Shown here in pieces: positions 1 to 64,000 of a DNA stretch of 64,000 nt. Position 1 is the first letter of the stretch. The number at the start of each line of letters is the position of its first letter. The position numbers were made by a program, and so were the translations under genes. The notes below the pieces were generated by a model. The model worked only from the letters and a program-made list of their open reading frames with translations, did no database searches and was not told the DNA's origin. This stretch comes from Methanothermococcus sp. Ax23. GTDB lineage: Archaea; AGJL01; Methanococci; Methanococcales; Methanococcaceae. Location of the stretch: positions 512,001-576,000 of the forward strand of contig NZ_CP157522.1 in NCBI RefSeq assembly GCF_049075655.1, in the 5' to 3' direction.

Positions 1-252
1 ATAACCATAATATATAGATTTATAAATATAAATTTTAATTCTTTTAAAACAGTTGCAAATATTTGCAACTAATTGTTTTTTTAAAATAATGGTTTTTAGG
101 TGCTATATTTAATATTTAACACATATTATTAATATTCTAGACATGAAACTATTGTTAGAACTGTTTCAGATGGTAAAGTATATATACTAATAATGCAAAG
201 TGTAATTTGTGAAAAAAATTAAAAATCCAAAAAAAATTGAGGGTGAAAAAAT

Positions 253-1911
253 ATGGCAATGAGCTTAAAGAAAATCGGAGCAATGGCAATTGGAGGAGCT
301 ATGGTAGCATCCGCATTAGCAAGCGGTGCGATGGCAGCAGCTACAACATCAGGAGATGTTGCAGGATTCATGAAAAATGTAGTTAAAGACGGACAGCCAA
401 ACGTAGATATTGTAGTTGGTTCAAACGCAGCAGCAATGGACGTTGTTTCAGCAGCTGACGTTGCAGCAAAAATCGGTTCAATGTGCTACAAAACAGGAGC
501 AGTTACAGATGGAAGTGCTGATTTAAATGTTCATGTTTCATCAGATGCTAGTAAAGTAGAGTTCAACACAAGTAGTACTGGAAATATGACATATGCAGTA
601 ACTCCGGATGATGGGGATTATCCATTAACAAGCGGTGTAAATTATAGTGGTAAGACATATTACGCATCTAACGACATTACAAAAACATTATCCACATTGA
701 TGAAAATTGATGATGTAGATTTAAAAAATATTTATTCAGTAAATGATGACGATGGTATTGAATTAGGATTTTTCGCAATGAAAAATGAATCAAATGAGAT
801 TGGTGTTGATTTAGTAGGTTATGCATCAATAGTAACTGCTGATTCCTCATTAAATACAAACAATACATACTTAGCCCCTGGAGTATTGATACCATTCTTA
901 GGACAGCAATACATGTTTGTTAAAGCAGATGCAGACAATGAAGATTTAATAATCGGAAAATTAGCATATGATGGAGTATTAGGGGAAGGGGAAACCCAAG
1001 ATTTAGGAAATGGATACACGGCTAAAGTAAAGACAGTATTGGAATCCACTACAAGTGGAGCAGCTCCAAAAGTAGATGTCCAAATATTAAAAGATGGTAC
1101 TGTTGTAGCAGAGAAGTTTGATTATGCCAATGCTACAAAACCATTGGTATTAGTTAGCGGTCCTGTGGGAATAATAGTTACAAATGCATATAAAAACGTA
1201 GCAGCAACTACAGGATATGCTGATTTATATTTAGTGAAAGATGTAAAGAAATTACACTTAGGAGATAAGTACGAAGGAGATTACAAAATATATGCAGTAG
1301 TTCAAGATCCAACTAATAATCAAATAAAAATTGAAAAAACTACCGATATCACAGATAGCGGTGTGAGTATAAAAGGCGAAGGTAAAGTTAATAACAAGGT
1401 AATTTGTGGTATTGCATTAGTAGATGATACAGATCCTACAAAAGATGACAATATATTAAGCTCTAAGGGAGATGAATTCTCAGCAATAGATAATTACTTT
1501 AAATTAAAAGTAGATAAAGTTGTTGATTCTACCACTGGTACCTATAAAATATATGCTTATTCCGATGTATCAAAAGAAGCAACATTAAACATCGGTCAAA
1601 AAGAAAGTGTGTTAAATGCAGACATTACATTAAAAGGTCTCAAAGCAGATGCACAGCAAGCAGTTCCAGTAACAGCTCCAATTGCAAAATTAGACACAGA
1701 AGTTTCATTAGACAGCGGCAAAAACTTAATCTTAATTGGAGGACCTGTTGTAAACAAATTAACAAAAGAGCTCCAAGATGCTGGTAAAGTTTCAATCGAC
1801 AACACAAGCCCAGCAACATTAGCAGTTGTAGATGACAAAGTATTAGTTGTTGCAGGTGGAGACAGAGACAAAACAAGAGAAGCTGCATTAGACTTAATCA
1901 AAAACTACTAA
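253..1911 (+). CDS. S-layer protein
   Basis: Methanococcal S-layer N-terminus MAMSLKKIGAMAIGGAMVASALASG, DVVSAADVAAKIG and C-terminal LILIGGPVVNK...VAGGDR. Confidence 0.95.
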   Translation: MAMSLKKIGAMAIGGAMVASALASGAMAAATTSGDVAGFMKNVVKDGQPNVDIVVGSNAAAMDVVSAADVAAKIGSMCYKTGAVTDGSADLNVHVSSDASKVEFNTSSTGNMTYAVTPDDGDYPLTSGVNYSGKTYYASNDITKTLSTLMKIDDVDLKNIYSVNDDDGIELGFFAMKNESNEIGVDLVGYASIVTADSSLNTNNTYLAPGVLIPFLGQQYMFVKADADNEDLIIGKLAYDGVLGEGETQDLGNGYTAKVKTVLESTTSGAAPKVDVQILKDGTVVAEKFDYANATKPLVLVSGPVGIIVTNAYKNVAATTGYADLYLVKDVKKLHLGDKYEGDYKIYAVVQDPTNNQIKIEKTTDITDSGVSIKGEGKVNNKVICGIALVDDTDPTKDDNILSSKGDEFSAIDNYFKLKVDKVVDSTTGTYKIYAYSDVSKEATLNIGQKESVLNADITLKGLKADAQQAVPVTAPIAKLDTEVSLDSGKNLILIGGPVVNKLTKELQDAGKVSIDNTSPATLAVVDDKVLVVAGGDRDKTREAALDLIKNY

Positions 1912-1940
1912 ATTCTTTAACTTTTTTCTTTTTTTATTTA
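1912..1940 (+). terminator. oligo-T archaeal terminator
   Basis: T-tracts immediately after the S-layer stop codon. Confidence 0.5.
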
Positions 1941-2046
1941 ATAATATATTTATTAATTTAAATAATTAGATTAAAATTTTTAAATAATAATGCCCATAAT
2001 GAGAAGAATCTCATTAAAAGTGAAAAAAACGATATAGATAAATTAC

Positions 2047-2253
2047 TATAAACCGCCAAGAAGGTTCCAACAGCTTTTAGCTGTTGGACGAAAGGCGGTC
2101 ATTATATGAAAATAAAATATAACCAGTCCAAGTATCTATGGGTAGCGTTTGTAAATACTCTACTGTCTCAGAGTTTGGAAGTACATAAGGTAACCTTAAC
2201 CTCCTAATGAAGATAGGAGTAGTAGGCTTGGTAATTTAATAGGGTTAAAACCC
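2047..2253 (+). mobile_element. degenerate, truncated IS200/IS605-type mini-element (copy A)
   Basis: TTAC|tataaaccgcc left end, hairpin ccaacagc-tttta-gctgttgg, shared core accagtccaagtatctatgggtag; right end missing, abuts tRNA 3' end. Confidence 0.7.
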
Positions 2254-2254
2254 A

Positions 2255-2330
2255 TAGCGGGGCGAAGATTTGAACTTCGGATCTCCGGGTTATGAGCCCG
2301 GCGGGATGGGCCTGGCTACCCTACCCCGCT
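2255..2330 (-). tRNA. initiator tRNA-Met (CAT)
   Basis: AGCGGGGTAGGGTAGCCAGG...GGGCT CAT AACCC...GTTCAAATC; A1-U72 and three G-C pairs in the anticodon stem. Confidence 0.95.
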
Positions 2331-2417
2331 TCTTTTAACTTACTCGCAAAATAAAGAAGTAATATGTAATATATAAAGTTTATTGTTATGTGGTATAATT
2401 AAGCACAACCGTATCTA

Positions 2418-2603
2418 TTATTTAAAAAACATCATACCAACATAAATCGCCAATATTATCAGCATCATAAGAAAAAACATCTGCTGACTTCTAACCATTT
2501 TTTTTCTCTTTTTTAAATATTCTTCTTTGCATTTCTCAGAGCAGAACACTTCCTCAGGCGGAATAGATATTCCACAATTTAAACAATGTTTATGTTTTTC
2601 CAT
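2418..2603 (-). CDS. DUF2116-like Zn-ribbon membrane protein
   Basis: HKHCLNCG...FCSEKC followed by a C-terminal TM helix. Confidence 0.8.
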   Translation of the reverse strand: MEKHKHCLNCGISIPPEEVFCSEKCKEEYLKKRKKMVRSQQMFFLMMLIILAIYVGMMFFK

Positions 2604-2625
2604 AAAATGTCACCAAAATTACTTA

Positions 2626-3309
2626 TTACTCATCTGGAACTATTACAGTTCCATGATGCTCACCAGTTATGGCATTTAATATTTCACCCGGAGCTCCTTC
2701 AATTACCACAGTTTTTAATTTTGCCCTATCTATAATCTTAGATGCAAGTGGGTCGATTATGGACGAAGAGCCTGCGGCTATTGATGCAGAACCTGTAATA
2801 TTTAGGAGCTCTTTTGTTGTTATTTTTGTTAGTTTTTTTGCATCTTCATATTTTCTCGGGTCTTTATCATAGACTCCATCAACATTTGTAGCTATAACCA
2901 ATAAATCTGCGTTAATATACTCTGCCAGTGAAGCCGCTACTGCATCTGTTGTATGTGCAGGATGAGTCCCACCCATTACAACGATTTTATTTAGATTTAA
3001 AATCAATTCTGCTTCTTTAAAGTTTTCTGGAACCTTTTTTATAACATAATTTCCAAGAGCAGACATCAAAAGCATGCTGTTCATTCTTGTGGCTAGTATT
3101 CCTATTTCATCACAAAAAGCCTCATTTGTAAATTCTCTGGCAACAGAAATGTAGTTTCTCGCAGTATTTCCGCCGCCTACTACTATGCTCAATTCATTGC
3201 CCATGTCTTTTATTTTTTTAAATACCTCAGCATATTCTTTTAACTTATCTACCGACGCTCCTTCTTTTGGCATTACAACCGAACCGCCCAATGCAAAAAC
3301 TATCCTCAT
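2626..3309 (-). CDS. pyrH: UMP kinase
   Basis: LGGSV, VVGGG, GGTHPAHTTDAVAA, TNVDGVYDKDP motifs. Confidence 0.95.
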   Translation of the reverse strand: MRIVFALGGSVVMPKEGASVDKLKEYAEVFKKIKDMGNELSIVVGGGNTARNYISVAREFTNEAFCDEIGILATRMNSMLLMSALGNYVIKKVPENFKEAELILNLNKIVVMGGTHPAHTTDAVAASLAEYINADLLVIATNVDGVYDKDPRKYEDAKKLTKITTKELLNITGSASIAAGSSSIIDPLASKIIDRAKLKTVVIEGAPGEILNAITGEHHGTVIVPDE

Positions 3310-3480
3310 ATTAAGACCTCTATATTAATTTGTAAATAAATATAAAAGTTAAAATTAATTTCTAAAAATTTTATAAACTAATATTATATAAATTATACAC
3401 TCATAACATAAAAATAAGTATCAAATTCTGGAAAAATAATAAAAATAGAAATAAAAATTAATTAGATAGATGCAAAGTAA

Positions 3481-3684
3481 TTACATTTTTAATGCCATTT
3501 TTACATCTTCAGCTTTTACTGTTTTTCTACCAGCATGTTTTGCTAATTCTGCGGATTCTTTTGCAATATCCATTGCAATGTCTTCTAATGCTTCAACTAA
3601 TACCTTAGCTGCTTCTTCACTTACTCTTTCAGCACCTGCTTTTTTTAATATTCTTACTACTGGTGCAACTGGAAGTTCTGCCAT
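3481..3684 (-). CDS. archaeal histone
   Basis: [20 protein letters not shown]...[11 protein letters not shown] histone fold. Confidence 0.95.
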
Positions 3685-3728
3685 CATATCACCTCAGGGT
3701 TTTGTATTTTTAAATTTAGAAAAAGATA

Positions 3729-3744
3729 TATATAAATCTTTCGG
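3729..3744 (-). promoter_or_regulatory. BRE/TATA promoter of histone gene
   Basis: CCGAAAGATTTATATA on the minus strand. Confidence 0.7.
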
Positions 3745-3859
3745 AAATAATCCATATTTAATCCTACATTCATCATATATGAACTACCCATTATTTGATT
3801 ACATATATTCAAGCACTGAGTCAATTAATTAATCAATAACATAATAATAACACGTCCCC

Positions 3860-4234
3860 CTGACCTACTCCAACGAGTGAACTCGTTGGGTTCTCGCTTA
3901 CGGTAGTAAGCGAGCAACGAAATCATGAAGTGATTTCGTCTAATTTTAGTAGGGTTTAACCCTACACGGGTGGCCAAGCCCACTACCCCTATCCCCGTTT
4001 AGGAGATTCAGGGCTACCTTTTGAATTTCCAACCACTACCAGCGGTAGAGTTTTCACTAACCCTACCCATAGATACTTGGACTGGTAGCGTTACTTACTA
4101 CTAATCTTCACATATTTATATTTTACTACTTACTAGCCGATATAATGTCCGCCTCTCATCCAATCTCATAAGAGATTTTACAAAACTATGTTTTGTATAA
4201 CGATTAAAATCGTTGGCTTTCCCGGCGGTTTATC
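3860..4234 (-). mobile_element. non-autonomous IS200/IS605-type mini-element (copy B, 375 bp)
   Basis: Near-identical to 12127-12498 and 45341-45665; TTAC left flank, subterminal hairpins, GGTCAG right end, no transposase or TnpB ORF. Confidence 0.85.
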
Positions 4235-4305
4235 GTAAAGTCATGGATATATTTTTATAAATTCATGTCGGTATAATAAATAGAGCATAATATTGTGGTG
4301 ATACT

Positions 4306-4869
4306 ATTAACATTAACAAAAAATTCAATAAAAAGGAGATAATTGAGTGGGCAGTTTTTTTAATTGTGCTCTTAATAGTTTGGACCCATGTAAATGTTGT
4401 TGTGTCCAACAGCATGTATCCTGTGATGGAGAGGGGAGATTTTGTAATCGTAGAAAATGCAAATTGGGAATTCAACCCAAACGATGTTCAGGTTGGAGAT
4501 ATTGTTGTATATAAAGCGCACTGGCCAAACTATAGGGAAAATAATATGGAATATATGACCAAAATAGACAATAAAACATTAATTGCATTTAACGGAAATA
4601 AGGTTAAACCAGTAATACATAGAGTTATTGAAAAAATAGAACTTAATGGTAATATTTATATTATAACAAAAGGGGACAATAACCCCACTTATGACCCGGA
4701 GCTCATATCCATAAACCAGATAAAACAGAGAGTTGTGTCGATAAATGGAAAACCGCTGGTAATTCCGCATATTGGATATATCTCAATATTACTAAAAGAA
4801 TACATATGGTTGGTAATATTGATAATTATAGTATGGTATGCCTACGATTATTTAAAAAAGAAAAAATAA
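4306..4869 (+). CDS. signal peptidase I (Sec11/S26); probable ATT start
   Basis: VVSNSMYP catalytic Ser, VIHRV, TKGDNN; frame is open upstream to GGTGAT-ACT-ATT. Confidence 0.9.
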   Translation: MNINKKFNKKEIIEWAVFLIVLLIVWTHVNVVVSNSMYPVMERGDFVIVENANWEFNPNDVQVGDIVVYKAHWPNYRENNMEYMTKIDNKTLIAFNGNKVKPVIHRVIEKIELNGNIYIITKGDNNPTYDPELISINQIKQRVVSINGKPLVIPHIGYISILLKEYIWLVILIIIVWYAYDYLKKKK

Positions 4870-4919
4870 GTAGAGAAAACAACATTAGGAATAATAAAAA
4901 GAAAATAAAAAGAAAAAAT

Positions 4920-6098
4920 TTAAATAATCTCTTTAAAGTATTTTAACAATGAAGGTGCTTTTCTTACTGCCTTAAATGCTATCTTTTTTACATCTACTTC
5001 TTCTAACTTTTCATCCATTGCATCAGCAAGTGCATTTAATTCCTTTTCAGTTAATTTTTGAAGAACATTTTTATATTTGAGCTCCGCCATTAAGATATCA
5101 TAATATTTTTCCTTCCATTTATTTTCGTATTCAATTAATGCGTCTTTGGAATAATTATTATTTTTAATACTTTTTGCCGCCACTTCACCAGCCATGGAAC
5201 CACAACTCATGGATAAATAGATTCCTCCACCAGACAATGGACTTATCTGTCCTGCGGCATCTCCAACAACCATAATATTATCATCCACAGTTTTTTCTAT
5301 TGGTCCTCCAACAGGAGCTCCCCCACATTTAAATTCGATTGGAGTAGCATCTTTTAATCTTCCTTCCAATATAGGATGCTCTATAAATTCATTCAAATAA
5401 TCTATTGCCTTTTTATTCTTGTCGATAACACCTAAACCAACATTTGCAGTATCTCCCTTAGGGAATATCCAAGCATACCCTTTTGGACATATCTCTCCAA
5501 AATAGAATTCCATCATTTCATTATCTAGCAATTTAACATTTGTCATTTCATATTCTGCACAGGAACATACCTGAGTTGGAATCTTTTTGGACTTTAAACC
5601 TGCCATTTCAGCAACAGAACTTTCAACCCCATCTGCTGCTATAACAATTTTTGCTTTTACAGTATATTCCTCTCCAAGATGATTGACCATTACGTCATAT
5701 CCATCGCCGTTATGTTCCAAGCCCACAACTCTACTTTTAACTGCCACCTTTGTTCCCGCTCTTGCACTCCTTATGGCGAGATATTTGTCAAATATCTTTC
5801 TTTCCACAATATATCCGTCCGTTTTTCCTCCTTTAACCTCTATTTTTTTACCATTTGGAGCTATTAAATATCCTCCTTTTATGTAGTTTCTCACAAACTG
5901 CGGGTCCGGCGATATTCCAAAATCTTCCAACCTCGGAACTGCCTCTGCACACCTTACGGGCTCACCAATTTCCTGAGATTTTTCAATTAAAAGTGTTTTT
6001 GCTCCATTTTTAGATGCATAATATGAAGCCATACTTCCTCCGGGTCCTGCACCAACCACAACCACATCATACTCAGCATTATTTATTAACTCTCTCAT
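4920..6098 (-). CDS. digeranylgeranylglycerophospholipid / geranylgeranyl reductase
   Basis: GAGPGG FAD motif, [24 protein letters not shown]. Confidence 0.9.
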
Positions 6099-6099
6099 A

Positions 6100-6264
6100 T
6101 TATTCCTCCAATGCATTTAATGGACATACTATCATGCACGATTTGCAGCTATTACATTTTTCAGCATCTATAACAATTGTATTTTCTATCAACTCTATTG
6201 CGAGCTTATTGCACACTCCTACACAGGCTCCACAATATCCACATTTTTCATGATTCACTTTCAT
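6100..6264 (-). CDS. 2[4Fe-4S] ferredoxin
   Basis: [11 protein letters not shown] and [12 protein letters not shown]. Confidence 0.9.
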
Positions 6265-6404
6265 AACTATCACTTTGATAATTAAATACACATATAAAAA
6301 TAGCTATTATTTCTTGTATTAAATTATATTTATAGATATTTAACATAATTTTTTATTATGTTATGATATTATATATTATTTAAAAAAGATATATCCTATT
6401 TTTA

Positions 6405-7064
6405 TTAAAATTCTATATTCTGGTTATTTGCCAATCGCGGAACCATAGCCATTAACACTGCATTTTCACATAAATCCATTCGGTTAATACCGCCATTGGT
6501 TAAATATCCAATTATTCCTTCTTTCTTTCCTATATTTTTTACATTATATATTTTTTCAGCCACAACCCCACATTCCTCTCCATGTTTCATTTCTTTAACG
6601 AGCTCCGCTGGCACTTGAAATCCCTGCGAAGTTCCAATGGTATAATTCAATCCATCAAAAATGGCACAAACATGAACATCTAAATATTTTCCACCGATTT
6701 CAACAAGACCTGCCTCTATACCAATTCCATACAGTGAAGGTTTAGCCTCAAATGCATATTTTGCCCTATTTATGGCTCCTTTGGCTGTCTCATCAAATCC
6801 TATTGGCTGTTTTGATACTCCACTATCGGCATCAACCCCCACCACAAGAACACTTCCTATTGTTTTTTCCATTGCCAACTCAACAGCCTTAACTTTAACA
6901 GGATTTTCACTTCCAACAGAAACCACTCTTAATTTATGCCCTGCTGGACCTCCTCTTAATAATTTTGCCTTCTCAACACATTCTTCACTACCACACACAA
7001 AACTTCCAAAAAGGTAGGTTATTGCAGGAGCTCCGCATATATCACATTTTTTATTTTCAAACAT
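6405..7064 (-). CDS. inosine/xanthosine triphosphatase (YjjX family) with N-terminal Cys-rich module
   Basis: VGSENPVKVKAV, SGVSKQP, GAINRA, GIEAGL. Confidence 0.85.
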   Translation of the reverse strand: MFENKKCDICGAPAITYLFGSFVCGSEECVEKAKLLRGGPAGHKLRVVSVGSENPVKVKAVELAMEKTIGSVLVVGVDADSGVSKQPIGFDETAKGAINRAKYAFEAKPSLYGIGIEAGLVEIGGKYLDVHVCAIFDGLNYTIGTSQGFQVPAELVKEMKHGEECGVVAEKIYNVKNIGKKEGIIGYLTNGGINRMDLCENAVLMAMVPRLANNQNIEF

Positions 7065-7119
7065 CTTTACCACTTATTTAATTTATTATTATCATTAAGT
7101 TATTATTTATTTTATTAAT

Positions 7120-7827
7120 TTATTTGTTATCCACTACTACTTCCACACCATATCTTATTACATTGTTTTTTCTTAAATATGTCCTATATTCTGCAATTTT
7201 ATAGGGCATCTCCATTATATTTTTTGAATAATTAGAATCCATTGTAAGAGTATTTAAAAAACTTCTTAAATCATTTGGCGATTTTATATCGTATATATTC
7301 TCTGCACCGCTTGAAATTACAACGGGAGTATCGTATTTTTTTGCGAGAAATAGGTTTCTTCTAAATGCCCATAAAATTCTTGCCCTCTCGTAATATTTCT
7401 TTTCCAATAAACTCTTAAAATTCAGTTCAATTGCTACCCTGTGGGAGCTCCCCAATCTTGCAAGCACATGGTCAATACCATTGTCTCTTCTGTTTAGTTC
7501 TGGCGTGGATAAAATATCCACATCGTGCATTTCTAATGCCTTTCTACTAATTTTTATAACTCCACCTTCCACAAGTATAATATCCACTTTATTCCTATAC
7601 TTTTTAACAACCTTTGATAACTCCTTTGAAGATTTTGATGGTATTTTTATTCCAGAATATATTCTTAAACCGTGTTTTTCACCATACTCCTTAACACATT
7701 CTAATTTTTCATTGTCATATCCATCATGATGCTGAACAGCAACTGAACCATACCATCCCAACTCTTTAAGTAGTTTAATGCCTTCTTCATCAAATATGTG
7801 ATTGATATCTACGGGTTTAGTTATCAT
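7120..7827 (-). CDS. rnp3: RNase P protein component 3 (Rpp30)
   Basis: GIDHVLAR, VAIELNF, PVVISSGA..SPNDL. Confidence 0.85.
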   Translation of the reverse strand: MITKPVDINHIFDEEGIKLLKELGWYGSVAVQHHDGYDNEKLECVKEYGEKHGLRIYSGIKIPSKSSKELSKVVKKYRNKVDIILVEGGVIKISRKALEMHDVDILSTPELNRRDNGIDHVLARLGSSHRVAIELNFKSLLEKKYYERARILWAFRRNLFLAKKYDTPVVISSGAENIYDIKSPNDLRSFLNTLTMDSNYSKNIMEMPYKIAEYRTYLRKNNVIRYGVEVVVDNK

Positions 7828-8005
7828 AATATCCTCTTCAAAACTGATGGAAAAATAAAATATAAAATAAATGAAAATAAAAAAGGAAGGATAATTTAAT
7901 ATATATTATATGTTTAAAAGCCATTAAAGCCATTTAAAATAAATATTCATGATTTATATAGTCTCCGAAATTCTAGATGTCGTATGCCCACCTATAAATC
8001 TGATA

Positions 8006-8305
8006 TTAATACTTCATCCTATCTTGGGGAGTTCTCACTTCCTCAATTATTCTTTTTCCTGCGGCAACTTCATCTATACTATGTATTACACCGTTCATTG
8101 ATTCTATTATTTCTTTTATTGGCTCATACTGTAAATCCATCCCTTCAATGGTAATTTTAATATTTTCTGTGGATTTATCTATTTCATAAACGGTAATATT
8201 TACACCATCTACTTCATTTAATGCACACAATTTTACCGCTAAATCCGTTAATTTGGGCTCATGTGTTTTTAAAACGTCCAACACTATTCTTCTTAGTCCC
8301 GGCAA
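8006..8305 (-). CDS. DUF211 family protein
   Basis: RRIVLDVLK.HEP, IHSIDEVAAG. Confidence 0.85.
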   Translation of the reverse strand: MPGLRRIVLDVLKTHEPKLTDLAVKLCALNEVDGVNITVYEIDKSTENIKITIEGMDLQYEPIKEIIESMNGVIHSIDEVAAGKRIIEEVRTPQDRMKY

Positions 8306-8454
8306 TTTCTACTCCTCCAATTCAGTTATATATTATTTATTAATAAAGTATTTAATTTGATATATATAGTTAATGCAAACTATAAATTAATTTTTAAACA
8401 TCGATTGGTAAGTAATAATTATACCTTAAAAAGGGAATGGAGAATTATTTGTTA

Positions 8455-9408
8455 TTAATCTCCTTTTAACATTCCAATTTTAGCAAGTAATGCACTGAGC
8501 TGTATTCTTTCATTTGCCCCTTCCACTATTCTAAAATCACATTCTCCAATTGCTTCAACGAGAGATACCTTTTTTCTTTCTTCAATATCTAAATTAGGAA
8601 TCTCCCTAAACATCTGTAATAGTATGTCTTCTCCACTCATTCCCCAATCAATCATTAAGTTATATAGGAGCTCTCTTGCTTCAATGAATTTGTTGTTTAG
8701 TGCGAGCTCTACCATTTTTATAATCTCATCTGGTCGTGCCTTTGATGATACTTTATAAACTACTTCATCATCGATATTTTTTGAAACTGTTGCAGCGGTT
8801 TGCAATACGTTTATAGCCTTTCTTAAATCCCCTTCTGATACATAGATTATTGCATCAATACCGCTATCATCAATGGTAATATTTTCATTTTCTGCAATTT
8901 CTTTAAGTTTTTTTATAATATCTTCCCGTTTCAGTGGTGAAAACCTAAATATAGCACATCTTGATTGTATCGGAGGAATAATACGGCTTGGAAAGTTGCA
9001 ACTAAGGATAAATCGGCATATATCGGAGTATTTCTCCATAGTTCGCCTTAATGCGTTTTGAGCATCGCTTGTAAGGGCATCGCTTTCATCCAAAAATATT
9101 ATCTTAAATGGTGCATCCCCAATTGGCTTTGTTCGTGCAAAATCCTTTACCTTTGTTCTTATTACATCAATACCTCTTTCATCCGAACTGTTTAATTCTA
9201 AAATATTGTCTCTCCAATTTTCACCAAATAAATCCCTTGCAAGACATAATGCCGCAGTCGTCTTTCCAACGCCGGGCGGACCGCTAAATAGCATATGCGG
9301 CATGGATTTCTTTTTTACATAGTTTTTAAGCCTTTTTATAATTTCATCATGCCCTGTAATTTCATCCAATGTTTTTGGACGGTATTTTTCTACCCATGGT
9401 TTTTCCAT
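8455..9408 (-). CDS. rfcS: replication factor C small subunit (intein-free)
   Basis: PWVEKYRP, GPPGVGKT, ELNSSDERG, LDESD, SRC. Confidence 0.97.
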   Translation of the reverse strand: MEKPWVEKYRPKTLDEITGHDEIIKRLKNYVKKKSMPHMLFSGPPGVGKTTAALCLARDLFGENWRDNILELNSSDERGIDVIRTKVKDFARTKPIGDAPFKIIFLDESDALTSDAQNALRRTMEKYSDICRFILSCNFPSRIIPPIQSRCAIFRFSPLKREDIIKKLKEIAENENITIDDSGIDAIIYVSEGDLRKAINVLQTAATVSKNIDDEVVYKVSSKARPDEIIKMVELALNNKFIEARELLYNLMIDWGMSGEDILLQMFREIPNLDIEERKKVSLVEAIGECDFRIVEGANERIQLSALLAKIGMLKGD

Positions 9409-9452
9409 ATTTTCACCAAATGGTTATTATAGATTATAATATTATTTTACCA

Positions 9453-10553
9453 TTATTGGAATGCATACTTTAAAACTTCACCAAATCTTGATTTTACAAC
9501 AGTTCTTTTTCCCAAAACTTTTGCATGAGCATCCAATTCAATAATGCCATAGTCATAAACTTCCTTTATTGGATGATATAATCTTGGACCGTCGCTTATG
9601 CCAATAGTTATTACATCTTTATTTATTTCTTTCAACTCTTCGATAGGAAGTGCATGGGGAACTCCTGAAACTACAACAATATCGGGATTGATTTCCTTCA
9701 AAATATCGACAGCTTTTCTCCCAGTAACTGGATATTCATCCAATCCACCAGTGATGTAATCAATTGTTATATTATTTTTTGAATATTCATTTAATATATT
9801 TTCTGCATCTTTTCTAATTTTTTCAAATCCTATGTTTTTATCTAAATTTGCTATATTTATAACATCATTTTTATTATTATGTTTATTAATCTCAATTAAT
9901 GGGTGAGCAAATAAGTATGCAGTTTCTTTTTTTGCATTTAAAACGCAGGCGATTTTTAAATCTTTATCCGCAGTTATTAAATTTATTACCTCATCTAAAT
10001 CATCTTCGTAGGTTGGTTTTAGATATCTACTTTTAGCCATACCTCTGGTTTTTTCAACCTCGGTGGCTTTTACAAGCATTTCTTTCTGCCTATTAAATTC
10101 TTTTTCATCAATTATCCCTAAACTTAAACAGCTCTCCATGGTTTTAATAGCTCCAATGGTGTTGTCATTCATTCCGCTATGAACTTCAACTGGAATAATC
10201 ACAACATCCTCATGACTCTCATAATCATCAACTGGGGCGTATAAATCTTCCCCAATTATCATACTCGGGCACGTCCCAACAATACCTATAACATATTTAT
10301 TTTTTTCCGCCTTGTTTTTCTTTAAATAATCTATTACCTCCTTTATTGCATTGCTTAATTTTTCCTGAGCTCCGAATATAAAATCATTCTCATCCATTGC
10401 TGTAGTAAAAACTCTTACTCCGTCTAGTTCTAAAAGTCTTGCAGTTCTAAAACAACAACCGCTTGGTCCGTGCATGATTATAGCATCAACGCCTATATCT
10501 CTTAATTGATACATAGATGCTGCTATTGGTGATGGTCTTGGGTGCATTATCAT
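9453..10553 (-). CDS. cfbD: Ni-sirohydrochlorin a,c-diamide reductive cyclase subunit (coenzyme F430 synthesis)
   Basis: HPRPSPIAASMYQLRD, HGPSGCCF, GTCPSMIIGED; NifD-like. Confidence 0.9.
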   Translation of the reverse strand: MIMHPRPSPIAASMYQLRDIGVDAIIMHGPSGCCFRTARLLELDGVRVFTTAMDENDFIFGAQEKLSNAIKEVIDYLKKNKAEKNKYVIGIVGTCPSMIIGEDLYAPVDDYESHEDVVIIPVEVHSGMNDNTIGAIKTMESCLSLGIIDEKEFNRQKEMLVKATEVEKTRGMAKSRYLKPTYEDDLDEVINLITADKDLKIACVLNAKKETAYLFAHPLIEINKHNNKNDVINIANLDKNIGFEKIRKDAENILNEYSKNNITIDYITGGLDEYPVTGRKAVDILKEINPDIVVVSGVPHALPIEELKEINKDVITIGISDGPRLYHPIKEVYDYGIIELDAHAKVLGKRTVVKSRFGEVLKYAFQ

Positions 10554-10622
10554 TTTATCATCCTTTTAATCTTTCTTAGAAATAACTAAAATAAAAATAA
10601 AATAAATAATGATTAAATCACA

Positions 10623-11651
10623 TTATGGCTTTAATCCGCCATATAATAGTGATTCTGTTTCATCAAATCCGGCCATTAAATTCATATTATGAACTGCCTG
10701 ACCACTTGCCCCTTTTACAAGGTTGTCTATTGCTGAAACTACAACAAGTCTGCCGTGCCTATCCACTTCAAATCCTCCAATGTCGCAGAAGTTTGAACCT
10801 CTAACTCCTGTCAATGTAGGAGCTCCCTCATCAAATATTCTTACAAATGGTTCATTTTTATAGAATTTTTCATAAATGTCGATTATCTGTTCCCTGCTAA
10901 CATCCTCTTTTAAAAATGTGTGTGCAGTTGTTAATATCCCCCTAGTAATTGGTGCAAGATGTGGTGTAAATGACAATTTTATGTTTTTGTTGGTTAGTTT
11001 TTCCAGTTCTTTCTCTATTTCTGGGCTGTGCCTGTGAGTTGTTATTTTATAAGGGCTTATGTTCTCATTTACATTTGGAAAATGGGTAGTTTCTGATGGA
11101 TTAACCCCTGCACCGCTCACACCAGTTTTTGAATCAACAATTATCCTATTTTCTATCAAATCCTCCTTTACAAGTGGGGCTAATGCTAAAATTGAGCCAG
11201 TTGGGAAGCATCCAGGGTTTGCTACAAGTTTTGCTTTTTTAATGTCTTCCCTGTGGAGCTCAGGTAATCCATATACTGCATCAAGTTTTCCCGTATGTTC
11301 TAAATTATACCACTCCTCGTATGTGGCAATATCTTCAAATCTGTAATCTCCACTTAAATCAATAATCTTCATACCTTTTTCATACAATTCGGGCACTATT
11401 TTCATTGAAGCACCGTGTGGTGTTGCACAAAATACAAAATCGGAATCAATATCCTCAGGAGGGATATTCTTAAATGTCATATTATCAAGGTTTTTGATAC
11501 ATTTCAAATTTGGATGTAGTTTTGTTATTTTTACACCATCCATTTTTCGTGAAGTGATATATTTTATTTCAACTTCTGGATGATTTGAAAGTATTCTTAA
11601 TAATTCGCTCCCTGTGTATCCTGTTCCACCAATTATTGAAACTGTTATCAT
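10623..11651 (-). CDS. argC: N-acetyl-gamma-glutamyl-phosphate reductase
   Basis: [26 protein letters not shown]. Confidence 0.97.
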
Positions 11652-11670
11652 TTAATCACCATACTGTTCA

Positions 11671-12637
11671 TTATTTTTTATCTTTTATTTCCCTTATTAA
11701 ATCAATTACACATTTAACTTTTTTATTTTTTATAATTATACTATCGGATGTTGTCACTACCTCTTTATTCATTAATATGTAATCGCAATTTTTCACACAA
11801 AAAACTTTACCATCGATATTATATTTTTCCATCAAATTTCTTATTTTTTTGGAGAACTCCCCACTTTTTGACACTTGGGCATCAAAATAAAATATTGGTT
11901 TTATATCATACTTTTTAAATAATCCCATCAACAAATTTAGAGCTCTTTCAGTATCTGAGTTAATTTTGTAATTTCCGTAAATTCCCATAAAATCCCTGTA
12001 AATTCCATCATCGCATAAAACTACATTATTTTTTAAAAGTGCTTCAATTCCAATTAATACATTATATCCATCAATATTTAGCTCCTTATTCGATAATTTT
12101 TCAATATCTATTAATTTATTTTTTACGATAAACCGCCGGGAAAGCCAACGACTTCAGTCGTTATACAAAACATAGTTTTGTAAAATCTCTTACGAGATTG
12201 GATGAGAGGCGGACATTATATCGGCTAGTAAGTAGTAAAATATAAATATATGAAGATTAGTAGTAAGTAACGCTACCAGTCCAAGTATCTATGGGTAGGG
12301 TTAGTGAAAACTCTACCGCTGGTAGTGGTTGGAAGTGCATAGCGTAGCCCTGAACCCATTAATGGGTAGGGGTAGTGGGCTTGGCCACCCGTGTAGGGTT
12401 AAACCCTACTAAAATTAGACGAAATCACTTCGTGATTTCGTTGCTCGCTTACTACCGTAAGCGAGAACCCAACGAGTTCACTCGTTGGAGTAGGTCAGAG
12501 ACAACATTCAAAGCATAATCCTTTTTATATCCTCTGTTTATCAAATATCTAAAATCCTTTTTAGCATCCTTTATTTTTACGCTAATTTCTTTATTTAGTT
12601 TAGCACCTATTTTTTCGTTTATTTCTTTATGGGACAT
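11671..12637 (-). pseudogene. DUF434-family gene interrupted by mini-element copy C
   Basis: 5' part DFRYLINRGYKK..ALNVVSD (12499-12637); 3' part VKNKL...IDGYNVLI...CDDGIYRDF (11671-12126). Confidence 0.85.
12127..12498 (+). mobile_element. non-autonomous IS200/IS605-type mini-element (copy C, 372 bp)
   Basis: TTAC|GATAAACCGCC ... CCAACGAG-TTCA-CTCGTTGG-AGTAGGTCAG; interrupts a CDS. Confidence 0.9.
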
Positions 12638-13236
12638 ATTTCCTCACATTCTTTACAAAATATACAAGAATATATATCAACTTTAATTATGCAGGACTTT
12701 ACATAATCAACCGGAGAAACTATTGCATGCATTGGACAAAAATCCATACAAACTAAACAATTTTCACATTTTTTAGAATCTATTGAAATTCTATCATATC
12801 CTTCTTCAATATAGATTGCCTTTTTAGGACATTTTGGAATACATAATCCACAATTATTGCATTCTTTTGTAATAATTGGAGTTTCAGGCATTGGAATTTC
12901 ATTTTTTATAACTGGTATGGCACATACCAATGCACAGTATCCACATTTTATACATTTATCCTTATCAATTGTAAATCTATCCAATAAAATGGCATTGTTG
13001 GGGCAAGCCTCAACACAAGCCCCACAATGGGAACAGATTATATTTCTAAATTTAAAAATCCTTATAGCACTTGTTGGACATACTTCGGCACACAAACCGC
13101 AAGCTATACATTCATTTAAAATTGGCTTTTCTGTTCTTTTAGATTCTTGAAATTCATCTTTTTTAAATACATTTTTAAAAATCTTTTTTAATAGGTTTCC
13201 TTTATTTAGCACCCTATTTATCCCATTATGTTCCAT
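12619..13236 (-). CDS. polyferredoxin
   Basis: Six CxxCxxCxxxC(P) motifs. Confidence 0.85.
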   Translation of the reverse strand: MEHNGINRVLNKGNLLKKIFKNVFKKDEFQESKRTEKPILNECIACGLCAEVCPTSAIRIFKFRNIICSHCGACVEACPNNAILLDRFTIDKDKCIKCGYCALVCAIPVIKNEIPMPETPIITKECNNCGLCIPKCPKKAIYIEEGYDRISIDSKKCENCLVCMDFCPMHAIVSPVDYVKSCIIKVDIYSCIFCKECEEICPIKK

Positions 13237-13334
13237 ATTTTCGCTCTTTATGTTTTAACATGCATATTTGCCAATTACATTTAAAACTATTTTAGATATA
13301 TTTAAATATACAAATACATATTTATAAAATAAAA

Positions 13335-13409
13335 CGCCCTGGCCGGGATTTGAACCCGAGTCACAGGAGTGACAGTCCTGTATGATAGGCCGAGCTACAC
13401 CACCAGGGC
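13335..13409 (-). tRNA. tRNA-Asp (GTC)
   Basis: GCCCTGGTGGTGTAG...CAGGACT GTC ACTCCTG...GTTCAAATC. Confidence 0.95.
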
Positions 13410-13422
13410 AAATGTATAAAAA

Positions 13423-13542
13423 AAGGCTGACGGCGTCACCCTGTTCCCACCGAAAGGCAGTACTTAGGGTATCGCTGGAGGGCTTAATTTCCGAGATCGG
13501 AACGGGATCGGATGTGGCACCTCCGCTATGACCGTCATGCCA
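13423..13542 (-). rRNA. rrf: 5S rRNA
   Basis: ACGGTCATAGCGGAGG...CCGATCCCGTTCCGATCTCGGAAATTAAGCC...AGTACT. Confidence 0.95.
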
Positions 13543-13558
13543 AAAATGTTAATCGTAG

Positions 13559-13632
13559 CGGGCCCGAAGGGATTCGAACCCTCGACCGCCTGGTTAAAAG
13601 CCAGGCGCTCTACCAGACTAAGCTACGGGCCC
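13559..13632 (-). tRNA. tRNA-Lys (TTT)
   Basis: GGGCCCGTAGCTTAG...CCTGGCT TTT AACCAGG...GTTCGAATC. Confidence 0.95.
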
Positions 13633-13666
13633 AACAATTTCTATATAATCAATATAATTAATAAAA

Positions 13667-13741
13667 CGCCCTGGCCGGGATTTGAACCCGAGTCACAGGA
13701 GTGACAGTCCTGTATGATAGGCCGAGCTACACCACCAGGGC
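13667..13741 (-). tRNA. tRNA-Asp (GTC), second copy
   Basis: Identical to 13335-13409. Confidence 0.95.
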
Positions 13742-13754
13742 AAATGTATAAAAA

Positions 13755-13874
13755 AAGGCTGACGGCGTCACCCTGTTCCCACCGAAAGGCAGTACTTAGG
13801 GTATCGCTGGAGGGCTTAATTTCCGAGATCGGAACGGGATCGGATGTGGCACCTCCGCTATGACCGTCATGCCA
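13755..13874 (-). rRNA. rrf: 5S rRNA, second copy
   Basis: Identical to 13423-13542. Confidence 0.95.
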
Positions 13875-13890
13875 AAAATGTTAATCGTAG

Positions 13891-13964
13891 CGGGCCCGAA
13901 GGGATTCGAACCCTCGACCGCCTGGTTAAAAGCCAGGCGCTCTACCAGACTAAGCTACGGGCCC
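13891..13964 (-). tRNA. tRNA-Lys (TTT), second copy
   Basis: Identical to 13559-13632. Confidence 0.95.
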
Positions 13965-13971
13965 AATTATG

Positions 13972-14048
13972 TGGTCCGGCGGGCCGGATTTGAACCAGCG
14001 ACATGCGGATCTACAGTCCGCCGTTCTACCACGCTGAACTACCGCCGG
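13972..14048 (-). tRNA. tRNA-Tyr (GTA), CCA encoded
   Basis: GCGGACT GTA GATCCGC anticodon arm. Confidence 0.95.
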
Positions 14049-14071
14049 ATAGTGATTAATTAGATAATAAG

Positions 14072-14149
14072 TGGTGGGCCTGCCCAGATTTGAACTGGGG
14101 TCTCAGGATCCCAAATCCCAAAGGATGGACCAGGCTACCCCACAGGCCC
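14072..14149 (-). tRNA. tRNA-Pro (TGG), CCA encoded
   Basis: GGGCCTGTGGGGTAG...GGGATT TGG GATCC. Confidence 0.92.
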
Positions 14150-14171
14150 TATTATATATTCTGAAACATCA

Positions 14172-14245
14172 AGCCCCGGGGGGGATTCGAACCCCCGACC
14201 ACCTGATTACAAGTCAGGCGCTCTACCAGGCTGAGCCACCGAGGC
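14172..14245 (-). tRNA. tRNA-Thr (TGT)
   Basis: CCTGACT TGT AATCAGG anticodon arm. Confidence 0.95.
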
Positions 14246-14278
14246 ATTTTGTTTGCAAACTGAATAATACCCTTCTAC

Positions 14279-14295
14279 TATATAAACCTTTCGGT
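14279..14295 (-). promoter_or_regulatory. BRE/TATA promoter of tRNA/5S operon
   Basis: ACCGAAAGGTTTATATA about 35 nt upstream of tRNA-Thr. Confidence 0.85.
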
Positions 14296-14363
14296 TTTAA
14301 TAATTTAAATTGATGAGTATATATTAAACAAATAAAAAATATGGTAAAAAATTATGATAAAAT

Positions 14364-15263
14364 TTAATCACCTCTTTTTGCAAGGAGCTCCTTCTCAGGA
14401 ATGTCTTCAATGTTGATTCCAACCATTGCCTCTCCAAGGTTTTTGCTGACTTCTGCTATTACATCAGGCTTATCGTAATTGTATGTTGCCTCAACAATTG
14501 CCTTTGCTCTTTCTTCTGGATTTCCTGATTTGAAAATACCCGAACCAACAAATACACCGTCGCATCCCATCTGCATCATCAATGCTGCATCTGCTGGTGT
14601 TGCGATACCTCCCGCTGCGAAATTAACCACTGGCAATCTTTTCAATTTTGCTACTTCATATACCAAATCTAATGGAACCTTCAATTCATTTCTTGCCATT
14701 TGGACGAGCTCCCTATCAAGACCCATTTCATAGTATCCAACAACTCTTGCAATACCTTCATTTACTGCTCTCATGTGTTTTACAGCTTCAACAACATTTC
14801 CTGTTCCCGCTTCTCCTTTTGTTCTTATCATTGCAGCTCCTTCGTCGATTCTTCTTAATGCCTCTCCAAGATTTCTCGCACCACATACAAATGGAACTTT
14901 AAATGCTTTTTTATCGATATGATTTACTTCATCAGCAGGGGTTAATACCTCACTTTCATCAATCATATCAACGCCAATTGCCTCTAAAACCTGTGCTTCA
15001 ACAAAATGACCTATTCTTGCCTTAGCCATCACAGGAATTGACACAGCATCTTTTATTTCCAATATCATTTCAGGGTCTGACATTCTTGCTACTCCACCCT
15101 GAGCTCTTATGTCTGCTGGAACTCTTTCCAAAGCCATTACCGCAGTAGCTCCTGCATCCTCAGCAATTTGTGCCTGTTCAGCATTTGTAACGTCCATTAC
15201 AACTCCGTGCTTTACCATTTTTGCAAATCCTCTTTTTAAAAGCTCTGTTCCAACTTTTTTCAT
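14364..15263 (-). CDS. pdxS: PLP synthase lyase subunit
   Basis: [37 protein letters not shown]. Confidence 0.97.
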
Positions 15264-15399
15264 AATATACCTCTTTTATTTTATATGTTATAATTTTTAA
15301 TATTCATTTTAATTATTTTTTATATATTTAACATTATCGAAATTAATCTATTAATTTATTAATTACTAATTTTATAATTCTATGATAATACACTCCGCC

Positions 15400-16047
15400 C
15401 TATTCTTCAATATGCCATCCCTCCTCTCCAATTAATGGAACAAATGCAACCTCCCCTAAATTTTTCTTTATTAATGATTTACCTCTTTTTTCCAGTAGAA
15501 TTAAATTTTGAATATACTGCCCAACAGGAGCTACAATTTTTCCCCCATCCTTTAACTGTTCAATTAATGGTTTTGGAATATCCGGACCTGCTGCGGTTAT
15601 ATATATTCTATCATATGGTGCAAGGGGTTCATACCCCAATGTTCCATCTCCACAAATCACTATTACATTATCATAACCTAATTCCCTCAATACAGTTTCG
15701 GCTTTTTCAGCCAGTTTTGGAACTCTCTCTATTGTGATTACCTGCCCGTTTTTTCCAACAATTTCGGCTACAACTGCGGCATGATAACCAGAACCTGTTC
15801 CAACTTCAAGAACCTTATGACCTTCTTTTAAATCAAGAGCTCCGCACATCATAGCCACCATGTGAATGGCTGAAATTGTCTGACCATAACCAATGTTTAA
15901 GGGTGTGTCAATATATGCGTAATCCCTGAGCTCCTCTGGAACAAACTTATCCCTCGGGACTTTTAAAAGAGCCTCAGCTACCTTTTTATCTTTTATATAT
16001 CCTTCCCTCTCCAATCTTTCCACAACTGGAATCATTTCCATTATCAT
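15400..16047 (-). CDS. pcm: protein-L-isoaspartate O-methyltransferase
   Basis: [24 protein letters not shown]. Confidence 0.95.
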
Positions 16048-16066
16048 AATTTCACCTCATATCCCT

Positions 16067-17296
16067 TTACTTCTTTCCCCTCATGGCGATATATGCTCCC
16101 ACGCACACCATAAATGAAATCATGGCAGAAAACTTATACATATTGGACAATCCTACATAATCTGCAACAAATCCAAGAACTACCGCACCAATAAACATTC
16201 CAATGTTTAAGCTGGTGGTGAAAAATCCCATCGCTCCTCCCTTTTTATGATGGGGAATCTCTTTCATAGCTAGGGCATTTATAGCAGGAACATACATGGC
16301 ACCTCCAAGAGCCATAATTATCAAAGATAGGAACATATTTATGAATGAATGAGATATAGAAAGCCCATAAACCCCCAGAGCTCCGATAATCAAACCTATG
16401 TATATTATAGGATTTCCCAATTTATCATAAATTTTTCCAAATTTTCTTTGAAGAGCTCCCATAACTAAGTTAGTAGATGCTATCAAAAACCCTACATAAG
16501 CCACTCCAATGTTGTAATTCGAAGCATAAACTGCCAAATAACCTATTATACCCGCAGTAATTGCCATGTAAGATGTATTTATAATATAGGATATTAAAAA
16601 ATATTTATTCTCCAAAAACTCGAAAGATATTAACTCTTTATTGGAACTATTTCCCTTAACTACGCAATCCGAAATGTATTCATATTTTCCATCCTTATTA
16701 ACTACCACATTTTTTAATTTAAAATAGCTCACTAAAAATGCAAGAAATGCCAGAGCTCCGCAAAAATAAAATGGTGTTCTTATGCCATACCACTCTGCAA
16801 GAAATCCCCCAATAAGTGGTCCCATGGCAAATCCCAGCCCAATTGCCGAGCCAAAAATACCCATATATTCCCCAAGTTTTTCCCTTGGAGCTATGGTTGC
16901 AACATATGCACCAGCAACAGGAGTAATAAAAGAAGAAAATGCCCCATTAAATATTCTCACAAATAACAGTCCAATAACTGAGCTCACAAAGGCATACATT
17001 AATGTGAAAACACCACAAAAAAATGTTCCTATTAAAATGAATATTTTTTTACCGTATTTATCGGATAAACTTCCAATAGGAATTTGAGCAATGGTTCTTG
17101 CAATTGCAAAAGAACCAAAAATAAGCCCTATTTCAAAATTTGATGCCCCCAATTCCTTGGCATAAATTGACATAAGCGGAGCTATCAAACCAATTCCAAG
17201 CATTGTTATAAATGTTGTAATCCATAATATTATTACAATTTCCATTGGATTTACATTACTATTGTCTTTTATATTATTATGTCTATTATCGCTCAT
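16067..17296 (-). CDS. MFS transporter
   Basis: GSLSDKYGKK motif A, about 12 hydrophobic segments. Confidence 0.9.
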   Translation of the reverse strand: MSDNRHNNIKDNSNVNPMEIVIILWITTFITMLGIGLIAPLMSIYAKELGASNFEIGLIFGSFAIARTIAQIPIGSLSDKYGKKIFILIGTFFCGVFTLMYAFVSSVIGLLFVRIFNGAFSSFITPVAGAYVATIAPREKLGEYMGIFGSAIGLGFAMGPLIGGFLAEWYGIRTPFYFCGALAFLAFLVSYFKLKNVVVNKDGKYEYISDCVVKGNSSNKELISFEFLENKYFLISYIINTSYMAITAGIIGYLAVYASNYNIGVAYVGFLIASTNLVMGALQRKFGKIYDKLGNPIIYIGLIIGALGVYGLSISHSFINMFLSLIIMALGGAMYVPAINALAMKEIPHHKKGGAMGFFTTSLNIGMFIGAVVLGFVADYVGLSNMYKFSAMISFMVCVGAYIAMRGKK

Positions 17297-17358
17297 TATT
17301 TGCCCATATATTAATTTTTTATTTTATTATTATTTTCTATTGAATGTAGGGAGTTATT

Positions 17359-18543
17359 TTATTTTATCCAGTTATCCAGCGTTAATTTAGGCTCATACCA
17401 TCTTATCTTTGGTGGGGTCTTCATTATTTTTCCATACTCTCCGCCACCACCGGGATAGATATATATTTTGTTTCTTCTGAATAAATCAATTGTTTTCCCA
17501 ACCTTTTCATTTATTTTTGTTAAATCTGGTATATCAACATTTGTAAGAATATTAATTTCATCATAGTATAAGTCAATATACTCCTGCCAAAGTGATTCTA
17601 CCGCCTTTGTTCCTATGTTTTTGCCAATTGAAAGGGATATAATTTGAGATAGTGGAATTATTTTATAATACGGTGGTCTAAAATCTGGATGAACGATTTT
17701 TTTATCCTTTGATAGCTCCAAAGTTCTGTCATACACACCTTTTTTAATCCTTCCACCGCATTCAGCACATTTGAAGTTCAATTTTTCAGCATCTTCAATA
17801 TGGTATCTTAAATGGCAGTTTGAACATGCCGTTAAATGATACTTTCCAAGTGCCGGGTCAAGACCGTAGTTTGCAACGATTTTATTGTTTTTTAGGGCTT
17901 TTTTTATTTCTTCAAAATTTTCTTCAATATTTCCGAGATTGCCTATTTCAATCTGGTTAAATTCCCTTCCTAATCTATGGGGGTGGAATGAATGGGCATC
18001 AGAATTACTTAAAAATGGAATATCTCTGAGCTCATCCACCATGTCCCCCATGTCAGTATCTGCGGATAAACCGAGCTCTACAAAATCCGGCTTTTTTCCG
18101 TAGCAATCGTATATTGAATTGAACGATTTATATATGCTTGTGTATGGTGTAAAAGCATGTGCTGGTCCAATGAGTCCCCCAATTTCTTTAATAATTTCAA
18201 ATAGTTCTTTACCACTTAAAACAACTCTTGGTCTTCCCTCTGTGTCAATGTTTTTGGAATATTTTTTTAAGGTATCCCTTAGTTCCTCAACTTTTGAAAT
18301 ACTTGGCAAAAAAACAAGATGATGAACACGGTTTTTATCTTCTATTTCAGTGGTTAAAAGCAAATGGTTGCTGTCATTGTATTTTTTAATCTCTTCCAAG
18401 TATTTTGGATGAAGGCAGTCCCCAGTTCCAATAATATCTAGTCCCTTTAATTTCCCGTATTTTATTATATGCTCAATATCCATATACTTTGATGTCCCCT
18501 TTGCAAATCTTGAATGAATGTGTAAATCTGCGTTTATAATCAC
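17359..18543 (-). CDS. PHP-domain/Zn-finger protein, TIGR00375 (endonuclease Q-like)
   Basis: DLHIHS, PAHAFTP, SNSDAHS, LGRE, GKYH..C..C, C..CGG, GGGGEYG. Confidence 0.85.
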   Translation of the reverse strand: MIINADLHIHSRFAKGTSKYMDIEHIIKYGKLKGLDIIGTGDCLHPKYLEEIKKYNDSNHLLLTTEIEDKNRVHHLVFLPSISKVEELRDTLKKYSKNIDTEGRPRVVLSGKELFEIIKEIGGLIGPAHAFTPYTSIYKSFNSIYDCYGKKPDFVELGLSADTDMGDMVDELRDIPFLSNSDAHSFHPHRLGREFNQIEIGNLGNIEENFEEIKKALKNNKIVANYGLDPALGKYHLTACSNCHLRYHIEDAEKLNFKCAECGGRIKKGVYDRTLELSKDKKIVHPDFRPPYYKIIPLSQIISLSIGKNIGTKAVESLWQEYIDLYYDEINILTNVDIPDLTKINEKVGKTIDLFRRNKIYIYPGGGGEYGKIMKTPPKIRWYEPKLTLDNWIK

Positions 18544-18618
18544 AATATCACCATTAAATTAAGAAAATTGTAAATTTAACTAAAAACACTAAAATAGAAA
18601 TAAAAATAAAATAAAAAA

Positions 18619-19056
18619 TTATTCAAGCTCCTTTAAAAATGAAGCTATCTTTTGAACTACAACCTTTGCCTCTTCCTCATTTTTTGGATATATTAAGTTT
18701 AATCTTGGTATTTCCCTTCTTCTTATAAGGTATTTTGAGAGCTCATTTGTTCTCGCACATCCGACGCATCCAAAGGCAATAGGTGCCTCATTCATAATAA
18801 TTGCAGCGTCTGCCTCTTCAATCAACGGACCTATTAAAGACATTCTCCCCCTTACTCCAGAAGGAACCTCAATTGCAGCATATCTGAGTCCTTTTTTAGG
18901 GTCTTCATCAGTCATATTTAAAGGTGGGCTGTCAATTTCCGCAGTCCTTACTTTTTCGCCGATTACATTGTTTAACATTAATGGTTTGTGCCCAAATCTT
19001 TCCACTAAATCTCCCAATATAAGACTGTTTGGCGGGTAAATAAATACTTTTTTCAC
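18619..19056 (-). CDS. methanogenesis marker protein 5
   Basis: [41 protein letters not shown]; GTG start after GGTGA. Confidence 0.9.
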
Positions 19057-19134
19057 ACTATCACCGTAATATTTATTGATTATCAATATTTTAAACTACC
19101 ATTAGTTTATTTTATTTTTTATGCCTTTTACATT

Positions 19135-19527
19135 TTACATTTTCGGATATGCATCATCAGGCAGGAATTTGGACAATTCAGGTCGTCTTGAAAGGGATAA
19201 AATTTCTTCGAACATTCCCGCAGTTATATCAACAGCACCTATTGCCCCTAAAATCTCATCACCATCTTTTATTGGAACTACTATTACTGGAAGTCCTGCA
19301 TAAGGCCCCATTGTAGCACTTACTCTTAATGTTTCTCCCAATTCAATGGCGAGCTTCAAGACATAGCCCTCATAGTTATCATCTACGAGCTCTCCTTTTT
19401 CAATTCTTACTCCAGGTTTTTCCTTAGACCGCATAGCTATTGGAACTTTATTTACCAATAAATGCACGGCATAGGCGATTGGTAGAATATCATTGGCGTC
19501 CCCTTTTTTTAAAACTTCTTTTAACAT
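19135..19527 (-). CDS. DUF2111-like protein
   Basis: MRSKEKPGVR, GPYAGLPVIVVPI, GAVDIT. Confidence 0.7.
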   Translation of the reverse strand: MLKEVLKKGDANDILPIAYAVHLLVNKVPIAMRSKEKPGVRIEKGELVDDNYEGYVLKLAIELGETLRVSATMGPYAGLPVIVVPIKDGDEILGAIGAVDITAGMFEEILSLSRRPELSKFLPDDAYPKM

Positions 19528-19685
19528 ACTTTCACCTTCTTTTTAGTAATTATATTTATACTATAAATTAATATTTAAAAATTAGGTATTGGTGAAATAT
19601 ATAAATAAAAATTACATAATAAGAACTGAAATATGTATGAACATAAACATGCGAGATGGAAAATAACAATTTAATTGGTGATATC

Positions 19686-21017
19686 ATGAAGGTTTTATTG
19701 GTAGGTGGAGGAGCTCGGGAACATGCCATTGCAAGAGCTCTGAAAAAAAATGAGTCTGTAAAACTATACACTCTCATGAAGAACAAAAACCCGGGAATAT
19801 TCAGAATCTCAGAAAAAGTTTCATTAAACAGTGAAACAGATTTGGATGCAGTGAAGAAATTTGCAGAAGAGGTAAAGCCTGATTTGGCAGTGATTGGTCC
19901 AGAAGCTCCTTTGGGCGTTGGGGTTGCGGACATGCTTTGTGAGATGGGCATACCAACAGCAGGACCTAAAAAACTCCCAGCACAAATTGAAACAAGCAAA
20001 GAGTTCATGAGAAATCTCTTTAAAAAATACAGCATAAAAGGTTCATTAAAATACGGTGCATTTAACAGCTACGATGGAGTAGAGGAGTTTATCGATGAAA
20101 TGACAAATTTAGGAATGGATGTTGTTGTTAAACCTGTTGGATTAACAGGAGGAAAGGGAGTAAAGGTTGTCGGTGAGCAGTTAAAGGACAACGAAGAGGC
20201 AAAGGAATATGCAAAGGAGATATTTGAAAAAAGCATCGGCGGTGGAAAATTAATAATTGAGGAAAAACTCGTTGGTGTTGAATTCACACTCCACGGTTTT
20301 GTTGATGGAGAAACTATCGTATTCATGCCACCAGTTCAAGACCACCCTCATGCCTATGAAAATGACGAAGGTCCTATTACCGGTGGTATGGGTTCATACT
20401 CCTGCCCAGACCACAATTTGCCATTTTTAACAGAAGATGATTTGAACGAAGCAAAAGAAATAATGAAAAATACAGTGGAAGCAATTAAAAAAGAAGTAGG
20501 GGCATATCAAGGATTTTTATACGGCCAGTTCATGCTCACAGTAGATGGTCCAAAAATAATCGAATACAATGCAAGATTTGGAGACCCTGAGGCTATGAAT
20601 TTGCTCCCTATATTAAAAACTGACTTTGTGGAAGTATGCAATGCAATAGCAAACGGCGAATTAAATAAATTAAACATAGAATTTGAAAACAAAGCAACAG
20701 TTTGTAAATATGTGGTTCCAGAAGGATATCCATTAAATCCAGTGAAAGATAGGGAAATATTCGTTGATGAAGATAAAATAAAGGAAACTGGTGCAGTATT
20801 GTTCTATGCTTCCATAAACGAGAAGGATGGAAAGTTGTATATCACAGGTTCAAGAAGTGCGGCGGTTGTTGGAGTAGCGGATACTATTGAAGAAGCAGAA
20901 AAAATAGCAGAAAATGCCATACAGCACATAAAGGGAGATGTATTTTATAGAAAAGACATTGGAACATTGGATTTAATAAACAAAAGAATAGAGAGAATGA
21001 AAGAACTTAGGAAATGA
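19686..21017 (+). CDS. purD: phosphoribosylamine-glycine ligase
   Basis: [31 protein letters not shown]. Confidence 0.97.
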
Positions 21018-21183
21018 ATGAGCTCAGAAGTGGCAACTAAAAATTTATATATATAACCCATAGGAATATACTGAATTTATGAGATACTAAACTTTATAAA
21101 TAACTTATAGTATATTATTAGAAATATTAATAATAGGAATAATTACATTATAAAAAGAGTGATAAAGTAAAAGAGTGGATACG

Positions 21184-22332
21184 ATGAAAAAGTTGGATTA
21201 TGAAAAACTTTTAATGATTCCAGGACCTACAATGGTTCCAAATACAGTTTTGACATCAATGGCAAATCCAATAATAGGACACAGAACAAAAGATTATGGG
21301 GAATTGTTGGAAGATACAATAGAAAAAATGAAAAAAGTTTTCATGACAGAAAACGATGTCTATTTAATCACAGGTTCAGGAACATCAGCAATGGATATGG
21401 CTATCTCAAATACCGTTGATAAAGGGGACAAGGTATTAACAATAACAAACGGAAACTTTGGAGAGAGATTCTGCAAAATAGCTGATGTATATGGAGCAGA
21501 AGTAATTAAATTGGAAAATGAATGGGGCGACAATGCAAAACCTGAGCAAGTAAAGGAGATTTTGGAGGAAAACCCAGACATTAAAGTTGTTACTGTCGTC
21601 CATAACGAAACTTCAACAGGTGTCAAAAACCCTATTGAAGAAATAGGTAATATTGTAAAGGATTACGATGCATTGTATGTTGTAGATACAGTTTCATCAC
21701 TTGGTGGGGATTATGTGGATGTAGATAAATTCAACATTGACATTTGTGTCACAGGCTCACAGAAATGTATCGCAGCTCCGCCGGGAATGGCAGCAATATC
21801 AGTAAGTGAAAAGGCATGGGATGTAATCAACGCAACAGAAACAAAATCATTCTACTTGGATATAAAAGCATACAAAAAGAGATACGAAACCAAAAAAGAA
21901 ACACCATATACTCCATCAGTTTCATTAACCTACGCTATGAATGAGGCTCTCGAAATAGTGCTTGATGAAGGTCTTGAAAACAGATTTAAAAGACATGAGA
22001 AACTTGCAAAAGCCACAATAGCAGGATTGGAAGCTATGGGCATTGAGTTATTTGCAAAAGAGTGGGCAAGGTCAGTGACTGTAACCTCTGCAAAGTATCC
22101 TGAGGGAATAACAGATTCAGAATTTAGAGGATTATTAGCTAACAAATACGGCATACTCGTAGCAGGTGGTCAGGGACAGGCTAGCGGAAAAATATTCAGA
22201 GTAGGACACATGGGAGAAGCAAGAGAATATCATGTTTTAGGAACATTGGCTGCTATTGAAATGGCATTTAATGAATTGGGCCTTGATGTAGATGGAGGAG
22301 TAGATGCGGCAAAGAAAATATTGAGAATGTAA
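21184..22332 (+). CDS. class V PLP aminotransferase (phosphoserine/serine-pyruvate type)
   Basis: LMIPGPT, HNETSTG, VDTVSS, GSQKC, RVGHMG. Confidence 0.9.
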   Translation: MKKLDYEKLLMIPGPTMVPNTVLTSMANPIIGHRTKDYGELLEDTIEKMKKVFMTENDVYLITGSGTSAMDMAISNTVDKGDKVLTITNGNFGERFCKIADVYGAEVIKLENEWGDNAKPEQVKEILEENPDIKVVTVVHNETSTGVKNPIEEIGNIVKDYDALYVVDTVSSLGGDYVDVDKFNIDICVTGSQKCIAAPPGMAAISVSEKAWDVINATETKSFYLDIKAYKKRYETKKETPYTPSVSLTYAMNEALEIVLDEGLENRFKRHEKLAKATIAGLEAMGIELFAKEWARSVTVTSAKYPEGITDSEFRGLLANKYGILVAGGQGQASGKIFRVGHMGEAREYHVLGTLAAIEMAFNELGLDVDGGVDAAKKILRM

Positions 22333-22394
22333 AAAATTATTTTTATTTTATAATTTTACTTTTTTATTATTTTTTTATTTTTTAAGGTGAAAGC

Positions 22395-23306
22395 TTGAAA
22401 ATAGTTATTGGGACAAGAGGAAGCAAATTAGCACTTGCTCAAACATATTATATAAAGAATCTTTTGGAAAATTTAAATGAAAATCTCGATATCGAGATAA
22501 AAATTATCAAAACTACCGGGGATAAAGACCAAAAAACAAAATTGTCTGAGCTCGGATTGGGAGTTTTTACAAAAGAACTGGACATTAAAATGCTTGAAAA
22601 TGAAATAGATATCGCCGTCCATAGCTTAAAGGATGTCCCAACAGTGTGGAATGAAAATTTAACAATATCTGCAACTCCTAAAAGGGAAAGCTACCATGAT
22701 TTAATAATATGGAATAAAAACAACGATATAGATATTGAAAAAGATGAATTAATAGTGGGAACTTCCAGTATTAGAAGAAAAGCTTTTTTATCTATAAAAT
22801 ATCCTAATTTAAAGACAAAGCTATTGAGGGGAAATATCGACACACGATTAAGAAAATTAAAAGAAAATAATTATGATGCCATTATCTTGGCAGAAGCTGG
22901 ATTAAATCGGCTAAAAATGGATTTATCTGAGTTTAATTATAAAAGATTGGATATACTACCGGCTCCTGCCCAGGGGATTATAGGGGTTGCTTCAAGAAAG
23001 GACGACAGGGAAATCATAGAAATCCTTCAAAAAATAAATGACAAAAAAACATATTTAGAATCTATTGCAGAGAGATGGGCATTGAGGGAATATGGTGGTG
23101 GATGTCAGGCACCTTTCGGAGCTCTGGCTATATATGATATTAAAAATAATGAATTGTATTTAAAATGTGATGCTGTTCATGAATTAGATGGGAAAAACAT
23201 TATTGTATCAAAAGAGGGCAAAATTCAATGTGGGATTAAAGACATAAACCTCGCCAAAGATATGGGTATTAAGCTTGGAAATGAAATAAAACATACGATA
23301 ATGTAA
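22395..23306 (+). CDS. hemC: porphobilinogen deaminase
   Basis: GTRGSKLALAQ, AVHSLKD, GTSSIRR, GGGCQAP. Confidence 0.97.
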   Translation: MKIVIGTRGSKLALAQTYYIKNLLENLNENLDIEIKIIKTTGDKDQKTKLSELGLGVFTKELDIKMLENEIDIAVHSLKDVPTVWNENLTISATPKRESYHDLIIWNKNNDIDIEKDELIVGTSSIRRKAFLSIKYPNLKTKLLRGNIDTRLRKLKENNYDAIILAEAGLNRLKMDLSEFNYKRLDILPAPAQGIIGVASRKDDREIIEILQKINDKKTYLESIAERWALREYGGGCQAPFGALAIYDIKNNELYLKCDAVHELDGKNIIVSKEGKIQCGIKDINLAKDMGIKLGNEIKHTIM

Positions 23307-23374
23307 AATCCATTGTTTATCGATAACTTTATATATTATCATATTATATTTAAGTTATCATAAGGAGGGATATA

Positions 23375-23644
23375 ATGAATAACACCGTATATGTGGGAAA
23401 TAAAGGTGTAATGAACTATGTTCTTGCAGTAATTACCCAGTTTAACACAGAAAACGCAGAAAAAGTCAGAATTAAGGCGAGAGGCAGAGCCATTAGCAGA
23501 GCAGTAGATGTGGAAGAAATGGTAAAAAATAGATTTTTGCCAGACATTAAAGTGGAAGAAATAAAGCTCGGCACAGACCAAGTGCAAAATGAAGATGGTA
23601 AGACTGTCAATATATCCACAATTGAAATAGTATTATCCAAATAA
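23375..23644 (+). CDS. albA: chromatin protein Alba
   Basis: [21 protein letters not shown]. Confidence 0.95.
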
Positions 23645-23792
23645 TTCCTATTTTTTAGTTTTATTTAATTTAATTTTGATTTATTTTTCCTTATAGTATT
23701 ACTTTTTTTAAATATATATTATTTATTAATAACGTTTAAATAATATTAAACCATATATCATATCAGAAGTAAATACGCATCTTGGTGATATT

Positions 23793-23972
23793 ATGGGAAT
23801 AAGTGAAAAGGAAAGAAAAATAAAAAAACTACTTCATAGTTTAAAACATACCGAAGAACATTTTGAAGAGCTCATAACTTCGATTGAAAGCTGTGGTTTA
23901 AATCCAGAGGCATACAAAGAATTATATGAAAAATTAAAAAATGAAAATGAAAAGCTAAAAGAAAAATTATAG
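23793..23972 (+). CDS. small coiled-coil hypothetical protein (59 aa, not in ORF track)
   Basis: GGTGA RBS then ATG; MGISEKERKIKKLLHSLKHTEEHFEEL...KLKEKL. Confidence 0.7.
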   Translation: MGISEKERKIKKLLHSLKHTEEHFEELITSIESCGLNPEAYKELYEKLKNENEKLKEKL

Positions 23973-24053
23973 GTTCCAAAACGAGCGATAGCGAGTTTTG
24001 GATTTTGGATGCACACTTTTTTAAAGGGTGCATGAAAAGCTAAAAGAAAAATT
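23947..24053. repeat. 63-bp hairpin module between 22-bp direct repeats
   Basis: ATGAAAAGCTAAAAGAAAAATT at 23947-23968 and 24032-24053. Confidence 0.85.
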
Positions 24054-24122
24054 GGAAAATTAAAATAAAATTAAAGTTAAAAATAAAATAAATATTTTTA
24101 TTATTTTAGCATTGATTATTAT

Positions 24123-25208
24123 TTATGACAATATTTTATCCACCATATCAAGTTCCAATGCCAGTTTTATCTCTTTTGCTATTCTCTGACCCATACTCAG
24201 TGGCTCTCCGTTGTAAAGGAATGAATATGCACTTCCATTCATAAAGGTGTTTGTTCCGCCATCTATTCTTGCACTCATTTCAAATACCACGAGCTCTAAG
24301 TTTTCATTGCACAATGACTGCAAACAGAATGGACCGAGCATTCCTGGTGGCACGATTTCTTCTGCCTTAGCTGCTAATTTATCTCCCATTTCAAATACCT
24401 GTGGAAGGAGACTTTCCCTTATTACCACTGGGAAGTTTCCGCTTATAACATACGATGGGTCTATGTTGAGCTCCATCTGGTCTTTTGCAGGAACCCTAAC
24501 AATTCCATCAATATTACTTTCATATCTCCTATCTATCCCCATTAATTCCACTTGGTCTTTCAATGGAGAATAGAAGTAGTGAATACAGTAGTTTGTCCCT
24601 ACAACATATTCTTCAATATGTGCATTTCCAACATCTTCATCCGTTAATATGCCCTTTGCCTTGAAATCTTCTATCTTTCTCCAAAACTCCTCTGTTGTAG
24701 AGCATGGGAAATAGCCCCTTCCTCCCCTTGCACCAGGAAATTTAACCATTACAGGTCCGTCTATCTCATCAGGGCTGTTGTATTTTTTAGGAATTCTTAA
24801 ACCACTTTCTTTTAAAAGCTTTCCTTCCAAATCCCTTTCTGCTTCCCATCTTAATATTTTCCTGTTTCCAAACATTGGAACTCTAAAATCATTCTCAACT
24901 TTATCCAGTCCGCAGTATGCAATAAATGAACCGTGCGGAACAATTATGGCATTCATTTCCCTTAATTTCTCTTGGATTTCTTCATTTGATATGTCTGAAA
25001 ATTTATCAACATAAATGAACTTATCTGCAACATTAAATCTTTTATATGGAACATCCCTATCTTTTGTTGTAATTACTGCTGTTGAAAAACCTTCTAATTT
25101 TGCTCCTTTTAATATGTGGAGTGATGTATGGCTACCAACAGTGGCTATGGTTATTTCATCCCTGTTGTATTCTTCAAATATGCTTAAAATTTCTTCCTTT
25201 GAAATCAT
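24123..25208 (-). CDS. purP: FAICAR synthetase (formate-dependent)
   Basis: ATVGSHTSL, PHGSF, GARGGRGY, FEMSARIDGGTN. Confidence 0.95.
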   Translation of the reverse strand: MISKEEILSIFEEYNRDEITIATVGSHTSLHILKGAKLEGFSTAVITTKDRDVPYKRFNVADKFIYVDKFSDISNEEIQEKLREMNAIIVPHGSFIAYCGLDKVENDFRVPMFGNRKILRWEAERDLEGKLLKESGLRIPKKYNSPDEIDGPVMVKFPGARGGRGYFPCSTTEEFWRKIEDFKAKGILTDEDVGNAHIEEYVVGTNYCIHYFYSPLKDQVELMGIDRRYESNIDGIVRVPAKDQMELNIDPSYVISGNFPVVIRESLLPQVFEMGDKLAAKAEEIVPPGMLGPFCLQSLCNENLELVVFEMSARIDGGTNTFMNGSAYSFLYNGEPLSMGQRIAKEIKLALELDMVDKILS

Positions 25209-25346
25209 TCTTTCACCAGAGATTTATATGTGCAATGCACAGTAGAAAAATAGATGAGTATAAATTTGTGAAAGGTCATTTATATATTTTATCATTATTA
25301 TTCATTACATAAAATTTAAAAACAAAAAAGTAAGGTATAAAAATAA

Positions 25347-25919
25347 TTATTTTTCAATGCTAACGACTTTTATCGTGAATATTAATGTTTTTCCAGCCAT
25401 TGGCGGATTAAAATCCAAAACCACATTTGTGTCATTTACCTTTATGATTTTAGCAGGAGTTCCCCTAACATATATGTATTTACCAACTATTGGAGTCATA
25501 TTTGCATTTTTAAATGCCTCTATTGGCACAGATATTATTAATTTATCGCTTTTAACACCATATGCCTCCTCTGGTGGAATAGTAACTGTTTTATTTTCTC
25601 CCACATGCATTCCAATTACTGCATTTTCAAAACCCTTAATTAATTGCCCCTTTCCAACGGTAAAATTCAACGGTTTATATTCTCTATTGGGATTGTATAT
25701 TCCGTTTTCTATTGCAACGCTTTTAATTGATGTATCAAAAACAGTTCCATTTTCAAATTTTCCAATATAATCCACACAAACGGTTGTTCCGTTTTTAACT
25801 ACCATATTAGATGCATTGGTAGAGCTCACACATCCAGACAGTGCAGTTGATAGAATTATTAAACTACCAAAAATAATGGATAATTTTGTAAAATTGGATA
25901 ATTTTAACAATTTTTTCAT
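25347..25919 (-). CDS. exported FKBP-type PPIase (lipoprotein-like signal)
   Basis: Hydrophobic signal ending LSGC; VDYIGK..VFDTS, IPPEEAYG, DFN..AGK. Confidence 0.9.
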   Translation of the reverse strand: MKKLLKLSNFTKLSIIFGSLIILSTALSGCVSSTNASNMVVKNGTTVCVDYIGKFENGTVFDTSIKSVAIENGIYNPNREYKPLNFTVGKGQLIKGFENAVIGMHVGENKTVTIPPEEAYGVKSDKLIISVPIEAFKNANMTPIVGKYIYVRGTPAKIIKVNDTNVVLDFNPPMAGKTLIFTIKVVSIEK

Positions 25920-26029
25920 TGTTTCACCAAAATAAAATCCAGATATAAAAAATAATTAATAATGATTAATAAAATAATAGATTTATATAATAGTTATTGT
26001 TCAAAAATTAAAATAATATAAAATTAAAA

Positions 26030-26494
26030 TTATTCTTTAACATCTACAAGTTTTATTGTAAATATTAAATCCTTTCCTGCTAATTGGTGGTTGAAGTCCA
26101 AAACTACTTCGTTATCTTTAACTTCAATAATTGTAGCTGGAACGCCGCCTGCAAGAATTATCATGCCTTCTTCTGGTTCAAAGTCTGCTCCTTCGAATGC
26201 TTCTTTTGGAATTGTCTGAATTAATTTTTCATCTCTCTGTCCATAAGCTTTTTCTGCTGGGATATTTACTGTTTTTTCGTCCCCCACATTCATATCAAGA
26301 ATTGCTTCTTCAAATCCTTCAATAAGTTGTCCTTCTCCAACGGTAAATTCCAAAGGTTCATATGGTCTCTCAGGCGTGTAAATGCCTTCTTCCTTAGCAA
26401 CACTTTCAATTGATGTATCGAAAACTTCTCCACTTTCTAATTTACCTATGTAATCAACCTTTACTTTATCGCCTTTTTTTACCAAAAAAATCAC
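26030..26494 (-). CDS. short archaeal FKBP-type PPIase
   Basis: [29 protein letters not shown]; start may be TTG at 26485. Confidence 0.93.
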
Positions 26495-26649
26495 ATCCTA
26501 TGTTTTAATTTTAATAAAATTAATTAAATATAACATGCTATATATATTTTTTGTTCTTGTTTATGGTATATTTGTTTATGGTAACTAATTATAATGATTA
26601 TATGATTTGATTAAAATGATATAAATTATAAAACGATATTGGTGTTTAA

Positions 26650-27102
26650 ATGTCTAAGAAAGTAGTTGTTGGCGGAACTTTTGATATACTTCATGAAGGT
26701 CATAAAAAACTTCTAAAATATGCCTCACAATTTGGGGAGCTCCACATAGGTGTAACATCCGATGAATTTGCAAAAACATACAAAACCCATAACATAAATC
26801 CATTAAATATTAGATTGAAAAACTTAAAAAAATATCTTGACGACCATAAAATTAATTACGAGATATTGGTTATAGACGATGCTTATGGGGATACCTTAAA
26901 AAAAGATTATGATATAATTGTAGTTACTCCTGAAACAGAAAAAAATGCTAAACGAATAAATGAAATAAGGGTAAAAAACAATCTAAAACCCCTTGAAATA
27001 ATGGTTTATGATTACGTATTAAGTGAAGATAAAAAACCAATATCTACAACAAGAATAAGAAATAAAGAAATAGATGAAAAAGGAAGATTGTTAAAAAAAT
27101 AA
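26650..27102 (+). CDS. coaD: phosphopantetheine adenylyltransferase
   Basis: [24 protein letters not shown]. Confidence 0.9.
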
Positions 27103-27193
27103 TTAAAATTCGAGATTATGGCTCCCATGTTTCGTATAACTCCATGTTTCGCTATGAAAGAAAAACATAAAATTAAAAAATTGGTGTAATACT

Positions 27194-28108
27194 ATGGATA
27201 TAATGATTATAATAGTTCTTTTAATATTAACAGGTTATCTATCAAAATACTTTAATATTCTAAGAGAGAGCGATAGAACTATACTCAACAACATTGTAGT
27301 ATATATTGCAATGCCTTCAACAATATTTTTAACAATTATGAAAAATGTTTCACCTGTGGATTTGCCTCAATTTTTAAAACTGCCTTTTTTGATATTTTTA
27401 ACATTTGTCATTTGTGGATTTATAGGATACCTCATTGGAAGATTCTTAAAACTAAATAGAGAATCATTGGGGGGATTAATATTAGTTTGTGCATTGGGAA
27501 ACACTGGATTTTTAGGCTATCCTGTAATATATGGATTTTATGGAACAGAAGGACTTACAAGAGCAATATTTTGCGACATGGGGAGTGTTTTTGCGAGTTT
27601 ATTAATTGGAACATACATCGGTATAAAATTTGGAAAAAATAAAAATAGCGATAAGTCTGTAATAAAGGAGCTCCTAAAATTCCCACCATTGATGACTGGT
27701 GTTATAAGTATAACCCTTGTATTTTTTGGATTATCTATTGGTAGTTTTCCAGAGTTTTTTATTAAAACGCTGAATTACTTGTCAAATGCCACAATACCTT
27801 TAATTATGTTATCTCTTGGATTGTCGTTATCCCCGAGCTCTGCAAAATTCGGTGCTATTTATGGAGTCATAGCATCCATAGTTAGAATGGGGATTGCTCC
27901 TTTAATCGTGTTTGTCCTTTCATCCATATTTTTAATAGATGGACTGGATAAAAATGTATTAATACTTGAATCTGCAATGCCCTCTGCAATGATGTCCTTA
28001 GTATTCTCTGTGCTTTATGGATTAGATGTAAAACTCGTAGCTTCGGCATGTTTCATAACCACGGTGGTTTCTTTGATGGTGTTGCCAATATTGCAGGGTA
28101 TATTGTAA
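27194..28108 (+). CDS. AEC-family (auxin efflux/malate) transporter
   Basis: GNTGFLGYP, ESAMPSA, about 10 TM segments. Confidence 0.85.
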   Translation: MDIMIIIVLLILTGYLSKYFNILRESDRTILNNIVVYIAMPSTIFLTIMKNVSPVDLPQFLKLPFLIFLTFVICGFIGYLIGRFLKLNRESLGGLILVCALGNTGFLGYPVIYGFYGTEGLTRAIFCDMGSVFASLLIGTYIGIKFGKNKNSDKSVIKELLKFPPLMTGVISITLVFFGLSIGSFPEFFIKTLNYLSNATIPLIMLSLGLSLSPSSAKFGAIYGVIASIVRMGIAPLIVFVLSSIFLIDGLDKNVLILESAMPSAMMSLVFSVLYGLDVKLVASACFITTVVSLMVLPILQGIL

Positions 28109-28173
28109 AATAGATTGATAGGGATGAATAGGTTAAGACATATGCCAATAATAAATATATTAAACCATACCGT

Positions 28174-28581
28174 TTATGACCAATTTATATAAACATAGTC
28201 ATCATACTTTACCAGTGAAACGTTTATTATACCTAAATTTGTCTTATATGTATTATTATTAGTAATTAAATTTATATCGCATGTTGTAGTTATGTTATAT
28301 CCATTTCCTTTTAATGTTATATTTCTCCCATTAATTTCCCATTCCGCAGGTGGGGATTTTATATATACCACCTTTTTAGAACCTTTATCCGCAACGGAAA
28401 GCATATCTATATTGGTTTTTAATTTAGATAATGCAGCATGACCTAAACTTGCAGATGATACCTCCACTGTTTTTTTATAACCATACATGCCAGGAGTCAT
28501 TGTGGATACTATCACAACGACCAGCAGTGCCAAAAATAGTATGGAAAATTCCAAAGAAATTTGTCCCCTCATACCAAACAC
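28174..28581 (-). CDS. class III signal peptide (pilin-like) protein
   Basis: RG|QISLEF followed by a hydrophobic helix. Confidence 0.85.
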   Translation of the reverse strand: MFGMRGQISLEFSILFLALLVVVIVSTMTPGMYGYKKTVEVSSASLGHAALSKLKTNIDMLSVADKGSKKVVYIKSPPAEWEINGRNITLKGNGYNITTTCDINLITNNNTYKTNLGIINVSLVKYDDYVYINWS

Positions 28582-29406
28582 CTAATTATACTTTTTATCC
28601 CAATACATAACATACGCAAAATCTATTGGTTGTTTATCGGATGTTGTAAATGCCATTGCAGGCACATCAAACAATTTTAAATTAACACCACTGCCAAAAC
28701 TATCATCCATATTTGGAACTAACGCATCATCGATATTATATAACTCAGGATTTTGCTTGTAGGCTGTTTTTTTATGCTTATTGATGTATTCATTATAGGA
28801 GCTCACCCAAATATCTACATCATATTTTCCAAAAATTTTGTTAAATTGATAGTAGTTATCCAAAACAAGTGGTGCTGGAACAATTATACTTATAACTTCG
28901 GAATTATCCGATTTTATTATTGAACCTCTGACATAGAGTTTAAAATTATCAAGCATGATTCCTTTTTGATATATGGGAAATACCTGTTTTAAATTTAAAA
29001 TCTTCGTAGTATCTACCAATGCTGGACCTGCAATATCGTAATTTACCTGAGACTCATCAATATTTAACGTATAATTTAAGATACCCTCTCTACTTATTTT
29101 TACCGTGGTATATGGTGGAATCCAAAATCCCCTTTTTCCATTTAATATAGTATTGTAAAAAACCGTACCATCTGGGTTATCCACAATATTGCCTGACAAA
29201 CTTACTTTTAAAAAGTCGTTTGAGGATTTTAATGTTTTATCGGTGTAATCTATATTATCGGGCACAGCCACAAATACAGTATATGGATTGGCGTTGGTAA
29301 TTTCACCAGTTAATACCCAATACCCATCCATTGTAGCTATTGCTGTTTCTGCAAACCCGATTGGAATAAGGACAATAAGGAGAATTATGGGAATAATATA
29401 TTTCAT
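28582..29406 (-). CDS. secreted hypothetical protein, co-transcribed with the pilin-like gene
   Basis: N-terminal signal peptide; abuts both neighbours. Confidence 0.7.
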   Translation of the reverse strand: MKYIIPIILLIVLIPIGFAETAIATMDGYWVLTGEITNANPYTVFVAVPDNIDYTDKTLKSSNDFLKVSLSGNIVDNPDGTVFYNTILNGKRGFWIPPYTTVKISREGILNYTLNIDESQVNYDIAGPALVDTTKILNLKQVFPIYQKGIMLDNFKLYVRGSIIKSDNSEVISIIVPAPLVLDNYYQFNKIFGKYDVDIWVSSYNEYINKHKKTAYKQNPELYNIDDALVPNMDDSFGSGVNLKLFDVPAMAFTTSDKQPIDFAYVMYWDKKYN

Positions 29407-29410
29407 AACA

Positions 29411-30556
29411 TCACCCTGCCTTTACAATATAGGCATTGCTACTTTTTAATGAAATGATTTCCGGTACTGAATCTGATGGAATGGATAATATTAACAGATA
29501 TTGGACACTACCATCAAATATCTGCGTATCTGATTGTATTTTATTTAGTTTTTCCCCATATCTACCAAATTTTTCATTAATTTTGTTATAATCGAGTTTA
29601 TCAGCAGCAGTTGCATACAATACTCCTGGAAGATTGTTCAGAGAGTAAGATACTGATGAAGAACTTGAAGCTGATGTAGAATCTCCATTATCATTTAAAT
29701 TACTTGAAACGTCCTTTGTTTCTGAATAAGATATATCTTTAAGTATAACATATGAAGAATTAACAATTCCTACAATGGGCTCTTTGCTTGCATTGCTTTT
29801 ATCATATATTAGTATTTTATCCCCTTCATAAGGTATCTTACCACATTGCATTGCAGATACCACAATTGTAATTTTATTATCGAACGATACCGGGGTTATT
29901 GTAATACCTTTGAGCTCTGCCAAACTTAATCTTTTTACATATTCTGAGAGTTCTTCTTTTGTCATGAGTTTCTTTGTCTTCCCCATTTCAACACTAAAAT
30001 AATCTCCAATGGCCAGTTCATTAATAATTTCATTCAAATAATACTCCTTTGCATTTTCTTCAATATTGCTATTTTTAATAATCTCATCAACTTCATTTCG
30101 TGATTTAGCAGATTCTATCTGATTAACCAGTGATTTCGCATAGAAACTTCTATCGTAATATTTTCCATATGTATTTTTTATTAAATTAATCATCTCTTCC
30201 TTGTAGGATTTAAACGCCATATAATTCTTTGCATTATTCAGTACATTGTTCAATTCCTCATTGGTATTACTGTTTTGAATCTGGGAAATATACACGATTT
30301 TATTTGGGTCATTCGGATATCTGGAAAACATTTGATTTATACTATTTATTGCCATATTTTTGCTATTCTCAAAAGCTTTTGTTTTTTGAATCTGCTCGTT
30401 ATACTTGCTATTATAAACTGTATATAATACAAATGACATGCCTATCGCAATTAAGGCTATCAAAACATATTTCACATATTTAGACCTATCTCCAGATGTT
30501 CTTTTAGTTTTTGATTTCAATTTTTTTAATTTATTGCCAAAATCCTCATTAACCAT
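29411..30556 (-). CDS. DUF515-like membrane-anchored protein
   Basis: Basic N-terminus, single TM, coiled region; ATG at 30556 after GGAGAGG. Confidence 0.65.
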   Translation of the reverse strand: MVNEDFGNKLKKLKSKTKRTSGDRSKYVKYVLIALIAIGMSFVLYTVYNSKYNEQIQKTKAFENSKNMAINSINQMFSRYPNDPNKIVYISQIQNSNTNEELNNVLNNAKNYMAFKSYKEEMINLIKNTYGKYYDRSFYAKSLVNQIESAKSRNEVDEIIKNSNIEENAKEYYLNEIINELAIGDYFSVEMGKTKKLMTKEELSEYVKRLSLAELKGITITPVSFDNKITIVVSAMQCGKIPYEGDKILIYDKSNASKEPIVGIVNSSYVILKDISYSETKDVSSNLNDNGDSTSASSSSSVSYSLNNLPGVLYATAADKLDYNKINEKFGRYGEKLNKIQSDTQIFDGSVQYLLILSIPSDSVPEIISLKSSNAYIVKAG

Positions 30557-30737
30557 GTTATCTGCCTCTCCAAAACATTGCATTAAATGGCGTGAAACAA
30601 TACTAAAAACATGTAATAAAAACATATAATAAAAACATGTACTTTTAGAAGTATAATTTATAAATATATTAATTAGCATTTAAATAAATATTTGATTGTT
30701 ATTTAAAATGAATAATTATTGCAGTAATAAATATAAT

Positions 30738-31712
30738 CTAAAACCTTTGGAATTTCAAACTATGGAGGTAATCTGCCAAACTAATTAAATAATCCCTATT
30801 TTTAATACCTTTCACCCATCTTTCTGGCATATTATTAAATCCATAATATGTGCCAGCAATAGCACCATATATACATCCTAAGCTATCTGTATCCCCACCA
30901 GCATTTACTGCTTTAATCATTCCAGTTTTAAAATCATTTGTTAAATAGAATGTTAAAATAGCAGAAGGAACGCATTCAATAGCATCCATCCCAGTTCCAA
31001 ATAATTCATATCCTTCTTCTACTGTTTCCATTTGTTTTATAATTAATATCTTTTCTGCAAATTCTTCTGAAATATCCAATATAAAATCTGCAAGTTCTGA
31101 TATAAAATTTTTAGAGTGATTACATCGAACGATTTTGCAAGATTTAGATAATGGGTTATTTGTATTTAAATTTTTCAAACACCACGAAACCAGAAAACCT
31201 ACTGCCAGAGCTCCGGCTATTGCCTCGTTGTTGTTATGGGTTATTTTAGATGCCTCGATTATGACATTTTTTAATTCATGGGGATTATTATAATAAAAAA
31301 TTCCCAATGGCGATATTCTCATCGCAGCACCACAGGTTTTTGAATCTATGCCATTATAATTCCCATTTATTATATTCTCAATTGCCTTTTTACTTGTTGG
31401 CCCAATTCCAACAGGATTGTTCCTATACCATTTTATGAGCTCCTTTATAAATAAATTTTTATCAAAACCTTCTTTTGTTATTGACTTTATTAAACATATG
31501 GTTTGTTCTGTATCATCGGTATAATCTCCAGCATTTAATACATTTTTAAAATGGTTTTTAGGTGGCAAATAATCATCGATTACTCCATAGTTCGATATTA
31601 TTTCATTTTTTGTTAGCCCCTCAGATGGCATGCCAAGTGCATCACCTATTGCAGTTCCAAATATGCAACCTTGAATTTTATATTTATACTCCACATACTC
31701 ATAATTACCCAT
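30738..31712 (-). CDS. ADP-ribosylglycohydrolase (DraG family)
   Basis: GDALG, YTDDTE, GAAMR, GGDTDS. Confidence 0.92.
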   Translation of the reverse strand: MGNYEYVEYKYKIQGCIFGTAIGDALGMPSEGLTKNEIISNYGVIDDYLPPKNHFKNVLNAGDYTDDTEQTICLIKSITKEGFDKNLFIKELIKWYRNNPVGIGPTSKKAIENIINGNYNGIDSKTCGAAMRISPLGIFYYNNPHELKNVIIEASKITHNNNEAIAGALAVGFLVSWCLKNLNTNNPLSKSCKIVRCNHSKNFISELADFILDISEEFAEKILIIKQMETVEEGYELFGTGMDAIECVPSAILTFYLTNDFKTGMIKAVNAGGDTDSLGCIYGAIAGTYYGFNNMPERWVKGIKNRDYLISLADYLHSLKFQRF

Positions 31713-31815
31713 ATAAAAACACCGATATTATGTTAGTTTTATATTATATTAATATATAATTGTAATTCAAAATAATTATTTATTTATCTTATTTTAATTA
31801 ATTTTAATTATTATT

Positions 31816-33708
31816 ATGGGTGATATATTGAGATACTTGGAGCTCTGCGACATTGAATATGCAAAAAGTATAGTTAAAGGAGTTATTGAATCCTATGAAA
31901 ATGAGGAAGTTAATCTATTTAACTCAATAAATAGGATTTTGACAGAGGATATAATTTCCAATGTTGATGTTCCACCATTTGATAGGTCAAAAATGGATGG
32001 ATATGCCGTAAAATCTGAGGATACCTATGATGCAGAAGAGGATAACCCAATAACATTAAAAATTGTGGATAGCGTAAAGGCCGGGGAATTTTCAGATGTT
32101 GAAATTAAAAATGGAGAGTGCATAGAAATAGCCACCGGAGCTCCTATTCCAAAAGGGGCAAATGCTGTTGTTATGGTGGAATATACTGAAAAAGAAAATG
32201 GTATGGTAAAAATATATAAACCTGTTTCGCCCCACGAAAATATTCAATACTGTGGTAGCGATATAATGGCAGGGGAGCTCATCTTAAGAAAAAATACTAT
32301 TCTTTCACCAAGGGATATAGGGGCATTATCTGCAATCGGAAGGGATAAAATAAAAGTTAAAAAGAAAATTAATATAGGATTAATATCAACAGGAAACGAA
32401 CTAATAAACCCTGATGAATCTCCAAAACCTTACAAAATTTATGATGTAAATACATACACCCTTGCATCTTCAATATTGGAAAAAGGGTGGAATTTTAAAT
32501 TCTATGGAATTGTTAAGGATAATAAAAAAGACTTAATGGAATCCATAAAAAATGCAATTGATGACGACAACGATATTGTAATATTAAGCGGTGGAACATC
32601 AGCAGGAGTTGGAGATTTAACTGCAAATGTAATAGAAGAACTTGGGGGACGTGTTCTTATCCATGGGATAAAGATAAAACCGGGAAAACCAACAATCATA
32701 GGAACCATAAAACATAAATCAACTTCTGGAAATAAAGAAAAACTAATTGTAGGTCTTCCAGGGTATCCAACATCATGCCTAACAATTTTTGATGTGCTCT
32801 TTAATGAAAAGGGAAAAACTATAACTGGCCATTTCCCAATTAGATATATGTCCGCAAAGGGAAGGACAGAATACTTACCTGTATCAATTATTAAAGGAAA
32901 TGAGGGATATGTGGTTTATCCAATTACAAAGGGGAGTGGTGCTATCACGTCCTTAACCTATGCGGATGGATATGTTGTTATAGATGAAAATAAAGAAATA
33001 CTGGAAGATGAAAATGTAGAGGTTCATTTATTTGGAAATATATTATTTGGGTTAAATATAATAGGTAGTCATTGTGTGGGCATAGATGAGATACTTAGAA
33101 AAGGAAACATTTTTGCAAAAACAATAAATGTTGGCTCTCTTGGTGGATTGATGGCCATTAAAAGAGGGGAAGCAGATATTGCAGGTATTCACTTACTTGC
33201 AGATAATGGGGAGTATAATATACCTTTTATCAAAAAGTATAGGGTTAAAAACGCCGTTCTTGTAAGGGGATATATTAGAAGGCAAGGTTTTATGTTTAAA
33301 AAGGAGCTCGGTATAAATACAATAGATGACATTGTGAAAAATATTAAAAAATACAAATTCATAAACAGGAACAAAGGAGCAGGGACGAGGATTCTATTTG
33401 ATAAATTTTTAAAGGAAAATAAGATTAATAAAAACGATATAAATGGCTACGAAATTGAGGCAAAAACTCACTCTGCTGTTGGTGCATCTGTTGCCATGGG
33501 GAAAGTGGATATTGGTGTGGGAATTGAAACAATAGCTGAAAAATATGAGCTCGGGTTTATACCCATTGGTGATGAATATTATGATTTTCTCATTAAGTCA
33601 GATAAATTAGAAGATGAGGATGTAATGAAGTTTATTGAAACCCTTAAAAAAGTCGAATTGCCATTTAAAAAACCTGAAAATTGTGGAGAGATTATATTTA
33701 AGTGCTAA
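31816..33708 (+). CDS. moeA: MoeA molybdopterin protein with C-terminal periplasmic-binding-type domain
   Basis: [30 protein letters not shown]; C-terminal GSH, NR..GAGTR. Confidence 0.93.
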
Positions 33709-33832
33709 TATTGCATACCTGCCCAATATTTGTAATATATCAATGAAATAATGAAGATAAATGGAAATATTTATATGCTGGAAAATATAAAACAAAATTT
33801 AAGATTATATATAACAATGTTGGTGGTATGTT

Positions 33833-34438
33833 GTGGAAGAAACCGGCAAAAATACTGAACTAATAGAAAGATTAGCAAAAGAATTACATAACATTTGGAT
33901 TGAAAAATTAAAACACATCTTGGCAGGGGATGAACCACTTGATGATGAAATAGTTAAAAAATTGGAAAATCACATAACAACATGGGATGACCTTGATGAA
34001 GAATCAAAAGAAAAAAATAGATTGGAAGCTTCAAATTTATTAAAAATAGTAGGGGATAATGAATATAAAAAAATATTTGTATATGGGACATTAAGACGAG
34101 GATGCGGCAATTATTACGCATTTTTGGATAGGTCAGACGTTAAGTTTTGCGGCGTGGAAAAAAAACATGGATATGCATTATATAGTAATAATATAGTGGC
34201 ATACATGGTTAAAACCGGCAACAAAGAAGATTACGTCGTTGGTGAAGTGTATCTAGTTCCCGATAAAATCTACAAAAAAATTAGCCAGATGAACACAGGT
34301 GCAAATTACAAAGAAGTCTATGAAGATGGAGAAATTTTTTGGACCTATGAAAAACCACTTCCAAACGCTGTAAAAATTGAAAGTGGAGATTACCTCAAAT
34401 ACAATAAGCAGTTTCTGGAATACAATATATTAAGTTAA
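33833..34438 (+). CDS. RyR-like domain fused to gamma-glutamylcyclotransferase-fold domain
   Basis: LAKELHNIW...WDDLDEESKEKNR then FVYGTLRRG..N, VVGEVY, IESGDY. Confidence 0.7.
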   Translation: MEETGKNTELIERLAKELHNIWIEKLKHILAGDEPLDDEIVKKLENHITTWDDLDEESKEKNRLEASNLLKIVGDNEYKKIFVYGTLRRGCGNYYAFLDRSDVKFCGVEKKHGYALYSNNIVAYMVKTGNKEDYVVGEVYLVPDKIYKKISQMNTGANYKEVYEDGEIFWTYEKPLPNAVKIESGDYLKYNKQFLEYNILS

Positions 34439-34439
34439 A

Positions 34440-35027
34440 TTATAACCTTAAAATATCTTTTAAATCCATTCCTCTCATTATCTTGTTTCTTATATCTGAC
34501 TCTTTCTTTTTTATACTCTTTACATTTTCAATTATTTCATTTATTTTACATCTTTCAATTACTGCAACACCGTTGCAATCTCCAACAATAATATCTCCCG
34601 GATTTATGAGCTCCCCTCCACACACAATGGGGACATTAATTTCTCCCATATCCAGCGGTTTTCCAGCATTTGGAACATTGTATTTTGAAAATACTGGAAA
34701 TTTTAAGTTATTTATCTCTTCAACATCCCTTACACTTCCATCAATTACAACAGCTATTACTCCTTTTAGCTTTGCATTCAAAGTGGCTAATCCGCCCCAT
34801 ATGGCAGTTTTTTCCCCTTCTGCATCAATCACTATTATTTTATTTCTTCCATAGCTTATTGCCTTCACAGCGGTTCCCCAGTCATTTGAAGTGGTTTTTA
34901 CAGTAATTGCCTCTCCAAAAATAATTCTTTGATTTTGATTTATCGGTTTAATGTCCTTTAACACCTTTGCACCAGCATCATATAGGTTTGGGACCGACAC
35001 TTCTTTTAAAAATCTCATAAGCATCAT
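34440..35027 (-). CDS. RraA/HMG-aldolase family protein
   Basis: AIWGGL, IDGSVRD, PGDIIVGDCNGV. Confidence 0.88.
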   Translation of the reverse strand: MMLMRFLKEVSVPNLYDAGAKVLKDIKPINQNQRIIFGEAITVKTTSNDWGTAVKAISYGRNKIIVIDAEGEKTAIWGGLATLNAKLKGVIAVVIDGSVRDVEEINNLKFPVFSKYNVPNAGKPLDMGEINVPIVCGGELINPGDIIVGDCNGVAVIERCKINEIIENVKSIKKKESDIRNKIMRGMDLKDILRL

Positions 35028-35085
35028 TTGCAGTTTTTATTAAAAAAATAATTATAATAGTTTTTATATGTGTTATAATTACAAT

Positions 35086-36159
35086 TTATTTATTTTTTCT
35101 TTTTTTCTTCAATTCCACAAGTTTTTTAACTGCATCCATATTTACATCTTCCTCAACTTCGATATATCCATTATCATATGCTCTTTCAATGAATCCATTT
35201 CCCCATTTGTTTCTTACTAAAACTGTTGAGTACCCCTCAGGAGTTCCCACATTTCCTACGGATATATCGGATGTAATACCTGTGAAATCACCGCATACTT
35301 TGCATCCCTCTCTCATGGCATACTCCACATCTTTCAATTTAAATTCAATGGAGTTTCCATTCATAAGTTTAATTATTAATTTACCTTTCTCTATATCCAT
35401 TTTTTGAACTTCCCATGGATTTATATTGTTTTCTTCCAATATTGTCATCATTTTATCATAATCGTAAGTTTCAAAACAGAAAAGACCTATTTTTAACCTT
35501 ATAGCATCTTTAAATGGCTTTAAAAGGTCATTGTCTGATGCCATTATCTGATAAACTGCATTCATTACACATGGAGTTCCAACAACTGCTATTCTCTTTA
35601 ATTTTTTAACCATTACTGCCTCTTTAAGAGCTCTGAGTATTGGAACATTCCAGTTATATCTGCTTCCTGATGATTTTAGAACTTCCTCTTTTGATGTAGC
35701 CAAATAGGACTCTGGTTCCATTGTCCATTTATCCTCCATCATTACAAGAGCTCCGTCAATAAGACCTTCGTCAAAGGCATTTGCTAAAATTGCGGTTACC
35801 ACTCCACCGTTCTGGGAGCCTTTTATTTCAATTTTTGACTTTGCCTTTAATTTTTTCAATGTTTTACCAATTCCCTTTTCAATTGAAGGAATAAGAGGTT
35901 TTTCTGTTCTCGGACAGGCATCATAACAGGCTCCGCAGGGAACATCGTAAAGGGTAACTTTACAGAACTCAGCAGAAACAGGATATTCTATTTCTTCCAC
36001 AGGTGCTATGATGCAGGCACATTCATCACATACAAATTTTACAGGGCTATCCTCTTTAAAGTATATATTATCCACGGGACAAACTGCAACACATGCACCA
36101 CATCCAGAACATATATTCTTATCCCATACTTCCTCTTTTAAATTTAGATATGATTTCAT
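35086..36159 (-). CDS. FrhB-like F420-binding subunit in glutamate synthase operon
   Basis: N-terminal ferredoxin motif, QNGGVVT, VGTPC, GLFC, CKVC.DF...SDISVG. Confidence 0.85.
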   Translation of the reverse strand: MKSYLNLKEEVWDKNICSGCGACVAVCPVDNIYFKEDSPVKFVCDECACIIAPVEEIEYPVSAEFCKVTLYDVPCGACYDACPRTEKPLIPSIEKGIGKTLKKLKAKSKIEIKGSQNGGVVTAILANAFDEGLIDGALVMMEDKWTMEPESYLATSKEEVLKSSGSRYNWNVPILRALKEAVMVKKLKRIAVVGTPCVMNAVYQIMASDNDLLKPFKDAIRLKIGLFCFETYDYDKMMTILEENNINPWEVQKMDIEKGKLIIKLMNGNSIEFKLKDVEYAMREGCKVCGDFTGITSDISVGNVGTPEGYSTVLVRNKWGNGFIERAYDNGYIEVEEDVNMDAVKKLVELKKKRKNK

Positions 36160-36277
36160 GATTCCACCGTTTTTTATTTCTTATTTCATATTTCTTACGT
36201 CCTTCTTGTTATTCCTTTCGCCTATTTTATTTTTATTTTTACTTTTACTTTTTTCTATTTTCGCCATATTTCTCTTT

Positions 36278-37069
36278 TTATCTCAAATCAGGAGTGTATA
36301 GTTTTCCAAATGGTCTTTTTGATATTGGAGCTATTTTAGTATATTCTGAATTTATCAATTTATTTTTTAATTCATCACTTAAACCAAATTCTTTGCAGAA
36401 TTCCTCTATATATGGAGTAATTCTTTTCCTGTCCTCTTCTGTAAATTCTTTAATATCAGCAGCCACTCCAAGCTGTGATTCATCGACTTTTCCCCTAATA
36501 TATATGCTCCCGCCGTGAATACCTGTTCCAATCATTTTTCCGCCAATTTTACCCAAATCATTTCCTTCATTGTCAATATTTAATACAACTATAACTCCTC
36601 CTGCCATATACTCTCCTAAAAAGTCCTTAGCAGTTCCTCCAATAACCAATACAGGGAATTTATCCTTATATTCTTTCATGTGAATACCGCTTCTATATCC
36701 TACGTCATCTCTTACAAATACCTTCCCTCCTCTCATTGAATGCCCTGTCACATCTCCTCCACTTCCATGGACAACAATTTTACCATCATCCATGGTGTTT
36801 CCAGGTGCATGGTCGGTATTTCCATGAACTATAATTATAGGACCGTTCATGAACATTCCAAGGTCTCCACCGGGAACTCCATATATTTCAATAACTAAAT
36901 CCTTTTTTTGAATTCCATTTCCTATAAATCTTTGACCTAAGACATTTTTTAAAATAATTTTTTTTACATTAGGGTTTTCATTTAGTATTTCATGGATTTT
37001 TTCGTTTAATTCCCTATATTCAAGGTCTTTTGCATCTAATACCACTTCCATATTTTCGACCTTTTCCAT
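36278..37069 (-). CDS. glutamate synthase GXGXG beta-helix subunit
   Basis: GQRFIG, repeated G..M.GG, GEYMAGG. Confidence 0.88.
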   Translation of the reverse strand: MEKVENMEVVLDAKDLEYRELNEKIHEILNENPNVKKIILKNVLGQRFIGNGIQKKDLVIEIYGVPGGDLGMFMNGPIIIVHGNTDHAPGNTMDDGKIVVHGSGGDVTGHSMRGGKVFVRDDVGYRSGIHMKEYKDKFPVLVIGGTAKDFLGEYMAGGVIVVLNIDNEGNDLGKIGGKMIGTGIHGGSIYIRGKVDESQLGVAADIKEFTEEDRKRITPYIEEFCKEFGLSDELKNKLINSEYTKIAPISKRPFGKLYTPDLR

Positions 37070-37129
37070 TTTTTCACCTTTATAACTCTAAACTAAACTA
37101 AATATAAAATCTAAATGATAATATACATT

Positions 37130-38662
37130 TTACAATCCTGCATGTTTAATTCCTAATGCTTTTAACTCCACTTCGCTTAATCCTATTCCTCTCAATCTAT
37201 CTCTGTTTCCTCTCAAACTTTCAATGGAGTTAATTCCTGCGGCACCAAGCAATTCCTTAATTTCAAGAGTCCATGCTTTTATAAGGTTTGCAACTCTTTC
37301 AGCACCTTCTTCAACATCTAATCTATTTACGAGCTCAGGTTTTTGAGTTGCTATACCCCAAGCACACTGTCCTGTATAGCATCTACCACATACTCTACAT
37401 CCCATTGCCACCATTACTGCTGTTCCAACATAAACGGCGTCTGCACCAAGTGCTATTGATTTAAATACATCGGCGGAGTTTCTAATTCCTCCACTTGCTA
37501 TAATACTTATTTCGTTTCTTACACCTTCTTCTCTTAATCTCTCATCAACTGCTGCAATAGCCATTTCAATAGGTATTCCTACATTATCCCTAAATACCTT
37601 AGGAGCAGCTCCGGTTCCTCCTTTGAATCCATCGATTACAACTGCATCGGCATCGGATGTTGCTATACCATTTGCAATAGCTGCAACATTATGGACCGCA
37701 GCAATCTTAACAAATATTGGAACCTTCCATCTTGTAGCTTCTTTTAAACTTCTTACAAGCTGTGCTAAATCTTCAATTGAGTAAATATCATGGTGCGGAG
37801 CTGGGGAAATAGCATCACTACCTTCTGGAATCATCCTTGTCATTGAAACCTCAGCAGATACTTTTTCTCCTGGAAGGTGTCCTCCAATTCCAGGTTTTGC
37901 TCCCTGACCAATTTTTATCTCAATTGCTGCCCCTTTTGAAAGATACTCTTCATTAACTCCAAATCTACCACTTGCTATCTGTGTAATGATATTGTCTGCA
38001 TAAGGATAAAGGGTTCTATGTAATCCACCTTCTCCTGTTCCCATGAATGTTCCACATTCTTTAACTGCCCTTGCCATTGCCTGATGGGCATTTAATGATA
38101 GAGCTCCGTATGACATGTGAGCTATCATAATTGGTGTTTCCAACTTTAAGTTTGGAGCAACTTTGGTTTTTAATTTTGCTTTTTTAATTTTTTTGCCGTC
38201 AATTTCTTCTTCAACAAAATCGAATTCTAATTTTTTAGGTTTCTTACCTATGTATGTCCTTAACTCCATAGGTTCTCTTAATGGGTCGATGGATGGATTT
38301 GTAACCTGGCAAGCATCTAAAACGATTTTATCGTAGTAAATAGGATATTCTTTTGCATTTGCCATACCACTTAATAATATACAGCCTGTTCTGGACTGGT
38401 TTATTATATCTTCCCTTGCTTCCTTTGTCCATAATGGGTGTTCTCTCCAACATATTGGGTTTTCATGAATTGTTATTGCATCCCTAGGACACATTGAGAC
38501 ACATCTTTGACATGCACCGCATCTATTTGAGTATGTTATAATTCTGTCTCTTTCTCTTCTATAAACGCCCCATGAACATTCTTTTACACATCTTTCGCAC
38601 AACATACATCTATCGGGATTAACTTCAACTCTGTATTTTGGTGGAACTGTTGAAGGTATCAT
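37130..38662 (-). CDS. archaeal glutamate synthase FMN-binding subunit
   Basis: MSYGALS, TGEGG, QIASGRFGV, KIGQGAKPG, C..C..C, GIATQ. Confidence 0.95.
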   Translation of the reverse strand: MIPSTVPPKYRVEVNPDRCMLCERCVKECSWGVYRRERDRIITYSNRCGACQRCVSMCPRDAITIHENPICWREHPLWTKEAREDIINQSRTGCILLSGMANAKEYPIYYDKIVLDACQVTNPSIDPLREPMELRTYIGKKPKKLEFDFVEEEIDGKKIKKAKLKTKVAPNLKLETPIMIAHMSYGALSLNAHQAMARAVKECGTFMGTGEGGLHRTLYPYADNIITQIASGRFGVNEEYLSKGAAIEIKIGQGAKPGIGGHLPGEKVSAEVSMTRMIPEGSDAISPAPHHDIYSIEDLAQLVRSLKEATRWKVPIFVKIAAVHNVAAIANGIATSDADAVVIDGFKGGTGAAPKVFRDNVGIPIEMAIAAVDERLREEGVRNEISIIASGGIRNSADVFKSIALGADAVYVGTAVMVAMGCRVCGRCYTGQCAWGIATQKPELVNRLDVEEGAERVANLIKAWTLEIKELLGAAGINSIESLRGNRDRLRGIGLSEVELKALGIKHAGL

Positions 38663-38700
38663 GATTTCACTCCTTTTTTATTTTTATTCGTTATCTTATA

Positions 38701-38840
38701 GAGCTCACAAGTGAGCGTAGAATATAAAATTGCTTCGCAATTTTAATTTCGGAGCGAAGCGGAGAGTTATAAAAATCACTTCGTGATTTTTATTTAATCG
38801 AAATCAGAGATTTCGATGCTAAAACTCCAAGAGTTTTCCG
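38701..38840. repeat. array of five short palindromic hairpins
   Basis: gctcac-aa-gtgagc; taaaattgc-ttc-gcaatttta; ataaaaatcac-ttc-gtgatttttat; atcgaaatc-aga-gatttcgat; aaaactc-caa-gagtttt. Confidence 0.9.
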
Positions 38841-38913
38841 AATATCCAATACCAAATATCCAATTTTTAACCATTAATAAAAAATAATTTAATTTTAATT
38901 TAATTAATTTTAT

Positions 38914-39999
38914 TTATTTTTCAACCCTTGCTATTACCGGCATTCCTGCATCAGGCATCCATACTTTATCCAATTCAGGACATATTTTTCTTATGGCTGC
39001 CTCTTCACTAGATACAAATGTTAAATCGTCTTTTTCAGCAGCAATAAGTGGTCTAAGTTTTATCCTATCTGTTAAGCCCACCATGGCATTTTCCTTTTCA
39101 ACATCTCCATTCATGAACATCATTCCTTCATGGGTACCCACGATTATTCCAAATGGACCGTTTAATGTTGCACCGCCGTATGTCATCCTAATTGCTTCAT
39201 GGATTTTTCTTTCCTCTTCTGGCATGTTGTCTATTTCTTTCCAGAATCTTGGAGCTACGGCACTCAATGCATACTCAACAGGTAGTTTGTGTTTTCTTAT
39301 CAATAAATCAAATATATATGCTACAACCTCTGTATCTGTTAGCATTCTGCATTTGTATCCAAAACTTTCAACATATCTTTTATTTGTTCCATAGCTTGTA
39401 ATTTCTCCATTATGAACAACTGACCAATTCAATAGGTTAAATGGGTGAGCTCCTCCCCACCATCCTCTTGTGTTTGTTGGGTATCTCGCATGCGATAACC
39501 ACATATATCCTTTATATTCATCTAATTTGTAAAATTCTGCTACTTCCATTGGCCATCCTGATGCCTTAAATACCCCTAAGTTCTTACCGCTTGAAAATAC
39601 AAATGCCCCGTCTATTTTATCGTTAATTTCCATAACAATTTTTACCATTGTGTCTTCTTCAACATCCTTGTATTTTTCATCAAAATCATAGAAGAATCTC
39701 CATGGTATATGTTCTTTTTCTAAGATTCCTTCTTTTGTTGGAATCTCCTCGTCTTTAAGCACGTATCCATATTTTTCCAGTGTGTTTTTTACTTTTTCTC
39801 TTATTCTGTCGTAATCTGGTGCGTTATCCAAAAAAACATGTATAGCATAGCTGTCTTTGAACTTTGGATATATTCCATATCCTACATAGCCTGAACCTTG
39901 TCCATTTCCTCTTTCTTTTAGGCTGTCCAGTGCTATGGCTATCTTATCTCCACTTATTAATCTTTTTTTTCTGCTCATAAAACCGATAATTCCGCACAT
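38914..39999 (-). CDS. glutamate synthase Ntn amidotransferase subunit
   Basis: MCGIIG start after GGAGG, HARYPTN, HNGEI, TDTE, DR..LRP. Confidence 0.93.
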
Positions 40000-40162
40000 G
40001 GTAATCCTCCATTTGTGAGTTATACTAATATAAAAAAAGTCATTTATATAGCTTATCAAATAATCATATTAAAAAATTTTAAAAATTTGAATAGATATAT
40101 GATGTTATCATTTTTATATATTTTACCGTTATCAGTATATATTACTAACACATAATGAACAA

Positions 40163-40780
40163 TTACTCTCCCAATTCAACAGTTCCTACTCTGAATAAAG
40201 CTTTTATTGGAATACCCTCTATTTCTTTTATTCCACTTTTATCTATTATTACAACAGCTTTTTTTGGATTCCCTATATTTTTTAAATATTTTATAGTTTC
40301 TTTCATAGTATTTCCCGATGTCATTACATCATCCACAATTACAACATCTTTACCTTCAATACTTGGATAATTATGTCCTATAAATCCTGTGCTATTATCT
40401 TTACTGTGAAGATGCTTTTTAGGAATATATATTGAGAAATTTTTATCCATTTCTTCAGATATCAACGTTGCCAATGGAACCCCTCCTGTGGAAATGCCCA
40501 CAATTGCATCAAATTCCACATCTTTCAACATATCGCACATTATTAACGCTATATTTTTTAATCTTTTTGATGAAATCTTAATATTGTCCCATTCTACGAA
40601 TATATCTATGTTTTTACCTTTTTCTTCAATCTGCTTTTCCGGTTCTTTTAAAAGTTTTTCACCATTTAACACCAAATAAAGTGCAGTATCTACGGATATA
40701 TTCAATTCTTCTGCAATATCTGCGGTTGTAAATCCTACATCCCTCAATTTAAGTGCCTTTATTATGAGGTCTTTTTTCAT
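40163..40780 (-). CDS. HTH plus PRTase (PyrE-like/GfcR-type) protein
   Basis: [17 protein letters not shown]; [11 protein letters not shown]. Confidence 0.85.
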
Positions 40781-40932
40781 AACATCACCAATAATTCTTT
40801 TAATCCTATATACATTATATGTTATTATTTATTTAATTTTGTATTATTTCATCATATTCAATATATTCAATATTAAATTATTATTTTTAATTCATTTACC
40901 GAAAGTTTTATATATTGACTACTATCTATATA

Positions 40933-40966
40933 TTCAAAACATTCAAAAAATTTTGAACAAAATGAA
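40933..40966. promoter_or_regulatory. symmetric operator downstream of TATA box
   Basis: TTCA-N5-TTCA-N8-TGAA-N5-TGAA after ACCGAAAGTTTTATATA. Confidence 0.65.
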
Positions 40967-40999
40967 CAATATATATTACCATATAGATGCGGTGAGCTC

Positions 41000-41464
41000 A
41001 TGGATGAAGTAAAAAAAACGATAATAGAGTTATTTTCTGAAATTGCAAAAATTCACGGGCTAAGTAAATCAGTTGGAGAGGTTTATGCAGTGGTATTCCT
41101 ATCAGATAAACCGCTCTGCATAGCTGATATAATGGAAGAACTGGGAATGAGTAAGGGAAATGTAAGTATGAATCTGAACAAGCTTGAAAAAATTGGGTTT
41201 ATCAAAAAGGTGTGGATTAAAGGGGAAAGAAAAAACTATTACGAATCAGTAGATGGATTTTCTTCCTTCAAAGATATAGCAAAGAAGAAATATGACGTCA
41301 TATCAAAAGCCTGCGATAAATTGGAAGAATTAAAAGAAAAATCTGATGAGAATGAAAGAGAGCTCATATCTAAAAAACTCAAACACATCAAAAAAATGAG
41401 GGATGTACCAAAGAAAATATTGGAAGTGCTTGAAAATATTGATAGCGACGATAACAATGATTAA
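41000..41464 (+). CDS. GbsR/MarR-type transcriptional regulator
   Basis: [30 protein letters not shown]. Confidence 0.88.
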
Positions 41465-41488
41465 TTATAAGATTTTTGGTGGTAATGC

Positions 41489-42637
41489 ATGATTGAAAAG
41501 ATTTTAGGAAGAATTGCCCGCTTTTCAGAAAAGAAGCCGTTTTTAATGGTGGCAATTATTATAACACTTACAATATTTGCGGGACTGGAGGCAACAAATG
41601 TAAAATCCCAAACAGCCTTTGAAAAAATGCTTCCTCAGGACGACCCCATCATAAAAACGCTGTATGAGGTAAGGGACAATTTTGGAGGGACTGATATAAT
41701 TACAATTTGTATAAAATTGAAACCCTCCGATAGTCCAGATAAAGTGAATGACATACGAGACCCTCGAGTTCTGAGTTATGTAAAATTTTTAGAAGAGGAT
41801 TTAAATGGAATTGATGGAATTACAAAGATAAATTCGCCTGCGGATGTAATATTTCAAAAAAATGATGGAAAGGTTCCTAATGATATAGATACTGTAAAAG
41901 AAATATGTGAATCACTTACCGATGAAGAAAAAAGCAGGATTTTCAATTCCGAATATTCCATGGTAATTATTAATGCATATACAGATACAGGAGGAGACCA
42001 GAAAAAGCTTCTTAGATTAATGGATGATGTAAATGAAAGAATTAAGGATTCGCCAACACCTCCTGGGGTAGAAGTAGTATGCACAGGAACCCCCCCTATG
42101 AGAGACTTATTGAACACCCTCATGAAGGAAAGTCAGGTATTTACAACAACGGTTGGTGGAATTGGAATATTGTTTATATTATATCTGTATTTCAGAAAAC
42201 CTTTATCCACAGTTATGCCTCTAATTCCCGTATTGGTTGCAGTTGTATGGACTGGTGGAGCTATGGGAGTACTTGGAATTCCTGTGGATATGGCAACAGC
42301 AGGTATGGGTTCTTTACTTCTTGGTATGGGGATAGACTATGGAATTCACCTAATGCACCGGTATGAGGAAGAGAGGAAAAAGAAAATACCCAGTGATAAA
42401 GCAGTAGAAACCGCAGTTGTGAGCACAGGAACAGCAGTAATCGTCACAACAGCTACAACAGTAGTTGGTTTTCTTGCACTTGTGTTTGCCCCACTTCCTA
42501 TGATGGCTAACTTAGGTAAAGTATGTGCATTGGGTATCTTCTTCTGTATGGTTTCTGTGATTACATTACTTCCAGCAATGCTCATAATTGAAGAGAGATA
42601 TATTTTGCCATTAATTGGGAAGAATAGGGAAAAATAG
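41489..42637 (+). CDS. RND/MMPL-family exporter (half-size)
   Basis: FGGTD, TGTP, GMGIDYGIH..RY.EE. Confidence 0.88.
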   Translation: MIEKILGRIARFSEKKPFLMVAIIITLTIFAGLEATNVKSQTAFEKMLPQDDPIIKTLYEVRDNFGGTDIITICIKLKPSDSPDKVNDIRDPRVLSYVKFLEEDLNGIDGITKINSPADVIFQKNDGKVPNDIDTVKEICESLTDEEKSRIFNSEYSMVIINAYTDTGGDQKKLLRLMDDVNERIKDSPTPPGVEVVCTGTPPMRDLLNTLMKESQVFTTTVGGIGILFILYLYFRKPLSTVMPLIPVLVAVVWTGGAMGVLGIPVDMATAGMGSLLLGMGIDYGIHLMHRYEEERKKKIPSDKAVETAVVSTGTAVIVTTATTVVGFLALVFAPLPMMANLGKVCALGIFFCMVSVITLLPAMLIIEERYILPLIGKNREK

Positions 42638-42714
42638 TGAAAAAAGATAAATTAAAAGAGATATGGAGAAATAAAAAAATAAAAAATAGAAAAAATTAAA
42701 AATAAGGTGATATT

Positions 42715-44310
42715 ATGGATTTATTAAATAAAACTTCTTTAACGCTCAGATTAAAAAAGTATATGAGCGTAATTGCGTTTTCATCAATAATATTTTTATT
42801 GATATCAAGTGCCCATGCATTACAGGTTAATGAACCGCAGTATGAACCTTTAAAAATCCATCCCGGAGATGACGTGGATTTATGGTTTAAGATAACTAAT
42901 GATGATTACAATAAAGAAGTAAAAGATATAAAAATAACAATTACGCCACATTACCCATTTGAAATAAAGCAGGTAAATCCTACAAAAGGGGTTGCAACAT
43001 TATCTCACCTAAACTCTGGTGAAAGTGATACGACATATTTTAAACTCCATGTAAATGAGGATGCACCATCGAGGAATTATAGAATTGATGTAAAAGTATC
43101 GTATGATGAAGTTGAACATAAAAATGGAGAAGATATAATCACACACCATGAATGGACAAAAATATACTACCTTCCAATATATGGAACGGCAAATTTCGAG
43201 ATAAATACAAAAAATAATATCTCATTAACACCGGCAAAAACAAAAATTGTTCCTATCACTCTATACAACAAAGGAACGGGAACTGCAAAGCAGTGTACCC
43301 TTACAATAGGTGGAAATAATTACATATCGCCAATAGATACCACAAAATTCTATGTTGGGAGAGTTAAAGCAAATGACGGAAAAACTATAAATTTAAAATT
43401 ATATACAAACGAAAAAACACCAGAAGGCTCTTATTTAATTCCCGCCACAATATCATGGGTGAATGAAGACGGAGCTCAGAAGACTGAAAATATAAACATC
43501 GGTCTCTTAGTTCAAGGGGATGTTTTATTGGGAATATCCAATGTAATTACAACTCCAAAAGAGATTAAACCGGGAAATACCTATGTAAGAATAGATACCA
43601 CCATTACAAACAACGGACACGGTGAGGCAAAGGATATAAATGTCCATCTTAAAACTGAATATCCATTTAAAGATAGTTGGAGTAATGCAAACTATAAAGA
43701 TATTGGAACACTATCAGGCGGCGAAAGTAAGGATGTTTCCTTTACTATCGACATTGACAAAAACGCACCACCTAAGCATTATAAGATTCCAGTAGAAATA
43801 GAGTATTTGGATATTTTCAATAAAAAGCACAACATTACAAAAACAATCGACATATACATTAAACCAAAACCAATAATTGAGATTATTCCGGAAGAATATA
43901 CTGTAAAGGCAGGAACTGAAAATACTGTATTAATCCATGTCAAAAACACAGGAAATGAGAAAGCAGAAAATGTAAAGATAACTGCAATTAAAAACTCAGC
44001 TCAGCCCTTTGATTATCCAACAAAAAGCGATACCGTAGGGACTTTAAAACCTGGGGAAAATGGAACTGGGGCAATTGTTATCGATGTGGATAAAAATGCA
44101 GTTGCTAAGGATTACATTATTACAGTTGAAATAAGGGCAGTTGGGGATAGAGAGGAAGGGGATGACAATGTATATATCACCCAAAAATCCATAAAAGTTA
44201 AGGTTGAAAATAACTCCATAAGTTATTTACCTATTGAAATTGGATTGATAGTTATTCTTGTGGTTGTTGGATTATACTATTATAAGAGAAAAAATAAGAA
44301 TGAACAATAA
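42715..44310 (+). CDS. COG1361 S-layer-domain surface protein
   Basis: Signal peptide, repeated N.G...A..V Ig-like units, C-terminal TM with basic tail. Confidence 0.85.
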   Translation: MDLLNKTSLTLRLKKYMSVIAFSSIIFLLISSAHALQVNEPQYEPLKIHPGDDVDLWFKITNDDYNKEVKDIKITITPHYPFEIKQVNPTKGVATLSHLNSGESDTTYFKLHVNEDAPSRNYRIDVKVSYDEVEHKNGEDIITHHEWTKIYYLPIYGTANFEINTKNNISLTPAKTKIVPITLYNKGTGTAKQCTLTIGGNNYISPIDTTKFYVGRVKANDGKTINLKLYTNEKTPEGSYLIPATISWVNEDGAQKTENINIGLLVQGDVLLGISNVITTPKEIKPGNTYVRIDTTITNNGHGEAKDINVHLKTEYPFKDSWSNANYKDIGTLSGGESKDVSFTIDIDKNAPPKHYKIPVEIEYLDIFNKKHNITKTIDIYIKPKPIIEIIPEEYTVKAGTENTVLIHVKNTGNEKAENVKITAIKNSAQPFDYPTKSDTVGTLKPGENGTGAIVIDVDKNAVAKDYIITVEIRAVGDREEGDDNVYITQKSIKVKVENNSISYLPIEIGLIVILVVVGLYYYKRKNKNEQ

Positions 44311-44459
44311 AAAGAATAAATGGCAAAAGGTAAAAAATAAAACTATCTTTTATTTTTTTTATTTTATTTTTCATAAAAACATAACTTTTTTAAACTCCTT
44401 TTAATTATTTCTATTAAATTTATAATTATTTTATTATTTATAATGATAATGGTGAAAGG

Positions 44460-45344
44460 ATGAATCCCTACGATATAATGAAGGCATCACAAATATCCTG
44501 CTGTTTAGAAGTTAGCAGTTTTAAACCTGGAAATGTTCATAGAAACAGAGAATACGATGATATAAAATACCACCATTTCCTGAGCTCAGGCATAGCATTT
44601 GGAAATATAATATACGAAGCATCTCAGGATAACAAGGATATTGGAAAATACATAAAGTTGGCAGTAATCGAGTCAAAAAAATGGTCTCCAACTAATGCAA
44701 ACTTAGGTATAATTATGTTGCATATGCCTATTGGTATGAGCTCAGGGAAAATCGATGAATTTGATGAAAATGAATTGAAAAAGGAAATAATATCCACAGC
44801 AAAAAACACCACTGTAAATGATGCAGTAAATGTTTATGAAGCTATTGAAATAGCAATGCCGAATATAACTCCCCCAAAAGAAGGTCCCGACGCTCAAAAA
44901 AATGATGCAAAACAGGAATTAATAGAAAAAAATTTAACGCTATACGATGTTTTTAAAATATCTTCCACATGGGATAGCATTTCAAAGGAATGGGCAGAAG
45001 GATTTAATATATCCTTTAAAGGATACAAACTATTAAATGAATATTATGAGGAATACAACAACATAAATTTGGCAACAACAAAAACATTTTTAAGTATTTT
45101 ATCAGAGCATCCAGATACCTTAATAGCAAGAAAAAAGGATTTGGATACTTCAAAAATGGTTTCAGAAATGGCAAAAGATATACTGGATAACGGCTTTAAA
45201 AAAGAAGATATTGAAGAGTTTGATAAATTCCTATCAAAAGAAGGAAATAAATTAAATCCCGGAACAACTGCGGATTTAGTGGCATCTTCATTGATGATAT
45301 TTTTATTGGATAGGATAGATAAAAAAGATACTGTGTTATGCTGA
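44460..45344 (+). CDS. CitG-family triphosphoribosyl-dephospho-CoA synthase-like protein
   Basis: [33 protein letters not shown]; stop codon lies within the mini-element end. Confidence 0.88.
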
Positions 45345-45665
45345 CCTACTCCAACGACTAAAGTCGTTGGGTTCTTTTAGTAGGGTCTAACCCTACATGG
45401 GTGGCCAAGCCCACTACCCCTATCTCCGTTTAGGAGATTCAGGGCTACGCTATACACTTCTAACCACTACCAGCGGTAGAGTTTTCGATAACCCTACCCA
45501 TAATTACTTGGACTGGTAGCGTTACTTACTATTAATCTTCTCATATTTATAGTTTACTACTTACTATCTGATATAATGTCCGCCTCTCATCCAATCTCGT
45601 AAGAGATTTTACAAAACTATGTTTTGTATAACGATTAAAATCGTTGGCTTTCTCGGCGGTTTATC
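45341..45665 (-). mobile_element. non-autonomous IS200/IS605-type mini-element (copy D, 325 bp)
   Basis: Same ends and core as copies B and C but lacks the 50-bp insert near the right end. Confidence 0.88.
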
Positions 45666-45670
45666 GTAAA

Positions 45671-46000
45671 TTATTTCTCTATTTTTAGATTAAAATCTCC
45701 AAATATTCTTTTTATATTTGAAAAATGACGATCTTTTGTAATTAGTTGCATATTCCTATTTATACACATCGATGCTATTAAAATATCAATCGCAGGAATT
45801 GGTTTTCCAATTTTTAATAATTCATTTGAAAGTTTAATGCTTAATTTAAAATCATCATCAGTGGGATATAATACAATCATATCAAGCAATAATGCTTTTG
45901 GGAATTCTATTACATTAAAAATTGTAGTATAACCATTTAACTTTTCTTTGTTTTTATAGGCATCTATAAGTTTGTTTGTGTCGTATATGTTCTCTTCCAT
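45671..46000 (-). CDS. vapC: VapC PIN-domain toxin
   Basis: YDTN, VIEF, DILIAS, LITKDRHF. Confidence 0.9.
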   Translation of the reverse strand: MEENIYDTNKLIDAYKNKEKLNGYTTIFNVIEFPKALLLDMIVLYPTDDDFKLSIKLSNELLKIGKPIPAIDILIASMCINRNMQLITKDRHFSNIKRIFGDFNLKIEK

Positions 46001-46242
46001 TCTTTCTCCCTCATTTTCTCATAATGCCCCTCATACTTATCAATATCAATATTTTCGATATCTCTTTTGAAATCATCTCCAAGTTCTTTAAGCAAATCTT
46101 TTGTGGAGTATTCTGATTTACTTTCGATTTTATTTAAATACTCAATTATGGCTTTTCTTGCAACTTCACTCCATTTTATTTCTTTATGTTTTTTCATTTT
46201 TGAATATATCTCATCAGGTAGTGAAAGCGTTATATTTGACAT
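45964..46242 (-). CDS. ribbon-helix-helix antitoxin
   Basis: NITLSLPDE..IKWSEVARKAI; overlaps vapC start. Confidence 0.85.
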   Translation of the reverse strand: MSNITLSLPDEIYSKMKKHKEIKWSEVARKAIIEYLNKIESKSEYSTKDLLKELGDDFKRDIENIDIDKYEGHYEKMREKEWKRTYTTQTNL

Positions 46243-46394
46243 ATTATCACCAATGTATAATTATGTGGATGCACATATTTATGTGTTTCTTTATGTGAGC
46301 TCATCAATATTTATTTTCACCATCATAGTAAATTATATATGCAATCCATTTTAATTATTTTTAAATTAATATGATTTAATATAACGGTGATTAA

Positions 46395-48122
46395 ATGAGC
46401 GAAGACAAGTATGAAAAAGTAATGGATTTGGCTAAAAGAAGAGGTTATTTATGGAGCTCCTTTGAAATATATGGTGGTATAGCAGGTTTTGTAGATTATG
46501 CACCACTTGGAACAATATTGAAAAACAATATAATTGACACATGGAGAAAGCACTATATTATAAACGAAGAATTTTACGAGATAGACAGCCCAACTATTAC
46601 ACCATACGAGGTTTTAAAAGCATCTGGGCATGTTGATAACTTCACAGACCCAATGGTAGAATGTAAAGAATGTTTGGAATCATTCAGAGCAGACCATATT
46701 ATTGAGGAAAATATCGACATAGACACTGAAGGAAAAACACTTGAAGAATTAAATGAGCTCATAAAAAAACACGACATAAGATGCCCAAAATGTGGTAGCG
46801 AATTTGGAGATGTTAAAAAATACAATTTGATGTTTTTGACTTCAATAGGTCCGGGAGGAAAGAGAACAGGATACATGAGACCAGAGACAGCTCAGGGAAT
46901 ATTCATACAGTTTAGAAGATTGGCAAGTTTTTTCAGAAACAAACTTCCTTTTGGAGTGGCACAAATTGGTAAATCATACAGAAACGAAATTTCCCCAAGA
47001 CAGGGGGTTATCAGATTAAGGGAATTTACACAGGCTGAGGCAGAATTTTTCGTTCATCCTAAAATAAAGAACCATAAGAGATTTAAAGATGTGGAAAATG
47101 ACATAATACCACTTCTTCCAGCAGATAGACAAATGGATGAAACACTGAGCTCAGAGGAAAAAGTAGTAAATATGACATTAAAGGATGCTGTGGAAAAAGG
47201 AATAATAAGGCATGAAACCATTGCATACTTTGTGGCGATTACAAAGAGATTTTTAATGGATATTGGTATCGATATAAACAGATTGAGATTTAGACAGCAC
47301 CTTCCAGATGAAATGGCACATTATGCAATTGATTGCTGGGATGCGGAAATTTACACAGATAGATTTGGATGGATTGAGTGCGTAGGTATTGCAGACAGGA
47401 CAGACTACGATTTAAAGGCACACATGAACCACAGCGGTGTAGATTTAAGGGTTTTTGTAGAATACGATGAACCAAAAGAAATTGAAACCTACGATATTGA
47501 ATTAAACTATAAGGTTGTTGGAAAGGTATTTAAAAAAGATATGAAGCTCGTTGAAAATACATTAAATAACATGGACGATAGTGAAATAGGAAAAATGGTA
47601 AAAGAGCTAAATGAAAATGGAAAATATATTTTAACAATCGAAGATAAGGAGTTTGAGATACTAAACGACTATTTAAAAATAAATAAAACTAAAAAGAAAA
47701 TCTCCGGAGAAAAAGTATTGCCACATGTAATTGAACCGTCCCATGGTATCGACAGAATTACATACTGCCTTTTAGAGCATGCCTACAATGAGGAAGAGGA
47801 TAGAACATATTTAAAGTTAAAACCAGAAGTAGCTCCTGTAAAAGTTGGAGTATTCCCATTAGTCAATAAACAGGGTATGCCAGAAATTGCCATGGAAATA
47901 AAGGATAAATTAAGAAAAAACGGAATAATTGCCGAATATGATGACAGCGGAGCAATTGGAAGAAGATATATGAGAATGGATGAAGTTGGAACTCCGTTCT
48001 GCATTACTGTTGATGGCCAGACATTGGAGGATGGAACCATTACAATAAGACACAGGGATACAAGAGAGCAAATTAGAATTAAAATTGATGAAGTTGTAGA
48101 TTACATCAAAAGAAATATTTAA
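46395..48122 (+). CDS. glyS: glycine--tRNA ligase (alpha2 type)
   Basis: RPETAQG, GKSYRNEISPR, VIEPS.GIDR, IGRRY. Confidence 0.97.
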   Translation: MSEDKYEKVMDLAKRRGYLWSSFEIYGGIAGFVDYAPLGTILKNNIIDTWRKHYIINEEFYEIDSPTITPYEVLKASGHVDNFTDPMVECKECLESFRADHIIEENIDIDTEGKTLEELNELIKKHDIRCPKCGSEFGDVKKYNLMFLTSIGPGGKRTGYMRPETAQGIFIQFRRLASFFRNKLPFGVAQIGKSYRNEISPRQGVIRLREFTQAEAEFFVHPKIKNHKRFKDVENDIIPLLPADRQMDETLSSEEKVVNMTLKDAVEKGIIRHETIAYFVAITKRFLMDIGIDINRLRFRQHLPDEMAHYAIDCWDAEIYTDRFGWIECVGIADRTDYDLKAHMNHSGVDLRVFVEYDEPKEIETYDIELNYKVVGKVFKKDMKLVENTLNNMDDSEIGKMVKELNENGKYILTIEDKEFEILNDYLKINKTKKKISGEKVLPHVIEPSHGIDRITYCLLEHAYNEEEDRTYLKLKPEVAPVKVGVFPLVNKQGMPEIAMEIKDKLRKNGIIAEYDDSGAIGRRYMRMDEVGTPFCITVDGQTLEDGTITIRHRDTREQIRIKIDEVVDYIKRNI

Positions 48123-48142
48123 CATATTCCGCAAGAAATCAG

Positions 48143-48455
48143 ATAAAATCACTCCGTGATTTTATTACTGTCCTTCGCTACTCGACGAAATCCTATGGAT
48201 TTCGTGAGTTCGACAAAAACCAAAGGTTTTTGTGAATCGACAAATTTCTTTGAAATTTGTCTCGATCAGCAAATCTTTGATTTGCTTCGATCGCTCAGAC
48301 ATCCCCGTCCGTCATACAAATCCTTCGGATTCGGATGAAAATCTTACGATTTTCATTACTCAAACCTTCAGTTCGATTGTAAAATCACCTGCGCGGAGCG
48401 AAGGTGAGCTACAAATTCCGAAGGATTTGTTCAGTCTCCTCGCTATCACTCGAAG
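48143..48455. repeat. array of about nine short palindromic hairpins
   Basis: ataaaatcac-tcc-gtgattttat; acgaaatcc-tat-ggatttcgt; acaaaaacc-aaa-ggtttttgt; gacaaatttc-ttt-gaaatttgtc; agcaaatc-ttt-gatttgct; atgaaaatc-ttac-gattttcat and others. Confidence 0.9.
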
Positions 48456-48547
48456 ATAAGAACAGGGCAATTCACCAATTAGCATAAAACCATGCAATAT
48501 AAAAAAAGTATTTTAAATAGCTTGTTACATTTAAACAACTTATCTAC

Positions 48548-49708
48548 TTAAATGAAACTTAATTTATTTTGATAATCTTCTAAATTTTTTAATGCTGAAT
48601 GGACGATACTGCTGGACTCATTATTTAATTTCATACCATATCTTGTAGATTTTGCCAAAACCTCCAGATGCATCTGTTCCAAGACCTCATTAATATCATA
48701 TCTATTCATTGAATATTCTAATGTTCTAAGGGTATTCAATATATTTTCTCTGATGATATACTCGGGCGTCTTTAATTTAGAGTTAAATTTGCATGCATCA
48801 ATAACTCCTGCGGCTATGGTGATGGCAAAATAATGTGTCATGATTGCAGTGGGTGACGATACATTAGATGATGCCATGTTACCCATATTTTCAGGCAAAT
48901 TATTCTTAATTTGTTCTAAAAATTTCCCAAAGTGTTGGGTATTTATTGGAACCTCCCCATATTCTTCAATTACATTCTTAAACGCCTTAATAGTATCCAA
49001 TATGGCCTCGTTAGATACTCCCCCAGGAAGTTTAAATCTTTCATTTAATTTGTATGCATCAATAATTCCTGCAATCATGATAGCAGTAAAATGACTGTTT
49101 ATATCTGCAACAGAGGATGAAACATCAGCAGGAACCACATAAGCTTTTTTATTGGCACTTTCCGCCAGTTCAACACATTTTTTTATCTGCTCATCAGTAG
49201 CATAATTTGTTCCATCTGTTGAAGTTCCGCTTATCACATAATGGCTATGCTGTGGAGTTCCAGGAACCGCAGCAGGATGCATTGAAGATATACCCACATC
49301 CTTTCTTTTTGTTCTGAGCTCTACTTCAAGTGCAGCATATAAAACAGCGGGGGATATTGTGCATGTATTTGCTATAATGGCATTTTCAGGGAGGTGGGGA
49401 ATTATATTTTTTGCTATTTCAATAGTTTTTTTTCCAAATGGTGTGAAAAATATGGCTATCTCCCCATGCCTTGCAGCTTCGATATCGTCTGAAACCACCT
49501 TAACCCCGGATTCTTCAACTTTTTTCCACATTTCCTCAGTTAGTATATTTTTGTTAGGTTCTGCAAGTACAACATCATGTCCTGCTTCTGCAAACTCCAT
49601 GGCAATTCTACTTCCGCCATAAGGTGCCTCCCCACCATAATTTTCAGGTAAATTTAATTGATTTACATACAGGTTTTGGTTTCCTGCACCATATACTGAA
49701 ATTTTCAT
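48548..49708 (-). CDS. HmdII/HmdIII-like ([Fe]-hydrogenase paralog) with duplicated C-terminal domain
   Basis: MKISVYGAGNQ.LY, PYGG, FTPFG, NTCT, SMHPAAVPGTP. Confidence 0.85.
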   Translation of the reverse strand: MKISVYGAGNQNLYVNQLNLPENYGGEAPYGGSRIAMEFAEAGHDVVLAEPNKNILTEEMWKKVEESGVKVVSDDIEAARHGEIAIFFTPFGKKTIEIAKNIIPHLPENAIIANTCTISPAVLYAALEVELRTKRKDVGISSMHPAAVPGTPQHSHYVISGTSTDGTNYATDEQIKKCVELAESANKKAYVVPADVSSSVADINSHFTAIMIAGIIDAYKLNERFKLPGGVSNEAILDTIKAFKNVIEEYGEVPINTQHFGKFLEQIKNNLPENMGNMASSNVSSPTAIMTHYFAITIAAGVIDACKFNSKLKTPEYIIRENILNTLRTLEYSMNRYDINEVLEQMHLEVLAKSTRYGMKLNNESSSIVHSALKNLEDYQNKLSFI

Positions 49709-49727
49709 GCATCCACCCATTTTAATT

Positions 49728-50039
49728 TCAATATGCATGCTCAAGGTCGATGTTAAGGATGTCTTTAACTTCGTTGAGTTTTTCGAGAAGCGCATTTCCT
49801 TTATTAGTTAGGATAAACCTACCATCTCTATCTTTTTCAACAAAATCATGTCGTTCGAGAAAATCCATGTATCTCTTAAATACCTTCCAATCTAAGTTTG
49901 CATAATACATTATTCTTGTTTTTTTACATCCTCCCATATTGATAGCATTTAGAATGCCAAATATTATCTCCATTTTATCCCTTCTATTTCCATTTAAACC
50001 ATAAATTGGCATGGAATAAAACATTTGAACTCTTTTCAT
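49728..50039 (-). CDS. winged-helix regulator (HTH_45-like)
   Basis: RRDKMEII..IL, KTRIMYYANL, LTNKG. Confidence 0.85.
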   Translation of the reverse strand: MKRVQMFYSMPIYGLNGNRRDKMEIIFGILNAINMGGCKKTRIMYYANLDWKVFKRYMDFLERHDFVEKDRDGRFILTNKGNALLEKLNEVKDILNIDLEHAY

Positions 50040-50283
50040 ATTTGCCCCTCCAATTACCACATGCTATGGATATAGTTTCCGACCTTTATTATGTATCTAT
50101 TTATGTAGGTATTAAGCCTATGTTATGTATACATGTTTATGCAGGTAATTAAAATAACATGAAAAAAAGACATGGTGGTATATCGCAGGTTTATAACCCT
50201 ACAAAATTAATTATATACTTTATGATATATATTCTTAACTATTAACCATTTTGGTTAAGTTTTTAAAAAAGGATAAATAAATA

Positions 50284-50487
50284 TTATTTGCTCATTTTTT
50301 TAATTAAAATGGCATTGGTTGGACATCTTCCAGCGCATAGTTTGCAGTTATGACAGTGTTTTGTATCATATACATAGTATTTTCCATTTTTATCGACTTT
50401 CCAAATTCGCGGTGCTTTTGCACAGACATCATAACATTTTCCGCATCCTATGCATTTTTCCCTATCTACGATTATTTCTACAACCAT
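50284..50487 (-). CDS. 2[4Fe-4S] ferredoxin divergent from Lrp regulator
   Basis: CIGCGKCYDVC, CHNCKLCAGRCP. Confidence 0.92.
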   Translation of the reverse strand: MVVEIIVDREKCIGCGKCYDVCAKAPRIWKVDKNGKYYVYDTKHCHNCKLCAGRCPTNAILIKKMSK

Positions 50488-50589
50488 TTTTTTACCTTTT
50501 ATTTTTTTAAGAATAACATATTAGTGATAAAATAAAAAATTATATATTATACGATATATCAATACATATACGAAAATCGGAGGGATAAT

Positions 50590-51012
50590 ATGGACACTAA
50601 AGATATGAAGATATTGAACATATTAATGAAAGATGGTAGGAAACCCTACACTGAGATTGCCAAAGAGCTGGGAACTAGTGAGAGCTCCATTAGAAAGCGA
50701 GTTAGAAAGATGGAAGATGAAGGCATTATCAAAGGATATAAGGTGGAAGTGGAACCCTCTAAAATTGGATATAATGTTGTCGCTTTAACAGGTTTTGACA
50801 CCAACCCCGAGGATTTTTTAACTGTTGCAAATAAGTTATGCGAATTTGACGAGGTTAAAAAGGTATGGACCTCAACAGGTGACCATATGATAATGACTGA
50901 AATCTGGGCAAGGGATGGTAGGGAACTATCCGAGATTTTATTTAACAAAGTCGGTAAAATCGAAGGTATAAAGAAAGTATGTCCCGCCATTATATTGGAA
51001 CAACTGAAATAA
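50590..51012 (+). CDS. Lrp/AsnC regulator, Ptr2-like
   Basis: [29 protein letters not shown]; ferredoxin/rubrerythrin context. Confidence 0.88.
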
Positions 51013-51021
51013 ATTAATAAA

Positions 51022-51465
51022 CTAAATTTCGGCCATTTTATCATGAACTTCAATTCTCTGTTCTTTAAACCATTTTCCATACCCTTTTACATCCATATTT
51101 TTAATATGCATAACTAACCATCCAATAATAAAGTTTAGTGCCTCTCTAAACTCTTTATCTTCGCCCTTCTCAATCTGTGGAGCTAAGGTATTTACAACAT
51201 GCCTTACAAAAAACCCGTGTATTTTTTTATGTTTTTCTAATTCTTCTTCTGGATAACCGTATCTCTCCATAACCTCTTCTTCATGTTTAAAGTGTTTATC
51301 AGCATAAGATACTACCTTTTCCATCAATAATTTTTTTGCTTCGTCTCTTTTACCACCCCTTAATAGATTATATATGTTATTTATTGTTTTAACAAGGAAT
51401 TTATGTTCCTCGTCAAAAGCAGCAATACCGGATTCTAAATCTTTTGACCATTTTATTATTTCCAT
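51022..51465 (-). CDS. hemerythrin
   Basis: W...LESGI..FDEEH, HFKHEE, HKKIH, WL..HI..MD. Confidence 0.92.
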
Positions 51466-51595
51466 AAAACCACTCCATAAATAGAACAAGCATTTACCAT
51501 ATCTCAAAATATATTCAATTATAAACATATGTAAATATATAAGTGCATAACATACTTATGTGCCCCACTTAAAAAAATAAACGACAAATGTATAA

Positions 51596-52024
51596 TTATT
51601 CAAAGTATCTTTCTAATATTCCTTTTAACATTTTTGCATGTCTTGCTTCATCTCTGCTTGATTCATCAAAGAAGTCATGTGCAGGGTCAATGTCCAATTC
51701 TTTTGCCTTTGTTGCAGCAGCTTTTTTCTCTTTGTTTGCCATGCATTCTCCTTTTAACATCATTTCAATGTTCTCTTTTAAGTTGTCTGAAATTACCCCG
51801 TTCATCTCAGCAAAGTGTGCTGCGTGTTCAGCTTCTTCAAATGCTATTCTTTTTAAAACTTCTGCAACTTCTGGGAGACCTTCTCTCTGAGCCTGTCTTG
51901 CCATTGCCAAATACATTCCAACTTCTGCACATTCTCCTTTAAAGTTTGCTTCAACTTCTTTTTCTAAGTCTGTTCCTTTTGTTGTTCCTATTTTGTGTTC
52001 GTTTATTAATTCTACATCTACCAT
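51596..52024 (-). CDS. rubrerythrin-like diiron protein (no rubredoxin domain)
   Basis: NFKGEC.E..MY, EEAEHA, DEARH. Confidence 0.9.
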
Positions 52025-52083
52025 GTTATCACCTTTTTTATTTGTATATAATAATTATAATTTTTAATATATATTTTTAATCG

Positions 52084-52127
52084 TATGGATTTCATATATT
52101 TTTCAGCAATATGGTATGAAATTCGTA
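52084..52127. promoter_or_regulatory. paired Ptr2-like sites upstream of rubrerythrin gene
   Basis: TATGGATTTCATA and TATGAAATTCGTA, centres 31 bp apart. Confidence 0.55.
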
Positions 52128-52186
52128 TTTACATAAATTTAAGAAATTGATGTATAAAAGAGAAATTATTTAGAGAAGGCGAGAAG

Positions 52187-52242
52187 TTATTCCATCTGAG
52201 TGAAACGAGGAAGTTATAAATCCTGAAAGGGATTTATTCCAT
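52187..52242. repeat. hairpin module between 9-bp direct repeats of the fprA end
   Basis: TTATTCCAT at 52187 and 52234 flanking gagtgaaacgaggaagttataaatcctgaaagggat. Confidence 0.65.
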
Positions 52243-53460
52243 TTCTTTTATTCTTACTGCCAATCTCTTACCCATGTTGTAACATTTTTCCAATTCATCC
52301 TCTGTTGGAACATAGTACAATTCGTATTCATCCAATACATTGAATCCGCATGCTTCCAATTCTTTTGCAATCTTTTCAACTGCTCCTCCTTCTCCACCCA
52401 TTGAACCGAATGCAAGAGCAAGTCTTTTCAATCCTGTTCTGTTGAATTTTAAACCTTTTAAGTAGTATATCAAGTCTCCAATTGATGGGAATGGCTCATC
52501 ATATATTGTAGGTATTCCAAAGAGAACAGCTTTACTGTCAAGAATATCCTTAACAATTTCACTTCTTTCATCATGGTGGAGGAAATACATTGCAACATCT
52601 ACACCTTCGCTCATGAGACCTTCTGCAAATGCATGTGCCATTTTCTGTGTTGAGTAGTGCATTGTGTCATAAACGATTGTAGCTTTGTTTTTACATTTTC
52701 CTGTTGCAAAGTTCTGGTATGCTCCAATTACTTTCATTGGGTCTGTCCAAATTTGCCCGTGTGATGGTGCAATCATTTTTATTTTTTCCAATAATCCGAG
52801 CTCGATAACTTCATTGAATTTCTTCAATACAAGTTTTGATAATGGTGTAATTAAGTTTGCATAGAACTTCTGGTTTGCATCCATCAATATATTTTCTGGA
52901 ATTTCGTAGTCGTATCTCTGTGGGAAGCACAAGTGCTGACCAAATGCGTCGTTTGAGAATAAGATTCCTTCTTCTGCATAGAATGTGAACATACTGTCTG
53001 GCCAGTGCAATAATGGTGCTTCAAGGAATACCAATGTTTTCCCACCAATGTCTAATTTCTCCAATGATTTAACAACTTTAAACGGAGCTCCTTTCAAGGA
53101 TGGGAAGTGTTTTACTAATCCTTCAACTGCTACCTCAGTACAGTATATAGGAGCTTCTGGGAATTTTTTGTGGATTTCAGGTAGAGCTCCTGAGTGGTCT
53201 TTCTCAACGTGGTTTTGGACGATTATGTCTATTTTAAACTCTCTCCCTTCTTTTTCACATGCATCTTTTATTCTACCCCACATTTGAGCGGATGTTCCTG
53301 GGTATGTGTTGTCTATCAATACAGTTTTATCCTCCCCAAATATCAAGTATGCGTTGTATGTTGTTCCCTTTAATGTATATCCATGGTACATTCTAATGTC
53401 CCAGTCCATTACTCCTACCCAATATACTCCATCTGCTATTTTAAAAGCATCTGCTTTCAT
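52234..53460 (-). CDS. fprA: flavodiiron protein (F420H2 oxidase type)
   Basis: [38 protein letters not shown]. Confidence 0.95.
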
Positions 53461-53565
53461 TCTATCACCCTTTTGATTTACAAATATATTGTTTTTTTGA
53501 TGGTATATATATTTATCCATATTACGATATAATATAGTGCATTATTGAATATATTAATTTAACCG

Positions 53566-53608
53566 TGCGTATTTCGCCTAATTATCTGTATAGTATACGA
53601 ATTTCGAA
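53566..53608. promoter_or_regulatory. paired Ptr2-like sites upstream of fprA
   Basis: TGCGTATTTCGCC and TACGAATTTCGAA, centres 30 bp apart. Confidence 0.55.
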
Positions 53609-53718
53609 CAATCCCATATAATAATATAATTATTAAAAATAACTTTATTAAGTAAAATAAAAAATAAAAATAGTAAATTAACACTGCAATATGTTGCAGG
53701 ATTATATCTATAACCAAT

Positions 53719-54411
53719 TTAAGGTTTGAAATCAATGCCCTCTTTTCTACAAACACTTTTGCACTCAAAACATCGAACGCACTCCTTTTGGTTAATATTT
53801 TTAGTTAGCTTTATCTGCATTGGGCATTTTCTTTCGCACAACTTACATTTTACACAGTTATCATTTAGTTTTAATTTAAACAGAGATTTTATTGAAAGTA
53901 TCGATAATAATGCCCCAACGGGACAGAAGTATTTACAAAAAGCCCTAGGGATAAAAAATGAAACTATTGCAAATGCCACCAATACTGCCAATGAAATCAT
54001 ATTTCCAGATATTCCCTCCATTTCTGGCAAATAAACATTATATGGACTTAATCGAATATATGCAAGTATTACAAATAAAAATAATACGATATATTTTAAA
54101 TATATCAATTTATTGTGAATATTCTCTGGGAGCTCCGGAAGTTTTTTTAACTTAAACCATTTAACCCTCAGCATATAGCTGAGCTCGAATAGAAATCCCC
54201 ACGGGCACCACCAGCTACAAAATACCCTTCCAAAAATCAGTGTTAAGACAAGCACTACTATGGATATAACCATATAATTTTTTCCAATAGTTCCCGTAGT
54301 AATGAATGTATTTGCAATTCCTATAAATATTAAAAAGAAACTGCCTGATAGGATGAATTTTATAAAAAACGCTGTTTGAGATATTTTTCTTAATATTTGG
54401 AGCTTATCCAT
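53719..54411 (-). CDS. NapH/MauN-like membrane polyferredoxin
   Basis: GRVFCSWWCP.G, FCKYFCP.G, two C-terminal 4Fe-4S motifs. Confidence 0.88.
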   Translation of the reverse strand: MDKLQILRKISQTAFFIKFILSGSFFLIFIGIANTFITTGTIGKNYMVISIVVLVLTLIFGRVFCSWWCPWGFLFELSYMLRVKWFKLKKLPELPENIHNKLIYLKYIVLFLFVILAYIRLSPYNVYLPEMEGISGNMISLAVLVAFAIVSFFIPRAFCKYFCPVGALLSILSIKSLFKLKLNDNCVKCKLCERKCPMQIKLTKNINQKECVRCFECKSVCRKEGIDFKP

Positions 54412-54466
54412 GGTTTCACCAAAAATATATTTAAAATGTTAAAGGAATTTATTATAAAAAAATTTA

Positions 54467-55264
54467 TTATAGGGAGCTCTGCCCAAAAATTCCACATCTT
54501 CCGCAAAACTTATTTTTGCATTTATACGGCAAAAGTGCTTTTTTTACGGCATCTAATGCAATATAACCTGCTTCGTGAAGCATGGTGTCTTCCAGTTCCT
54601 TATCATATTCCATACTTCCCAAACATGGATAGTTGTGGTGAGCATTTGCTATCTCGTCCTTTAATTCGTTTATGATTTTTCCCTTAATCCTTTTGGATAT
54701 ATAGTGGGTTTCACCACATGGTGCCGATATAATCACCTTAACATCGTCTATTTTATGCCCATCTGATGATTTAATTTCAACCTGTGGAAATCCTATTTTA
54801 AAGTAATTTATAAACTCATTTAAGACCTTTCTCTTATGCCTCTTTTTTAAAGCACAGAATGGCTTTGGATTTTCAAAGTCCATTCCATTTTTTTCGCACA
54901 TTTCCTTTAAGCTGTTCCTCATGGCAATTGATAAATCAGATGGTGTTTCTGATGGCACTATTAATAACTTATAGTTTTTTTCTGCCAAAATGTTTGGGAG
55001 CTCATACAGTAAATCTTCATGAAGTTGAGCAATCGCCACATCACCCTCCGGGAGCTCAGGTATGTAATCGGAAGCATCCTCTATAAATTCATCCTCATCA
55101 ACGGCGTCCAAAACTACCGCCTTTACATCATCTTTATAAGTCCAATCCCCTCGACAGTTATAACAATCTTCACAGATTCTACAAAAATCTGGCTCATTCA
55201 GTAGGTTTTTATAAAATTTCTCCATTCTCTGGTTTCCTTTATGATATATAAATGTAGCTTTCAT
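54467..55264 (-). CDS. DUF166-like protein
   Basis: PKPFC.L, SAPCG.T, HHNYPC.GSM. Confidence 0.75.
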   Translation of the reverse strand: MKATFIYHKGNQRMEKFYKNLLNEPDFCRICEDCYNCRGDWTYKDDVKAVVLDAVDEDEFIEDASDYIPELPEGDVAIAQLHEDLLYELPNILAEKNYKLLIVPSETPSDLSIAMRNSLKEMCEKNGMDFENPKPFCALKKRHKRKVLNEFINYFKIGFPQVEIKSSDGHKIDDVKVIISAPCGETHYISKRIKGKIINELKDEIANAHHNYPCLGSMEYDKELEDTMLHEAGYIALDAVKKALLPYKCKNKFCGRCGIFGQSSL

Positions 55265-55277
55265 AATATCACCTAAT

Positions 55278-55320
55278 AGTGAGTGAGCTACAAAATCCGT
55301 AGGATTTAGCTCAAATCACT
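55278..55320. repeat. hairpin module in 5' leader
   Basis: agtga-gtgagcta-ca-aaatcc-gta-ggattt-agctca-aa-tcact. Confidence 0.75.
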
Positions 55321-55458
55321 TTAAAAAAGTTTATTTCTATATATTTTAATTGGTATTCAATACATAAAAACATTTTTGACTATTGCTTTAAAAAATAGGA
55401 CATAATTTTTATTAAAAAATTTATAATTTTTATTATTTTTATTTTCATTAAATTTTTA

Positions 55459-55896
55459 TTATTTTAAACTATTGGCGAGCTCATTTACCTTGCTCTCAAT
55501 CTCATCTCTTACCTTCCTATAAAATTCAATGTCTTTATCTGCTGGGTCTTCAATATTCCAGGCAATGTGTTTTTTAGCTGGAATCGGAGTGAGCGAAGCG
55601 AACGGAGAGCTACAAAAATCACTTTGTGATTTTTGTTCAACAAAAGGGCAGGCTCCTAAACATCCCATAGTAACTACAATATCGAAGTTCCCCACTTCTT
55701 TAACCACTTCATCTATTGTCTGCGGTTTTTCTTTAATTTTTAAGTTTTTCTCACTCATCACTTTAAAAACCATCTCATCAATATTTTCAGTTTTTTCCAC
55801 TCCTGCACTGTATGCATCAAGTCCGAATTTTCTTCCAAATGCCTCAGCCATGACGCTTCTTCTTTTGTTGTGTATGCAAACAAATAAAATTTTCAT
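55459..55896 (-). CDS. arsC: LMW-PTP/ArsC-family arsenate reductase with in-frame repeat insertion
   Basis: LFVCIHN..RS.MAEA, TMGC..ACP, W.IEDP. Confidence 0.85.
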   Translation of the reverse strand: MKILFVCIHNKRRSVMAEAFGRKFGLDAYSAGVEKTENIDEMVFKVMSEKNLKIKEKPQTIDEVVKEVGNFDIVVTMGCLGACPFVEQKSQSDFCSSPFASLTPIPAKKHIAWNIEDPADKDIEFYRKVRDEIESKVNELANSLK

Positions 55897-55918
55897 ATTA
55901 TCACAAACTTCTTATTTA

Positions 55919-56509
55919 TTATTTAACTGGCTCTATTTTAAAATAGCAGGCGTCTGCCCCCTGTGCCATGCACCTTATTTCATCCACCACCACAGTTTTA
56001 TTTAGTATGCATTCGTAGGCACCAGCAAGGACTCCTGCATCAAAATAACATATGGGTTCATTGGATTCCAAACCATCGCACAATGCACAGTCATTTACTT
56101 TTATAATAATAGGATTTTTACTTTCAATTTTCAATACTCCCAAGTTATTTTTTCTGAAAAATTTTTTCAATTCCATATAATTTTTTGGATTAATATGCCG
56201 TCCAAACTCATATCCAATATCGTATAATGTAATCTCAGAGTTTAACTCTTTAATTTTTTTCATCATAATCATAATCATAAGTCGGAATATTTCCAATGGA
56301 ACATATTCTTTAATATTTCTATTTGTATATTTGCTTTCAATAAATGTGTATTTTTCTTTGTCGTATCCCTTTTTTAAATGCTCAACAGATTCCTTTATGA
56401 GCTCATCATCATTTGAAAGATAAATACCTCCCTTTGTCGCGTCATCATCATTCTTCCCCAATATTGTAAGGAAGTCCTCCATATTTTTTGTTTTTAACTC
56501 CATTTTCAT
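55919..56509 (-). CDS. V4R-domain protein
   Basis: DC..C, ICYFDAG..AG, EIRC..QG...CYF. Confidence 0.85.
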   Translation of the reverse strand: MKMELKTKNMEDFLTILGKNDDDATKGGIYLSNDDELIKESVEHLKKGYDKEKYTFIESKYTNRNIKEYVPLEIFRLMIMIMMKKIKELNSEITLYDIGYEFGRHINPKNYMELKKFFRKNNLGVLKIESKNPIIIKVNDCALCDGLESNEPICYFDAGVLAGAYECILNKTVVVDEIRCMAQGADACYFKIEPVK

Positions 56510-56660
56510 GTTATCTCTTCAAATACTTTTTTATATATTTATATTTATTACATATAACTTACATATAATGATAATGGTGCGAATAACGGTAAAATACACT
56601 AAAAAAGAGACGAAAAACGGAAGAATGAAGAGTTAATGAATTAAAAGAAAATAATATTAT

Positions 56661-57416
56661 TTATAATCTGTAAAATTCCTTTGCATTTTTATAGGTGGAG
56701 CTCACTATTTTATCATCTTCAACTCCAATTTTTTTCATGCATAATTTTGTTCTAGGCAAGGCATAAACGTCTGCCTTTAAACTTCCCAAATCACTGCTTA
56801 GGATGAATTTTTTATTATAATTTTTTATTATTTCTGATGCTTCCATAGGGCTTATTTTCATAGGTTGTTGCACTGTTAAACCAATATAAACATCCCTATC
56901 TATTAAATCCACAGTATCCTTATTGATGTGGTCAATCATTACCAAATTATCCTTTATTTTCACTTCATCCAAAATTTTTAAAATTTCGAGTAATGCCTCT
57001 TTCTTATTCTTTTCAGGAGTATGGACGATTATGGGCATGTTGTAATCCTTTGCTAAATACAACTGCTCTTTTAAAAGTTTCTTCTCATCATCGGTTAAAT
57101 AATGTAATCCAGTTTCCCCAATAGCTACAACATTTTCATTGTCTAAAAACTCTGGAAGTTTTTTTATAAGGAGCTCCCAATTTTTAGGGTATCCCATAGG
57201 GTGAGCTCCCACTGCAACCTTAACATCAACTCCTACCATTTTCCCTCTTTTAGTCTCTAAGTTAATCAACCTATCCCAATGGTCTAAACAAACTTCTGGA
57301 ACGCTCATTTTATATGGGTCATGGGCACATGTGATTATTGTTTCAATTCCACATAATGCCATTTTCTCCAAATCTTCAAAACTTCTTACATCCAAATGAG
57401 TATGGGCATCTATCAT
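56661..57416 (-). CDS. TatD-family metallohydrolase
   Basis: IDAHTH, AIGETGL, VHTP, DH, SSD. Confidence 0.88.
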   Translation of the reverse strand: MIDAHTHLDVRSFEDLEKMALCGIETIITCAHDPYKMSVPEVCLDHWDRLINLETKRGKMVGVDVKVAVGAHPMGYPKNWELLIKKLPEFLDNENVVAIGETGLHYLTDDEKKLLKEQLYLAKDYNMPIIVHTPEKNKKEALLEILKILDEVKIKDNLVMIDHINKDTVDLIDRDVYIGLTVQQPMKISPMEASEIIKNYNKKFILSSDLGSLKADVYALPRTKLCMKKIGVEDDKIVSSTYKNAKEFYRL

Positions 57417-57537
57417 AAAACCACCTTAAATAATTTAAATATGATTAAATATGATTTTTTAAAATAAAAACTTAATGAATATAATTTAATAATTAATAAA
57501 ATTTATAAAAAACATATAAAAAACTAAAAAAAATAAA

Positions 57538-57885
57538 TTATTTTGTTAAATAATAGTAAAATTTCTCATCATCTGCAAGGCAGTGGATTGTTGCCTGCCT
57601 AATTCCAAAGTTTGTTCCTACCTTTTTTACAAACATCTTTTCTATATCGATAGTTTCTTTTAAAATTTCTACAATATCCCCCTCGGTGTTTATGTTTATT
57701 GTTGGTTTCTCATTGTAGTATATTATATATTTTTCATACAAGAGCTCCGCACCCTCCATCTGAACCTTTGAAAAATCATTTAATAGTTCATTGTTATATT
57801 GCTCGATTGAGCATAATTTGGCAATTATTGATAGTTTCATTTTATTCGATATTATTTTTACCACATTTTCTTTTAAATGTTCCAT
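57538..57885 (-). CDS. hypothetical protein, last gene of sulfur-relay operon
   Basis: GGTGA RBS overlapping the upstream stop codon. Confidence 0.65.
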   Translation of the reverse strand: MEHLKENVVKIISNKMKLSIIAKLCSIEQYNNELLNDFSKVQMEGAELLYEKYIIYYNEKPTININTEGDIVEILKETIDIEKMFVKKVGTNFGIRQATIHCLADDEKFYYYLTK

Positions 57886-57893
57886 TATTTCAC

Positions 57894-58256
57894 CTAAAAA
57901 GTAATCACATCTTCATATTCGTTTAAAATATCTTTTAATTTTTTGTAGCTCACTAACTCAACACCATCCAATATGTCGTCAGCATTTAATTCCCTATCCT
58001 TTAAACACTCCTCGATGCAGTATATTTTGCATCCAAAAGCACTTAAATTATTTATTACATCCACAATTGAAGGCATTCTCAATTCCTCTGGTTTTTGCCC
58101 AGATTTAGCATTATAAACCCCGTCATGAATTAAAATGACATCAGATTTTTCAATAATTCCACTGGCAATTTGGGACAGTGCAAACATCATGCCGGCGAAG
58201 GAATCTTCACTTCCATAAGGTGGCTTTAATATTATCGTAATAAGTGATTTAACCAT
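57894..58256 (-). CDS. DsrE/F-family protein
   Basis: KPPYGSE, DGVY, CLKDR. Confidence 0.85.
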   Translation of the reverse strand: MVKSLITIILKPPYGSEDSFAGMMFALSQIASGIIEKSDVILIHDGVYNAKSGQKPEELRMPSIVDVINNLSAFGCKIYCIEECLKDRELNADDILDGVELVSYKKLKDILNEYEDVITF

Positions 58257-58260
58257 TATT

Positions 58261-58617
58261 TCACCTTGTAAGCGTAATTACTCTATCACTATCTGCTATA
58301 TACTTTGAAAGGTCATTAGTTAAGCTTCCAATTTTACATCCTTCAATAACATCTTCTTCATAAATTCCTCTTGCATTTGCACATGTGCTACATGCCGCCA
58401 CATTCATGCCTTTGTCCATTAAATCTTTAATCATGTTTCCAAGGTTTGGGAATCTCTTTGGAGCTTGTTCATCTATTATTGCAGTGATTCCCTCACCATA
58501 GAAAAACATATTTACCTTATGTCCTTTCTTTAATGCGGATTCTGCCAGTTTTACGGCAAAATTACCATCCATATTCATCATGGCACCAGATTTTAAAATA
58601 ATAGTTAAAGTTTTCAT
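58261..58617 (-). CDS. DsrE/TusD-family sulfur carrier
   Basis: FFYGEG, ACSTCANARG. Confidence 0.88.
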   Translation of the reverse strand: MKTLTIILKSGAMMNMDGNFAVKLAESALKKGHKVNMFFYGEGITAIIDEQAPKRFPNLGNMIKDLMDKGMNVAACSTCANARGIYEEDVIEGCKIGSLTNDLSKYIADSDRVITLTR

Positions 58618-58626
58618 AAACCCACC

Positions 58627-58914
58627 TTAAAGAGTAATCACTTGGTTGTATTTTTCCATAATCAAATCCACCGCTGTATCATAGTCAATAAGTTTTGTTT
58701 CTTCGATATTTTCAAACCCTCTTGCATGTGCGTCATCCTGCATTGCATATATTTTATAACCGAGCTCCCTAAGTTTGTTCCTCATGCTTGAAGTTGTGGC
58801 ATAATATATCCCATCTTCTGCAAGAAGAACTCCGTCGTTGCCATCTTTTAATTTTTCCATTACTTCAATGGCATTACACTCAAAAGGAGATTTTAAAAGA
58901 ATAAATAGCGTCAT
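58627..58914 (-). CDS. DsrH/TusB-family protein
   Basis: KSPF, LLAEDG.Y, DD..ARG, IDY...VDL. Confidence 0.88.
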   Translation of the reverse strand: MTLFILLKSPFECNAIEVMEKLKDGNDGVLLAEDGIYYATTSSMRNKLRELGYKIYAMQDDAHARGFENIEETKLIDYDTAVDLIMEKYNQVITL

Positions 58915-58918
58915 TAAA

Positions 58919-59335
58919 TCACCCTATGAAAAGCTGAACTTTTGCATCCATTGCAAGGTCTATAAATTTTGTAGCCCCGACTATTTCCACTCCATCAATT
59001 AAATCCTCTTCTTTTACTCCCATTATACTCATGGATGTGCTACATGCGTAAAGCTTAGCACCTAAATCAATAGCCTGCTGTCGAGATTCCTCAAATCCAC
59101 CAATATTCTGCTTTTTCATTTTCTTTTCCATCATCTTTACTCCCAAACTTCCAAATAATCTATATATTCCCGGAAGTTTAGGCTTAGCATTCTTCTTTAA
59201 TATTTCAAGTCCAAAAAATGTAAAGAATATATGCACCTCCATCCCCATGGACGCACCTATGGTTCCAAGAATAAATGCCATCATAGCTTTATCAAAAGTG
59301 CCTTCTGAAACCACAAGTGCCATCTTATCAGCCAT
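58919..59335 (-). CDS. DsrE2-family protein
   Basis: FFTFFGL, YACSTSM..MG, VGATKF. Confidence 0.88.
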   Translation of the reverse strand: MADKMALVVSEGTFDKAMMAFILGTIGASMGMEVHIFFTFFGLEILKKNAKPKLPGIYRLFGSLGVKMMEKKMKKQNIGGFEESRQQAIDLGAKLYACSTSMSIMGVKEEDLIDGVEIVGATKFIDLAMDAKVQLFIG

Positions 59336-59397
59336 AATATCACCAAATAATAGATAAAAAAATAAAATAAAAAATAATAGTAATAGACATTAAGACA

Positions 59398-59616
59398 TTA
59401 TTTTTTCTTAATTTTGAATGTCAAAACCCCATTTTCTTCGGTCATTTCAAGTAATTCATTTCCTGTTCTATTGCACCATGCTGGAACATCTTCTTTTGCT
59501 CCAACATCATCAGCTATGAGCTCTAAAATCTCCCCTTCTTTTAACTCCTTCATTTTCTTAGCGAGCTCTACAATAGGCATAGGGCATTGTAGTCCTCTCG
59601 CATCCAATGTAGCCAT
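59398..59616 (-). CDS. TusA/SirA sulfur carrier
   Basis: LDARGLQCPMP, D.PAWC. Confidence 0.92.
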   Translation of the reverse strand: MATLDARGLQCPMPIVELAKKMKELKEGEILELIADDVGAKEDVPAWCNRTGNELLEMTEENGVLTFKIKKK

Positions 59617-59652
59617 ATTTACACCTTTCAATATTTAATTAATTAAAGATAA

Positions 59653-59844
59653 TTAAAATTTAACCTTTACAGCCCCTGTTGGACATACATCTTCACAAAC
59701 TCCGCAACCTGTGCATTCATCTTCATGAGCTACAACAACTTTTTCTCCATCTACTTCAAAAACTTCCATAGGGCAGTTTTTTTCACATTCTCCACATTCT
59801 TTTGCTCCTTTACATATATCGTAGTTAATTGTTACGCTTGCCAT
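59653..59844 (-). CDS. ferredoxin
   Basis: C....ECGEC..NCP and CTGCGVCEDVCP. Confidence 0.9.
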   Translation of the reverse strand: MASVTINYDICKGAKECGECEKNCPMEVFEVDGEKVVVAHEDECTGCGVCEDVCPTGAVKVKF

Positions 59845-59921
59845 TTTAATCACCACCATATTTAAGTTATTATTATTTTATTTATTTACTTCATTTATTT
59901 TTTATTTTATTATATTTTAAG

Positions 59922-60275
59922 TTATTCGTTAATTTTAATCGGTTCTTCTGGACCGCCTATTTTTGAAGGATGTGGTGCTTTAATTACAAAGAATTCAAGA
60001 ACATCGCATGTTAAATTTTGAGCAATCATCTTTGTATTGAACGGCAAATGAATTATTGTTCCAGCAGGATATACTTTTGGCTCTTGGCCTTCCAAAGTTA
60101 ATGTCATCTCTCCCTTTACAACTATTAAATGAACCTTTGAGTTTGTAAAGTGCTTAGGTGTGCCTTCTCCTTTTGGAAATATCATATGAATAATTTGAAC
60201 TTCGTCGGTATTAACTATTTTTTCCACAACCTTTGAATCAGATTCAGTTGTAAAATTATATACTGTTTCTATCAT
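59922..60275 (-). CDS. cupin-domain protein
   Basis: PKH, VVKGEM, IHLP. Confidence 0.8.
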   Translation of the reverse strand: MIETVYNFTTESDSKVVEKIVNTDEVQIIHMIFPKGEGTPKHFTNSKVHLIVVKGEMTLTLEGQEPKVYPAGTIIHLPFNTKMIAQNLTCDVLEFFVIKAPHPSKIGGPEEPIKINE

Positions 60276-60352
60276 AATATCACCTTAAAAAAATAAAAGA
60301 TAGTTGGTAGTTAATTATTTACTAGCTAATTACTTATTTCTCATTTTCGCAA

Positions 60353-62074
60353 TTATTTGTTTATCAATCTTTCAATGTCTTCTTCCACTGTTGAGATTAC
60401 TCCTATTCCAAAGTTATCCACAAGAACCTTTGCAACATTTGGTGATAAGAATGCTGGCAATGTAGGTCCAAGAACTATGTTCTTTACACCTAAGTAAAGC
60501 AATGCAAGCAATACAGCAACAGCTTTCTGTTCATACCATGCTACATTGTATGCTATTGGCAAGTCGTTTATGTCTTCCAATTCGAATACTTCTTTTAATT
60601 TAAGAGCAATTACTGCCAGTGAATAACAGTCGTTGCACTGTCCAGCGTCTAATACTCTTGGTATTCCGCCAATGTCTCCTAAATCCAATTTAATGTATCT
60701 GTATTTTGCACATCCTGCTGTAAGGATTACTGTGTCTTTTGGCAATGCCTTAGCAAATTCTGTGTAATACTCCCTGCTTTTATGTCTTCCATCACATCCA
60801 GCCATTACAACGAATTTTCTTATAGCTCCTGACTTCACAGCTTCAACAACTTTATCAGCTAACGCCAATACTTGGTTGTGTGCAAAACCACCTACGATTT
60901 TACCTGTTTCAAGCTGTTTTGGTGGAGCACATTTTTTAGCATGCTCGATTACTTCTGAGAAGTCCTTATTTCCATTTTCATCTTCTGGGATTCTTTTAAG
61001 TCCTGGGAATGCAACGCATCCTGTTGTATATACTCTGTCCTTGTAGCTGTCTTTTGGTGGAACAAGACAGTTTGTTGTCATTACAATAGGTCCATTGAAT
61101 GCTTCAAATTCTGTTACCTGTGTTGCCCATGAACCTCCGTAGTTTCCTACGAAGTGGTCGTATTTTTTAAATGCTGGGTAGTAATGAGCTGGCAACATTT
61201 CGCTGTGTGTATATACATCTACACCAGTTCCTTTTGTTTGCTCTAAGAGCTGCTCTAAATCTTTCAAATCGTGCCCACTTATTAATATACCAGGATTGTT
61301 TCTAACCCCGATATCTACCTCAGTTATTTCAGGGTGCCCGTAGGTTTCAGTGTTTGCTTTATCCAATAAAGCCATTGTATCTACTGCATACTTACCAGTT
61401 TCAAGTGCAAGAGCTGTTAAGTCATCAGCTGATAAGCTGTCATCCATTGTAGCAACAAGTGCCTTTTTTATGAATTTATGGACATTTTCATCAGTGTATC
61501 CCAATACCATAGCATGATGCATGTATGCCCCTATACCTTTAATTCCATAGGTTATTAATTCCCTTAAAGACCTTACATCTTCATTTTCTGTTGCTTGGAT
61601 GGACACTTCTTTTGAGTTTGCCTTTGCAATTATATCGTCGTCATTTTCTGGCATCCATGTTGCATAATCAGGGAGCTCATCACAACATCCTGAACATGTG
61701 CATTCTGACTTTAATTTTTCTCTAAGTTCTAAACCTTTTTTAATTTTCTTTATTATGTCTTCATCGTCGAAATTCACATTTGTAACTGTTGTGAAAAGTG
61801 CATCTACAATATATTTATCTATTTCTTCGCTGGATTTTCCAGTTTTTTCACTTACATATGCCAAACCTTTTACTGTATATATTAAAAGGTCTTGAAGATT
61901 TGCCACATTGTCCTTTTTGCCACATACCCCCATTGTTGTGCATCCAGTGTTCCTTGCAGTTTCCTGGCACTGGTAGCAGAACATTTTTGTTGGTCTTGTA
62001 TTGTTTGATTCCATAGTTTTACCCTCCAATATTTTATCTACAATTGATTTTATTTTATTTTGTATATTATTCAT
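60353..62074 (-). CDS. hcp: hybrid cluster protein (hydroxylamine reductase)
   Basis: MFCYQCQET...GC...GVCGK, SGHDL, THSEMLP, GCDG, GQCND, WYEQK. Confidence 0.97.
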
Positions 62075-62201
62075 ATTTTCACCTATGCAGTTAATATTTA
62101 TTTCTTTTAATATATATAATCATTATTGTTAAAAAATCGTTAATTTTTAATATAATTATTATTATTTTTATTACTATTTTTATGATAAAGTATTATTATA
62201 T

Positions 62202-62912
62202 TTAGTTTAGTAATTTACCATCAATTGATACAACACGTTTGTTTATTTCGCAGTCGATTCCATCAAGTGCCTTCTTCACTAAATTATACATTGCTGAACA
62301 GCAGGGAACGCTCATAATTACAACATCTACTTTCTTTATGCCGTTTAATTTGACTATTGCCCTTATTTTTTCGGCATATCCTGAAATATCATCCAATTTT
62401 GGGCATCCAATCGCCACAACTTTTCCCTTTAAGAATTTTTTGTGGAAATTTGCGTATGCGAATGGAACACAGTCCGCCACTATTGCCAATTCAGCATTTT
62501 TGAAGTAGGGTGCCATCGGATTTAGAAGGTGAAGCTGAACAGGCCAGTTTATTAGTTCTGAGCTCAGTTCAATATCATCATCTTCATGCCCAACATCTGC
62601 CTCTCTATTAAAGGTTCTTGCTACTGAGCTCGGACATGAATGACCTGCATGACTGCCACATCCACCTTTCTTTTCACCCTCATTTATCTCAACTTCTTCT
62701 TTTATTATATTCAAGGCATCAACAGGACATACATCCAAACAGGAGCCCACTCCATCGCAGTAGATTTCTTTATCCTTATTCACCTTTACCTTCCCCGTTT
62801 CCTCGTCAGGAATTAGGATATTTTCCTCGCAGGCATCAATACATAGCCCGCATTTCTCATATCCTATACATTTGTCCTGGATTACCTCAACTTTATATTT
62901 GGTTATTTTCAT
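62202..62912 (-). CDS. Hcp-associated Fe-S protein
   Basis: Two ferredoxin motifs, NWPVQL, ADC, GCPKLD, VPCC. Confidence 0.85.
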   Translation of the reverse strand: MKITKYKVEVIQDKCIGYEKCGLCIDACEENILIPDEETGKVKVNKDKEIYCDGVGSCLDVCPVDALNIIKEEVEINEGEKKGGCGSHAGHSCPSSVARTFNREADVGHEDDDIELSSELINWPVQLHLLNPMAPYFKNAELAIVADCVPFAYANFHKKFLKGKVVAIGCPKLDDISGYAEKIRAIVKLNGIKKVDVVIMSVPCCSAMYNLVKKALDGIDCEINKRVVSIDGKLLN

Positions 62913-63208
62913 AATATCACATTGCATAAATTTTATTTTTTAAATTTCACAATATTAAAGGTGTATTTAATAGTATAAAAAGATTTTTGACTGTTTTATG
63001 TCAAAAAAAGCTATAAAAATTGTTCTTTTTCATTCATGATTTGATATAATTGTTATGAAAAAAATTTAAAAATTTAATATTGTTTAAAAAATTAGATAAA
63101 TATAACGAAATAACCTTAAAAAGTTATTTAAAATAGAAATACGACAGCATGCTTAGTTTATACTATTTTCCGGACATATGTCTCCTTTACACATTTGATT
63201 TAAAATCG

Positions 63209-63490
63209 TTAATTTGGAAATCTCAGAGCTCCGTATCGGCATGCACTTAGACACAGTGAGCATCCTTTTACACAGTTGGATTTATTTTTTACTACGACTT
63301 TGCCATTTTCAATATCATAAACCCCGTTCCTGCAAAATTTATAACATAATGTGCAGCTTTTACACTTATCGTAATCGATTGTAGGCCCCCATACTTCATT
63401 CAATGATTTATCATTTCCTTCTATTTCTTTTTCTCCATTTTTATTTTCCCTATTTTTCCTTTTAAATATATTCATTATTTTTGAAAACAT
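63209..63490 (-). CDS. ferredoxin
   Basis: CKSCTLCYKFC, CVKGCSLC...C. Confidence 0.85.
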   Translation of the reverse strand: MFSKIMNIFKRKNRENKNGEKEIEGNDKSLNEVWGPTIDYDKCKSCTLCYKFCRNGVYDIENGKVVVKNKSNCVKGCSLCLSACRYGALRFPN

Positions 63491-63507
63491 AATACTCCCC
63501 TAATAAT

Positions 63508-63915
63508 TTAAAAAATAACTACTTTATCATATATTTTTCCATCTATTTTATCCACCTTATCATAAAATTTGGAAACATCTTTTGAATTGCCCTCTACAAT
63601 AAAAATCTCTACTTTTTTATTTTTTCCGCAGGATGTGGTAATATACGACTGGTTTATTGATTTTACTATGTCGTTATGTTCAAAGTATGCCTTACTCATT
63701 TCTTCCATTGCCTTTTTTGTTGGAGTATATACAACGATAATAATGCCACTAACATTACCATCTTTATTCAACTGATTGCTTTCTAAAACATGCTTTCTTG
63801 TGGCATCCCTTATGAGCTCACTTCTACTTGAATATCCCTTCTTTTCTACAACTTCATCTATCTCCTTTAAGAGAAACTTTGGGAAGGATAAACTAATTCT
63901 TTCAACATTTACCAT
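63508..63915 (-). CDS. NikR-like ribbon-helix-helix regulator
   Basis: RISLS.P..LL..ID, YSSRSELIRDA, E.FIVEG. Confidence 0.85.
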   Translation of the reverse strand: MVNVERISLSFPKFLLKEIDEVVEKKGYSSRSELIRDATRKHVLESNQLNKDGNVSGIIIVVYTPTKKAMEEMSKAYFEHNDIVKSINQSYITTSCGKNKKVEIFIVEGNSKDVSKFYDKVDKIDGKIYDKVVIF

Positions 63916-63919
63916 GGTG

Positions 63920-64000
63920 CTATCCCCTCATATTTTTTATATACTCTGGTGTGGTATCCTGCGGGACGCCATAATGAAACTCCCTTGAAGCTTCAAAAAT
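63920..64000 (-). CDS. 3' end of a gene truncated by the window edge
   Basis: Open frame IFEASREFHYGVPQDTTPEYIKNMRG* ending just before the nikR-like start. Confidence 0.55.
   Translation of the reverse strand: MFEASREFHYGVPQDTTPEYIKNMRG

Follow-up and report, generated by a model that had tools for sequence, protein, structure and literature searches.

GAGCTC as a HIP1-like highly iterated palindrome in an archaeal genome: abundance, conservation and possible readers

Why does one palindromic hexamer, GAGCTC, recur throughout the DNA of Methanothermococcus sp. Ax23, and what could keep it there? Highly iterated palindromes have so far been studied almost only in cyanobacteria, and their function has been debated for three decades; they have been proposed to serve in repair linked to methylation, in the architecture of the chromosome, or as signals for uptake or recombination. 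GAGCTC is a second case, in another domain of life and with a different word. Our literature searches found no earlier description of its enrichment, in agreement with an earlier note on this DNA, which knew of none in Methanococcales.

Abundance and scatter of the word

The window, that is, the whole 64,000-nucleotide stretch of DNA analysed, contained 89 copies of GAGCTC (about one per 720 bp), the first at 1768 and the last at 63814-63819. The earlier note had counted about 89, and all 14 of its example coordinates were in our list. Dinucleotide-preserving shuffles of the window (n=100) gave a mean of 3.99 copies (sd 1.94, maximum 9), and 0 of 100 reached 89. Since the GC content was 33.1% in the window and 31.9% in the genome, and the shuffle mean was close to 4, the previous estimates of 31% GC and 4-5 expected copies were sound. 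The genome of the window (G000) contained 2085-2089 copies, about one per 800 bp, representing an excess of 16.7-fold, 19.7-fold and 13.1-fold over Markov models of order 0, 1 and 2, respectively. Among all 4096 hexamers GAGCTC ranked first, and the next-ranked words overlapped it. Under the maximal-order (4th) Markov null, a check that the earlier note had suggested, the excess persisted yet shrank to 1.6-fold; this null uses pentamers, which are themselves mostly made of the motif. The frequency of the AGCT 4-mer, named beforehand as the explanation that would undo the finding, did not account for it, as the AGCT count multiplied by the flanking base frequencies predicted 128 copies against 2085 observed. 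On the + strand GAGCTA, GAGCTG and GAGCTT had 175, 155 and 163 copies, so that GAGCTC was about 12-fold commoner than each, and the one-letter variants of the motif had just 13-470 copies each. The flanking positions were nearly uninformative (at most 0.21 bit per position). GAGCTC is a single dispersed word, with no repeat element and no shared flank.

The copies were scattered over the chromosome at random. Counts per 10-kb window had a mean of 12.5 and a variance of 13.0, per-gene counts were Poisson (dispersion 0.95), the spacing had a CV of 1.09 with quantiles near exponential, and close pairs were as frequent as random scatter predicts. The spacing was random and not regular, and therefore gave no hint that even coverage is selected for. 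HIP1 sites are reported to recur periodically over tens of kilobases (Xu et al. 2018), and none of this kind was seen in the spacing statistics and 10-kb window counts of GAGCTC. The density was flat along genes and dipped at gene starts and ends. Only low-GC islands (26-27% GC) formed long stretches free of the word, and because these motif-free islands are low in GC, the density of GAGCTC can flag recently acquired DNA. The features of the window are listed in Table 1.

Table 1. Positions of GAGCTC and octamer features in the window
Feature	Position	Strand	Basis or remark
Dispersed set of 89 GAGCTC copies	1768-63819	.	Shuffles, flank information, gene calls
Intergenic GAGCTC, 3 bp past PurD-like ORF 19656-21017	21020-21025	.	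Longest frame 43 codons
Intergenic GAGCTC between ORFs 37130-38662 and 38914-40059	38701-38706	.	Longest frame 49 codons
GAGCTC pair, 24 bp apart, within PurD-like gene	19711-19740	.	
GAGCTC pair, 36 bp apart, within ORF 8455-9408 (- strand)	8668-8709	.	
Octamer GGAGCTCC, example	2690-2697	.	13 in window against 0.24 expected (shuffles)
Octamer GGAGCTCC, all starts in window	2690, 5314, 7027, 7444, 10819, 14384, 26736, 27667, 32137, 46453, 53084, 54129, 57170		
Octamer GGAGCTCC within glycyl-tRNA synthetase gene 46395-48122 (+)	46453-46460	.	

Frames, codons and non-coding DNA

In the window, 79 of the 89 sites were inside gene calls (crude, at least 100 aa) and the remaining 10 were outside; the 79 were read as GAG-CTC in 42 cases, as xGA-GCT-Cxx in 24 and as xxG-AGC-TCx in 13. 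The same three frames contained 1085, 611 and 220 sites in the genome, respectively 13-fold, 7-fold and 8.5-fold above a synonymous shuffle, which bears out the previous observation that the word occurs in all frames. A shuffle keeping each protein and the codon usage of each gene gave 192 +/- 11 copies against 1916 observed; the 10-fold excess left by it confirmed the view that codon or dipeptide bias alone was unlikely to be responsible. Strictly non-coding DNA of the genome contained 64 copies against 2.5 expected (26-fold), and GAGCTC topped the 960 hexamers of the same composition there. Four sites had been called intergenic in the earlier note. Two of them, at 21020 and 38701, were found to be so, with open frames of at most 43 and 49 codons, and the non-coding status of the sites at 40994 and 46297 is uncertain because the frames open across them run for 181 and 109 codons, respectively.

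The Glu-Leu dipeptide displayed the effect most directly at the codon level. Among 3879 such dipeptides, 1085 were written GAG-CTC against 38.9 expected, CTC elsewhere being only 4% of Leu codons. GAG precedes 39% of all CTC codons in the genome, and GAGCTC thus distorts its codon-pair statistics. The transition neighbours of the word at Glu-Leu were depleted, to 0.32 of expectation for GAGCTT and 0.44 for GAACTC, and the transversion neighbours stood at 0.61 and 0.93. The enrichment of GAGCTC acts on DNA, and codon or dipeptide bias is no explanation of it.

Occurrence and conservation among relatives

GAGCTC was enriched in only five of the 40 genomes of the group. The close relative G012 had 2070 sites. 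In the more distant G010, 1259 of 1645 sites were extended to the octamer GGAGCTCC, whose 1259 copies were about 570-fold (571x) above expectation; elsewhere it made up 331 of the 2085 sites of G000 and, among the 47 sites sampled from G013, only 7. By contrast with these, G005 had 14 GAGCTC and 180 AGCT per 400 kb, three further loci (L100-L102) contained 0-3 AGCT per 12-16 kb, and AGCT was almost absent from the sister clades. The glycyl-tRNA synthetase gene of the window served as the phylogenetic marker. Occurrence is patchy and the specificity changed between lineages, as shown across the genomes of the group. One lineage widened its specificity from 6 to 8 bp with no apparent matching methylase. 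Close relatives with the word, without it and purging it constitute a natural comparative experiment.

Where present, the word was kept. The earlier note had asked for site gain and loss among relatives, and sites were found to be conserved above background: between G000 and G012, 290 of 379 and 290 of 360 sites (76-81%) were retained, compared with 45% for background hexamers. At conserved Glu-Leu pairs the motif was retained in 175 of 198 cases (88%), against 166 of 358 (46%) for other synonymous codon pairs, and the synonymous positions within GAGCTC were the most conserved among all Glu-Leu codon pairs. Even with the distant G010, 51 sites of G000 were shared where 28 would be expected under independence (p 5e-9). 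Central synonymous transitions at GAGCTC sites exceeded outer ones 15:1 between G000 and G012, while outside the motif central-type and outer-type changes were about equally frequent (51% and 60%). One-letter differences between close genomes were concentrated at the two central positions, unlike those of HIP1, whose deviations, according to Elhai, reportedly fall preferentially on the outermost positions, the first and the last.

These results bear on two readings that need no reader of duplex DNA. The word might be a passive by-product of codon or dipeptide bias, of AGCT frequency, of a hidden repeat, or of G+C squeezed into the words spared by restriction avoidance; many other palindromes are strongly avoided in G000, and the small excess under the maximal-order Markov null would agree with this. 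However, a 10-fold excess remained after the protein- and codon-preserving shuffle and a 26-fold one in non-coding DNA, the AGCT-conditioned null fell far short of the observed count, the flanks carried no information, neighbouring words were not raised, G005 has much of the same avoidance and only its 14 sites, and the synonymous positions in the word were the best conserved of their kind. A passive origin is already contradicted by the nulls and the conservation results, and we give it almost no credence. The word might also act in RNA, as a GAGCUC signal for transcript processing, modification or pairing, with the palindrome in DNA being incidental. A palindrome is present in the transcript from either strand, the genome is mostly transcribed, and the non-coding sites could sit in untranslated regions. 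No positive evidence for such a signal emerged, though; the enrichment was similar in all frames and in strictly non-coding DNA, the density along genes was flat and lower at their two ends, and the longer perfect palindrome of G010 fits a reader of duplex DNA better. An RNA signal is very improbable.

Possible readers and comparison with known systems

The central asymmetry points to something special at the central C. If the perfect word alone mattered, central and outer synonymous variants should be equal in number, and a plain tag accounts for the observed 15:1 less well than a central C with a chemical peculiarity does. Such an excess would be expected from modification or flipping of the central C of the AGCT core, or from fast repair of those variants in which AGCT is intact. 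Modification of the core with context-specific repair towards the motif, similar to very-short-patch (VSP) repair or to Elhai's model of HIP1, would convert variants into GAGCTC, and the word would accumulate. VSP repair (E. coli Dcm/Vsr; the archaeal Mig.Mth glycosylase beside M.MthTI) raises the counts of methylase target words, and it would fit the central-C asymmetry; its effect on word counts is modest, unlike the 17-fold excess of GAGCTC. The stronger depletion of transition than of transversion neighbours at Glu-Leu also favours modification and repair, and AGCT is a restriction target in the genus, nearly gone from the sister clades. In its construction GAGCTC is G + AGCT + C, as HIP1 is G + CGATCG + C around its methylase site (PMC4390886), and m4C AGCT methylases are listed for several archaea (PMC11033074).

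The gene content gave no support to methylation-directed repair on the AGCT core, which the earlier note had offered as one explanation. DNA methylases were searched for with the families PF00145, PF01555, PF02384 and PF02086. The C5 methylase family (PF00145) had no match in G000 and none above the cut-off in its genus, Vsr (PF03852) had no match in G000, which thus differs from VSP systems in both components, and MutS and NucS were absent from all five enriched genomes. In G012 no PF01555 or PF00145 protein was clearly above the cut-off, and the weak matches are probably housekeeping enzymes. G010, an enriched genome that is complete, had no orthologue of any Pfam-detected DNA methylase of G000, and the sole clear DNA methylase of G010 is an insertion missing from G000; the proposed search for an orphan methylase or Vsr-like nuclease thus yielded no canonical DNA methylase common to these two complete enriched genomes. 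The weak methylase matches that they did have in common were to Trm5/TYW2, MTS, PUA-SAM and THUMP (tRNA, rRNA or protein methylases). In the close trio of G000, G003 and G012, DNA methylase content varied while the enrichment stayed stable. The SMRT methylome of M. aeolicus PL15/Hp, a strain that may not be GAGCTC-enriched, contained only CTAG, GTNAC, GCACY, CGAG and an inferred ACGT, with neither GAGCTC nor AGCT among the modified words (PMC10113651). The usual methylation and mismatch-repair genes are absent alongside the enrichment, a case that challenges the need for cognate methylases in such words. Modification and repair of the core is a doubtful explanation.

Synteny-based subtraction was performed for genes that G000 and G010 have in common and that G005, in the half of it that was sampled, lacks at the corresponding position; about 37% of the genes of G000 could be assessed. 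It gave 14 genes, without any nuclease or methylase. Four of five candidates without a clear family were rejected, all four being present in non-enriched genomes too. Phyletic profiling over the roughly 40 small genomes offers a route to the putative reading factor. No candidate came from the subtraction for a further reading, that an abundant protein of the nucleoid, of chromosome organisation or of replication binds GAGCTC, whose density would be selected for architecture or maintenance of the chromosome, as was proposed for HIP1 by Xu et al. Enrichment at the DNA level, conservation and even scatter over the genome would suit such a protein, and a lineage-specific symmetric specificity of 6 or 8 bp is typical of a dimeric DNA-binding protein. 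Nevertheless, about 2000 sites per chromosome copy demand a very abundant protein, neither regular spacing nor periodicity was seen at the scales examined, and the 15:1 asymmetry is not predicted. Relatives live without GAGCTC, and in some of them every AGCT is purged, which argues against a conserved essential architectural role. We consider a binding site of this kind unlikely.

We tentatively prefer the reading that GAGCTC is a maintained, HIP1-like tag of the organism's own DNA, read by a putative sequence-specific factor other than a canonical methylase. An ongoing sequence-specific fixation bias, through weak per-site selection or biased conversion, would create and keep the word chromosome-wide, opposing AT mutation pressure and codon preference. 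The lineage-specific factor would read the word as a symmetric site of 6-8 bp, and the word would tag own DNA when genome copies, or the DNA of different cells, recombine homologously or are exchanged. Both the factor and the use of the tag are what we infer. Such a use is currently proposed for cyanobacterial HIP1 and established for bacterial uptake sequences and Chi. The DUS of Neisseria and USS of Pasteurellaceae occur about once per kb and in genes in several frames, have lineage "dialects", and accumulate by a drive needing no benefit per individual site; GAGCTC resembles them in density, in its multi-frame sites within genes and in its lineage dialects. They are, however, non-palindromic words of 9-12 bp that depend on competence proteins, whereas ComEC (PF03772) and DprA (PF02481) had no homologue in any of 31 genomes searched (control genomes gave matches), and a bacterial-type uptake route is therefore not evident. 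We know of no uptake specificity described in archaea. Chi (RecBCD/AddAB) is an over-represented short word marking own DNA for recombinational repair; it is asymmetric and co-oriented with replication, unlike the palindrome GAGCTC, which has no orientation. To our knowledge, the uptake sequences and Chi known so far are not palindromes. A 6-bp word is also poor at discriminating foreign DNA, and the subtraction, covering about 37% of the genes of G000, found no reading factor, both of which count against the tag.

A methylation-independent, sequence-specific conversion drive in some Methanococcaceae is a rather improbable reading, in which a putative enzyme would resolve near-cognates with the AGCT core to GAGCTC or GGAGCTCC in heteroduplex or between the genome copies of a polyploid cell. 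If it operated, the palindrome would spread through the chromosome as a selfish word. Archaea would then have a new form of biased gene conversion, a methylase-free counterpart that could help explain HIP1.

The analogy with HIP1 drawn in the earlier note held, as GAGCTC behaves like a highly iterated palindrome at the DNA level and is a genuine one. HIP1 (GCGATCGC) and the alternate HIPs of cyanobacteria (PMC4390886, PMC5861425) are, like GAGCTC, short G+C-rich perfect palindromes and outliers for their length, are present in coding DNA (all frames) and non-coding DNA about once per 0.4-1.3 kb, are conserved beyond background and patchy among relatives, have lineage-specific extensions or replacements (here the hexamer and the octamer), and are unsettled in function. 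Differences are the host, in Archaea (Methanococcaceae), the word itself and the methylases, since HIP1 is accompanied by GATC and CGATCG methylases and the Pfam searches found no cognate orphan methylase for GAGCTC. HIP1 has been reported to raise natural transformation, and an uptake or Chi-like role was proposed for it (10.1101/2024.09.10.611283, PMC13756078).

Digestion of the enriched genomes with SacI would give a cut roughly once per 800 bp, provided that the sites are unmodified. In contrast to SacI/AluI-type restriction targets, GAGCTC is enriched in G000, and avoidance is found in the relatives (G005, L100-L102). Other palindromes are strongly avoided in G000, among them GATC, CTAG, GTAC and ACGT words, GTNNAC and CTNNAG hexamers, and CTCGAG.

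Excess of GAGCTC in coding and non-coding DNA

The excess of GAGCTC is real, very strong and beyond coding constraints. The window contained exactly 89 copies at the coordinates recorded in the earlier note, compared with 3.99 in dinucleotide-preserving shuffles (sd 1.94, maximum 9), and the whole source genome (G000; 1.67 Mb in two contigs, 31.9% GC in the main one; the window is C1:512001-576000) contained 2089, of which the chromosome carried 2085, at a density of about one per 800 bp, and the second contig four. With Markov nulls of orders 0, 1, 2, 3 and 4, the observed/expected ratios were 16.7, 19.7, 13.1, 4.9 and 1.6, and the value of 1.6 at the maximal order is due to a null that conditions on pentamers made mostly of the motif itself. 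Under the low-order nulls, GAGCTC ranked first among the 4096 hexamers with runners-up that overlapped it, and its nine classes of one-letter variants had 13 to 470 copies each. AGCT frequency as the sole source of the excess, which had been raised beforehand, was ruled out by the AGCT-conditioned expectation and by the NAGCTN counts, in which GAGCTC made up 2085 of the 5049 chromosomal AGCT sites and the other 15 words had 126-325 copies each. A hidden longer repeat family was also ruled out, since the flanks carried at most 0.21 bit per position (G at -1 and C at +1 in 38% of the sites).

Codon and dipeptide bias were excluded as the source of the excess, in line with the suspicion of the earlier note. 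The gene set, 1503 ORFs with a minimum length of 100 aa and no overlaps, spanned 84% of the chromosome; it is a crude set that suffices for an AT-rich genome, with about 1915-1916 of the chromosomal sites within called genes and 170 outside. When codons were permuted per gene with the protein and the codon usage of the gene preserved, 30 replicates yielded 192 ± 11 GAGCTC compared with 1916 observed. The occurrence in all three frames, seen before in the window, held genome-wide, with 1085 observed and 81 expected for GAG-CTC, 611 and 84 for xGA-GCT-Cxx, and 220 and 26 for xxG-AGC-TCx. GAG-CTC encoded 1085 of the 3879 Glu-Leu dipeptides, where codon usage elsewhere predicts 38.9. Away from the motif, CTC had a share of only 4% among Leu codons, and GAG preceded 1085 of the 2773 CTC codons. 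In strict non-coding DNA, defined as stretches whose open frames all fall short of 60 codons (111 kb, 22% GC), 64 copies were found where 2.5 were expected, the highest count of 960 hexamers of the same composition. Two of the four sites cited earlier as intergenic (window positions 21020 and 38701) clearly are so, and the other two fall within frames that stay open for 181 and 109 codons. The genes of the window belong to the ordinary housekeeping set of a methanogen, S-layer, HMD-like, GlyRS and PurD genes among them.

The sites were scattered along the chromosome with near-exponential spacing (mean 797, median 532, CV 1.09), and the counts per 10-kb window had a mean of 12.5 and a variance of 13.0, with no window below 5. 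Counts per gene fitted a Poisson distribution (dispersion 0.95; 531 of the 1503 genes free of sites, 509 expected), and density was level across gene bodies with a dip at gene ends. Neither regular or clustered spacing nor a preference for gene starts or ends was seen in the spacing statistics, the 10-kb counts and the per-gene positions of G000. Such scatter is what would be produced by an in-situ process acting genome-wide over time. The longest motif-free stretches were low-GC gene clusters, all outside the window. The two longest nearly free of GAGCTC (the GAGCTC-poor stretches of the table below) are runs of genes of roughly 350-430 aa and look like recently acquired surface-polysaccharide islands; recently acquired DNA would then not yet be marked with GAGCTC.

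The four sites on the second contig (C2; 7.7 kb, 27% GC) are about 10 times the expectation from composition and sparser than those on the chromosome. G000 also strongly avoided many palindromes, namely all GATC, CTAG, GTAC and ACGT hexamers, the GTNNAC family (GTATAC, GTGCAC, GTTAAC, GTCGAC) and the CTNNAG family (CTATAG, CTGCAG, CTTAAG and CTCGAG, the last with 8 copies). The methylase genes detected in the genome were limited to two of PF01555 and a few of PF02384, so this avoidance goes beyond the detected resident systems.

Retention and turnover of the sites

Orthologues were defined as reciprocal best hits with codon alignments, and several of the comparisons rest on tens of events. Between G000 and its close relative G012 (274 pairs, 253 kb, third-position identity 72%), 290 sites were common, representing 290/379 of the G000 sites and 290/360 of the G012 sites, compared with a background hexamer identity of 45%. 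Where both genomes encode the same Glu-Leu dipeptide, GAGCTC was retained as the codon pair in 175 of 198 cases, compared with 166 of 358 for all other codon pairs and 81 of 128 for the commonest one, GAATTA. In the comparison with the distant genome G010 (294 pairs, third-position identity 56%), 100 sites were common (100/444 in G000 and 100/292 in G010; background 22%). At conserved compatible peptides, joint use of the word in the three frames was observed 51, 40 and 6 times, compared with 28.0, 29.8 and 1.3 under independence, which argues that the enrichment is old and subject to turnover. In the comparison with the non-enriched G005, 1 of 337 sites was in common.

The 159 sites found in G000 or G012 but not in both had 1, 2, 3 and 4 differences in 25, 28, 28 and 13% of cases, compared with 64, 25, 7 and 2% for ordinary non-identical hexamers; the deficit of one-letter differences implies that intermediates are short-lived. 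We read this spectrum as strong retention of the intact word combined with rapid decay of rare G+C-rich codons once it is broken, and not as a sign of multi-base events. Replacement of amino acids at the sites did not exceed background. Polarization with G010 as outgroup gave 21 inferred losses and 15 inferred gains, most cases being uninformative because of saturated synonymous sites, and G000 and the close relative G003 shared 9 sites over 12.5 kb, with 5 further sites confined to G000 and 1 to G003, which is too few events. GAGCTC is probably maintained by a fixation bias.

Enriched genomes and AGCT-avoiding relatives

Among the 31 related genomes, five were enriched in GAGCTC, namely G000 (2089), G012 (2070), G010 (1645), G013 of another genus (1515) and G003 (1321), and the remaining 26 had 4 to 229 copies each. 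For comparison, G010 was complete and G012, G005 and G013 were sampled in part. Counts of the 8-bp extended form GGAGCTCC across 40 phylum-scope genomes were 1259 for G010, 184-335 for the four further enriched genomes and 1-35 for the 35 others. It accounted for 1259 of the 1645 GAGCTC sites of G010, 571 and 307 times the order-0 and order-1 expectations, and for 331/2085 on the G000 chromosome, 67/472 in the G012 sample and 7/47 in the G013 sample, so the specificity differs between lineages. In the non-enriched sister family (G019-G035, genus g5), 16-35 copies per genome were present, with about 3 estimated from composition; this surplus may be either a weak sign of the process at work in the enriched genomes or the result of a Gly-Ala-Pro codon effect.

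On a tree of the marker GlyRS, the enriched genomes consisted of a close trio (G000, G003 and G012) and two deep, poorly placed branches (G010 and G013). A single clade of all five was rejected at a cost of 30 log-likelihood units (p-AU 0.009) in a test of this one gene with a group chosen after the tree was seen. The enrichment is treated here only as patchy, with at least three trait changes on this one-gene tree. Over the 12.5-kb locus L099, G003 had 10 sites compared with 14 in G000, and in total 1321 in about 1.4 Mb, so motif density differs even between close relatives; the GlyRS proteins of the two are 98% identical, and the DNA of this locus only 87-94%.

Sister lineages of the same genus nearly lacked AGCT, as observed in the first 400 kb of G005 (C1:1-400000, loci L079-L098) and in loci L100-L102. 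G005 contained 180 AGCT per 400 kb, compared with about 1250 in the enriched samples, and 14 GAGCTC overall, the three further Methanothermococcus genomes of L100-L102 had 0-3 AGCT per 12-16 kb, and AAGCTT had 12-33 copies in G001, G002, G005, G007 and G008. This near-absence implies AluI-type restriction pressure in a genus that elsewhere multiplies GAGCTC. A methylase gene with its neighbor in G005 is a candidate AGCT restriction-modification system; the pair is inserted between two genes that adjoin each other in G000 and G012, and had no homologues in G000, G010 or the 400-kb G012 sample.

Coordinates of GAGCTC-depleted stretches and methylase loci
Feature	Genome and position	Details
GAGCTC-poor stretch	G000:C1:113847-124945	27% GC; includes family-9 glycosyltransferase homologue
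GAGCTC-poor stretch	G000:C1:1342926-1355392	26% GC; one GAGCTC
GAGCTC-free stretch	G000:C1:1198428-1203719	surrounds 700-aa PF01555 methylase gene
Only clear G010 DNA methylase (446 aa) and neighboring 217-aa gene	G010:C1:206895-208851 (L151)	insertion between genes syntenic in G000
Candidate AGCT restriction-modification pair	G005:C1:46254-48234 (L081)	254-aa PF01555-type methylase and adjoining 415-aa protein

Modification, possible readers and relation to HIP1

One-letter differences between G000 and G012 included 15 synonymous transitions at the central G:C pairs of the site compared with 1 at the outer pairs (binomial p 5e-4), and the same codon changes outside the motif were about equal (GAG/GAA 51%, CTC/CTT 60%). 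One possibility is that the central C mutates more readily, for instance when flipped or modified, a reading that would fit accumulation of the word through modification-linked repair; alternatively, variants may be restored or eliminated sooner when their AGCT core is intact. Among the neighbors of GAG-CTC at Glu-Leu dipeptides, the observed/expected ratio was 0.32 for GAGCTT and 0.44 for GAACTC (transitions) and 0.61 for GAGCTA and 0.93 for GAGCTG (transversions). The gene content lends no support to accumulation driven by modification-linked repair, which is a less likely but live alternative. The co-distributed methyltransferase or Vsr-like nuclease for which the earlier note suggested a search was not found among canonical families: G000 had no match to Vsr (searched in G000) or to PF00145 C5 methylases, the genus gave only two sub-threshold PF00145 matches, of which that of G010 is a Trm5/TYW2 tRNA methylase, and none of the five enriched genomes had MutS_V or NucS_C, detected in 5 and 8 of the 31 genomes, respectively. 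None of the two PF01555 and three or four PF02384 proteins of G000 had an orthologue in the complete G010 genome. G003 carries a homologue of the G010 446-aa methylase, similar in size, and G012 had no strong PF01555 or PF00145 protein. DNA methylase content varies even within the close trio. The weak methylase matches in common were Trm5/TYW2, MTS-type, PUA-SAM and THUMP-UPF0020 enzymes. By profile search and orthologue comparison, the canonical C5, N4/N6, D12 and N6_Mtase families were rejected as co-distributed agents; a non-canonical modifying enzyme may act at the word. The RE_SacI family had no match anywhere, controls included, so its absence carries no information. A SMRT methylome of M. 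aeolicus PL15/Hp gives m4C at CTAG, m6A at GTNAC, GCACY and CGAG and inferred m5C at ACGT, with neither GAGCTC nor AGCT among these motifs, in a strain that may not be enriched (PMC10113651).

A lineage-specific reader of GAGCTC appears to be involved. Synteny subtraction, which sought genes present in G000 and G010 and missing at the same spot in the sampled half of G005, reached roughly 37% of the G000 genes and was noisy enough to list a ribosomal protein. The 14 genes encoded a glycosyltransferase, DUF1959, two winged-helix proteins, FolE2, ribosomal protein S11, ferritin, desulfoferrodoxin, UPF0147, RtcA and four family-less proteins, with no plausible reading agent among them within that share of the genome. 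Four of the five candidates of unknown function (three family-less, one winged-helix) were also present in the non-enriched G014 and G017. ComEC and DprA were found in 0 of 31 genomes and hence did not discriminate between enriched and non-enriched ones. Public runs comprised three contig runs nearly identical to the window and a raw-read run in which the organism is absent (3 reads matched), with no read-end pile-ups. That the scattered sites form a binding array of a chromosome protein is a second live alternative, about as probable as modification-linked repair. The function that we prefer, tentatively, is that the word would mark DNA as the organism's own, for use in recombination or DNA exchange.

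GAGCTC fits best among the highly iterated palindromes, as a new variant in archaea. As described in two papers (PMC4390886, PMC5861425), cyanobacterial HIP1 is also an outlier palindrome that occurs in all frames and in non-coding DNA, is conserved beyond background, and is patchy with lineage-specific extensions and an unsettled function; archaea are not mentioned in either paper. HIP1 is reported to enhance natural transformation, and an uptake or Chi-like role has been proposed, according to two further sources (10.1101/2024.09.10.611283, PMC13756078). Searches of the full-text literature, apart from older subscription work and supplements, yielded no account of GAGCTC or GGAGCTCC enrichment in Methanococcales, in agreement with the impression of the earlier note on GAGCTC. 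Unlike HIP1, the GAGCTC system is archaeal, uses a different word, is apparently without cognate methylases, and showed no periodicity at the scales of the spacing statistics and 10-kb counts, and its one-letter differences fall at other positions of the word.

What the first reader, a model, noticed from the sequence alone, without database searches (positions are those of the whole stretch)
2047..45665. Dispersed protein-free IS200/IS605 mini-elements that look like stand-alone guide-RNA cassettes
Seen: four copies (2047-2253, 3860-4234, 12127-12498, 45341-45665) each follow TTAC; the three complete ones end in a hairpin plus GGTCAG. None encodes TnpA or TnpB. The three complete copies keep a TATA-like (A/C)TATAAATA about 25-30 nt before a ~140-nt GC-richer segment. 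Its stems covary between copies: atctcc-taaac-ggggat / atctcc-taaac-ggagat / acccat-ta-atgggt, and ccaacgaG-ttca-Ctcgttgg / ccaacgaC-ttta-Gtcgttgg. Established: IS608 inserts 3' of TTAC, and TnpB reRNA is the element right end plus flanking DNA as guide. Inference: each complete copy expresses a reRNA with a different guide (GGGGACGTGTTATT..., AGACAACATTCAAAG..., CATAACACAGTATC...), forming a distributed guide library for a trans-acting TnpB or a nuclease-dead derivative. Two of these guides are antisense to host genes.
Basis: partly seen in the sequence, partly recalled or inferred. Interest (0 to 1): 0.85.

Follow-up and report, generated by a model that had tools for sequence, protein, structure and literature searches.

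The report
Protein-free transposon minis carrying guide-RNA genes
The four repeats are real miniature, protein-free derivatives of a TnpB transposon that keep a promoter and the transposon's guide-RNA gene, a kind of element already described in other microbes, here most likely used to keep the minis in place, not to regulate host genes.

Summary
The window has three complete mini-elements and one decayed, truncated one. The genome has 27 complete minis (283-405 nt). All 27 follow TTAC and end in a hairpin plus GGTCAG. Nine 1.4-1.6-kb elements with the same ends carry tnpB. Two of these genes are intact and seven are split by an identical 47-nt double-hairpin insert. No Y1 TnpA gene is present. 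Each mini consists of the left end, the tnpB promoter and first codons, a 78-nt stem-loop that lies inside tnpB in the parent, and the last ~107 nt of tnpB plus the right end (the omegaRNA scaffold). Both RNA modules covary strongly, including a helix to the cleavage-site bases. Minis of the same build occur in four genomes of two other genera. Vent RNA-library contigs cover the omegaRNA half far more deeply than neighbouring genes, which is only a hint of expression. An orthologous empty site reads TTAC + guide. The guides have no TTAC-flanked second targets, and the TnpB catalytic motifs appear intact. Best reading: PATE/MITE-type omegaRNA cassettes served in trans by TnpB for selfish retention. 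This concept is already in print (Meers 2023; Gomes-Filho 2015). The host-directed "guide library" reading is not supported. The internal stem-loop and the double-hairpin inserts appear to be new details.

The parts
12127..12498 (+). Mini-element copy C, complete (372 nt); splits a DUF434/DUF5616 gene
   Evidence: gene context.
12127..12221 (+). Left end of copy C. TTAC flank, then 18 nt ending AAAG, then hairpin CCAACGAC-TTCA-GTCGTT, plus an optional 37-nt two-hairpin segment
   Evidence: The spacing matches passages on IS608 in PMC3201880. The 37-nt segment is absent in 6 of 27 minis.
12237..12244 (+). TATA-like box AAAATATA. It lies about 23 nt upstream of the start of the structured RNA and is homologous to the tnpB promoter and start region
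   Evidence: conserved in 27 of 27 minis; 6 carry C at one position. TATA pattern TWTATATA from PMC2699501. Homology of mini M1418k to the tnpB start was read.
12259..12336 (+). 5' stem-loop domain ('mid-piece'): an outer stem plus an inner GGTAG/CTACC hairpin. It is homologous to a stretch inside the tnpB ORF
12344..12498 (+). omegaRNA core: P0/P1, the long-range helix UGGCC:GGUCA, P2, the right-end hairpin 12469-12488, and the TEM ...GGTCAG
12415..12464 (+). 50-nt double-hairpin insert in the omegaRNA linker (absent from copy D)
12499..12514 (+). Predicted guide of copy C (AGACAACATTCAAAGC); antisense to the DUF434 ORF fragment
3860..4234 (-). Mini-element copy B, complete (375 nt), intergenic beside an archaeal histone gene. 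Core 3860-4017, insert 3894-3943, mid-piece 4025-4102, guide 3844-3859
   Evidence: A DNA-run joint 3893>3944 skips 50 nt.
45341..45665 (-). Mini-element copy D, complete (325 nt), without the 50-nt insert. Core 45341-45448, mid-piece 45456-45533, guide 45325-45340. It sits at the last codon of a CitG gene
2047..2253 (+). Copy A: a diverged, 3'-truncated mini. It keeps the left end, the mid-piece and part of the core. It has no right-end hairpin or TCAG and abuts tRNA-Met
   Evidence: The mid-piece model R1 hits window 2106-2183 at E 1.9e-10.

Best explanation
The repeats are PATE/MITE-type non-autonomous members of an IS608-like IS200/IS605 family. Two internal deletions of a tnpB element left five parts:
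1. the left end;
2. the tnpB promoter and first codons;
3. a 78-nt stem-loop that normally lies in the middle of tnpB;
4. the last ~107 nt of tnpB plus the right end, which form the omegaRNA scaffold;
5. in 18 of 27 copies, an extra 50-nt double hairpin.

Shown here: the anatomy, the shared ends, insertion 3' of TTAC without duplication, the existence of sister elements with TnpB, RNA-type covariation, and conservation of the same design in other genera.

Inferred: each mini is transcribed from its TATA box into a ~190-240-nt RNA that runs ~16 nt or more into the flank. That RNA is loaded in trans by TnpB from the two intact sister elements. The complex cuts only the empty allele (TTAC followed by the flank), so recombination puts the mini back. 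This is selfish retention or homing, as shown for bacterial IS605 elements.

The genome has no Y1 TnpA, so the family cannot currently excise or transpose unless TnpA is supplied from outside. The system may be idling, or acting only on incoming empty alleles.
For: Copies and ends:
- 27 complete minis and 9 tnpB elements share the left and right ends.
- TTAC precedes 36 of 36.
- The empty orthologous site in 3 of 3 relatives reads TTAC|CATAA..., with no duplication.
- The end geometry matches IS608: TTAC, 18-20 nt, AAAG before the left hairpin, and TCAG ending 10 nt after the right hairpin (PMC3201880 passages).

TnpB:
- The intact ORFs of 420 and 408 aa match OrfB_IS605 and Cas12f1-like_TNB and solved TnpB/Cas12f structures.

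RNA structure of the core:
- 98.0% of cells are paired, against 82.6% in shuffles.
- 16 of 30 pairs change on both sides.
- The covariation score is 0.459 against 0.189 (0 of 500 shuffles reach it); slid controls give at most 0.118.
- The long-range pair to the TEM is CG:10, GC:10, AU:9.
- Two G-U pairs are conserved in 30 and 31 of 32 distinct rows.

RNA structure of the 5' stem-loop and the whole RNA:
- The 5' stem-loop has 89.1% of cells paired against 76.1%, and covariation 0.377 against 0.162 (0 of 500).
- Folding z-scores are -5.2 and -9.0.

Promoter:
- The TATA box is conserved in 27 of 27 minis and in all 7 mini loci read in four other genomes.
- In the other-genus mini where I counted the spacing, TTTATATA + 23 nt reaches the first base of the stem.

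RNA libraries:
- In two vent RNA libraries the bins holding the omegaRNA half have contig depth 97-175 (X1) and 877-1501 (X2).
- Bins that hold no mini copy are at most 8.
- Two DNA runs show only about 5-10-fold excess from copy number.
- One RNA contig end matches a mini-specific variant.

Precedent: PATEs 'often encode omegaRNAs' that need TnpB in trans (PMC10055086 passages).
Against: - No transcript ends, strand or TnpB binding could be shown. The RNA evidence is contig depth from metatranscriptomes, which the tool warns cannot rank expression and may include DNA.
- There is no Y1 TnpA in a 98.9%-complete genome. Only a 23-aa remnant is found. So empty sites, the only predicted targets, are not being produced by excision now.
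- Only 2 of 9 cognate tnpB genes are intact.
- In 18 of 27 minis a 50-nt insert sits in the scaffold, and its effect on TnpB binding is unknown.
- No Rfam family matched.
- The copies are kin, so the shuffle statistics overstate independence.
Confidence: 0.6

Rival explanations
1. Inert relics. The minis are dead deletion derivatives. Their conservation reflects recent copying, gene conversion and the needs of single-strand DNA transposition. Any RNA made from them has no role.
For: - No TnpA in the genome.
- Copies are mosaics that exchange segments.
- Copy A is decayed.
- One mini is split by a ~1-kb insert.
- The whole 372-nt mini was found in 0 of 40 relatives searched, so this subfamily is young.
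Against: - The same left end / TATA / stem-loop / core / right end design is kept in minis of four other genomes in two other genera, with compensatory changes in every helix.
- The conserved helices P0, P1, P2 and the helix to the TEM lie outside what IS608 TnpA needs, namely hairpin, guide and cleavage site (PMC3201880 passages).
- Conserved G-U pairs fit sense-strand RNA, not DNA.
Confidence: 0.2
2. TnpB-independent small RNAs. The structured transcripts act on their own, for example as stable sRNAs or as cis-antisense RNAs against the neighbouring gene.
For: - In H. salinarum a PATE-derived RNA and a sotRNA with the right-end UUCA tetraloop improved growth when overexpressed (PMC4615843 abstract and passage).
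- Transcripts of copies C and D would run antisense into a DUF434 ORF fragment and a CitG gene.
- The right-end hairpin loops here are TTCA or TTTA.
Against: - Insertion sites are heterogeneous and share no theme beyond TTAC.
- The scaffold is the same as that at the 3' end of tnpB and covaries with it.
- Nothing links the RNAs to a host pathway.
Confidence: 0.1
3. The minis form a distributed guide library through which a trans-acting or nuclease-dead TnpB targets host genes.
For: There are many different guides (27), and two window guides overlap host ORFs in antisense. Nuclease-dead TnpB repressors exist elsewhere (PMC10705468 passages).
Against: - Guides show no TTAC-flanked second-site matches beyond controls: TTAC plus at most 2 mismatches gives 2 versus 1, and at most 3 mismatches gives 24 versus 17.
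- At the occupied site the match is flanked by the right end, not the TAM.
- The cognate TnpBs appear to keep LSIDLG, IGELN and NADINGA. Assigning these as the catalytic motifs rests on recall.
- Guides are fixed by where the element inserted.
Confidence: 0.06

Closest known systems
PATE-like minimal IS200/IS605 elements carrying omegaRNAs (Geobacillus stearothermophilus; Meers et al. 2023, PMC10055086, passages read)
   Same: Protein-free elements with the left and right ends of tnpB elements. The authors state that they 'often encode omegaRNAs' that must be used in trans by TnpB from other IS copies. Many tnpA-less copies sit in one genome.
   Different: Those are bacterial, and a cognate TnpA is present and active there. 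Here the host is archaeal (Methanococcales-like) and no TnpA is in the genome. The minis keep the tnpB promoter and an extra 5' stem-loop taken from the interior of tnpB. Whether the Geobacillus PATEs have such parts could not be checked, because the figures and supplements were not available.
Halobacterium salinarum sotRNAs and the PATE-derived RNA VNG_R0052 (Gomes-Filho et al. 2015, PMC4615843, abstract and passages read)
   Same: Archaeal IS1341-type tnpB 3'-end RNAs and a transcribed RNA from a fused left end/right end PATE. Both have a right-end hairpin with a UUCA-type tetraloop.
   Different: The haloarchaeal PATE is described as fused ends. The elements here carry a full scaffold plus a promoter and a 5' domain. 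The HgcC family (RF00062) mentioned there does not match these elements.
IS608 of Helicobacter pylori (PMC3201880, passages read)
   Same: The target and left cleavage site are TTAC. The guide tetranucleotide before the left hairpin is AAAG. The right cleavage site lies 10 nt 3' of the right hairpin. Insertion makes no duplication.
   Different: The right cleavage site is TCAG (TCAT in the other genera) rather than TCAA. The elements here have tnpB only; tnpA is seen only in relatives' copies.
ISDra2 TnpB reRNA/omegaRNA (PMC8612924 and PMC10097598, search listings and abstract starts only; features as summarised in PMC12558985 passages)
   Same: The scaffold overlaps the tnpB 3' end and the right end. 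It has a right-end hairpin and a pairing that involves the TEM. The guide comes from the flanking DNA.
   Different: No sequence or Rfam similarity. The core here is only ~107 nt. The conserved stem-loop ~690 nt upstream inside tnpB has no counterpart that I could find in the texts read.
TldR, nuclease-dead TnpB-like repressors (PMC10705468, passages read)
   Same: TnpB relatives that use omegaRNA-like guides.
   Different: TldRs have lost RuvC residues and carry guides matched to host promoters. Here the acidic motifs appear present and the guides have no TAM-flanked host targets.

Membership tests
Non-autonomous IS200/IS605 mini-element (PATE/MITE) | Shares left-end and right-end sequences with protein-coding elements of the family | tested here: met
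   Mini positions 1-95 and the last ~115 nt match 9 tnpB elements.
Non-autonomous IS200/IS605 mini-element (PATE/MITE) | No transposase or nuclease gene inside | tested here: met
   Length is 283-405 nt. The longest ORF overlapping a window copy is 52 aa apart from host ORFs that read in.
Non-autonomous IS200/IS605 mini-element (PATE/MITE) | Inserted 3' of a fixed tetranucleotide (TAM) without target duplication | tested here: met
   TTAC precedes 27 of 27 minis. For copy D the empty site in G003, G012 and G010 equals left flank plus right flank exactly.
Non-autonomous IS200/IS605 mini-element (PATE/MITE) | Subterminal hairpins at both ends, with cleavage sites at IS608-like distances | tested here: met
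   Read. Distances were compared with PMC3201880 passages.
Non-autonomous IS200/IS605 mini-element (PATE/MITE) | A cognate Y1 TnpA available in the cell to mobilise it | tested here: not met
   PF01797 gives 0 matches in G000. tblastn with a relative's TnpA finds only a 23-aa remnant. Relatives G024 and G032 do encode it next to the homologous tnpB.
TnpB omegaRNA / reRNA | Scaffold encoded over the 3' end of tnpB and the right end | tested here: met
   The tnpB stop codon lies ~35 nt before the right-end tip, and the same segment is present in the minis.
TnpB omegaRNA / reRNA | Conserved secondary structure supported by covariation, including a pairing with the TEM | tested here: met
   16 of 30 pairs have double changes, and pair 47-121 is CG:10, GC:10, AU:9.
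TnpB omegaRNA / reRNA | Transcribed on the sense strand and continuing ~16 nt into flanking DNA as the guide | tested here: inconclusive
   RNA-library contigs are enriched over the scaffold, and some run more than 200 nt past a right end. Contigs show neither strand nor ends, and DNA carry-over is possible.
TnpB omegaRNA / reRNA | Bound by TnpB and directing TAM-dependent DNA cleavage | not testable with these tools
   This needs RIP-seq or in vitro cleavage assays.
TldR-type nuclease-dead guide-RNA regulators | Loss of RuvC catalytic residues, and guides matching host promoters | tested here: not met
   The LSIDLG, IGELN and NADINGA motifs are present in both intact ORFs (alignment to 8hr5). 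Calling them the catalytic motifs rests on recall. No TAM-flanked host matches beyond control.

The most novel reading that the evidence does not exclude
In this archaeal TnpB clade the functional guide RNA may have two domains. One is the 3' scaffold. The other is a 78-nt stem-loop encoded ~690 nt upstream, in the middle of the tnpB reading frame, where it constrains the protein sequence. The minis would then be an old, promoter-bearing 'single-chain' lineage in which the coding spacer was deleted. This lineage has co-evolved with tnpB across at least three genera and persists even in a genome without TnpA. That would make them stand-alone guide-RNA genes on the way from transposon RNA to a trans-encoded guide system. 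The stem-loop would be a required TnpB-binding or RNA-stabilising part.
Probability: 0.2. Interest if true: 0.7.

Novelty: new member of a known kind. Interest (0 to 1): 0.45.

Why it matters
The finding gives a clean natural example in archaea of guide-RNA genes separated from their nuclease gene. There are 27 promoter-driven omegaRNA cassettes for two intact TnpB genes, in a genome that has lost the transposase. This makes a current question directly testable: whether TnpB serves non-autonomous elements in trans, and what such a system does once transposition has stopped.

The covariation-backed structure gives a ready design for testing which RNA parts TnpB needs. It comprises a ~107-nt core, an optional 50-nt insert and a 5' stem-loop.

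The stem-loop inside the tnpB ORF is one lead worth a specialist's look. The tiny double-hairpin inserts that break 7 of 9 tnpB genes are another.

Tried and rejected
Rfam. No family reached threshold on the elements, nor at E up to 10 on copy C, nor at E up to 1 on a relative's mini. The idea that these are HgcC RNAs (RF00062) was therefore dropped.

50/47-nt insert as an archaeal bulge-helix-bulge intron. Rejected by reading: the two hairpins use almost the whole insert and its two ends cannot pair. Translational bypass or frameshift was considered. The junction codons match in one group (ATT...ATT) but not in the other (ATT...ATA). Nothing could be tested.

Low dN/dS among insert-bearing tnpB copies. 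I first read this as selection after the insertion. The copies proved to be mosaics, so it is not evidence of that.

Pairing between the conserved CCAAG of the 5' stem-loop and CUUGG of the core. Rows with CCACG keep CUUGG, so there is no covariation (read).

Trans targets of the guides. None beyond control. The first version of that script only produced an unreadable list.

Restoring a single ORF by in-silico excision of copy C. The DUF434 and DUF5616 parts fall in different frames, so the gene carries a further lesion or was already broken.

One regular expression found nothing useful and was replaced.

Sequencing runs. Only X1, X2, X9 and X10 were laid. Stretches of the window without RNA cover are not evidence of silence.

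Literature. Three searches found no paper on these minis or on the double-hairpin inserts in Methanococcales: Methanocaldococcus/MITE/IS605/TnpB/IS1341, TnpB/MITE/in trans/non-autonomous/archaea, and Methanocaldococcus/hairpin/repetitive element/intergenic/mobile. Supplements were closed. The Extended Data of PMC10055086 and the MITE lists of PMC11602168 could hold relevant cases.

Full report
WHAT IS THERE

- Copies B (3860-4234, minus), C (12127-12498, plus) and D (45341-45665, minus) are complete.
- Copy A (2047-2253) is a diverged, 3'-truncated relative that abuts tRNA-Met.
- The window is G000:C1:512001-576000 of a 1.67-Mb genome with 32% GC.

A BLAST search of the genome with copy C gives 104 segments. 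They resolve as follows:
- 27 complete minis of 283-405 nt;
- a few fragments;
- nine elements of about 1.39-1.57 kb that share mini positions 1-95 and the last ~115 nt.

All 27 minis and all 9 long elements are preceded by TTAC. All 27 minis end GGTCAG; four long elements end GGTCAG and five end TGTCAG.

THE PARENT

The long elements carry a single gene. Two copies have intact ORFs of 420 and 408 aa. These match OrfB_IS605 and the Cas12f1-like TNB domain and solved TnpB/Cas12f structures. The motifs LSIDLG, IGELN and NADINGA are present. I take these to be the RuvC acidic motifs from recall.

The other seven copies are split at nt 232 by an identical 47-nt double-hairpin insert. Removing it in silico gives 404-421-aa frames in all seven.

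The genome has 21 TnpB-domain loci but no Y1 transposase. PF01797 gives 0 matches at 98.9% completeness. A relative's TnpA finds only a 23-aa remnant. In relatives G024 and G032 the homologous tnpB is preceded by a 144-aa Y1 TnpA. So the family is of the ordinary IS605 type and has lost its transposase here.

ANATOMY OF A MINI

1. The left end begins after TTAC. It runs 18 nt ending AAAG and then forms a hairpin. An optional 37-nt two-hairpin segment is missing in 6 of 27 minis.
2. An AT-rich stretch holds AAAA(T/C)ATAAATAT. It is followed by remains of the tnpB start: mini M1418k has ATGTGAATTCCCATAGTAAGTAA where the parent has ATGGTGAATTCCATGCAAGTAAC.
3. A 78-nt stem-loop is homologous to a stretch inside the tnpB ORF, about 690 nt upstream of the scaffold.
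4. The last ~107 nt of tnpB plus the right end form the scaffold. The right-end hairpin is followed by 10 nt ending TCAG.

Distances at both ends match those given for IS608 (PMC3201880 passages).

An orthologous site in three relatives reads ...TTATG|GTAA.... On the element's strand this is TTAC followed directly by copy D's flank. This confirms the boundaries and the lack of target duplication.

RNA STRUCTURE

RNAalifold on the 36 copies from this genome predicts five features:
- P0;
- P1;
- a long-range helix UGGCC:GGUCA that reaches the cleavage-site bases;
- P2;
- the right-end hairpin.

I then added scaffolds from minis and tnpB elements of other genera, giving 34 sequences of which 32 are distinct. 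On this set:
- 98.0% of cells pair, against 82.6% in shuffles;
- 16 of 30 pairs change on both sides;
- the covariation score is 0.459 against 0.189 (0 of 500 shuffles reach it), and slid controls give at most 0.118.

The long-range pair 47-121 is CG:10, GC:10, AU:9. Two G-U pairs are kept in 30 and 31 of 32 rows. That fits sense-strand RNA rather than DNA.

The 5' stem-loop is also supported. There, 89.1% of cells pair against 76.1%, covariation is 0.377 against 0.162 (0 of 500), and 7 of 13 outer-stem pairs have double changes. In the tnpB genes this stem is 13 bp long, and its compensatory changes alter amino acids.

The copies are kin, so these statistics overstate independence. The slid controls and the three or more pair types at single positions argue that the signal is real.

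Single-sequence folds give z-scores of -5.2 (copy D) and -9.0 (copy C). In the copy C fold the 50-nt insert simply adds two hairpins to a junction.

CONSERVATION OF THE DESIGN

The complete 372-nt mini was found in none of the 40 relatives searched.

A covariance model of the stem-loop hits 12 of 40 genomes of the order, counting this one. I read seven mini-type loci in four other genomes (G024, G032, G029, G017). In all seven the stem-loop directly abuts the scaffold, within an element of a few hundred nt. Each has its own left and right hairpins and a right end ...GTCAT. TTAC precedes 6 of the 7.

Each of these also has a TWTATATA-type box. In G024, TTTATATA plus 23 nt reaches the first base of the stem. 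This is the spacing reported for M. jannaschii promoters (PMC2699501 passages).

So promoter, stem-loop and scaffold form a maintained unit and not an accident of one deletion.

EXPRESSION

Only contigs of public runs could be laid.

| Run | Bins with the omegaRNA halves of copies B and C | Bins with their left-end halves | Bins with no mini copy |
|---|---|---|---|
| X1 (vent RNA library) | 175 and 97.5 | 31 and 42 | at most 6.7 |
| X2 (vent RNA library) | 877 and 1501 | 122 and 247 | at most 8 |
| X9 (DNA, related strain) | 62 and 61 | 94 and 54 | about 5-12 |
| X10 (DNA, related strain) | 27 and 30 | 52 and 65 | about 3-8 |

- In X2 the bin that holds copy A reads 182. It is covered by one 553-nt contig that also spans unique upstream sequence.
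- One RNA-library contig end carries a variant found only in two minis.
- Other contigs run more than 200 nt beyond a right end.

The tool warns that contig depth cannot rank expression and that DNA may be present. I count this as a hint, not proof.

THE GUIDES

The 16-nt flanks of the 27 minis have no more TTAC-flanked near-matches elsewhere in the genome than control 16-mers taken 60 nt further on. With at most 2 mismatches the counts are 2 versus 1. With at most 3 mismatches they are 24 versus 17.

Gene context of the window copies:
- Copy D sits at the last codon of a CitG gene. It changes W to C and supplies a new stop.
- Copy C splits a DUF434/DUF5616 gene.
- Copy B is intergenic, beside a histone gene.

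MOST LIKELY MECHANISM

These are PATE/MITE-type omegaRNA cassettes. Their RNAs, if loaded in trans by the two intact TnpBs, would direct cleavage only of the empty allele (TTAC plus flank) and so favour re-copying of the mini. This is the model shown for bacterial IS605 elements. The same authors note that PATEs often encode omegaRNAs that need TnpB in trans (PMC10055086 passages). A transcribed archaeal PATE RNA was reported in 2015 (PMC4615843).

The block-wise mosaic pattern among tnpB copies and among mini variants shows frequent gene conversion. This is compatible with the model but does not prove it.

What is not ordinary:
- the absence of TnpA;
- the conserved 5' stem-loop drawn from the interior of tnpB;
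- the small double-hairpin modules that have entered tnpB, the scaffold, the stem-loop loop and the left end in different lineages.

VERDICT

This is a new member of a known kind. Interest is moderate.

Noticed in passing
window 12415-12464 and 3894-3943; genome loci L055, L057-L060, L062, L063 (tnpB nt 232): A 47-50-nt double-hairpin module (TTAGACGAAA-hairpin-TTTCGT, then CTCGCTT-hairpin-AAGCGA) behaves like a tiny insertion element.
- An identical 47-nt copy breaks 7 of 9 tnpB genes at the same codon.
- A 50-nt version sits in the omegaRNA linker of 18 of 27 minis and 3 of 9 long elements.
- At least 14 stand-alone copies lie elsewhere in the genome.
- BLAST finds it in 12 of 40 relatives.
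- Similar modules sit in other positions of relatives' elements.
- Its stems covary, and no Rfam family matches.
Whether it is removed or bypassed at the RNA level is open.
   Followed up: partly
loci L055-L063 (genome copies of the tnpB element): The nine tnpB copies are mosaics. Blocks with 0 differences per 100 nt alternate with blocks of 10-19 differences, which indicates frequent gene conversion between dispersed copies. Mini variants (P1 type, hairpin type, insert present or absent) assort in the same way.
   Followed up: partly
L074:1967-2398 (minus), L076:681-1112 (plus); G000:C1:947365-947430: Relatives in another genus carry a 144-aa Y1 TnpA overlapping the start of the homologous tnpB (Pfam E 7e-41). 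The window's genome keeps only a 23-aa C-terminal remnant beside a 426-aa TnpB gene.
   Followed up: yes
window 13328-13959: An exact 300-nt tandem duplication (spacing 332 nt) covers tRNA-Asp, 5S rRNA and most of tRNA-Lys. It lies within a cluster of seven tRNA genes.
   Followed up: no
window about 38773, 48146 and 55616: Another short hairpin repeat (AAAAATCACTTYGTGATTTTT) occurs here. It follows a GC-rich GGAGCGAAGCGGAGAG-like motif and is unrelated to the minis.
   Followed up: no
G000:C1:1542609-1544034: A mini is split by an insert of about 1.04 kb. Mini positions 99-109 are present on both sides, which is possibly an 11-bp target duplication made by another IS.
   Followed up: no
window 2047-2330: The truncated copy A ends 1 nt from the 3' end of tRNA-Met (minus strand). 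In RNA run X2 a 553-nt contig of depth ~199 spans copy A and unique upstream sequence, against at most 8 for bins that hold no mini copy.
   Followed up: no
27 mini right-end flanks, genome-wide: The first run of four or more T begins at a median of 19 nt after the right end. The median after random TTAC sites is 49 nt. This may reflect termination that sets guide length, or a target preference.
   Followed up: partly

Follow-up and report, generated by a model that had tools for sequence, protein, structure and literature searches.

A rare HmdII-type paralogue of Methanothermococcus with a half-duplicated, shortened C-terminal part and signs of N-domain gene conversion

The window analysed here, a 64,000-nucleotide stretch of the genome of Methanothermococcus sp. 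Ax23, carries a long HmdII-type paralogue (hmdL). The HmdII/III family to which hmdL belongs is known; what seems to be new, as read from the sequence, is a rare variant of it with a partly duplicated and shortened tail, along with gene conversion of its N-domain. We consider it rather probable that hmdL is a functional, lineage-restricted HmdII offshoot, with a converted N-domain and a rebuilt tail under purifying selection, inherited with the gene of a small winged-helix (wHTH) protein. For more than two decades, to our knowledge, no function of HmdII and HmdIII has been settled. A natural variant with the cofactor-binding half unchanged, the other half replaced and a DNA-binding protein co-inherited offers a route to separate the roles of the two HmdII domains and to test the sensor idea.

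Gene identity and family assignment

The ORF of hmdL spans 48548..49795 on the minus strand and its longer 5' extent, up to 49795, overlaps the wHTH gene. The true start is likely the ATG at 49708 (MKISVYG), with GGTGGA, a Shine-Dalgarno-like site, located 6 nt before it. The coordinates of the gene, its parts and its neighbors are collected in Table 1.

Table 1. Features of the hmdL locus, in window coordinates.
Feature	Position	Strand	Remarks
hmdL (long HmdII-type paralogue)	48548..49708	-	386 aa + stop; from profile scores and start-site context
N-terminal Rossmann-like, FeGP-binding-type domain; putative gene-conversion tract	49104..49708	-	aa 1-201; contains Cys116 (NTCT)
Repeat copy 1	48896..49129	-	aa 194-271; helices a1, a2 and short a3'; from self-alignment, profile and hhalign
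Linker between the copies	48869..48895	-	aa 272-280; 3' end of the low-confidence segment in both models
Repeat copy 2, duplicated portion	48659..48868	-	aa 281-350; 87 aa downstream of copy 1
Copy 2 remainder, non-duplicated	48551..48658	-	aa 351-386; rest of a3, then a4; canonical positions up to 295
19-mer of the DNA repeat	48793..48811	+	encodes AGVIDAC on the minus strand
Partner 19-mer	49054..49072	+	18/19 identical, 261 nt away; encodes AGIIDAY
Small winged-helix protein (HTH_45 / Sso10a family)	49728..50039	-	103 aa; stop 19 nt before the hmdL start
2x[4Fe-4S] ferredoxin	50284..50487	-	67 aa; ~245 nt upstream of the wHTH gene; syntenic in G027

The hmdL protein scored 433 bits against NCBIfam NF009208 (HmdII/III, cut-off 258) and 419 bits against TIGR01724 (hmd_rel, cut-off 167.2), both matches being split in two stretches, while Pfam recognized HMD_N and the HMD C-terminal domain, the latter also in two stretches. 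Positions 1-190 of a profile of canonical HmdII/III proteins are collinear with the N-domain, and Cys116 pairs, gap-free, with Cys176 of the Hmd of the same genome (structure 3f46 is the C176A mutant according to its PDB title). These results agree with the earlier note on this DNA, which had read the gene as an Hmd paralogue with a conserved HmdII/III Rossmann domain and the cysteine of the NTCT motif. Identification as Hmd proper was excluded, with 79.3 bits against the equivalog cut-off of 341.45 (TIGR01723). An assembly artefact was rejected too, the same gene being present in a 2-contig genome, in G027 and at five metagenome loci.

The same genome also carries a canonical hmdII of 342 aa, ~340 kb from hmdL, and hmd itself, which encodes [Fe]-hydrogenase, the latter beside a gene that we take to be a radical-SAM gene (hcgA-like). 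Genomes of the genus gave between 1 and 6 hmd_rel matches each, with tandem arrays in G034 and G036. These arrays adjoin a FolE2-type GTP cyclohydrolase.

Internal repeat in the tail

The best off-diagonal self-alignment of the hmdL protein scored 95, against 31.5 +/- 5.1 for 500 shuffles (maximum 53, z = 12.4). Comparison of copy 1 with copy 2 by hhalign, using profiles built from three long-form sequences, paired aa 194-271 with aa 281-350 over 70 columns (probability 97.4%, E = 1.4e-11, 33% identity). By both measures the tandem repeat previously noticed at an 87-aa offset is significant, and the DNA-level similarity between the copies also stands, as 19-mers 261 nt apart would be expected 0 times by chance.

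The extent of the repeat was delimited with the canonical HmdII/III profile (109 proteins, 336-350 aa), which the hmdL protein matches twice, once with aa 1-251 at positions 1-252 and once more with aa 278-383 at positions 191-295 (28 bits, 1.8e-10). A profile of canonical residues 191-275 alone gave two matches in each long form examined, namely those of this genome, of G027 and of the metagenomic protein P0123. Within the canonical C-terminal part (150 positions), hhalign places copy 1 at positions 1-57 and copy 2 at positions 3-101, and the homology of copy 1 reaches position ~72 when the two copies are compared directly. The canonical HmdII C-terminal part compared with itself by hhalign showed no internal repeat (probability 0.8%). 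At the other end, canonical positions 296-341 of the 109-protein profile (the ~46 last residues, a5-a6) have no counterpart in the hmdL protein. In the 425 nt downstream of the hmdL stop, tblastn found no remnant of a5-a6 and Rfam at gathering thresholds gave no match.

The helical domain had been described as occurring twice. This holds for a1, a2 and the start of a3, and does not hold for the whole domain, of which the copies cover 57-72 and ~100 of 150 positions. The repeat and the absence of positions 296-341 do confirm that the C-terminal module is remodelled, and the event was an in-frame tandem duplication of ~261 nt (a1, a2 and the start of a3) plus loss of the last two helices.

Structure predictions

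AlphaFold2 predicted the full-length hmdL protein with pLDDT above 80 in each 10-residue block to aa 190 and with 35-68 in the tail; in the alignment used, which had 31 rows, MAFFT had placed the canonical tails wrongly over the repeat. For the tail alone (3 rows) the mean pLDDT was 61 and the pTM 0.63. Both models have three helices in copy 1, a low-confidence linker segment (aa 266-290 in the full-length model, about aa 268-283 in the tail-alone model) and four to five helices in copy 2, all within a low-confidence tail. Foldseek placed the N-domain model on 4yte, the N-domain of HmdIII, with an rmsd of 1.1 A (TMt 0.97, 63% identity). The top full-length matches were the HmdII structures 4yt2, 4yt4 and 4yt5, followed remotely by ketol-acid reductoisomerases (including the domain-duplicated 5e4r), prephenate dehydrogenases, hydroxyisobutyrate dehydrogenases and 6PGDH-like folds. 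Foldseek of the tail-alone model against the PDB gave no match at E <= 0.001, and the ESM Atlas no usable match for the hmdL tail.

These models bear on an interpretation put forward in the earlier note, in which the duplication makes the C-terminal domain self-contained, as in class II ketol-acid reductoisomerase (KARI), and the protein would be a monomeric pseudo-dimer acting as a single-chain Hmd-like sensor or carrier. The tandem repeat is real and lies within the module that mediates dimerisation of Hmd, according to the part of PMC2739858 that deals with this domain. The Foldseek placement among 6PGDH/KARI/prephenate-dehydrogenase-like folds, with a domain-duplicated KARI among them, suits the same interpretation, and the pTM of the tail alone may hint at some consistent packing. 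However, the analogy needs two complete dimerisation domains, and it is not supported, since copy 1 amounts to half a domain and copy 2 lacks its end. The models hold ~7-8 predicted helices against the 12 of a canonical dimer core, if there are six per chain, as we read the sequence. The low pLDDT of the tail in both models and its lack of a PDB match at the above threshold also speak against a pseudo-dimer, which we regard as unlikely because neither copy is a full domain.

Gene conversion with the canonical hmdII

Over its first 605 nt (49708 down to 49104), hmdL has 2 mismatches to the canonical hmdII of its own genome (603/605, 99.67% identity). Over nt 1-603 the two genes of this genome agree at 601/603 positions and those of G027, a second species, at 588/603 (97.5%), whereas all comparisons of N-domain nucleotides between the two species gave 522-526/603 (~87%). 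The identity within each genome (99.7% and 97.5%) being far above that between species, recurrent gene conversion is suggested. In this genome the identity tract begins exactly at the ATG, and in both genomes the identity collapses after nt ~605 (codon 202). No DNA similarity between the hmdL and canonical hmdII loci is detectable past either end of the tract, the upstream DNA being unrelated. Codon 202 should lie near the junction of the N- and C-domains, judging from the cysteine alignment of hmdL with Hmd and from the end of the Hmd N-domain, which we take to be near residue 250. The pattern indicates repeated gene conversion, restricted to the homologous half of the gene and ending about the domain boundary. 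It is a clean case of domain-limited conversion, with one half evolving in concert (2 differences in 603 nt) and the other half beyond DNA recognition.

The tract also has a practical side, as an identical tract breaks assemblies and can yield chimeric database proteins. The G033 assembly breaks within it, leaving four contig ends, and the database protein P0005 has the leader of the long-form locus fused to a canonical tail, and is either a genuine recombinant or the product of chimeric assembly over the identical tract.

A full-text literature search, whose coverage lay outside Fujishiro et al. (2015) and Watanabe et al. (2019), both of which may bear on the subject, returned no duplicated-tail Hmd paralogue and no gene conversion between hmd paralogues. 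In a phylogenetic study of 2009, species-wise clustering of the paralogues was read as independent duplications, and the term 'gene conversion' has 0 occurrences in its text (PMC2739858).

Distribution of the long form

With the tail as query, the long form was found in 3/13 genomes of the genus (this genome, G027 and G033) and in 0/27 genomes from the four remaining genera examined in the order; another two matches are canonical hmdII genes in their usual context. A HMMER search with the 191-aa tail against 1.84 billion representatives gave three proteins (P0122, P0004 and P0123) and a word-based search only two close ones. P0122 and P0004 are fragments from a G033-like lineage. P0123 is a metagenomic protein of 378 aa, whose tail is ~30% identical and collinear over both copies and the linker, with the same double profile match, and whose N-domain has diverged as well (e.g., TPFG and NTCT.SP motifs). 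With the same architecture present at such low identity, the two-copy form is older than the pair in Methanothermococcus, and selection has maintained it. Scanning of genome contigs with P0123 found nothing, while a scan of metagenome contigs led to five loci, all ~95% identical to the window.

In G033, a 1-nt deletion creates a premature TAG at about 48905-48925 (window coordinates), before the linker and near the end of copy 1. The products would be a 269-aa protein that stops shortly before copy 1 is complete and, apart from it, an ORF with copy 2, to which P0004 and P0122 correspond. The deletion may reflect true loss, a gene split in two or faulty assembly; unless it is the last, hmdL would be dispensable or decaying in the G033 lineage.

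Selection and expression

Between this genome and G027 (dS ~0.6-0.7), dN/dS was 0.38 for the hmdL tail (copy 1: 0.49; copy 2 and the end: 0.32), compared with 0.105 in the canonical tail and 0.06 in the N-domain. In the hmdL tail nonsynonymous change is rarer than synonymous change (omega < 1, Fisher p = 5.6e-6). It evolves ~4x faster than the canonical tail, yet remains subject to purifying selection. The 185-codon frame of the tail is open in both species at a dS of ~0.68. In neutral, substitution-only simulations of 5000 replicates, the share in which such a frame remained free of stops was 0.9% at 0.17 substitutions/site, 0.04% at 0.34 and 0% at 0.68.

These values can be set against the view that hmdL is a decaying duplicate, whose tail is drifting to a pseudogene while the N-domain looks intact because conversion by hmdII overwrites it. 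An omega four times that of the canonical tail is in line with decay, as are the G033 frameshift, the presence of the gene in so few genomes of the genus and the poor prediction of the tail. Nevertheless, 185 codons are open in two species, for which the simulations leave 0.04-0.9% per lineage (at 0.34 and 0.17 substitutions/site), and the Shine-Dalgarno-like site is in place. A decaying pseudogene is unlikely, as far as can be judged from the open frames, the omega below 1 and the architecture conserved in P0123, and we give this view little credence.

In four metatranscriptome runs, all belonging to one hydrothermal-vent study, contigs cover hmdL, its unique tail included. Two of these contigs branch at 49104 into the sequence of the canonical paralogue and one spans the wHTH-hmdL junction. 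They speak weakly for expression, indicating presence in RNA libraries that may contain DNA (run X1 has a 73-kb contig).

The wHTH partner and gene neighborhood

The small protein encoded upstream of hmdL scored 87.5 bits against PF14947 (cut-off 25.5) and 79.9 bits against NF053610 (cut-off 60). At E <= 1e-10 its gene occurs in the same 3/13 genomes of the genus as hmdL, these three being related and not independent. In G033 it stands at a contig end, adjoining the first 50 codons of an hmd-like gene. The 19-nt spacing, the common strand and the co-occurrence make co-transcription of the wHTH gene and hmdL plausible, as had been proposed on the basis of the window. The ferredoxin gene is probably transcribed separately.

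The order GlyRS (convergent), hmdL, wHTH, ferredoxin, Lrp/AsnC regulator and hemerythrin is also found in G027. Beside GlyRS no synteny was seen in G026 and G032, complete genomes of the genus without hmdL. The canonical hmdII lies in a different context, with roadblock, GTPase and methyltransferase genes, instead of the wHTH and GlyRS genes of hmdL. No wHTH gene adjoins the tandem canonical-length paralogues of G034 and G036.

Possible function

The functional-offshoot reading can be put together as follows. Recurrent gene conversion keeps the N-domain, including the cysteine that in Hmd ligates iron, virtually identical to that of the resident HmdII. The helical module of the dimer core has been rebuilt: the ~261-nt in-frame duplication added a second a1 and a2 with half of a3, and the two final helices disappeared. 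As its N-domain is the same as that of HmdII, the hmdL protein would bind FeGP as HmdII does. As its tail differs, its quaternary structure may be different and/or its pterin site altered or lost. The tail omega of 0.38, relaxed against the canonical paralogue, the frameshift of G033, the patchy distribution and the low confidence of every fold predicted for the tail weigh against a functional offshoot.

The most attractive mechanism, possible though we hold it tentatively, is that the hmdL and wHTH proteins form a ligand-dependent regulatory pair, given the kept cofactor pocket, the changed core and the co-inherited wHTH gene. The hmdL protein could conceivably serve as a sensor or carrier of FeGP or H2, as the earlier note had supposed. 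In a more explicit form, which we rate as quite unlikely in all its parts together, the two genes would be a switch in which the N-domain reports occupancy by FeGP (or an H2/CO-type ligand), the duplicated tail is a self-contained module that docks the wHTH protein and forms no pterin-binding dimer core, and gene conversion keeps the sensor pocket matched to HmdII. If true, an Hmd paralogue would for the first time be tied directly to the transcriptional control of hydrogen metabolism.

Finally, the long form might be a modulator subunit that pairs with the canonical HmdII or Hmd via the extra a1-a2, the heteromers altering the pterin site or titrating FeGP and the wHTH protein having no direct role; identical N-domains, an always-present canonical paralogue and a duplication that affects the first helices of the dimer-forming module would fit with mixed complexes, but the low identity of the hmdL tail to canonical tails and a strict wHTH co-occurrence left unexplained make it improbable.

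Comparison with known systems

HmdII and HmdIII are represented by structures 4YT2, 4YT4, 4YT5 and 6HUX (M. jannaschii MJ1338) and 4YTE (MJ0715 N-domain), and PDB titles describe HmdII with FeGP and with methylene-H4MPT. Like them, hmdL has a collinear N-domain with the cysteine equivalent to Hmd Cys176. It differs in having 386 aa instead of ~341, with a1-a2-(a3) duplicated and the last ~46 residues missing, and its tail is 20-40% identical to the canonical HmdII/III tails. Compared with Hmd, the N-domain core shows 33% identity over 156 aa and keeps the position of the iron-ligating cysteine, whereas the Hmd-specific N-terminal insertions are absent (the alignment begins at Hmd residue 125). 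In Hmd the pterin sits on the central C-terminal unit. In the sections of the literature that treat these paralogues, HmdII is described as binding FeGP but not catalysing the reaction of Hmd (PMC3087415), and scaffold and methylene-H4MPT-sensor roles have been proposed for HmdII and HmdIII (PMC7460606).

The wHTH protein is unlike other HTH_45/Sso10a proteins in its conserved N-terminal extension of 22-25 aa and in being confined to the three genomes with hmdL. As for the wider fold family, class II KARI and 6-phosphogluconate dehydrogenase (6PGDH) have the whole helical domain internally duplicated. In hmdL a half-domain is duplicated and the end deleted, and sequence similarity to these enzymes was not detected beyond the fold. 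It shares with them a Rossmann-like domain followed by an all-helical dimerisation module, remote Foldseek matches (3ulk, 9bag and 5e4r) and a duplication that lies inside this module.

The hmdL locus and its canonical paralogue

The long HmdII-type gene of the source genome (hmdL) and the canonical hmdII, which lie ~340 kb apart, have in common a tract of 605 bp with 99.67% identity, which begins precisely at the ATG and runs to the domain boundary. A like pattern was found in G027, another genome of the genus, where the two paralogues share 97.5% identity. Because identity within each genome exceeds that between the species (~87%), sequence comparison indicates gene conversion between hmdL and canonical hmdII, confined to one domain. 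Concerning database homologues, P0005 (352 aa) carries the N-domain of the hmdL locus, preceded by the leader found upstream there, but ends in a canonical HmdII tail. Most likely the assembly fused the two genes within the near-identical 605-bp tract; otherwise P0005 is a real recombinant.

In the hmdL locus of G033 (L006, G033:C14), to which the database proteins P0004 and P0122 correspond, a 1-nt deletion at ~300-360, before the linker of the two repeat copies, leads to a TAG. The gene is thereby split into a 269-aa protein and an ORF of 105-112 aa, and this may represent a real loss, a split gene or an assembly error.

The gap between GlyRS and hmdL measures 425 nt here, whereas G027 has just 82 nt at this place. 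Within the 425 nt are short segments of 27-84 nt found again at 9 other sites of the source genome (78-94% identity), and a search of the gap against Rfam gave no match. The insert resembles a MITE or another small dispersed repeat.

Features located in the window
Feature	Window position	Content or counterpart
tRNA/5S cluster	13334-14245	Seven tRNA genes, two 5S rRNA genes
GlyRS-hmdL gap	48123-48547	
605-bp tract	49104-49708	G000:C1:~222292-222896 (L002 1652-2256)
Genes adjoining ferredoxin near hmdL	50590-52024	Lrp/AsnC regulator, hemerythrin-domain protein, rubrerythrin

Surrounding genes and related arrays

The genes adjoining the ferredoxin give these surroundings an iron/oxygen-stress flavour, and synteny in G027 covers the Lrp/AsnC regulator and the hemerythrin-domain protein. 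Elsewhere in the window, a tRNA-Asp, 5S rRNA, tRNA-Lys unit is duplicated within the tRNA/5S cluster, with identical scores for each pair.

Two further genomes of the genus carry three to four canonical-length HmdII-like genes in tandem (L035, G034:C99:13500-23500; L036 and L037, G036:C17), some of which have altered TPFG and PADVSS motifs. A FolE2-type GTP cyclohydrolase (PF02649, 263-265 bits) adjoins an array in two places, which hints at a link between these arrays and pterin biosynthesis.
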